40,025 bases of DNA from positions 62,001 through 102,025 of the forward strand of contig NW_026779444.1 in the NCBI RefSeq assembly GCF_030144855.1, written 5' to 3'. Positions 1-40,025 of this stretch are shown one piece after another. Every line of letters begins with the position of its first letter. Position 1 is the stretch's first letter. The stretch is from Hypanus sabinus (lineage: Eukaryota). A program made the translations under genes and the position numbers. The notes beneath the pieces were generated by a model. That model was not told the DNA's origin. It was given only the letters and a program-made list of their open reading frames with translations, and searched no databases.

Positions 1-337
1 GCTTATTTACTGATTGGACACATTAGAGGCAGGAAGCAGGTTCCCGAGATTGGGGGAGTCCAGAACCAGAGGCCAAGGTTTAAGAATAAGGGGTAGGCCA
101 TTTAGAACAGAGTTGAGGAAAAACTTTTTCACCCAGAGAGTTGTGGAACTATGGAATTCTCTGGATGCTTTCAAGAAAGAGTTAGATAGAGGTCTTAAAG
201 ATAGCGGAGTCAAGGGATATGGGAAGAAGGCTGGAACGGGGTACTGATTGTGGATGATCAGCCATGATCACATTGAATGGCAGTGCTGGCTCAAAAGGCA
301 GAATGGCCTACTCCTGCACCTATTGCCTATTGTCTAT
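1..337 (+). mobile_element. CR1/L3 LINE 3' end (family B)
   Basis: ORF2 C-terminus (RKNFFTQRVVELWNSL...GYGKKAGTGY*), 3' UTR and ctattg-type tail; same family as 12231-13167 and 25964-28212. Confidence 0.85.
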
Positions 338-900
338 TGATATTGTCCTGGTCCAGCTTGTCTCTCACTAAGTGAACACTGGGGGGCAGCACTGAGCAAA
401 AGTGGAAGGCAGCGCCGATGGGAGGGGCCTGTCCCCAACCCACGACGGACTCCAGCACGTCCACAGAGGCCTCTGCTCTCTCCCACACCATCTCGGCATC
501 TTCTGCAGTGTTCAGGGATGGGTCAGAACCTCCAGCACCCATTGTATTCTGTGTCCAGACTCCGGGGATGAATGTTATATCGGCCACTCCCAGCCTCAGC
601 TGGTGATGAGTTCCATTTCCCCACCACATCTCCATTTCAGACGGTCCCTCACACAGGGTGGCCCCCAGACCTTCAACGGGCCCCCTGGTGGGGCCTTGCC
701 TGAGCCTGGGAGGAATGAGTGGAGTTCTAACGGAGGATCAGGAAGCTTCCCAGAGAAGACACACACTCAACATTTCAGGAAGAGCTTCTTCCTTTCTGTC
801 GTCGGATTTCTGAATGGACAATCAGAAAAGTGAGGACCAGCTCACTCTTTTCCCTATTTTTCCCTCTTTTGTGCTACTTATTTAACTTAAAATTTATACA
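338..900 (+). mobile_element. Rex1/L2-type LINE 3' remnant, copy 1
   Basis: Ends in the HFRKSFFLSVVGFLN motif typical of LINE ORF2 C-termini; near-identical copy at 4308-4890. Confidence 0.6.
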
Positions 901-959
901 TGTAGGTATATATTTCTTATTGAAATTTACAGTTTTTAATTAATATGTATTGCAATGTA

Positions 960-1290
960 TAACAGGGTGTCAGGGTGAAGATACGTCTTTACCAAAGGAG
1001 GTTTAAGACACTCCTTCCCTCCACTAGTCTTCACTTTACCCTTGGGCGAGGTGTAGCCCCTGCTTAGACCCCTGATCAGGTTCATGTGAATCCATGGGAT
1101 CAGGTGGTGGATGGTGTAACAAGCAGCTGGTGCAGATCACAAATTCTGGTTATGCGACCACTGACACCAGGCAGACAATCTCTGAAGAGTATTGATAATG
1201 GCTGTGCTCTGTCCTGTACAGACACTGCTCAGAAGAAGGTGATGGAAACCATCTCTGTAGAAAAATTGCCAAGAACAATCATAGCCATAA
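960..1290. mobile_element. Short interspersed repeat (family not named), copy 1
   Basis: accaaaggagg...gcagctggtgcagatcacaa block recurs, diverged, at about 5310-5535. Confidence 0.5.
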
Positions 1291-1714
1291 ACAGGAGAAA
1301 ATCTGCCATTGCTGGAAATCCAGAGCAACACACACAAAATACTGGAGAAACTCAGCAGGTCAGGCAGCGTCTGTGGGGAAAGGATCAAAGGTTCATTTTA
1401 TTGTCAAAGTCTACACGTAGAATACAACTCTGATATTCATCTTCTCCAGATAACCATGATATCCAGATAAACCATGGGATTCATTACAAGAAAAGACGTC
1501 AATACTCCCACACGAAAAGGAAAAAGAAAAATCTCGCAAACCTCAAACCCCCCCACCTCCCTCCCTCGCACAAAAGCCAACAGATCACCCACATGGAAGA
1601 CGATCGACAGAAGATCGAAAGCCTCAAGCCCCCAACCCACTCACTCTCAAAAAATACAGTGCTGACAGCACCAAACCCAACACCCTCTCCCCACACAGAT
1701 CACCCACACAGAAC

Positions 1715-2090
1715 AGTAAACTCAGCTCCATCTACCTGACTTTTCCCCATAACCCTTAATTCCCTTACTATGGAATAACCTATCTAACTGTTTCTTAAGT
1801 ATATTTAGTGAAGAAGCCTCAACTGCTTCCCTGGGCAGAGAATTCCTCAGGTTCATCACTCTCTGGGAAAAACAGTTTCTCCTCATCCCCATCCTAAATC
1901 TTCTTCCCGAATGTTGAGGCAATGCCCCCTAGTTCTAGTCTCACCTACCAATGGAAACAACTTTCCTACTTCTATCTTATCTTTCCCTTTCAAAATTTTG
2001 TATGTTTCTATAAGATCCCCCCTTATTCTTCTGAACTCCACAGAGTATAGTCCCAGGCGACTGAATCTCTCCTCACAGGTTAACCCCTTC
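1715..2090 (-). mobile_element. CR1 LINE 3' fragment
   Basis: Minus ORFs 1883..2095 (LGLYSVEFRRIRGDLIETYKI) and 1722..1922 (RNCFSQRVMNLRNSLP) are the frameshifted CR1 ORF2 end. Confidence 0.85.
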
Positions 2091-2092
2091 AT

Positions 2093-2335
2093 CAAGACAG
2101 AAGCCAGCCCCCTTCATGGATTCTGTCTGCACTTCTCACCGTCTCTGTGAAACAGAATGCAAAATCAGAGACCCTCCCATTCACCCTGGACATTCTCTCT
2201 TCGGCCCTCTCCCACTAGGCAGAAGATACAACAGCCTGGATGCACGGACCACCAGGCTGAAGGACAGCTTTTATCCTACAGTTATAACTACGGAGTTGTC
2301 CCCCAGTATGATAGATGGACTCTCCACCTCATTAT
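2093..2335 (+). mobile_element. Rex1-type LINE 3' end
   Basis: HPGHSLFGPLPLGRRYNSLDARTTRLKDSFYP; second copy at 14768-15010. Confidence 0.7.
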
Positions 2336-2344
2336 TTATTTGTT

Positions 2345-2625
2345 TATTCATTTAGAGATACAGCACGGAACAGGCCTTTCCGACCCAACGAGCCACACCA
2401 CCCAGAAACCCACCTATTGAACCCACGACGATTTACAATGATCAATTAACCGACGAGCCGGTCCATCCTTAGACTGTGGGAGGAAACCGGAGCACCCGGA
2501 GGAAACCCACACAGTCACAGGGAGAACGTACAAAGTCCTTACAGACGGTGCAGGAATTGAACTCTGAACTCCGACACCCTGAGCTGTCATAGTGTCACAC
2601 TAACGGCTGTGCTACCGTGGCAACC
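2345..2625 (-). mobile_element. tRNA-derived SINE, V-SINE/HE1-like
   Basis: Reverse complement of the core GGGTTTCCTCCGGGTGCTCCGGTTTCCTCCCACA, a B-box-like GTTCAATTCC (2553-2562) and an A-box-like region near 2601-2621. Confidence 0.7.
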
Positions 2626-2749
2626 CACTTCATTATGGCCCTGCACCTCACTGCCTGCCCGCACTGAACTTTCTCAGTAACTGTCACACTTTATTCTGCA
2701 CTCTGCTGTTGTGTCCCCTGTAATGTGTTAGAATGTACTGATTCATGTT

Positions 2750-3450
2750 GTTACACTGTAGTGATTAGTGTTATTACCTGTACTGATTAGTGTTGTTATT
2801 CTGTCGTGATTTGTGTTGTTACCTGTACTGATTAGTGTTGTTATTCTGTCGTGATTTGTGTTGTTACACTGTACTGATTAGTGTTGTTACACTGTAGTTA
2901 TTAGTGTTGGTGTCAACTGGTTCAAAAACTGAATATCTGAAGGGAATTGGCTGTTCTTGAACGTGGTGATGTGAGATTTAGGCTTCTTTACCTCCTGCCC
3001 GATGGGACTGTTTTATGTTCTAAACAGTTTCTCTTGTCTGAATGGTTTGCAATTAGTGAGACATAGATGGGTTGTGTTTTTATTCAGGAGGGTGGTTCCC
3101 AGTGTTGTTACACTACTGTGATTTTTGTTGTTAGACTGTACTGATTGGTGTTGTTATACTGTACTGATTGGTGGTGTTATACTGTACTGATTGGTGCTGT
3201 CAGACTGTACTGATCAGTGTTCTAATACAGTACTGATTAGTCTTGTTACACTCCACTGATTAGAGTTGGTGTCAGCTAGTTCAACAACTGAATGGTTGAA
3301 GGGAATTAACTATTCCTGAACGTGGTGGTGTGAGATTTAGGCTTCTTTACCTCGTGCCCGATGGGACTGTTTTATGCTCTAAAGAGTTTCTCTTGTCTGA
3401 ATGGTTTACAGTTAGTGAGACACAGATGGGTTGTGTTTTCATTCAGAAGG
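2750..3450. repeat. About 360-bp tandem duplication, each unit = a 21-23-bp ctgtactgattagtgttgtta array plus a minus-strand LINE tail
   Basis: 2900-3090 aligns to 3260-3450 at offset 360; short-period arrays at about 2750-2905 and 3105-3265. Confidence 0.85.
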
Positions 3451-3555
3451 GTGCTGTGGGGAGTTTTTATTATTTTGCAGGCTGGAAATTTTGTCAGTGT
3501 TAAATGTTTTTGCTGAGGGTTAACTGATTTATTCTGGCACCTGTCCTTCCCTCAG

Positions 3556-3936
3556 CTCCCAATGAGAGTGTCTCTGTGATGACTGGAACCAAGGGAGCTT
3601 CGGCCACGTTACCCTGTGTGTTCACACGGCCTCGGCAGAGCCTCACCGCACACACGGTGACGTGGATGAGGAAGGATCCCTACCGACACATCGTCACCTT
3701 CAGGCATATTCGAAATGGATCGTGGGCAGCGGAAAACGGAGTGATTCGGTACGAGCTCGTTGGGGACCCAGAGCTGGGAAACGCCTCGATCAGGATAAAG
3801 CAGCTGAGAGTGGAGGACAGTCACAGCTACCTGTGTCTGGCTGAGTTCAGGGAAAGGATTCATGATGATTCATCCTACATCAATCCCCCATATATCCATG
3901 TGATCCAGAGTGAGATCCAGCTGCAGGTCACCCCAG
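3556..3936 (+). CDS. Ig V-set domain exon (phase 1-1)
   Basis: Acceptor ctgtccttccctcag|CT and donor CCAG|gtaaga. Translation has B-strand LPC, C-strand TWM, GDPELGNASIRI and EDSHSYLC (D-x-x-x-Y-x-C), plus N-glycosylation sequons NES, NGS, NAS. ORF 3576..4064 is this exon reading on into the intron. Confidence 0.9.
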
Positions 3937-4307
3937 GTAAGAAACCATTGGCACATTCTGCAGGGAATGGGGAGGGTTTTAGGGGTGGGTGGGGGGTAGC
4001 CTGCTACCATTATCCTTTCTCTTATCAACCCCACCCCCGTGTTTATCTGTCTGTCCCCGAGTGAGATCTGACTGTAGATCAGACCCGGAAAAGAACCCGT
4101 CACCACATTCAAGTTCAAGTTTAATTGTCAATCAGCCACACGTGCATACAGCAAAACAAAACAGCGTTCCTCCAGGACAAAGTGTAAAGCAGAGTAGCAA
4201 CAGCACACAGTACACATCGTTACGATCGTAGAAAAGCATACAGTCACAAAAAGACATAATATAGCCCAAGTTCCTGAGTGGTCTGGATTGGAGCTGGATG
4301 GCAGATT

Positions 4308-4890
4308 GGATATTGTCCTGGTCCAGCTTGTCTCTCACTAAGTGAACACTGGGGGGCAGCACTGAGCAAAAGAGGAAGGCAGCACCGATGGGAGGGGCCT
4401 GTCCCCAACCCACGATGGACTCCAGCACGTCCACAGGGGACTCTGCTCTCTCCCACACCATCTCGGCATCTTCTGCAGTGTTCAGGGATGGGTCAGAACC
4501 TCCAGCACCCATTGTATTCTGTGTCCAGACTCCGGGGATGAATGTTATATCGGCCACTCCCAGCCTCTGCTGGTGATGAGTTCCATTTCCCCACCACATC
4601 TCCATCTCAGACGGTCCTTCACACAGGGTGGCCCCCAGACCTTCAACGGGCCCCCTGGTGGGGCCTTGCCTGAGCCTGGGAGGAATGAGTGGAGTTCTAA
4701 CGGAGGATCAGGAATCTTCCCAGAGAAGACACACACTCAGCATTTCAGGAAGAGCTTCTTCCTTTCTGCTGTCAGATTTCTGAGTGGACAATCAGAAAAG
4801 TGAGGACCAGCTCACTTTGTTTCCTTTCTTTCCCTCTTCTTGTGCTACTTACTTAATTTAAAATTCCAGATATAGATATATATTTCTTAT
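4308..4890 (+). mobile_element. Rex1/L2-type LINE 3' remnant, copy 2
   Basis: Near-identical to 338-900; both copies start at the same gatattgtcctggtcc. Confidence 0.6.
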
Positions 4891-5536
4891 TGTAAAGTAA
4901 AGAAACAAGAAAAAGAAAAGGGCCCATTCTCCTGAAACAGTCAAATGTGCAAACGTTGGAGCTCATTGGTAAGGTCGATCGTCCACCATCAATCTCCTCC
5001 GATCGTCGCTGACCTTCGGACCCTCACTCCAAGTCCATTCCATCCGGCGGTCTACCTTCTCTCTCCATTCGCGTCTTCTCTCCTCATCTCTCCCCAGCAG
5101 AAGTCTGTGAATTCCCGGCTCCCAGACACACAAGAAAGAACAACATCCCTCTATTCACGAACATGCCCCGTTATCTTTAGTCATATCCCAAGCATTGCTG
5201 CTCCAGAGAAACCATTACCTCAGCAGTGGAACATCACAGTGATGCCATTACATTAGCAGTGAAACCGTACAGCATGTTACAGTAATTTATAGTCTTTTTA
5301 TTAATATGTATTGCAATGTATTATCGTGTGGCGGGGTGGAGATGTATCTCTACCAAAGGAGGTGTAAGATGCTCCTTCCCTCCGCGAGCCTGCAGGTCAC
5401 CCTTGCCCACGGTGTAGCACCTGCTTAACCCCCCCACCCCTCCTTCCAGCCCGGAATCAGGGTGATCTGAAGCCATGGGAACAGATGGTGGATGTTCGTA
5501 TGAGCAACTGGTGCAGATCACAAGCCCTGGTTATAC

Positions 5537-6517
5537 ACATGACAAGATAGGCCAAAGCCAGCATGGTTTCCTGAAAGGAAACTCCTGCCTGACAAAACTA
5601 CTGCAATTCCTTGAGGAAATTACAAGCGGGGTAGACAAAGGAGATGCAGTAGTTGTGGTGTACTTGGATTTCCAGAAGGCCTTTGACAAGGTGTCACACA
5701 TGAGGCTGCTTAGCAAGATAAGAGCCCATGGAATTACAGGGAAGTTACTAGCATGGGTGGAGCATTGACTGGTCGGCAGAAAACAGAGAGTGGGAATAAA
5801 GGGATGCTATTCTGGCTGGCTGCTAGTTACCAGTGGAGTTCCACAGGGGTCGGTGTTAGGACTGCTCTTTTTACGATGTATGTCAATGATTTGGACGATG
5901 GGATTAATGGATTTGTGGCTAAATTTGCCAATGATACAAAGATCGGTGGAGAAGTGGGTAGTGTTAAAGATACAGGGGAATGGGCAAAGATATGGAAAAT
6001 GAAATACAATGTTGGAAAGTGTATTGTCATGCACTTAGGTGGGAGAAATAAACGGGCAGACTATTATTTAGATGGGGAGAGAATTCAAAATGCAGAGATG
6101 CAAAGGGACTTGGGATTCCTTATGCAGGATACCCTGAAGGTTAACCTCTAGGCTGAGTCAGTTGTGAAGAAGGTGAATGCAATGTTGCCATTCATTTCTA
6201 GAGGTATAGAATATAACAGCTGGGATGTGATGTTGAGGCTCTACAAGGCACTTGTGAGACCACATGGAGTATTGTGTGCAGTTCTGGGCTCCTTATTTTC
6301 GAGAGGATATACTGCCATTGGAGAGGGTTCAGAGAAGATTCACGAGAATGATTCCAGGAATGAGAGGGTTACTGTGTGAGGAACGTCTGGCAGCTCTTGG
6401 GCTGTATTCCCTGGAGTTCAGGAGAATGAGGGGGAGGGGTCTCATAGAAACATTCTGAATGTTAAAAGGCCTGAACAGATTAGAGATGGGAAAGTTATTT
6501 CCCATGTAGGGGATTCT
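5537..6517 (+). mobile_element. CR1 LINE (family C), 5' part of a copy split by the Gypsy element
   Basis: RT motifs (QHGFLKGNSCLTKL, VVYLDFQKAFDKV, KFANDTK) across frameshifted ORFs; sequence continues at 14161. Confidence 0.9.
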
Positions 6518-6936
6518 TGTTGCAATGAAATGTGACGAATGAGGCAAACCCAAGAGCAGGACACGGGCATGGAGGTTTAGTTAGGTTGCAGACGTGGACG
6601 TGACCGTTGGACAGCAAACAGGAGAAACCTTGACACAGAGCCTTGACACGGAGCCTAAACATGGAGCCTCGACTCAGAGAGATGGAGTCTCACAGCTAAA
6701 CTTAGAACAAATGGTTCTAAGCGGTCGGGAAACATTAGTTATCACACAGGAAAAAGACCAACGATCTGGCAACTGGGGTTTGTAACACCGGGGTTCTTGT
6801 ACTGCAGGTCCTGATGGAAACCAGGTGTGCCGTCATCAAAGAAAATTAGAAGCAATTGGGAAATTAACGGTCGCAACCATGGAACAAACAAAGGAAATTA
6901 GAGGAAACTAGGGAATAAACGATCAGGCCCATGATA
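6518..6936 (-). repeat. 3' LTR of the Gypsy element (about 419 bp)
   Basis: Runs from tgttgcaat at 6518 to tgata at 6936; aligns to 11252-11306 plus 13758-14160. Confidence 0.9.
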
Positions 6937-6951
6937 GTACCTCCCCTCCCC
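6937..6951 (-). promoter_or_regulatory. Polypurine tract of the Gypsy element
   Basis: Minus strand GGGGAGGGGAGGTAC directly abuts the 3' LTR. Confidence 0.85.
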
Positions 6952-9900
6952 ATTTCAGCAGTGAACCACCAGGCTTGTCCGGATGGTCCCGATGGAAATC
7001 ACAGATGAGGGAAGGGTCCAGGATGAAGGAGGGGGAATCCAGGAGTGTTCCCCCGGGCCGTATCCCTCTCAATCATCCAGGTACTGGAGACTCCTGCATC
7101 GGAGGCATGCATCCAGTATTCACTGTATGATGTACGCTGGGTGGTCGTCAATGACCCAGGCGGGTGGAGGGGGTTCGGCAGGAGGGCACAAAAGGCTGAC
7201 AGATCCAGGTTTCAATTGGGAGACGTGGAATGTAGGATGGACGTGCATGGATCCGGGCAGTTTGAGTCGGACCACCGAGAGGCTGATGACACTCAATCTC
7301 GAATGGTCCCAGGTAGAGAGGGGCGAGTTTCCTGGGTTCATTCTTGAGGGGGATGTCTTTAGAAGTGAGCCAAACCTTCTGCCCAGGCCGCTAGTTTGGT
7401 GCAGGAATCTGATGGCGATCGGCATTTGCGGTTGGCTGAGCGGAGCAGGGCCATATGTCCATCTTTCCAGATCTTGCGGCACCGGCGGAGATGGGCCTGA
7501 ACTGAAGGCACAGCAATATCATCTTCATGCGTGGAGAACAGAGGGGGTTGGTAACCGAGTGAGCATTCAAAGAGAGACGTTCCAGTGGCGGTGCTGACCC
7601 GGGAGTTGTGGGAGTACTCTACCCAAGCGAGATGGGTGCTCCAGGAAGACGGGTTGTTGGCAGTTATGCAGCGCAATGCTGCTTCCGAATCGTGGTTTGC
7701 TCGTTCTGTTTGACCGTTCATCTGTGGATGAAAGCCAGACAGCAGATTAACTGAGGCTCCAAGGGCTTGACAAAATATCTCCAGACTTGAGAGACGAATT
7801 GGGGACCCCGGTCAGAAATAATGTCAGAGGGAATCCCATGAAGACGGAAGACATGATGGACGAGAAGGTCGGCTGCTTCACGGGCTGTAGGGAGTTTGGG
7901 AAGGGCTATGAAGTGGACAGCTTGGGAGAAGCTGTCCACCACAGTGAGTACAGCAGTGTTCCCATGTGAAGGGGGTAGTCCCGTAATGAAATCCAGCGCA
8001 ATGTGACCAAGTGTGGCTAGGGACAGGTAGGGAACGAAACAACCCAGCAGGTGGTCGGTGGGAGGCTTTTCCACGGGCACAAACAGAACAGGCAGAGACG
8101 AAGGAACGGGTGTCAGCATCCATGGAGTGCCACCAGACATGTCCATTCAGAGGGGACAGAGTCCGATCGATTCCGGGACGGCAGGCGAAACGAGTAGTGT
8201 GCCCCCACTGGAGAACCTGTGACCGAACAGAATCGGGCACCAAGAGGCGATTGGAGGGTCCATTGCTTGGGTCAGGTTGAGTCCGTTTGGCCCCTTTGAC
8301 TATGGACTCGATCTCCCAGGTGAGGGCAGCCACTACACAGGATGGTGGAAGGATGGTCTCGGGGTTGAGAAGGGCCTCCTTGGAAACATATTGATGGGAG
8401 ATGGCATCGGACATCGAGCATCCATGTGAATCTGAACCGGCCAAAAAATAATGCCCAATGGGCTTGTTGGTAATTCAGGCGTTTGGCAGTTTGGATGTAC
8501 GCGAGGTTCTTGTGATCAGTCCAGATGATAAACAGATATTCTGCGCCCTCCAGCCGGTGCCTCCACTCCTCCAAAGCGAGTTTGACAGCCAGTAACTCCC
8601 GGATCACTACGTTGTAATTTCATTCGGCGGCGAGAAAAGAAGGCCCAGGGATGAAGTTCTGGTCTGGGCCGAAACGTTGGGAGAGGACCGCTCCCACCCC
8701 AGAATCAGAGGCGTCGACCTCCACAGTGAATTGGCGAGAGGGGTCAGGTTGGACCAGGATGGGAGTGGAGGTGAAACATCTCTTCAGCTCCGAGATGGCA
8801 GAGTCCGCTTCGGGGTCTCAGTGAAAAGGGGTCATAGGTGATGAGAGTCGAGTAAGGGGCGCTGCCGCCCGGCTGTAACCCCTGATGAAACGACGATAGA
8901 AGCTTGCAAACCCAAGTTTGCTTGAGCGTCGTGGGTCTTGGCCACTCCACCATCGCCCGGATCTTTTCGGGATCCACTCTCACTCGTCCGGTCTCGATGA
9001 TGTACCCTAAGAAGCTGACTGAGGGGACATGAAACTCTCACTTCTCAGCTTTAACGATACTTTGTTCTCCCAAAGCCTCTGCAGAACCTGACGGACATGG
9101 CGGGTGTGTTTCTGAAGACTGTGGGAGAAGATTAAGATGTCATTGAAATAAACAAACACAAAGCGGTTAATAAGGTCTCTAAAAGGACATCGTTTATCAG
9201 GGGTTGGAAAACAGCGGGGACATTGTTGAGGCCGAATGGCATGACCAGGTATTCGTAGTGACCAAGAGGGGTGTTAAATGCTGTTTTCCACTCATCTCCC
9301 TCCCTTATCCTGAGCAGATGGTAGGCACTTCGTAGGTCCAACTTGGAGAAGATGGTGGCTCCGTGAAGTGGTTGGAAAGCAGAGTTGATAAGGGGCAGTG
9401 GATATTTGTTCTTTATGGTTATACTATTTAGGCCTTGGGAGTCAATGCAGGGGCACAGTGAACTGCCTTTCTTCCCTAAAAAGAAACCTGCACCAACAGG
9501 GGTGGATGAGGGTCGGGTTATGCCCGCCGCGGGTGATTCATTTAGGTAAGCCTCCATTGATTCCCTTTCTGGCCGGGACAGGTTACACAGCCGACTGGTG
9601 GGTAGGGGGGCCCCGGGGAGAAGGTCAATAGCACAATGGTCAGGTCAGTGTGGAGGCAGGGAAAGGGCCCGTTGTTTACTAAACACTTGTCCCAGGTCGT
9701 GATACTCTGCTGGAACCTTGGATAAGTCAGGAGTTTCAGAGGCAGACGAGGTCACAGTGACTTTCACAGGGGATAGGGCCGATTGTAGACAAGTGGAGTG
9801 ATAGAACAGACTCCAGCTGGCTACCTTCCAGGTGGACCAGTCAATGTGGGGGTTATGGCAGCTTAACTGGGGTACCCAAGAACAATAGGAGCATGAGGAG

Positions 9901-11239
9901 AGGAAATTAGGTTAAATTGTACCTTTTCCTGATAGTTCCCAGAGAGAGTAAGAGACAGGGGATGGTGTGCAGTGTGTGACTCGGGCCAGTAGTCTACCAT
10001 CCAGTGCCTGGGCTTCCAAAGGGGTACTCAATGGCTCCCGAGGAATTCTGGCCCGGGAAGATATGTTTTCATCCAAAAGGTTTCCCTCAGTGCCAGAGTC
10101 CACTAGAGCGGACAGAGGCAGGGGCTGATGGTTTTAACGCAAAGTAGCTTGGATCTGCATCTGGGTTTGGGGGACAGAAGGGAATGTTGTCTGGCTCACC
10201 AAGATCCCCCTTTCTACTGGTGAGCCAACCCTTTTGGCCAAAGGGAACAGGTAGCACAGAAGTGGCCAGACTGGCTGCAATAGAGATAATCCCCTGCTCT
10301 TACTCTCTGGAGTTGTTCTGTGGGGGAAAGGCGGTTCAGTCCCAGCTGTTTGGTTCCTCTCACGGCATGGTGGAAACGGCCGGACTGGGAGCTATTCTAG
10401 GAGTGGGAGGAGAAGAGAGGCCTGTGCTGGTGGGAGATGGTACAGGGTGCCGTGGAGTAGCCAAAGGTGGTGGACGACCAGTTCTCTCCCTATGGCGTTC
10501 TCGAAGACGATTGTCCAACCTGGTTGCTAGGGAGATCAAGGAGTCCAGGCTGTCGGTGTCGTCTCTTGCCACCAATTCATCTTCCACCATTTCGCTGAGA
10601 CCATTGGAGTGCCTCATCGTTCCACCCTGAGTTCCACCCGCTAATGTCCGGAGTTTCAGAGAATACTCGGCAACACTGCGTGAGCCCTGACAGGAGTGAG
10701 GGGACATTTAGTGGCATCTTTACCACGGACGGGGTGGTCAAAGATCTTTCTCGTCTCTGTGATAAAGGTGGGGAATGAAGAGCAGATATCTGGCTGATTG
10801 TCCCAAACAGCTGTAGCCCCCGCTAAGGCACTTCCCCTCAACAACCCCATGATATAAGCTATCTTTGACTTGTCCGTGGAAGACATCAATGACTGCTGAT
10901 CGAACAGCAAGGAGCTTTGCAGAAGGAAGGCCCGGCACTTCCCCAAATCCCCAGCGGAGTGTTCTGGTTCAGGTCCGTGAGGCTCTCTTGGTGGGGGTGT
11001 TGCTGACATGTAGGGGGTTGCCACTACAGACTGTCTGGGTTGGTTAGACAGAGTTCCAGGAGTGGATGGGGTAAGATGAGTGGATACTCGGTCCACCTGG
11101 TCACCAATCTTCTTTACGTTCACAGACAGGGAATGGAGGTCCTCCATGACCTCCTGGAGAAGTTGATCGCAGACCCCGCAGGGATCCCTGGCTAGCGAGG
11201 GTTTGTTACAGGGTATTCATATCCACTGGGTCCATTGTG

Positions 11240-11250
11240 GCCAGATCGTT
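11240..11250 (-). promoter_or_regulatory. Primer-binding site, complementary to the LTR itself rather than obviously to a tRNA
   Basis: Minus strand AACGATCTGGC lies 1 nt inside the 5' LTR end; its exact complement is present in both LTRs (6760-6770, 13984-13994). Confidence 0.8.
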
Positions 11251-11307
11251 CTGTTGCAATGGAACGTGGCAAATGAGGAGAACCCAAGTGCAGGACACAG
11301 GCATGGG

Positions 11308-13756
11308 CGATGATCTTTGCATCATCAGTGGGGATGGAAGAGGTTCCGGAGTATTGGAGGGTTGCGGATGTTGTTCCTTTATTCAAGAAAGGGAGTAGAG
11401 ATAGCCCGGGAAGTTATAGACCAGTGAGTCTTACCTCAGTTGTTGGAAAGCTGATGGAGAAGATCCTGAGAGGCAGGATTTATGTACATTTGGAGAGATA
11501 TAATATGATTAGGAGTAGTCAGCATGGCTTTGTCAAGGACAGGTCTTGCTTTACGAGCCTGATTAGAATTTTTTGAGGATGTGACTAAACACATTTTTGC
11601 AGGAAGAGCAGTAGATGTAGTGTATATGGATTTCAGCAAGGCATTTGATAAGGTACCCATTGCAAGGCTTATTGAGAAAGTAAGGAGGCATGGGATCCAA
11701 GGGAACATTGCTTTGTGAATGGAGAATTGGCTTGCCCACAGAAAGCAAAGAGTGGTTCTAGACGGGTCATAATCTGCATGGAGGTCGATGACAAGTGGTG
11801 TGCCTCGGGGATCTGCTCTGCGACCCCTACTCTTTGTGATTTTTATAAATGACCTGGATGAAGAATTGTAGGAATGGGTTAGTAAGTTTGCTGATGACAC
11901 AAGGTTGGGTGTATTATGGATAGTGTGGAGGGCTGTTAGAGGCTACAGCAGGACATCAATAAAATGCAAAACTGGGCTGAGAAGTGGCAGATGTAGTTCA
12001 ACCCAGATAAGTGTGAGGTGGTTCATTTTGGTAGGTCAAATATGATGGCGGAATATAGTATTAATGCTAAGACTCTTGGCAGTGTGGAGGATCAGAGGGA
12101 TCTTGGGGTCTGAGTCCATAGGAAGCTCAAATCAGCTGCGCAGGTTGACTCTGTGGTTAAGAAGGCGTACGGTGTATTGGCCTTCATCAATCATGGAATT
12201 GAATTGGAATTGAATTTTAATCATGGAATTGGATTAAAAGTAACATTAGCAAATTTGCTGATGACAGAAAGTTGGGTGGCAGTGTGAAATGTCAGGAAGA
12301 TGTTATGAGAATGCAGGGTGACTTGGACAGGTTGGGTGAGTGGGCAAATGAATGGCAGATGCAGTTTAATGTGGATAAGTGTGAGGTTATCCACTTTGGT
12401 GGCAAGAACAGGAAGGCAGATTACTATCTAAATGGGGTCAAGTTAGGAAAAGGGGAAGCACAACGAGATCTAGGTGTTCTTGTACATGAGTCAATGAAAG
12501 CAAGCATGCAGGTACAGCAGTCAGTGAAGAAAGCTAATGGCATACTGGCCTTTGTAACAAGAGGAATTGAGTATAGGAGTAAAGAGGTCCTTCTGCAGCT
12601 GTACAGGGCCCTGGTGAGACCCCACCTGGAGTGTTGTGTGCAGTTTTGGTCTCCAAATTTGAGGAAGGACATTCTTGCTATTGAGGGAGTGCAGCGTAGG
12701 TTCACAAGGTTAATTCCCGGAATGGCAGGACTGTGATATGTTGAATGATTGGAGCGACTGGGCTTGTATACACTGGAATTTAGAAGGATGAGAGGGGATC
12801 TGATTGAAACATATAAGATTATTAAGGGATTGGACACACTGGAGGCAGGAAGTATGTTCCCACTGATGGGTGAGTCCAGAACTAGAGGCCACAGTTAAAG
12901 AATAAGGGGTAGACCTTTTAGAACTGAGATGTGGAAAAACTTTTTCACCCAGAAAGTGGTGGATATGTGGAATGCTCTGCCCCAGAAGGCAGTGGAGGCC
13001 AAGTCTCTGGATGCATTCAAGAGAGAGTTAAATAGAGCCTTTATAGATCTTATAGATAGGCAGGAATGGGGTACTGATTGTGTACGATCAGCTATGATCA
13101 CAGTGAATGGCGGAGCTGGCTATAAGTGCCGAATGGCCTACTCCTGCACCTATTGCCTATTTTCTAATGAATTTCGGAGCCGAGAGGTAATGTTGCAGCT
13201 ATATAGGACCCTGGGGTCAGACCTCACTTGGAGTACTGTGCACAGTTCTGATCACCTCACTACAGGACGGATGTGGAAGCCATAGAAATGCTGCAGCGGA
13301 GATTTATAAGATTCTTACCTGGATTGGGGAGCATGCCTTATGAGAATAGGTTGAGTGAACTCGGCCTTTTCTCCTTGGAGCGACGGAGGATGAGAGGTGA
13401 CCTGATAGAGGTGTTTAAGATGATGAGAGGCATTGATCATGTGGATAGTCAGAGGCTTTTTCCCAGGGCTGAAATGGTTGTGACAAGAGGACACAGGTTT
13501 AAAGTGCTGGGGAGTAGGTACAGAGGAGATGTCAGGGGTAAGTTTTTTATTCAGAGAGTGGTGAGTGTGTGGAATGGGCTTCCGGCAACGGTGGTGGAGG
13601 CAGATACAATAGGGTCTTTTAGGAGACTTTTAGATAGGTACACGGAGCTTAGTTGAATAGAGGGCTGCAGGCAAGTCGAGTAATTTCTGAGGTAGTGACA
13701 TGTTCAGCACAACTTTGTGGGCTGAAGGGTCTGTATTGTGCTGTAGGACTTCTATT
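11308..13756 (+). mobile_element. 5'-truncated CR1 LINE (family A) inserted in the Gypsy 5' LTR, itself interrupted
   Basis: RT fragments (YRPVSLTSVVGKLMEKI, QHGFVK), C-terminal ORF 13273..13656 and 3' UTR ending ...gtaggacttctatt. Confidence 0.9.
12231..13167 (+). mobile_element. 5'-truncated CR1 LINE (family B) nested in the family A copy
   Basis: ORF 12272..12736 and tail ctcctgcacctattgcctat. Family A sequence stops at ggaattgaatt (about 12205) and resumes at tgaatttcggagccgag (13168). Confidence 0.88.
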
Positions 13757-14019
13757 GAGTTAGGATGCAGACGTGGATGTGAACGCTGGACAGCAAACAG
13801 GAAGAACATTGATACGGAGCCTGGACACTGAGACTTGACACAGAGACTTGACTTGGAGATTTGACACAGAGACTTGACTCAGAGAGACGGAGTCTCACAG
13901 GTAAACCTTGAAACTGGAGCTGAACTTAGAACAAATGGTTCTAAGCGGTTGGAAAACGTTCGTTATCACACAGGAAAAAGACCAACGATCTGGCAACTGG
14001 GGTTTGTAACACTGGGGTT

Positions 14020-14025
14020 CTTATA
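14020..14025 (-). promoter_or_regulatory. Probable LTR TATA box (TATAAG)
   Basis: Its first T lies 31 nt upstream of GCCAGATCGTT on the element strand; the 3' LTR has TACAAG at 6796-6801. Confidence 0.6.
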
Positions 14026-14160
14026 CTGCAGGTCCTGATGGAAACCAGGTGTGCCGTCATCAAAGAAAATTAGAAGCAATTGAGCAATTAACGGTCAGAA
14101 CCATGGAACAATCAAAGAAAATTAGAGGAAACTAGGGAATAAACGATCAGGACAGTGACA

Positions 14161-14475
14161 ATTCTTGGACAACTACCACGACTTCAGGATTGAAGGACGC
14201 CCATTTAGAACAGAGATGTGGAGAAATTATTTTAGTCAGAGGGTGATAAACCTGTGGAATTTGTTGCCACAGGTGGCTGTGGAAGCCAAGTCATGGGGTG
14301 CATTTAAAGGCAGAGATAGATAGGTTGTTGATTAGCCAGGGCATCAAAGGGTATGGGGAGAAGGCAGGGGAGTGGGGATGACTGGAAGAATTGGATCTGC
14401 CCATGATTGAATGGCAGAATGGACTCAATGGGCAAAATGGCCTACTTTTGCTCCAATATTCTGTGGTCTTATGGA
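14161..14475 (+). mobile_element. CR1 LINE (family C), 3' part
   Basis: Continues the 5537-6517 copy across the TSD (...FRIEGRPFRTEMWRNYFSQRV) into the 3' UTR. Confidence 0.88.
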
Positions 14476-14767
14476 CCACTGACAATAGGCAGGCAATCTC
14501 TGAAATGCATTGGTAATGGCTGCCATCACCCATCTTGCTGCCTGGCCTGCTGAGTTCCTCCAGCATTTTGTGTGTGTTCATCATGGTTACGAGACTGTGA
14601 TTGCCCACATCACACAACACAGCACATACCGATGATGATGATTGCAATGTACTGCTGCACAAAACACAAGCCGGTGAAATTATCCTAATCCCGATTGTGA
14701 TTCTGCAGAATGTCAGGGGGAGGAGGCAGACAGGACACGATTACAGGGCTCAACCTGTCACATGGAT

Positions 14768-15245
14768 CAAGACAGAAGCCAACCCCCCACCATGGATTCT
14801 GTCTACACTTCTCACCGTCTCTGTGAAACAGAATGCAAAATCAGAGACCCTCCCATCCACCCTGGACATTCTCTCTTCGGCCCTCTCCCACTGGGCAGAA
14901 GGTACAACAGCCTGGATGCACGGACCACCAGGCTGAAGGACAGCTTTTATCCTACAGTTATAACTACGGAGTTGTCCCCCAGTACGATAAGATGGACTCT
15001 CCACCTCATTATTTATTTGTTTATTCATTTAGAGATACAGCACGGAACAGGCCCTTCCGACCCAACGAGCCACACCACCCAGAAACCCACCTATTGAACC
15101 CACGATGATTTACAATGACCAATTAACCGACGAGCCGGTCCATCCTTAGACTGTGGGAGGAAACCGGAGCACCCGGAGGAAACCCACACGGTCACAGGGA
15201 GAACGTACAAACTCCTTACAGACGGTGCAGGAATTGAACTCCAAA
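14768..15245. mobile_element. Composite Rex1-type 3' end (+) joined to a V-SINE-like element (-), copy 2
   Basis: Colinear with 2093-2572 including the LINE/SINE junction. Confidence 0.8.
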
Positions 15246-15264
15246 CTCCAACACCCATCTTGTC

Positions 15265-18085
15265 TTTATATCTGGTGAACTGAGACAATGGAGATGCCTG
15301 GCAGGATAGTGGAATTCTCCTCTTGTGGGATGTGGGAAGGCAGGGAGACCTCCAGTGTCCCCGACGACTACAACTGTGAGAAGTGGATCCAGCTGCAGCT
15401 TCTAACCATCCGCGTGAAGGAGTCGGAGCTGGAACTGGATGAACTCCAGATCATCCGGGCAGATGAGAGGGTGATGGATAGGTCACACAGAGAGGCAGTT
15501 ACACCCAAGGTGCAGGAGAGTACCCCTGTGGCCATCCCCTTCAAAGTGGTATACTGTCAGGGGGAGAGGAGTGGGTGGAGAGGAATGACCTAACAGAGGA
15601 AAGTCACAGTGGTTGGGTCTCTGGCACTGAGTCAGCCTCTGTGACTCAGAAGGGAAGGGGGGGGGGAGAAGAGGCACACTGTGGTAATGGGGGATTCATT
15701 AGGGGAACGGACAGGATGTTCTGTGGTGAGAACAAGATTCCTGGATGGTACTTTACCTCCTGGGAGCCAGGGTCCGGGATATCTCAGATCGGGTCCTCAG
15801 CATTCTGGAGTGGGAGGATGAGTTGCCAGAGGTCGTGAAGCATGTAGGTGCCAATGACATGGGTAGGATGAGTGACGAGGTTCTGCATGGGGAGTCAGGT
15901 TTTAAGTTGAAGGGCAGGAACTCCAGGGTTGTGATCTCAAGATTGCTACCTGTGCCACATGCTACTGAGGCTAGAGCTAGGAAGATTATACAGTTCAATA
16001 CGTGGCTAAGGATTTGGTGCAGGAGGAAGGGCATAAGATGTTTGGATCATTGGGCTCTCTTCCATGAAAGTGGACCTGTACAGAAGGGACCGTTTGCACC
16101 TGAACTGGAGGGGGATTAATATCCCTGTGGGAAGGTTTGTTAACACTGTATGGTGGGTTTAAACTGGAGTTGCAGGGGATGGGAACCAGAGTGCCAGAAC
16201 AGTTAGTGGAGAGGTTGTGGAGGCAGATGTTGATAAAACCTCAGACAAAGATAGATTGAGCAGGGTGTGACTTGTGTCCTGAGCTGAGTATATGTTGCAT
16301 CATTGTGGAAAGAGCTAAGGAACTGCAAATGTCATAAGACCCTGATGGAAATTGTATACAGACCCCCTGAACAGTAGTAAGGATGTGGTCTTCAAATTAC
16401 AACGGGAGAAAGAAAATGCATGTTACAATAATCACGGGAAATTTCAATGTGCTGGGAGATTGGGAAAATCAGCTTGGTGCTGGATTACAGGAGGAAAGTC
16501 TAGAGACTTAGGGGAAAGTGAAAGCTTTTAAAAATCAACAGAAGGCAACTAAAATGACATTATGAAGGTAAAGATGAAATATGAAAGTAAGCTAGCCAAT
16601 AATATTAAAGAATATACCAAAAGTTTCTTCAGATATTTGAAGTGTAAAGGAGAGGCGAGAGTGGATATTGGACCACTGCAAAATGATGCAGAGGAGGTGG
16701 TAATGAGGGACAATGAAATGGCGGATGAACTGAATTAGTATTTTGCGTCAGTCTTCACTCAGAAGATGGTATCAGTATGGTGGAAGTTCCAGGAGCCAGG
16801 GGTCATGAAGTGTGTGAAGTTACCATTACTAGAGAGAAGGTTCTTGCGAAACTGAAAAATCTGAAGGTAGATAAATCACCTGGACCCGATGCTGTACCTC
16901 CCAGGGTACTGAAAGGGGTGGCTGAAGGGATTGGGGAGGCGTTACTAATGATCTTTCAAGATTCACTAGATTCTGGAATGGTTCTGGAAGACGGGAAAAT
17001 TGCAAATGTCTCTCCAATATTCAAGAAGGGAGAGAGACAGAAGAAAGGAAACTATAGGCGAGTTAGTCTGATCTCAGTGGTTGGGAAGATGTTGGAGCTG
17101 ATTATTAAGGATGTGGTCTCACATCCTTAATACTTGGAGGCACAAGATAAAATGGGCTGTAGTCAGCATGGTTTCCTTAAGGGAAAATCTTGCCTGACAA
17201 ATCTGTTGGAATTCTTTGAAGAACTCACAAGCAGGATAGACAAAGGAGAATTAGTGAATGTTGTGAATTGGATTTCCAGAAGCTCTTTGACAAGGTGCCA
17301 CACGTGAGGCTGCTTTACAGGTGATGAGCCCATGGTATTCCAGGAAAGATACTCACTTGGATAAAGCAGGGGCTGACTGGCAGGAGACAAAGAGTGGGAA
17401 TAAAGGGAGCCCTTTCTGGCTGGCAGCCGGTGACTAGTGGTTTTCGACAGGGGTCTGTGTAGGGACCGATTCTTTTTACGTGATGTGTCAATGACTTGGA
17501 TAATGAAATTGATGGCTTTGTTGCAAAGTTTGCAGACAATATGAAGATATGAGGGGCAGGTAGTTTTGAGGAGGTAGAGAGGCTGCAGAAGGACTGAGAC
17601 AGATGAGGAGAATGGGCAAAGAAATAGCAGATGGAATAGTGTTGGGAAGTGTATGGTCATGCACTTTGGTAAAAGAAATGAAAGGATTGACTATTTTTTA
17701 AATGGAGAGAAGATACAAAAAAACTGAGGCAGAAAGTGATTTGGAAATGCTTGTGCAGGGTTCCCTAAAGGCTAACTTTCAGGTTGAGTCTGCGGTGAGC
17801 AAGGCAAATGCAATGTTCGCATTCATTTCAAGAGGAGAATATAAAAGCAAGGATGTTTTCACTAGAATTCAAAAGAATGAGGTGATTCCTTATTGAAACC
17901 TTTTGAATGGTGAAAGGCCTTGATGGAGTGGATGTGGAGAGGATGTTTCCTATGGTGGGAGAGTCTAAGACCAGAGGACACAAGCTCAGAATCAAGATGC
18001 ATACTTTTAGAACAGAGATGAGGAGCAATTTCTTTAGCCAGAGAATGGTGAATCAGTGGAATTCTTTGCCATAGACAGCTGTGAA
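15265..18085 (+). mobile_element. Long decayed CR1 copy with ORF1 remnant (SGNH/GDSL esterase-like) and ORF2 remnants
   Basis: GDSFIRGTDRMFC and VVKHVGANDMG esterase-like blocks (15690-15870), then endonuclease/RT fragments (LKVDKSPGPD, NYRRVSLISVVGKML, QHGFLKG) with deletions. Confidence 0.8.
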
Positions 18086-18169
18086 GTCACAGTAAGTTAG
18101 TTACAATAAGAAATATCTAAAAATGAAAAAGGAGTGTAAAAGGAGAGCAAAATGGATGTAGTGTTCACA

Positions 18170-18330
18170 GACAGTTCATAAATCTGATGGTGGAGGGAAG
18201 AAGCTGTTCCTGAAACATTGAATGTGAGTCTTCAGGCTCCTGTACCTCCTCCCTGATATTAGCAATGAGAAGAGGACGTGTCCTGGGTGGAGGGGGTCTG
18301 TGATGATGAATGACGCCCATTTTAAAAGAC
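18170..18330 (-). mobile_element. Rex1/L2-type LINE 3' remnant
   Basis: Reverse strand reads ...RRYRSLKTH...FRNSFFP. Confidence 0.55.
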
Positions 18331-18693
18331 AGTGGGACAGGTACTGTTCATGGATAGAATCACAAGCAAGAGAATTATCACAGAACTATTTTGTGAAATT
18401 TGTCGTTTTGTGGCAGCAGTGAAGTGTAGGAAATAAAAATTACCACAAGATACAAAATTAAATGAATAAATAGTATGAAATAGGAATGAGTTGGAAGGTT
18501 ATGGGCCAAACGCTTGCAAATAGGACCTTGGATGATGACCTTGGTCAGTATGGACCATCGGGCCGAAGGGTCTGTTGGGCTGTACAGTGTGTCTCCACAA
18601 CTCAGGTATCGAGCGGGAGAAAACCCCTAGGGCACAGTGAAAATGGAAGCACTGTACTGAGGTCTGGTGTTAAAGCTGCTCTCTGTCTCACAG

Positions 18694-18783
18694 CCAACTC
18701 AAACCCTCTCATTTACGTGCTGGTCGTTCTGGTTCTCCTGCTCCTAGTCTGTGTCCTCCTGGCAGTCTCCTGGAAGAAGAAAG
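18694..18783 (+). CDS. Transmembrane exon (phase 1-1), no charged residue in the membrane span
   Basis: Acceptor ctctgtctcacag|CC and donor AAAG|gtgagc. Encodes (A)NSNPLIYVLVVLVLLLLVCVLLAVSWKKK: a hydrophobic run followed by a KKK stop-transfer; phase matches the V exon. Confidence 0.85.
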
Positions 18784-18841
18784 GTGAGCGGAGAACTGGC
18801 TGGCAAGTGAAGATGACTGTTCCTCTCCATGAAGGAGAGTG

Positions 18842-19272
18842 GCTGATGGGGGGAGAGTCGGTGGACTGTGGGAGGGGATTCAGTGGGTGATGGGGGAGAG
18901 TTGGTGGACTGTGGGAGGGGATTCAGTGGGTGATGGGGAGAGTTGGTGGACTGTGGGAGGGGATTCAGTGGGTGATGGGGAGAGTTGGTGGACTGTGGGA
19001 GGGGATTCAGTGGCTGATGGGGAGAGTTGGTGGACTGTGGGAGGGGATTCAGTGGCTGATGGGGAGAGTCGGTGGGTTGTGGGAGGGGATTCAGTGGGTG
19101 ATGGGAGAGAGTCATTGGGCTGTGGGAGGGGATTCAGTGGGTGATGGGGGAGAGTCAGTGAGCTGTGGGAGGGGATTCAGTGGGTGATGGGGGGAGAGTC
19201 ATTGGGCTGTGGGAGGGGATTCAGTGGGTGTGGGGAGAGTGTCTGTGGGATGTGAGAGGGGATTCAGTGGTG
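18842..19272. repeat. G-rich minisatellite, 10 units of 42-44 bp
   Basis: Unit gggtgatggggagagttggtggactgtgggaggggattcagt; attcagt recurs at 18878, 18921, 18963, 19005, 19047, 19089, 19132, 19175, 19219 and 19262. Confidence 0.95.
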
Positions 19273-19384
19273 GGAGTGGGAAGAGTTCCTTTTGTCTACG
19301 AACCTTTCGTACTCTGCTCTTTTTGGTGCACAACACGGATTTCAGTTTTTAAGTACAATAATGATCGTCTTTTTATTTCTTCAG

Positions 19385-19424
19385 TTCACGTCTGGCTGAT
19401 GTGTTTTATCAGAGGTACGAAAAG
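19385..19424 (+). CDS. Probable juxtamembrane cytoplasmic exon 1 (phase 1-2)
   Basis: Acceptor ttttatttcttcag| and strong donor AAAG|gtaagg; reads (V)HVWLMCFIRGTK(R). An in-frame alternative acceptor lies at 19345/19346. Confidence 0.55.
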
Positions 19425-19469
19425 GTAAGGTGAATCGATACAGAGACCAGGCTGGGGTTGAATGGGAGG

Positions 19470-19860
19470 TCTGTCACCCACAGGTCGAGCACAGCGTTGT
19501 TCAGAGATCTGATTAGTCACTGGAGGCCTGTGACTAGTGGAGTCCGACAGGGATCGGTGCTGGGTCCACTGTTTGTCATCTCTATCAATCATCTGGATGA
19601 TAATGCGATTAACTGGATCAGCAAATTTGCAGATCATGGGTTAAGGGTAAAAGGTGAGAAGTTTAAGGGGAACATAAGGGAAACGTCTTCACTCAGAGGG
19701 TGGTGAGAGTGTGGAACGAGCTGCCAGCACAAGTGGTGCATGTGGGTTCAATTTCAATTGAAGGGCTTTGGTTCAGATGCAGTTCGATGGGACGAGGCAG
19801 ATTACTGGTTCAGCATGGGCTCGAAGGGCCAAAGGGTCTGTTTCTGTGGTGTACTGTTCC
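19470..19860 (+). mobile_element. Internally deleted CR1 fragment
   Basis: WRPVTSGVRQGSVLGPL...ISKFAD joined directly to 3'-end sequence (KVKGEKFKGN). Confidence 0.75.
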
Positions 19861-20039
19861 TTGACTCCATGACTATCAGCTTTATTTGTCACAGGCATGT
19901 CGAAACATACAGTGAATGTGTCATTTGTGTCAATAACCAACACAGTCTGAGATTGCGCTGGGGGCAGTCGGCAAGTGTTGTCATGCTTCCAACGCCAACA
20001 TAACATGCCCACAACTTACTGACCCTAACCTGTATGATT

Positions 20040-20175
20040 TTGGACTGTGGGAGGAAACCGGAGCACCCGGAGGAAACCCACAGGACAGGCACTCAGGATG
20101 GAACATAAAACTTGCTTACAGGATGCCAGAATTGAACTCTGAACTCTGACACCCCGAGCTGTAACAGCGTATCTT
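20040..20175 (-). mobile_element. V-SINE-like fragment
   Basis: tgtgggaggaaaccggagcacccggaggaaaccca core and gaattgaac B-box complement. Confidence 0.7.
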
Positions 20176-20396
20176 CACAACCCTGTCTAGCTGTGACACC
20201 ACTTTCAGGGAATTAAAGGTCTGTGTTCCCTCATTGCTCTGTCCTGCCACACTCCTCAGAACCTGAGGTCTTGCATTTTGTCATATTAAATTAAACCTGA
20301 TCTGCTGTTCCTTGGCCCACTGGGTCCGTTGTAATCTTGGATAACCACAACTGGGAACATGCTGTGATTTCATGATATCGGTTCTTTTCTCAACAG

Positions 20397-20449
20397 GAAT
20401 GCTCCACGTTTGACCCGATCGGAGCAGGAACAGAAGCCGCCTCAGTCAG
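20397..20449 (+). CDS. Probable cytoplasmic exon 2 (phase 2-1)
   Basis: Acceptor ttcttttctcaacag|G and weaker donor TCAG|gtactg; reads NAPRLTRSEQEQKPPQS. It is open in the phase supplied by 19385-19424 and restores phase 1 for the next exon. Confidence 0.5.
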
Positions 20450-20584
20450 GTACTGAGCTGACAGCGCAAGGGGGTGAACCAGTCACGGCTCCCAGGGGAA
20501 TGATCAATAACAAATCTAGAACAGGCAGGGAGCTCCACCAGCCGAGGAAAGAGCAGAGCAGCTTCGGATTCACTGGAACGTAGT

Positions 20585-20855
20585 GCAGTGCAGCACAGAA
20601 CAGGCCCTTCAGCCCACCATGTTGTGCTGACCCTTAAACCCTGCCTCCCACATATCCTGCTATCTTAAATTCCTCCATATACCTGTCTAGTAAACTTCAC
20701 TAATGTATCTGCCTCCACCACTGACTCAGGCAGTGCATTCCACGCACCAACCACTCTCTGAGTAAAAAACCTCCCTCTAATATCCCCCTTGAACTTTCCT
20801 CTCCTTACCTTAAAGCCATGTCCTCTTGTACTGAGCAGTGGTGCCCTGGGGAAGA
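20585..20855 (-). mobile_element. CR1 3' fragment, inverted relative to the adjoining copy
   Basis: Reverse complement of a CR1 3' end and UTR (acagaacaggcccttcagccc...gcattccacgcaccaaccactctctg). Confidence 0.75.
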
Positions 20856-20859
20856 GGTT

Positions 20860-22225
20860 ATAGAAATTATAGACCAGTGAGTCTTACCTCAGTGGTAGGT
20901 AAGTTGATGGAAAAGATCTTGAGAAGCAGGATTTATGAATTTTCGGAAAGGTATAATATGATTAGGAGTAGTCAGCATGGCTTTGTCAAAGGCAGGTTGT
21001 GCCTTACAAGCCTGATTGAATTTTTTGAGGATGTGACTGAACACATTGATGAAGGAAGAGTAGTGGAGGTAGTGTATATGGATTTCAGCAAGGCATTTGA
21101 TAAGGTACCCCATGCAAGGTTTATTGAGAAAGTAAGGAGGCATGGGATCCAAGGGGACATTGCTTTGTGAATGGAGAATTGGCTTGCCCACAGAAGGCAA
21201 CAAGTGGTTTTAGATGGGTCATAATCTGCATGGAGGTCGGTGACGAGTGGTGTGCCTCAGAGATCTGTTCTGCGACCCCTACTCTTTGTGGTTTTTATAA
21301 ATTACCTGGATGAGGAATTGTAGGGATGGGTTAGTAAATCTGCTGTTGACAAAAAGGTTGGGGGTGTTGTGAATAGTGTGGAGGGCTGTCAGAGGTTACT
21401 GTGGGACATTGATAGGATGCAAAAATGGGCTAAGAAGTGGCAGATGGAGTTCAACCCAGTTAAGTGTGAGGTTGTTCATTTTGGTAGGTCAAATATGATG
21501 GCAGAATTTAGTATTAATTGTAAGACACTTGGCAGTGTGGAGGATCAGAAGGATCTTGATTCCATAGGACACACAAAGTTGCCACACAGGTTAAGAAGAC
21601 ATACAGTGCATTGGCCTTCATCAATCATGGGATTGAGTTTAGGAGCCGAGAGGTAATGTTGCAGCTATATAGGATCTTATCAGTCTCCACTTGGAGTACT
21701 ATACTCAGTTCTGGTCACCTCACTACAGGAAGGACGTGGAAACCATAGAAAGGGTGCAGATGAGATTTACAAGGATGCTGCCTGGATTGGGGAGCGAGCC
21801 TTATGGGAATAGGTTGAGTGAACTCGGCCTTTTCTCTTTGGAGCGACGGAGGATGTGAGGTGACCTGATAGAGGTGTACAAGATGATGAGAGACATTGAT
21901 CGTGTGGATAGTCAGAGGCTTTTCCCCAGGGCTGAAATGGTTGCCACAAGTGGACACAGGTTTAAGGTGCTTGGAAGTAGGTACAGAGGAGATGACAGGG
22001 GTAAGTTTTTTACACAGAGAGTAGTGAGTGCATGGAATGGGCTGCTGGCGATGGTCACAGAGGCTGATACGATGGGGTCTTTTAGAGACTCCTGGATAGG
22101 CACATGGAGCTTAGAAAAATAGAGGGCCATGGGTAGCCCGAGGTAAATTCTAAAGTAAGGGCGTGTTTGGCACAGCTTTGTGGGCCGAAGGGCCTGCACC
22201 CTGCTGTAGGCTTTCTATGTTTCTG
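20860..22225 (+). mobile_element. 5'-truncated CR1 LINE (family A)
   Basis: ORFs 20838..21170, 21369..21656 and 21874..22122 plus 3' tail; colinear with 11410-13756 once the nested insert is removed. Confidence 0.9.
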
Positions 22226-22244
22226 ACATAACCACTTAACATCA

Positions 22245-22690
22245 TCAGACCCAGGAGCACAACCAGGCCATTCGGCCCATCAAGTCTGCTCTGCTATTCA
22301 ATCACGGGCTGATTCAATTTTTCTGGTCATCCCCACTCCCCTGCTTTCTCCCCGTACCCTGGCTAATAAGAACCTATCTATCTCTGTCTTAATGATTCCC
22401 AATAACTTGGCTTCCACAGCTGCTCATGGCAACAAATTCCACAGATTTACCACCCTCTGACTAAAGTAATTTCTCCTCATCTCTGCTCTAAATGGATGTC
22501 CTTCATTCCTGAAGTTGTGCCCTCTTGTCCTGGACTCCCCTACCATGGGAAATAACTTTGCCATCTCTAATCTGTTCAGGCCTTTTGACATTTGGATTGT
22601 TTCTATGAGATCCCCCTCATTCTCCTGAACTCGAGGGAATACAGCCCAAGAGATGTCGGACGTTCCTCATCATTCCCTTGCATTCCCATT
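22245..22690 (-). mobile_element. CR1 LINE (family C) 3' fragment
   Basis: Reverse strand reads LGLYSLEFRRMRG... followed by a 3' UTR resembling 14161-14475. Confidence 0.8.
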
Positions 22691-22920
22691 CTGATGCTCT
22701 CAGGAGAGTGAGAGTAATGGATATAAGAATGTCTCTCTCTCTGAAGGGTGACTGCGATCTGCTGTCCCTTCTGATCAGAATGAACACTAGACTCAGCAGA
22801 CGATTGACAGTTGAGCGTCAATAACTTTTCGAGGCTGCCTGTCAGTGGGAAGGAACCATCATTTGAAAGCCATGCCAGACCGTGACCATTGCCACCAGGA
22901 GTCTGACCGTCTGCCTTGTT

Positions 22921-23226
22921 GTCACGGTGAGCACCAGCACAACTCAACCCAGGAGTGAGCGAATGGCAGATTCTGTCACAGTGAGTGTTGGCGATGACTC
23001 AACCCAGGGGCAAAGGACCGGCAGACTCCGTCATTGTGAGTGATGACGACAACTGAACACAGGAGCAGAGGAACTTTGGACTCCGTCACGGTGAGCACTG
23101 ACGACAACTGAACCCAGGAGTGAGCGAATGGCAGACTCTGTCACAGTGAGTGCTGACAATGACTCAACCCAGGAGCGGAGGAACAGCAGACTCTGTCATG
23201 GTGAACGCCGGCGTGACTGAACCCAG
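22921..23226. repeat. 54-55-bp tandem repeat, about 6 units, with a 3-unit higher-order period
   Basis: Units start gtca at 22921, 22975, 23030, 23085, 23140 and 23195; units 1/4 and 2/5 are mutually closest. Confidence 0.9.
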
Positions 23227-23299
23227 GTGCTCCCATGAAGAGACGGAAACAAGGGATTAGACATAGGAATACCAACAGAGTATCAGAGAGACGATCGAG

Positions 23300-24590
23300 T
23301 GACACTGTGAGACTAATCATTCTCCACAAACACAAGCACTCCACTCAGCACTAAATGAGAGTCCCCTTTCAGTAATCATGGAAAGCAGAAAGCCCGTGCC
23401 AGTCACAATTAATTTGACCAGATTAAACAGAAAACACAAGGCCAAGGTAACGTGCCTGAATGACTGGCATCCTGTTGCACTCACCTCAGTAATAAGCAAA
23501 TGCTTTGAGAGGCTGGTCAAGGACAACATCTGCAGCTTGCTACCACCCACACTAAACCCCATACGATTTGCCCACCGACACAACCAATCAACTGATGATT
23601 CAACAGCCACAGCTCTACACACTGTCCTTACACATCTGGAGAAGAAGGATGCTTATGTGAGAATGCTGTTCTTTGATTACAGTTCAGCATTCAACACAGT
23701 AATCCCGCCCATCCCTCCACCAGGCTCGACAAGAAGCCTAGAGACCTCGGCCTTCACCCTGCCTTGTGCAGCTGGATCCTGGACTTCCTGTCAGATTGCC
23801 AGCAGGTGATAAGAGTGGGCTCCCTCAACTCTGTCCCTCTGACCCTCAACACAGGTGCCCCTCAGAGCTGTGTACTAAGTCCCCTCCTTTATTCTGTGTA
23901 CCCATGACTGTGTCACTACCCACAGCTCCAATCTGCTAATTAGATTCACTGAGACACGACATTGATGGCCTCATCTCAAGCAGCTTTAAGTTCCTCAGCA
24001 TAAACATCACCAAGCATTTCACGTGGTCTGTACATACTGGCTGTGTGGTGGAAAAGGCACAACAGTACCTCTTTCACCTGAGACAGTTGATGAAGTTTGG
24101 TATGGGCCCCCAAATCCTAAGAACTTTCCACAGGGGCACAATTGAGAGCATCCTGACTGGCCGCATCACTGCCTGGTATGGGAACTGTACCTCCTTTAAT
24201 TGCAGGACTCTGCAGGGAGTGGTGCGGATGGCCCAGTGCATCTGTAGATGTGAACTTCCCACTATTCAGGACATTTACAAAGACAGGTGTGTAAAAAGGG
24301 CCCGAAAGATCATTGGAGACCCGAGTCATCCCAACCACAAACTGTTCAAACTGCTACCATCCAGGAAATGATACCACAGCATTAAAGTCAGGTCCAAAAG
24401 GCTCTGGGACAGCTTCTTCCACCAGGCCATCAGACTGATTAATTCATGCTGATACAATTGTATTTCTATATGATATTGACTGTCCAATCTACTTACTATT
24501 TATTATAAATTACTATAAATTGCACATTTCAATGGAGACATAATGTAAAGATTTTTAGTTCTCATGTAATCAAGTCAATTCAGTTAAGGA
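23300..24590 (+). mobile_element. Rex1/Babar-type LINE, RT to 3' end, decayed
   Basis: VTCLNDWHPVALTSVISKCFERLV, YVRMLFFDYSSAFNT and TIESILTGRITAWYGN. Confidence 0.85.
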
Positions 24591-24849
24591 CTCTCATTAT
24601 GGCAACAATCAGCAAATACAGGTGCTGAAGAAACGGAGACACCCAGCACTCTACGGCTCCCCACAGAGCTTTGCAGGACATATTCAGTCGCATTACCACT
24701 TTGGGACCCTCATACCTTGGGAAGAGGTTACCACCGAGCAGGCACTCATCTGGACTAGTTCTGTAAGCACCAAGCAAGCCAGAGGCTGTGTCTCTGGGGG
24801 AAGCAGCCCACCTCCTGATACCCCAATGCATTTCCACCTCTGCAAGGCA

Positions 24850-25030
24850 CGAGGCATCGGCCGAGCCACACTTGGAGTATGGTCAGCAGTTTTGGACTCC
24901 ATATCTAAGGAAGCGTGTGCTACATTGGAGCAGGTCCAGAGATTACAGGGAGAAGGCAGGAGAATGGGGCTTCAGAGGGAAAATAAATTGGCCTTGATGG
25001 AATGGCGGAGCAGAGAGTATGGTCTACTAT
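24850..25030 (+). mobile_element. Short CR1 fragment
   Basis: PHLEYGQQFWTPYLRK joined to 3'-UTR-like gcaggagaatggg...gaatggcggagc. Confidence 0.6.
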
Positions 25031-25963
25031 GTTCACTTCAGTTTCTCACCCATAAATCCAAGAGAGAACCTGTTCCCTTTTGAACCAAGATGCATAGTGT
25101 GATAAAGCTGGCCAGAAGTTAGAAGGGGAGGGGTTAAGATTGTTTCGACCCTAAATCTGTAATAGTAAAGGCATTCAACAGAGTATTGGATTGGCAGGAG
25201 ATAACGTCCAGGACCATGGGATAAGAGAAGGATCAATGGGATGATAGAATTGTCCTCCTAAGAGCTAGTATGGATTTGACGGGCTGAATCTCCTGCTGTA
25301 TGCTATCAGTGCTGCCCTCCAGTGTTCACTTGATGAAGACAAATGGGATTGCATTGGTCTGCATCTGCACTGGTGCACAAGCGTGAGATGAGGAACTGCT
25401 ACGTGCTTATTCTTACAGAAACATGGCTCCAGGACAGCATCCCATGCTACATCAATCTTCAGGCTTAACACTGAGGGACTTGTGCTGATATTAATTTGTG
25501 TTGTGTGTATGTTTTTTTTTGCTATTGTAACAACAGTATATGTGCTGTGTGTTTGCTATGTGTAGTGTGTGACGGTTGATGACTGTATTTTACACCTTGG
25601 CCCCAAAGGTTTCATTTGGCTGTATACATGTGTGTGGTTGAATGACAATTAAACCTGAATTTGACTGTGGTTCTCTGATTTGTGTTACAGTGCAAGACAG
25701 CAGCCCGTTGTATGATGAGATTGCCCCAAGCAGCAACAACAATGGTAAATGCCAGCACCTTACTGGTTGAGAGTTTTGACCTCGTTTGTAGCAACAAGAG
25801 TGTTGGGAACTGGAATTACACACAATCTGGTAGAGAAATTCAGCGGGTTGAACTGTTGTGTGGGGGAGAAATAAATTATCAATGGTTTGCAAGGTCTCAA
25901 TCTGAAATGTCAACAATTCTGTTCCTTTGTGTTGCTGAATTCCTGCTAACATTTGGACAATAG

Positions 25964-28212
25964 ACAATAGGTGCAGAAGTAGACCATTCAGCCCTTTGAA
26001 CCTGCACCGCCATTTTGAGATCATGGCTGATCAACTACTATCAATACCCGGTTCTTGCCTTGTCCCCATATCCCTTGATACCCCTATCCATAAGATACCT
26101 ATCTAGCTCCTTCTTGAAAGCATCCAGAGAATTGGCCTCCACTACCTTCCGAGGCAGTGCATTCCAGACCCCCATAACTCTCTGGGAGAAGAAGTTTTTC
26201 CTTAACTCTGTCCTAAATGACCTACCCCTTATTCTCAAACCATGCCCTCTGGTACTGGACTTTCCCAGCATCTGGAACATATTTTCTCCCTCTATCTTGT
26301 CCAATCCCTTAATAATCTTATATGCTGCAGTCAGATCCCCTCTCAATCTCCTTAATTCCAGGGTATACAAGCCCAGTCTCTCTAACCTCTCTGCGTAAGA
26401 CAGTCCAGACATCCCAGGAATTAACCTCGTGAATCTACGCTGCACTTCCTCTATAGCCAGGATGTCCTTCCTTAACCCTGGAGACCAAAACTGTAGACAA
26501 TACTCCAGGTGTGGTCTCACCAGGGCTCTGTACAAATGCAAGAGGATTTCCTTGCTCTTGTACTCCACTCCCTTTGTAATAAAGGCCAACATTCCATTAG
26601 CCTTCTTCACTGCCTGCTGCACTTGCTCATTCACCTTCAGTGACTGATGAACAAGGACTGCTAGATCTCTTTGTATTTCTCCCTTACCTAACTCTACACT
26701 GTTCAGATAATAATCTGCCTTCCTGTTCTTACTCCCAAAGTGGATAACCTCCCACTTATTCACATTAAACGTCATCTGCCAAGTATCTGCCCACTCACCT
26801 AGTCTAACCAAGTCACCCTGAATTCTCCTAACATCCTCATCATATGTCACACTGCCACTCAGCTTAGTATCATCAGCAAGTTTGCTGATGTTATTCTCAA
26901 TGCCTTCATCTAAATCATAAACAGATGTGGTCCCAATACCGAGCCCTGTGTCACCCCACTAGTCACCACCTGCCATTCCAAGAAACACCCATTCACTGCT
27001 ACCCTTTGCTTTCTATCTGTCAACCAGTTTTCTATCCATGTCAATATCTTCCCCCCAATGCCATGAGCTCTGATTTTACCCACCAATCTTCTATGTGGGA
27101 CCTTATCAAATGCCTTTTGAAAATCGAGGTACACTACATCCACTGGAACTCCCCAGCCTAACTTCCTGGTTACATCCTCGAAAAACTCCAACAGATTAGT
27201 CAAGCATGATTTACCCTTGGTAAATCCATGCTGGCGCGGCCCAATCCTATCACTGCTATCTAGATATGCCACTATTTCATCCTTAATAAAGGACTCTAGC
27301 ATCTTCCCCACCACCGATGTCAGGCTGACAGGTCGATAGCTCTCTGTTTTCTCCCTCTCTCCTTTCTTAAAAAGTGGGATAATATTAGGCATTCTCCAAT
27401 CCTCAGGAACTGATCCTGAATCTCAGGAACAATGGAAAATGATTACCAATGCATCCACAATTTCCAGGGCCACCTCCTTTAGTACCCTAGGATGCAGACC
27501 ATCTGGACCTGGGGATTTGTCAGCCTTCAGTCCCATCAGTCTTCTCATCACTGTTTCCTTCCTAATGTCAATCTGTTTCATTTCCTCTGTTACCCTATGT
27601 CCTTGGCCCATCCATACATCTAGGAGATTGCTTGTGTCTTCCTTAATGAAAACAGATTAAAGTACTCATTAAATTCTTCTGCCATTTCTCTGTTTCCCAT
27701 AACAATTTCACCCAATTCATTCTTCAAGGGCACAACATTGTTCTTAACTATCTTCTTTCTCTTCACATACCTAAAAAAGCTTTTGCTATCTTCCTTTATA
27801 TTCCTGGCTAGCTTGCGTTCGTACCTCATTTTTTCTCCCCGTATTGTCTTTTTAGTTAAGTTCTGTTGTTCCTTAAAAACTTCCCAATCATCTGTCCTCC
27901 CACTCACCTTAGCTCTGTCATACTTCCTTTTTTTTAATGCTATGCAACCTCTGACTTCCTTTGTCAACCATTGTGGCCCCTTTCCCCCCTTTGAATCCTT
28001 CCTTCTCTGGGGGATGAACTGATTTTGCACCTAGTGCATTATTCCCAAGAATACCTGCCATTGCTGTTCCACTGTCTTTTCTGCTAGGCTATCCTTCCAG
28101 TCAACTTTGGCCAGCTCCTCCCTCATGGCTCCATAGTTTCCCCTGTTCAACTGCAACACTGACACCTCTGAGCTGCCCTTATCCTTCTCAAATTGCAGAT
28201 AAAAACTTATCA
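25964..28212 (-). mobile_element. CR1 LINE (family B), decayed, within duplication copy 1
   Basis: 269-aa ORF2 C-terminus (26041..26850), RT fragment 26910..27392 and upstream fragments; tail aatagacaatag. Confidence 0.92.
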
Positions 28213-28874
28213 AAGTTCAAAGTAAATTCATTATCAAAGTACACATCTGTCACCATATACAACCCTAAGATCCATTTTCCTGCAGGCATACTCAATAAAT
28301 CAAATAACAATAATAGAATCAATGAAAGACCACACCAGCAAGGCAAACAACCAGTGTGTAAAGACAACAGGCTGTACAAATACAAAATGAAAGAAATAAT
28401 TATAGTAAATAAATAAGCAATATGTATCAAGAACACAAGATGAAGAGACCTTGAAAGTGAGTCAGTAGGTTGTGGGAATGGTTCAGTGATAGGGTGAGTG
28501 AAGTCATTCCCTTTCATTTTGTGTCTCTCTAACTTGTGTTCAGACTTGTTGGACAAAAGCGATTGTGCTGAGGTGCCATCCTGTAGAGTTCTGAACTGTC
28601 TCAGCTGAGCCTCTCTGCCCCAGTCCAGAGTGGAATGTTCCTGTGACATGGGGCAGTGTGTTTCCCACTGAACCCAGCACAAGTTCACCATAGTGTGGGC
28701 ACAGTCTGTCCTCCAGGAGATCAGGAGCGATCACTGCCTGCTGAGGAGGTTCTACATTAGTGGGTGGTGGAAGGGCTGGTGTGGGAGAAAGTTTGGCCAC
28801 AATATGGAAGGAGGGTGGAGAGTTTTTGATAAACACAAGAGATTCTGCAGATGCTGGAAGTCCAGAGGAACACA

Positions 28875-29680
28875 CACAAAATGCTGGAGAACACAGATGC
28901 CCCTCAGGGCTGTGTACTACGTCCCCTTCTTTACCCTCTGTATACCCATGACTGTGTCGTCACCCACAGCTCCAATCTGTAATTAAATTTGCTGATGACA
29001 CTACTCTGATTATCTCAAATAATAATGAGTTAGCCTACAGAGAGGAAGTCATCACCCTGACACAGTGGTGTCAAGAAAACAACCTCTCCCTCAACGTCAC
29101 AAAAACAAAGGAGCTGGTTGTGGACTACAGGAGGAATGGAGACGGGCTCAACCCTATTGACATCAATGAATCTGGGGTTGAGAGAGTGAACAGATTTAAT
29201 TTCCTCAGCATAAACATCACCAAGCATCTCACGTGGTCTGTACATACTGGCTGTGTGGTGAAAAAGGCACAACAGCACCTCTTTCACCTCAGACAGTTGA
29301 TGAAGTTTGGGATGGGACCACAAATCCTAAGAACTTTCTACAGGGGCACAATTGAGAGCATCCTGACTGACTTTATCACTGCCTGGTATGGGAACTGTAC
29401 CTTCCTCAATCACAGGACTCTGCAGAGAGTGGTGCAGACATCCCAGCGCATCTGTACAAAGGACACGAAGGATCATTGGAGACTCGAATCAACCCAACCA
29501 CAAACTGTTCCAGCTACTACCATCCAGGAAATGGTACCACAGCATAAAAGCCAGGACCAACAGGCTCCGGGACAGCTTCTTCCACCAGGCCTCAGACTGA
29601 TTAATTCATGCTGATACAATTGTATTTCTATATGATATTGACTGGCCGGTTCTACTTACTATAATTACTTGAAATTGCAC
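28875..29680 (+). mobile_element. Rex1-type LINE 3' part
   Basis: KFADDTTL, KTKELVVDYRR and TIESILTDFITAWYGN. Confidence 0.85.
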
Positions 29681-29681
29681 A

Positions 29682-32600
29682 GTCTGTGGCTGTTGATGAC
29701 TGAATTTTACACTTTGGCCCCAGAGGAACGCTGTTTCATTTGGCTGTATACTTGTGTAGTTGAATGACAATTGAACCTGAATTTGAACTTGATTCTCTGA
29801 TTTGTGTTACAGTGCAAGACAGCATCCTGTTGTATGACAACATTGCCCTGAGAAGCAACAACGAAGGTAAATGCCAGCACCTTACTGGTTGAGAGTTTTG
29901 ACCTTGTTTGTAGCAACAAGAGTGTTGGAACTGGAGTGACACACAATCTGGTAGAGAAATTCAGCGGTTTGAACTGTGCCTGTGGGGGAGAAATAAATTA
30001 TCAATGGTTTGCAAGGTCTCAATCCAAAATGTCAACAATTCTGTTCCTTTGTGTTGCTGAATTCCTGCTAACATTTGGACAATAGACAATAGGTGCAGAA
30101 GTAGACCGTTCAGACCTTTGAACCTGCACCGCCATTTTGAGATCATGGCTGATCAACTACTATCAATACCCGGTTCTTGCCTTGTCCCCATATCCCTTGA
30201 TACCCCTATCCATAAGATACCTATCTAGCTCCTTCTTGAAAGCATCCAGAGAATTGGCCTCCACTACCTTCCGAGGCAGTGCATTCCAGACCCCCACAAC
30301 TCTCTGGGAGAAGAAGTTTTTCCTTAACTCTGTCCTAAATGACCTACCCCTTATTCTCAAACCATGCCCTCTGGTACTGGACTTTCCCAGCATCTGGAAC
30401 ATATTTTCTCCCTCTATCTTGTCCAATCCCTTAATAATCTTATATGCTGCAGTCAGATCCCCTCTCAATCTCCTTAATTCCAGGGTATACAAGCCCAGTC
30501 TCTCTAACCTCTCTGCGTAAGACAGTCCAGACATCCCAGGAATTAACCTCGTGAATCTACGCTGCACTTCCTCTATAGCCAGGATGTCCTTCCTTAACCC
30601 TGGAGACCAAAACTGTAGACAATACTCCAGGTGTGGTCTCACCAGGGCTCTGTACAAATGCAAGAGGATTTCCTTGCTCTTGTACTCCACTCCCTTTGTA
30701 ATAAAGGCCAACATTCCATTAGCCTTCTTCACTGCCTGCTGCACTTGCTCATTCACCTTCAGTGACTGATGAACAAGGACTCCTAGATCTCTTTGTATTT
30801 CTCCCTTACCTAACTCTACACTGTTCAGATAATAATCTGCCTTCCTGTTCTTACTCCCAAAGTGGATAACTTCCCACTTATTCACATTAAACGTCATCTG
30901 CCAAGTATCTGCCCACTCACCTAGTCTAACCAAGTCACCCTGAATTCTCCTAACATCCTCATCACATGTCACACTGCCACTCAGCTTAGTATCATCAGCA
31001 AGTTTGCTGATGTTATTCTCAATGCCTTCATCTAAATCATAAACAGATGTGGTCCCAATACCGAGCCCTGTGGCACCCCACTAGTCACCACCTGCCATTC
31101 CAAGAAACACCCATTCACTGCTACCCTTTGCTTTCTATCTGTCAACCAGTTTTCTATCCATGTCAATATCTTCCCCCCAATGCCATGAGCTCTGATTTTA
31201 CCCACCAATCTTCTATGTGGGACCTTATCAAATGCCTTCTGAAAATCGAGGTACACTACATCCACTGGAACTCCCCAGCCTAACTTCCTGGTTACATCCT
31301 CGAAAAACTCCAACAGATTAGTCAAGCATGATTTACCCTTGGTAAATCCATGCTGGCTCGGCCCAACCCTATCACTGCTATCTAGATATGCCACTATTTC
31401 ATCCTTAATGAAGGACTCTAGCATCTTCCCCACCACCGATGTCAGGCTGACAGGTCGATAGCTCTCTGTTTTCTCCCTCTCTCCTTTCTTAAAAAGTGGG
31501 ATAATATTAGGCATTCTCCAATCCTCAGGAACTGATCCTGAATCTCAGGAACAATGGAAAATGATTACCAATGCATCCACAATTTCCAGGGCCACCTCCT
31601 TTAGTACCCTAGGATGCAGACCATCTGGACCTGGGGATTTGTCAGCCTTCAGTCCCATCAGTCTTCTCATCACTGTTTCCTTCCTAATGTCAATCTGTTT
31701 CATTTCCTCTGTTACCCTATGTCCTTGGCCCATCCATACATCTAGGAGATTGCTTGTGTCTTCCTTAATGAAAACAGATTAAAGTACTCATTAAATTCTT
31801 CTGCCATTTCTCTGTTTCCCATAACAATTTCACCCAATTCATTCTTCAAGGGCACAACATTGTTCTTAACTATCTTCTTTCTCTTCACATACCTAAAAAA
31901 GCTTTTGCTATCTTCCTTTATATTCCTGGCTAGCTTGCGTTCGTACCTCATTTTTTCTCCCCGTATTGTCTTTTTAGTTAAGTTCTGTTGTTCCTTAAAA
32001 ACTTCCCAATCATCTGTCCTCCCACTCACCTTAGCTCTGTCATACTTCCTTTTTTTTAATGCTATGCAACCTCTGACTTCCTTTGTCAACCATTGTGGCC
32101 CCTTTCCCCCCTTTGAATCCTTCCTTCTCTGGGGGATGAACTGATTTTGCACCTAGTGCATTATTCCCAAGAATACCTGCCATTGCTGTTCCACTGTCTT
32201 TTCTGCTAGGCTATCCTTCCAGTCAACTTTGGCCAGCTCCTCCCTCATGGCTCCATAGTTTCCCCTGTTCAACTGCAACACTGACACCTCTGAGCTGCCC
32301 TTATCCTTCTCAAATTGCAGATAAAAACTTATCAAAGTTCAAAGTAAATTCATTATCAAGGTACACATCTGTCACCATATACAACCCTAAGATCCATTTT
32401 CCTGCGGGCATACTCAATAAATCAAATAACAATAATAGAATCAATGAAAGACCACACCAGCAAGGCAAACAACCAGTGTGTAAAGACAACAGGCTGTACA
32501 AATACAAAATGAAAGAAATAATTATAGTAAATAAATAAGCAATAAGTATCAAGAACACAAGATGAAGAGACCTTGAAAGTGAGTCAGTAGGTTGTGGGAA

Positions 32601-33845
32601 TGGTTCAGTGATGGGGTGAGTGAAGTCATTCCCTTTCATTTTGTGTCTCTCTAACTTGTGTTCAGACTTGTTGGACAAAAGCGATTGTGCTGAGGTGCCA
32701 TCCTGTAGAGTTCTGAACCGTCTCAGCTGAGCCTCTCTGCCCCAGTCCAGAGTGGAATATTCCTGTGACATGGGGCAGTGTGTTTCCCACTGAACCCAGC
32801 ACAAGTTCACCATAGTGTGGGCACAGTCTGTCCTCCAGGAGATCAGGAGCGATCACTGCCTGCAGAGGAGGTTCTACATTAGTGGGTGGTGGAAGGGCTG
32901 GGGTGGGGGAAAGTTTGGCCACAATATGGAAGGAGGGTGGAGAGTTTTTGATAAACACAAGAGATTCTTCAGATGCTGGAAATCCAAAGGAACACACACA
33001 AAATGCTGGAGGACACAGATGCCCCTCAGGCCTGTGTACCAAGTCCCCTCCTTTACTCTCTGTATACCCATGACTGTTGCCGCCCACAGCTCCAATCTGC
33101 AATTAAATTTGCTGATGACACTACACTGATTATCTCAAATAATAAGTTAGCCTACAGAGAGGAAGTCATCACCCTGACACAGTGGTGTCAAGAAAAAAAC
33201 CTCTCCCTCAATGTCACAAAAACAAAGGAGCTGGTTGTGGATTACAGGAGGAATGGAGACAGGCTCAACCCTATTGACATCAATGGATCTGGGTTTGAGA
33301 GAGCGAACAGCTTTAATTTCCTCAGCATAAACATCACTGAGGATCTCATTTGGTCTGTACATACTGGCTCCGTGGCGAAAAAGCACAAAAGTGCCTCTTT
33401 CACCTCAGACAGCTGAGGATGTTTGGTATGGGCCCCCAAATCCTAAGAAATTTCTGTTGGGGCATAATTGAGAGCATCCTGACTGGCTGCACCACTGACT
33501 GGTATGGGAACTGTACTTCCCTCAATCGCAGGACTCTGCACAGAGTGGTGTCGACTGCCCAGCTCATCTGTAGATGTGAACTTCCCAGTATTCAGGAAAT
33601 TTAGAAAGACAGGTGTGTAAAAACAGCCCAAAGGATCATTGGGGACCCGAGTCATCCCAAACACAAACTGTTCCAGCTGCTACCATCTGGGAAATGGTAC
33701 CACAGCATAAAAGCCAGGAACAACAGGCTTCGGAACAGCTTCTTCCACCATGCCATCAGACTGATTAATTCATGCTGACACAACTGTACTTCTATGTTAT
33801 ATTGACTATCCTGTTGTACATATTATTATAAATTGAACATTGCTT
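29682..33845. repeat. Tandem segmental duplication, copy 2
   Basis: Same evidence as copy 1; the core is nearly identical and the flanks are clearly more diverged. Confidence 0.95.
30086..32334 (-). mobile_element. CR1 LINE (family B), decayed, within duplication copy 2
   Basis: Same breaks and ORF boundaries as 25964-28212. Confidence 0.92.
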
Positions 33846-33900
33846 GTTTGAATGGAGACGTAACATAAAGATTTTTACTCCTCATGTATATGAAGGATGT
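33010..33900 (+). mobile_element. Rex1-type LINE 3' part
   Basis: IKFADDTTLII, NLSLNVTKTKELVVDYRR and IIESILTGCTTDWYGN. Confidence 0.85.
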
Positions 33901-34630
33901 AAGTAATAATGTCAATTCAGTTCAGTTCAATTCAGGAACTCAGCACCTATCTACTCTCCTGCCTGTTACACCACTGAGGTTTCGGGCAGCAATGGCGGTC
34001 CTCCATCTCTGGCCTACTTCATCATATTGGTAGCTTTCACAACTGTCACTCACGCAAGTCCCAGGTGGAGACTGAGGAATACCATCGCGCTCAGATGTAG
34101 AAGGATCCTTCACTACTGTTTCCATAACAGATTTGATTGACCAGTCAGGGTTGTTAGCCCTGAGCTGAACCCCAAAACTGGAGAAACAGTGGACCTCTCC
34201 CAGACCGGCCTCTGCCCTTTGACCTGTTTGGCATGGCTGACTCTCCCAAGAGCCAAAGCATGAAACCTAAACTCCAGCCAACATAGCTTTCCGAGTCATT
34301 GAGGTACACGGGCCTCCGAACCCAATGACAAGGTTGTGATCCTCTTAGAAGAGGCAGCATCTCTGGAGAGGAATAAACGTTTGATGTTTCAGGATGAGAC
34401 CTTCATTCCCCTCCATAGATGCTGCCTGACCTGCTGAGTTCCTTTAGCATTTGAGTGTGTTACTCTGTAGAGGTTTTAGACTCAGATATGTAAGGCCTAC
34501 AGAAACAAACAGCCCGAACATTTCAGATAATTCACAGGGGAAAAAGCAAGTCCCATGGAACGAGGACCCAGAATAAACTCCAAGGGCCAAACTTCCTTCT
34601 GTCCCGTGACCATCCTGTGTTTTGTGACAG

Positions 34631-34675
34631 CACAAGACAATGGCAGTGTGTACGACAGCGTTCTCTTCAATCGCA
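34631..34675 (+). CDS. Cytoplasmic exon with ITIM-like SVYDSV (phase 1-1)
   Basis: Acceptor gtgttttgtgacag|CA and donor CGCA|gtgaga (an in-phase alternative AGAG|gtcaac at 34684 is weaker); reads (A)QDNGSVYDSVLFNR. Confidence 0.7.
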
Positions 34676-35057
34676 GTGAGAGAGGTCAACTTCACTGCCT
34701 CATTTGCTGAGGAATTTTGTCTAATTTGTATTCAGAACTTAAGCAGATGATCAACAGAACCTTTCGATTTTCTTAAAGGTGCTGGACAGTTGCCAGTCAG
34801 TGATTGAGAATATCATATTTACACTCAATGGCCACTTTATTAGGTACACCTGTACACCTGACTCAGTACTTTGATTTATGAAGGCTATCGTACAAAACTC
34901 TTTTGACAACACTATGTACCTGTGGACACCACTCTCCAAGGTCTTGTACAGTCTGTAGGTAGTTTAAGGCTCCATATAAATGTGAGCTGCTAGGTGTTGT
35001 AATATTTCTTGCTTTCAGACATTAGTCGATTCGGACTAATCACTCTCTTCCTTACAG

Positions 35058-35135
35058 AGCAGTCAGATTCCTTCACTTATGCCAGCATTTCGACAGGACT
35101 TGGGAAGGCAAGAAAACCTCAAACTGAAGATCAAG
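35058..35135 (+). CDS. Cytoplasmic tyrosine-motif exon A, FTYASI (78 nt, phase 1-1)
   Basis: Acceptor ctctcttccttacag|AG and donor CAAG|gtacaa; reads QSDSFTYASISTGLGKARKPQTEDQ. An in-frame upstream acceptor at 35018/35019 would add 13 aa. Confidence 0.8.
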
Positions 35136-35214
35136 GTACAATCTCCATTTACCGTTCATCATTTCTCAGACTGCCTGCTGACCATCGAATACTGAAAACC
35201 TAGATAGAGCATAA

Positions 35215-35545
35215 TTGGAGAGCATGTTTCCGAAAGTGGGGGAATCTAGGACCAGAGGATACAGCCTCAGAATGTGGGGATGTCATTATAGAACAGAGAT
35301 GAGAAGGAATTTCTTTAGCCAGAGGGTGGTGAGGAATTCATTGCACAGACGGATGTGGAAGCCAAGTTACTGGGTTTATTTAAAGCAGATGTTGATAGGG
35401 TCTTAATTAGTCAGGGTGTCAAAGATTATGGGGAGAAGGCAGGAGAATGGGGTTGAGAGGGAAAATAAATCAACCATGATGGAATGGTGAAGCAGACTCG
35501 ATGGGCTGAATGGCCTAATTCTGCTCCTCTATTTTATGGTCTTAT
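35215..35545 (+). mobile_element. CR1 3' fragment between the two 78-nt exons
   Basis: MFPKVGESRTRGYSLR...RNFFSQRVV and 3' UTR. Confidence 0.8.
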
Positions 35546-35604
35546 TTTTTCTTTAAACATTTTATCTTTACACTTAACCTATGGCCTCTAGTTCTAGTCT
35601 CATA

Positions 35605-36195
35605 GAAACATAGAAATCTACAGCACATTACAGGCCCTTCAGCCCACAATGTTGTGCTGACCATGTAACCTACTCTAGAAACTGCCTAGAATTTCCCTAC
35701 AGCATTCGCTCTATTTTTCTATGCTCCATGTACCTATCTAAGAGTCTCTTAAAAGACCCTATTGTATCCACCTCTACCACCGTCACTGGCAGTGCATTCC
35801 ACATACCCACCGCTTTCTGTCTGTGAAAAACTTACCCCTGACATTTCCTCTGTCCCTACTTCCAAGCACCTTAGGACTGTGCCCCCTCAGTGGGTTTTCT
35901 CACCCAACCTCAATGGAAAAAGCCTGCTTGCATTTATCTTATTACTACCCCTCATGATTTCACATGCCTCTATCAAATCTCCCTTCATTCCCCTACACTC
36001 CAGGGAATAAAACCCAACCTCTTTAATCTTTCCCTATAACTCAGGTCACCAAGTTCTGGCAGCATCCTTGTAAACTTTCTCTGCACTCTGCACTTTCAAT
36101 CTTATTCATATCTTTTCTGTAGTTAGGTGACCAAATCTGCACACAATACTCTAAACTGGGCCTCACCAATGCCTTATACAGCTTCAACATAACAT
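35605..36195 (-). mobile_element. CR1 fragments (two pieces) on the minus strand
   Basis: catagaaacatagaaa tail complement followed by reverse-complement ORF2-end sequence (ggcagtgcattccac, cctcaccaatgccttatacagc). Confidence 0.75.
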
Positions 36196-36249
36196 TGCAA
36201 CTCCTGACTTCGATTTACTGTCGGTTCAGACGAATCCCTCTCCTTACAG

Positions 36250-36327
36250 AGCAGCCAGATTCCTGCACTTATGCCACTATTTTGATGAGAGGTGAGAAGG
36301 CAAGCAAACCACAAGCTGAAGATCAAG
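36250..36327 (+). CDS. Cytoplasmic tyrosine-motif exon B, CTYATI (78 nt, phase 1-1; paralog of exon A)
   Basis: Acceptor ccctctccttacag|AG and donor CAAG|gtacag; reads QPDSCTYATILMRGEKASKPQAEDQ; 64/78 nt identical to exon A. An internal in-frame donor lies at 36291/36292. Confidence 0.8.
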
Positions 36328-36579
36328 GTACAGTCTCCGCTTACCTTTCACCATTTCTTGGATCACTTCGAGGTCATCCTGCTGACTAACAGAAAGTTCT
36401 TCTTCAATTCCAGGTGGGCAGAAGCAGGAAGCTGGACCTCCAGGTGAGGCTTTCTCTCAAGGAATTCTTGAAAATGATCTCCTTCAACTGCTCCATTCAC
36501 CCGTCCCTTCCACTCACAGGGTGTGTGTCTGGCTGCCGCTAGGTCCTGCAGTCCACCTCAGTGAGACTGGAGGGAAGGA

Positions 36580-36985
36580 TTGGAGAAGCAATGAAGAGTG
36601 GGAGAGGAGAGGGGAGGGAGAATGAAAGAGAGGGAGGGGAAAGGGGAGAGAGGGTGAGGGAGGGGAAAGGGAATAAAAGAGAGTGAGGAGGAGGGACGAA
36701 TGAGAAAGAGAAGGGGGTGAAGGAAAGGCATAAGGGAAGTGGGAGAGAGAGAGGGGGACTGAGTGGGGAAGAGAGAGAGGGAGGGGTAGAGAGAGGAAGG
36801 GTGTGAGAGCAGGGTGAAGGGAGAGGTGGAGAGAATGGTAGGAAGGGAGAGAGTGGTGGAAGGGGGAAATGGATGGAGCAATGGAAGGAGAGAGGGAGGG
36901 GAAGGGGGAAAATTGAGGGAGGAGGAATGAGGAGCAGGTGGGGAGAGGGAGAAAAAGGAAGGGGAGGGGGAAGAAGAGGAGGGAA
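36580..36985. repeat. Polypurine (GA-rich) low-complexity tract
   Basis: About 400 bp made almost entirely of G and A on the plus strand. Confidence 0.9.
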
Positions 36986-37590
36986 GCAAACTTCGTTTGC
37001 TCTTGTTGCACAGGTGAGGACACTAGCTAGGAAACAGTGGCGTACGAGACAGGAATCGGGAATGGTGAGCTGACTGCACAGGCCCTTTGAGCTTCCTGTT
37101 CCTCAGAGAGGCCTGGCCAGTCTCCGACTCAGATTCACGTATTTATCACACATACATCGAAACATACAGTGAAATGTCATTTGCGTAAAGAACCAACACA
37201 ACACAAGGATGTGCCGGGTGCAGCCCGCAAGTGTCACCACACGTTCTGGCACCAAAATCGCACACCCACAATATTCAGCAGAACAACACAAGCAACAAGA
37301 GAACAACAACCATGAAAGAAACAAGCACTGCATACAAGCCCTTTCCTCCCTCTCACCCCATCCCCACACTGTCAGGCTTCCAACCCTGGGATAGACCACC
37401 TCCGGGCCTTCAGCTGCCAGTGGGCTCACAGACATCAGGTCTTGGATTTCTAGACATGCCAACCCTGGGCCTTAACTTCTGGGTAGGCCAACTTCAGTCT
37501 TCAATCCTCAGTCTTCAAACTTCAGTCTTCAATCCTCAGCCTTCAATCTTCCCTCACTGTCTGAACTAATATCTGATTTTTGTGTTTCAG

Positions 37591-37622
37591 ATGTGATCTA
37601 TGCGGAGGTGGTGAAGAAATAG
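37591..37622 (+). CDS. Terminal coding exon with canonical ITIM VIYAEV
   Basis: Acceptor atttttgtgtttcag|AT with CTAAT at 37566-37570 as a plausible branch point; reads (D)VIYAEVVKK then TAG at 37620-37622. I saw no AATAAA between the stop and the window end. Confidence 0.85.
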
Positions 37623-39200
37623 TAATCGGCAAAGACGACTGAACTCAGGGGAAGGAGGCTGCACCATTTCCATCCTCAGTCCAGGAGAGACAGCACTCAC
37701 TACTGACTCCTCCTGGCATGTCTATGCTTCTGAAATACAGTGTATTCCAGCTAATTGGGGCAGCCACCTATTGGGATGACACTTAAAAAACAAAAACTGT
37801 TTGAGAAAATAGACTCGATTCCCTTCAGTTCATTGAGAGACTCTGCAGCTTAATTGTGATAGGAGCTTGGAAATGGACAATTTTAGTCTTAGCACTGAGT
37901 AATGGAACTGATCATGAGTTTGTCTTCCACCATCAGGCCTTGAGACTGCCATCTCCAGTGATGGCATTCTCCACTCTCATCTTCGCCAGACCTCCCAGGA
38001 GATCACAAAAGTGCCAGATCATTTAGTTGTCTCAAAGGTACATCCTCAAAGGAAAACTGAAGTTTGCAGTGAATTGCTGTTCAGACATTTGTCTAGAAGA
38101 GTATCCAAGTGCTTAAAGGTTAATTTCATATCAGAATGTATACTGTATACAACCTGAAAATCTTACTCTTCACAGACATCCACAAAAGAAGAAACCCCTT
38201 AGAATGAATGAGAGAAATATCGAAGCCCTGAATCCGCGCCACCAATCTATCCACACAAGCAGCAGCAAAACCGTTAACCACCCCCTACCGCCCACCCCCA
38301 CCGCCCACCCCCCACCATGCAAGCAACAGCAGAAGCCCCTCAAAGAGACCTTGATCCAGAGCCCATCAAATCTGCAGTCCGTAATCCAGCACATTGATGT
38401 CTCAGACAGGCTCAGAGAGGGAGAGAGATCACACCTGCAACAACGGGAGTGGAGACCAAAGCTCACCGTTCTGATTCTACAACCTTCCACATCGCTTCTC
38501 CAAGAACCACCCACCCATCTCGAGGAACTGACAGGTTTTCATCCTCATTGAAAGAAGGAGAGAGAGAGAGAGCTGTCTACGTGTCACACTGGTCACTCAT
38601 CCCCTCTTGCCATTGAAGAAGATAGTTTTAATTACAGTCAATCAGAATGAAACAGCAGCTTACATTGGATGAATTCCTCCGTCAATAATTATCAGACTAA
38701 TATAGTCTGATGGTATTGTAGTACTATTGATGGTGTTCTAATTTGTTCTGTATTTCATTTAAATACATAATTTCTTACTCAGTTTGTCTTTTTTATATCT
38801 CTTTAACTATTTCCATGAATATTTGGCTGATTAGGACGGCTGCTTCTTTGTGCTGAAATGTGCTGGTCCTGATGTCATGTGTCCATTAACTGGAATCACT
38901 GTGTGTTATTGGAGCTTGATGACACCGACACCCGTATTGCTGAGGAGCAAGGCTGAATGTTGCACTGAGCTGTGAGGCACTGATGTCAAGTCTCCGGGTT
39001 ACTAGGGAAGCATTAAGCATAAAATAGACTTGGTATGAGGCATCTCCCCGTGGCCTTTACAGCCAAAGAGTTGTCAATTCCACCTTAAAGACAAGACAAA
39101 AACACGGTAAAGTAACAGTTGGTGTGAATCTATTACAGTGCCAGTGACCTGGGTTCAATTGCTTGTACATTCTCCTCCCACAGTCCAAAGACAAACTGGT

Positions 39201-40025
39201 CGTTGGGGTTCCCTGGTCTCTCAGTCTGTTGGGGTTCCCTGGTCTCTCAGTCTGTTGGGGTTCCCGGCTCTCTCAGTCTATTGGGGTTCCCTGGTCTCTC
39301 AGTCTGTTGGGGTTCCCTGGTCTCTCAGTCTGTTGGGTTCCCGGGTCAATCAGTCTGTTGGGGTTCCCTGGTCTCTCAGCCTGTTGGGTTTCCCTGGTCT
39401 CTCAGTCTGTTCGGCTTCCCTGGTCTCACAGTCTGTTGGGGTTCCCTGGTCTCTCAGTCTGTTGGGGTTTCCCTGGTCTCTCAGACTGTCGGGGTTCTCG
39501 GGTCTCTCAGTCTGTTGGGGTTCCCTGGTCTCTCAGTCTGTTGGGGTTCCCTGGTCTCTCAGTCTGTTGGGTTTCCCTGGTCTCTCAGACTGTCGGGGTT
39601 CTCGGGTCTCTCAGTCTGTTGGGGTTCCCTGGTCTCTCAGTCTGTTGGGGTTCCCTGGTCTCTCAGTCTGTTGGGTTTCCCTGGTCTCTCAGACTGTCGG
39701 GGTTCTCGGGTCTCTCAGTCTGTTGGGGTTCCCTGGTCTCTCAGTCTGTTGGGGTTCCCTGGTTTCTCAGTCTGTTGGGTTCCGTGGTCTCTCAGCCTGT
39801 TGGGTTTCCCTGGTCTCTCAGTCTGTTGGGGTTCCCAGATCTCTCAGACTGTCGGGGTTCTCGGGTCTCTCAGTCTGTTGGGGTTCCCTGATCTCTCAGT
39901 CTGTTGGGGTTCCCTGGTCTCTCCGTCTGTTGGGGTTCCCTGGTCTCTCAGTCTGTTGGGGTTTCCCTGGTCTCTCAGTCTGTTGGGGTTCCCTGGTCTC
40001 TCCGTCTCTTGGGGTTCTCGGGTCC
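39201..40025. repeat. 26-bp minisatellite/satellite, roughly 31 units, running off the window end
   Basis: Unit gttggggttccctggtctctcagtct with recurring variants; preceded by a V-SINE-like fragment at about 39110-39200. Confidence 0.95.

Follow-up and report, generated by a model that had tools for sequence, protein, structure and literature searches.

A stingray gene encoding a probable inhibitory-class receptor of a Siglec-15-like elasmobranch family

In the stingray Hypanus sabinus, the window (the whole 40,025-nt stretch of DNA analyzed here) holds a series of short coding exons dispersed among transposon sequences. To what gene do these exons belong, and do they represent a new system or a receptor of a familiar type? 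A preliminary description had joined eight of them (797 nt) into a cryptic, ITIM-rich inhibitory receptor of the immunoglobulin superfamily (IgSF), and had put it forward as the most likely "system" in the window. The gene is instead an ordinary one, of a type already known, and not a new system. It is probably an inhibitory-class member of a Siglec-15-like multigene receptor family of elasmobranchs.

Exon structure and extent of the gene

The window contains the 3' two-thirds of a stingray immune-receptor gene, on the plus strand and apparently intact, comprising the last ectodomain exon, the transmembrane (TM) exon and eight cytoplasmic exons (Table 1). Read directly from the DNA, these ten exons join on the plus strand into an open frame of 890 nt, or 296 codons. 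The encoded product runs from a single V-set Ig domain through a stalk of 5 residues and an uncharged TM helix to KKK, and closes with a tail of 139 residues that ends in VIYAEVVKK. The stalk, the TM helix and KKK are encoded as originally read, and so is the end of the protein with its stop codon. A splice-site check of the receptor gene confirmed the AG/GT borders and compatible phases for all exons, and every donor of the ten-exon model has a purine at +3. The eight-exon join is reproducible and open, but C1 and C2 had been missed; as the two amount to 93 nt and their joint skipping preserves the frame, the join without them had remained open. The exon and homology signal is far beyond chance: in tblastn the V exon reaches an E-value of 1e-68, the TM exon 3e-11 and the tail exons 2e-13, and blastp gives the tail an E-value of 2.5e-104.

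Table 1. Exons of the receptor gene, in window positions. P numbers denote homologous protein models.
Exon	Position	Strand	Description	Match in relatives
V2	3556..3936	+	Membrane-proximal V-set Ig exon, 381 nt, phase 1 in, 1 out; acceptor ...ccctcag, donor gtaaga
TM	18694..18783	+	90 nt, phase 1 to 1; stalk ANSNP, 22-residue uncharged helix, KKK; donor gtgagc	P0001/P0013, 90-93% over 30 residues, E 2e-11 to 3e-11 (tblastn); same as P0169 by eye
C1	19385..19424	+	Juxtamembrane, 40 nt, phase 1 to 2; sites ...cttcag and gtaagg	P0013 residues 124-137, 86% (tblastn); equivalent exon in skate gene
C2	20397..20449	+	Cytoplasmic, 53 nt, phase 2 to 1; sites ...caacag and gtactg	Many family members, 83-94% (tblastn); skate equivalent present
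Y1	25691..25744	+	54-nt phase-1 cassette, PLYDEI (YxxI, non-strict ITIM); sites ...gttacag and gtaaat; within the first copy of a 4.1-kb tandem duplication	P0013 residues 154-172, 84% (tblastn)
Y2	29813..29866	+	54-nt phase-1 cassette, LLYDNI (strict ITIM); splice sites as in Y1	P0013 residues 173-197 (tblastn)
Y3?	34631..34684	+	Third, diverged 54-nt copy, SVYDSV (strict ITIM); open, phase 1; donor gtcaac
Y4	35058..35135	+	78-nt phase-1 exon, FTYASI	P0001 and P0163, 81-93%; DNA collinear with skate exon
Y5	36250..36327	+	78-nt phase-1 exon, CTYATI; Y4 paralogue	P0001 residues 337-363, 96%, E 2e-13; shark-conserved
C3	36414..36443	+	30-nt phase-1 spacer exon, GGQKQEAGPP	P0163 residues 366-375, 100%; DNA collinear with skate exon; skipped in H. 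akajei isoform P0013
Y6	37591..37622	+	Last coding exon, VIYAEV (strict ITIM), KK, stop TAG at 37620-37622	P0001/P0013 C-termini, 90% over 10 residues, E about 1 alone; DNA collinear with skate last exon, E 7e-6

Y3? stands outside the ten-exon model. This exon is open and in phase, but its donor is weak (GTCAAC, with C at +3) and it occurs in no homologue model examined. It probably represents a pseudo-exon or else a cassette that is included only rarely.

To call the gene buried in transposon debris is fair: repeats make up about two-thirds of the intron bases, ORFs for reverse transcriptase (RT) and integrase are present, and the V2-to-TM intron of 14.8 kb holds a Ty3/Gypsy element. Two further segments, 1449-1487 and 15745-15843, were considered as family exons and rejected. 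Their similarity is confined to the two termini of one RefSeq model, P0181, whose odd N- and C-terminal ends other members do not share; they are read as transposon-derived.

The reading frame enters V2 in phase 1, and no leader, signal-peptide or N-terminal domain (D1) exon was found in the window, including positions 1-3555. The gene therefore starts upstream and is not contained in 3556-37622, the span first proposed for it. We infer from the sequence that the window copy is transcribed and joined to upstream exons, the upstream linkage resting on the architecture of its homologues.

The membrane-proximal V-set domain

The domain type of V2 was observed directly. The Pfam V-set profile PF07686 recognizes the exon, as initially assigned, with an E-value of 4.7e-12 and 46.5 bits against a gathering cut-off of 26. 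V2 carries the canonical Cys20, Trp36 and Cys93 along with three N-x-S sites. Among 34 aligned D2 domains, the membrane-proximal V-set type of the family, C20, W36 and Y91-L-C93 vary little or not at all, and V2 retains every family-conserved residue. Its AF2 model (pLDDT 85) has nine strands in a V-type Ig fold, and the best Foldseek matches of this model are all IgV domains with a probability of 1.00. No other Ig exon, including C2-set, was found in the window by tblastn with family and related proteins.

Sequence matches in the PDB include the V domains of CD276 and Siglec-15. The IgV domain of CD276 (B7-H3) is the best-scoring solved sequence (E 2e-11 summed over two repeats), but the similarity is that of a generic V-set core with ~30% identity, and the architecture and tail are unrelated. 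The Siglec-15 V domain is found by V2 at E 4e-10 in sequence and has the top TM-score by query, 0.72, among the fold matches listed for V2. When the two are aligned, YLCLAEF of V2 falls on YFCRVEF of Siglec-15, placing Leu at the position of the essential Arg, and this Leu is invariant in D2. A multigene IgSF family with activating and inhibitory members, the modular domain immune-type receptors (MDIR), is known from a skate (PMC3031540). Its domains are described as CD300/TREM/pIgR-like, and V2 was compared with them by description only; the match of V2 to pIgR (1e-6) is weaker than that to Siglec-15, and V2 has only the two canonical cysteines, without the extra Cys pair.

A family of elasmobranch relatives in two classes

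The closest proteins all come from rays, skates and sharks and are RefSeq models labelled "uncharacterized protein." This agrees with the earlier expectation of an inhibitory-type, lineage-specific and possibly uncharacterized IgSF family of cartilaginous fish, and we found no paper on this elasmobranch family. "Cryptic," in turn, holds for the window copy only, as related species have annotated paralogues and orthologues. NCBI gives some family members the name "Siglec-15." A homology search yielded 44 representative family proteins at E<=1e-10; of the 18 whose names were retrieved, most were "uncharacterized" models of elasmobranchs, and more distant relatives came from lungfish, gar, teleost and hagfish. 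A separate search returned 47 homologues at E<=1e-5, exclusively from rays and skates. The homology is direct and extensive: the TM and tail align with XP_072903757 (P0154, a H. akajei RefSeq model) at 89% over 169 residues, ungapped and collinear (E 2.5e-104), and V2 shares 88-91% identity with the second V domain in models from H. akajei. In a D2 tree, V2 clusters with the membrane-proximal V2 of models that have two V2 domains.

Full-length relatives consist of a signal peptide, D1, one or more D2 V-set domains, a very short stalk, a TM helix and a tail. D1 aligns to the V domain of human Siglec-15 (E 2e-13 for the domain; structure 7ZOZ), with which it shares LPCTFT, the extra pair of cysteines and, within the CRVE motif, the essential arginine; 27 of 34 D1 domains of relatives retain this sialic-acid arginine. 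Through this Siglec-15-like N-terminal domain of its relatives the gene can be placed, where previously no named family had been considered assignable. The family nevertheless differs from Siglec-15 in that its second domain is V-set rather than C2-set, can be repeated, and has Leu at the Arg position. Siglec-15 also carries a DAP12-type TM lysine. A TM lysine is likewise present in a sister class within the family, whereas the TM of the window gene is uncharged and leads into a long tail with tyrosines.

Two classes of family members were observed directly, in keeping with the paired-receptor pattern suspected at the outset. The uncharged-TM class comprises ~29 models, counted by model and including isoforms of one gene; 28 have tails of 83-252 residues with 2-7 YxxI/V/L motifs. 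The TM-lysine class (~26 models) has its lysine in a conserved IPLGLK TM and tails that are mostly <25 residues with almost no tyrosine motif, and the species that have it also have inhibitory members. Activating and inhibitory labels interleave in the D2 tree, with 8 changes compared to 9.5 when labels are shuffled.

An alternative is that two transcripts have been merged, V2 being part of a gene that lies upstream, perhaps one of the activating class, and the TM and tail part of another. The D2 nearest to V2 is indeed that of an activating model (P0160, 91%), about equally near as an inhibitory D2 (88%), and the V2-to-TM intron is unusually long. Nonetheless, exons for a lysine-type TM, a leader or D1 are absent across the window, including the interval between V2 and TM, and the closest models run the same type of V2 straight into the same TM exon at the junction ...VTP/RP|ANSN..., which makes a merger very improbable.

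The same family and exon series are represented by XP_072903757 (H. akajei), LOC132396475 (H. sabinus), LOC116971354 (A. radiata) and LOC144495190 (M. asterias). None of the relative models is identical to the window gene, which differs in its two YDxI cassette exons with a decayed third copy, and in a stop that comes one codon before its place in most relatives. A thorny-skate gene (L001) contains leader, D1, D2, TM, C1 and C2 exons, 78-nt tyrosine exons, 30-nt spacers and a last ITIM exon over 35 kb, a layout that matches the window gene exon for exon; unique DNA similarity between window and skate is restricted to exons.

It could be argued that the window holds an unexpressed relic, a V2 and TM/tail module left behind by cluster duplications, which lacks its own leader and D1 and yields no protein product. 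The missing leader and D1 exons would fit, as would the filling of the V2-to-TM intron by a Ty3/Gypsy element and the absence of AATAAA or ATTAAA from the 2.4 kb downstream of the stop. No spliced, transcript-derived protein product of the window copy was found in the run assemblies, with short proteins admitted, and among close relatives several H. akajei models of the inhibitory class are leaderless, starting at internal Met codons, such that some family copies may be incomplete or mis-modelled. In the skate gene, however, the leader-to-D1 and D1-to-D2 introns are ~10 kb and ~5 kb, and because of this the lack of D1 within 3.5 kb is to be expected. With ten open exons, canonical splice sites, the donor +3 purine throughout, and the conserved residues of V2 and the conserved tyrosine motifs all intact, we regard a relic as quite unlikely.

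The tyrosine tail and its proposed function

A hydropathy scan places the TM in a 22-residue helix, from LIYV to AVSW, without K, R, D or E. The tail that follows contains five tyrosines, all within YxxI/V motifs and spaced by 18, 18, 26 and 32 residues; the original count of four was too low, with five motifs present in either 797-nt join. Under the strict ITIM consensus (S/I/V/L)xYxx(I/V/L), two of the five qualify (LLYDNI in Y2 and VIYAEV in Y6), while PLYDEI, FTYASI and CTYATI miss at position -2 (P, F and C, respectively). SVYDSV qualifies too, although the exon that carries it, Y3?, is doubtful. The term "ITIM-rich" is accordingly correct as to the presence of strict ITIMs but overstated, with three of five tail motifs non-consensus. 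Three core tyrosine motifs, among them the FTYASI motif of Y4, are kept from sharks to rays, and all conserved motifs are intact in the window gene. A terminal motif of the (V/A)xY(A/S/I)x(V/A)V type occurs in 10 of 10 tails compared across the same range. Each motif lies on its own symmetric phase-1 exon, and therefore skipping or duplication alters the number of motifs with the frame kept.

The tail may not be purely inhibitory. Its YxxI/V motifs could act mainly as AP-2 endocytosis signals and, by way of splicing, also in a switch or ITAM-like manner. All five tyrosines fit YxxΦ, and just two meet the strict ITIM. Relatives have cassette-exon isoforms, H. akajei isoforms using one, the other or both of the Y1/Y2-type exons, and a GTGAGA donor lies inside Y5. 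Siglecs are also endocytic receptors. Against this, the terminal motif is found in every tail compared, spacings of 26 and 32 residues are typical for the docking of tandem-SH2 phosphatases, and the TM-lysine sister class argues for activating/inhibitory pairing. We consider a primarily endocytic or switching tail rather unlikely, and it can coexist with the inhibitory-receptor explanation.

As an inhibitory receptor, the protein would bind a ligand through its ectodomain, probably the upstream D1, leading to receptor clustering. Src-family kinases would then phosphorylate the tail tyrosines, and the phospho-ITIMs would recruit the SH2 phosphatases SHP-1, SHP-2 or SHIP. The recruited phosphatases would dampen signals from activating receptors, including the TM-lysine sisters with near-identical ectodomains. 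According to a database study that analyzes the evolution of SHP-2, PD-1 is present in cartilaginous fish (PMC12151841).

On paper, the family resembles CD33-related Siglecs, SIRP, CD300, PILR, LILR/KIR and teleost NITR. Near-identical ectodomains are found on an ITIM tail or on a charged TM with a short tail, and a membrane-distal ITIM is common to the window family and to CD33-related Siglecs and paired IgSF receptors. The YAS(I/L) motifs of the family also resemble the CD33-type xHYASL motif. In contrast to those receptors, the family has a V-V(n) ectodomain without C2 and a tail built from phase-1 mini-exons, and most of its tail motifs are non-canonical at -2; the resemblance is meant as one of design.

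Taken jointly, a paired expansion derived from Siglec-15, a C2-to-V swap, a tail of one-tyrosine cassettes and alternative splicing could constitute an undescribed elasmobranch system, a reading that is a genuine possibility and that we advance tentatively. If it is true, sharks and especially rays expanded Siglec-15-derived TM-lysine/ITIM pairs, in which the C2 domain was replaced by 1-3 V-set domains with a hypervariable FG loop. Signaling strength would be set by duplicated phase-1 cassette exons, as in the 4.1-kb tandem repeat, and these exons would be alternatively spliced as well. On this view, cartilaginous fish would have evolved, independently, a counterpart of their own to the CD33-related Siglecs of mammals.

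The ten-exon gene model

The window contains the 3' part of a gene for an ITIM-bearing paired immunoglobulin-superfamily (IgSF) receptor with Siglec-15-like ancestry, which belongs to a family that is predicted in RefSeq and uncharacterised. Comparison of the best V-domain homologues with the window by tblastn gave collinear matches on the + strand to a V exon, a TM exon and then eight small exons, whose borders were placed on AG/GT (see table). The ten exons sum to 890 nt and form an open frame of 296 codons. Each of the nine donors begins with GT and has a purine at +3, and the exon phases run 1 to 1 throughout, save for C1 (1 to 2) and C2 (2 to 1).

Coordinates of the exons and of the retroelement domains in the window
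Feature	Position	Strand	Length (nt)	Context
V2 exon	3556-3936	+	381	
TM exon	18694-18783	+	90	
C1 exon	19385-19424	+	40	
C2 exon	20397-20449	+	53	
Y1 exon	25691-25744	+	54	
Y2 exon	29813-29866	+	54	
Y4 exon	35058-35135	+	78	
Y5 exon	36250-36327	+	78	
C3 exon	36414-36443	+	30	
Y6 exon	37591-37622	+	32	
Integrase H2C2	7878-8444	-		Ty3/Gypsy-type element
RT	9132-9557	-		Ty3/Gypsy-type element
Gag-like DUF4939	10656-11147	-		Ty3/Gypsy-type element

In its phase-1 frame, the V2 exon encodes a 127-residue domain recognized by Pfam as V-set (E 4.7e-12, 46.5 bits, cut-off 26). A hydropathy scan finds a single convincing helix on the + strand, in the TM exon, which is followed by KKK and flanked by ...tctcacag and gtgagc, while Y6, preceded by ...gtgtttcag, encodes VIYAEVVKK and a TAG stop. 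Together, TM and tail (169 residues) align without gaps to the Hemitrygon akajei RefSeq model XP_072903757 (P0154) at 89% identity (E 2.5e-104). The V-set, TM/KKK and VIYAEVVKK elements of the preliminary description thus lie where it put them. Its eight-exon, 797-nt join is open but not complete, as the homologues add C1 and C2; 797 nt is the ten-exon model minus these two exons (93 nt, frame-neutral). At 34631-34684 the 54-nt exon recurs a third time (SVYDSV); this copy is open, has the donor GTCAAC and occurs in none of the homologue models, and it is regarded as a cassette that has decayed or is seldom used.

Reading through the TM donor (18784-18851) gives GERRTGWQVKM..., which, over 52 residues including the TM, is 88% identical to the C-terminus of P0171, an H. 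akajei RefSeq model. This model consists of a leader, D1 (the N-terminal Siglec-15-like V-set domain of relatives), D2 (the membrane-proximal V-set type encoded by V2) and TM, with a 31-residue tail that has no tyrosine. A tail-less isoform may arise by intron retention at this site.

Exons account for 2.6% of the span and repeats for about two-thirds of intron bases. Within the V2-to-TM intron lies a Ty3/Gypsy-type retroelement (7718-11147, - strand), whose integrase, RT and gag-like ORFs are all fragmented. Directly 3' of the TM exon lies a 42-bp tandem repeat of 10 copies (18838-19270) that matches no family protein. A 55/110-bp tandem repeat with GTGAGT-like units (22939-23227) was considered as a source of mini-exons and rejected, having no homology to family proteins.

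The missing 5' end and the skate counterpart

A tblastn search of the window (word size 2, E up to 50) found neither a leader or D1 exon nor a TM exon of the lysine type. That D1 is missing from the 3.5 kb 5' of V2 is explained by intron length, because the skate leader-D1 (~10 kb) and D1-D2 (~5 kb) introns are long. V2 is entered in phase 1 with GCT (Ala) as the expected junction codon, in agreement with relatives in which V2 follows either D1 (...SVR/AP...) or another V2 (...VTP/AP...). Two H. akajei models carry a pair of V2 domains, and on a tree of D2 domains the window V2 clusters with the membrane-proximal one of each pair. The full gene is therefore likely to have the order leader-V1-V2(n)-V2-TM-tail and to extend 5' beyond the window. 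A short-query search returned RefSeq models only, and no transcript-derived protein for this copy. At the 3' end, neither AATAAA nor ATTAAA occurs in the 2.4 kb past the stop (37623-40025), and the window closes on a 26-bp tandem repeat of ~32 copies (39202-40024).

Two further stretches, 1449-1487 and 15745-15843 (+), were rejected as exons. They match only the odd ends of P0181, an H. sabinus model named 'HAVCR1-like': the first equals its C-terminus (13/13 residues) and the second is 58% identical to its N-terminus over 33 residues, and ends of this kind are seen in no other member of the family. Both stretches are read as transposon-derived, and the ends of P0181 are thus probably mis-annotated repeat.

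The thorny-skate (Amblyraja radiata) P0174 gene (L001) shows the same exon series across 35 kb. Leader, D1, D2, TM and two juxtamembrane exons are followed by 78-nt tyrosine exons, each with a 30-nt GGQK-type spacer behind it, and by a terminal exon encoding VIYAAV; its splice sites resemble those of the window in sequence. By blastn, collinear single-copy matches between the two loci are confined to V2, Y4 (plus its paralogue), C3 and Y6, the remainder being multi-copy repeat, and the skate locus is too diverged for dS. L001 37183-41200 contains two tandem copies of a unit made of one 78-nt CTYASI exon and one 30-nt GGQK spacer exon; judged from this arrangement, the skate tail has grown by duplication of a two-exon module. 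The stingray window has no counterpart of the skate's first spacer exon.

Tail tyrosines and cassette exons

The tail contains five tyrosines, one more than the four YxxV/I motifs counted initially. All are of the YxxI/V type (PLYDEI, LLYDNI, FTYASI, CTYATI and VIYAEV, spaced by 18, 18, 26 and 32 residues), and the strict ITIM consensus is matched by just two, LLYDNI and VIYAEV. In the tail alignment, the last three motif positions are kept from sharks to rays, while the YDxI exons are found in stingray and manta sequences only. RefSeq isoforms of H. akajei and Leucoraja erinacea differ by exactly the cassette exons; given the symmetry of these exons, motif number can change with the frame intact. 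Y5 has an in-frame internal GT (AGAG/GTGAGA, 36282-36297) that none of the homologue models uses; splicing from it, combined with skipping of C3, would place the last two tyrosines near each other.

Y1 and Y2 lie in a 4.1-kb tandem duplication (25564-33800), which also includes LINE RT fragments. Its copies are 97.9% identical over 3.4 kb and >99% in the LINE-RT part, while identity is only ~87% in the first ~300 bp and 81% (44/54) in the 54-nt exon. The exon-proximal part is either older or was converted from a paralogue.

A paired receptor family with a Siglec-15-like domain

With the V domain as query, a full HMMER scan returned 44 proteins at E<=1e-10, the top match being 88% identical, and the 18 representatives looked up by name are mostly 'uncharacterized protein'. 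A separate list of 47 homologues from rays and skates includes a few with the automatic names Siglec-15, sialoadhesin-like or HAVCR1-like. The family occurs in rays and skates (Hemitrygon, Hypanus, Mobula, Narcine, Pristis, Leucoraja, Amblyraja and Rhinoraja) and in sharks (Heptranchias and Mustelus), with more distant relatives in lungfish, gar (named 'SIG15'), the teleost Girardinichthys and hagfish.

These models fall into two TM classes in a census that counted isoforms of one gene separately. The TM is uncharged in about 29, of which 28 have 2-7 YxxI/V/L motifs and a tail 83-252 residues long. In about 26, a conserved IPLGLK-type TM carries a lysine; most of their tails measure 6-25 residues, and tyrosine motifs are almost absent. 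The same species carry both classes, which interleave on the D2 tree (8 label changes vs 9.5 with shuffled labels), and in little skate an activating D2 is almost identical to an inhibitory one. By sequence, the family shows a paired-receptor pattern and the window gene falls in the uncharged-TM, tyrosine-tail class. The lineage-specific cartilaginous-fish receptor family proposed earlier is upheld by these mostly uncharacterized ray, skate and shark models and their two TM classes. Full-text literature searches found no published description of it; MDIR, a skate family, is described as CD300/pIgR-like (PMC3031540).

The V domain of human Siglec-15 and the D1 of one full-length member align (domain E 2e-13) and have in common LPCTFT, an extra cysteine pair and the CRVE arginine, which is present in 27/34 D1 domains. 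The lysine-type TM shares only an LGxK pattern with that of Siglec-15, visible in the same alignment; with its tail, it matched no PDB sequence. In D2, the Siglec-15 arginine position is an invariant Leu. D2 is a V-set type of its own and strongly conserved, with a mean column identity of 66% (34 domains, four batoid orders), a canonical Cys-Trp-Cys and an FG loop of varying length. The AF2 model of V2 predicts a generic IgV fold (pLDDT 85), and the top TM-score by query in fold searches was to Siglec-15 (0.72), with no decisive separation from other IgV domains.

By analogy with known ITIM receptors, phosphorylation of the tail tyrosines would recruit SHP-1, SHP-2 or SHIP, and these phosphatases would counteract ITAM signals, those of the TM-lysine sisters among them. 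A role of the YxxΦ motifs in endocytosis would fit the sequence equally well. Taken alone, the window gene is an ordinary immune-receptor gene with relatives predicted in RefSeq, and its value lies at the family level. It documents that the oldest jawed vertebrates, the cartilaginous fishes, possess paired receptors encoded by a multigene family whose foundation is a Siglec-15-like lectin domain. This family, with ITIM tail motifs shared by sharks and rays, bears both on when inhibitory Siglec-type signalling arose and on whether expansions of the CD33 type are a solution that recurs. The tail, with one exon per tyrosine, offers a clean natural example of ITIM number evolving through exon duplication and skipping. 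The family-level reading, a CD33-like expansion on Siglec-15 in elasmobranchs, would make the finding matter more if it holds.
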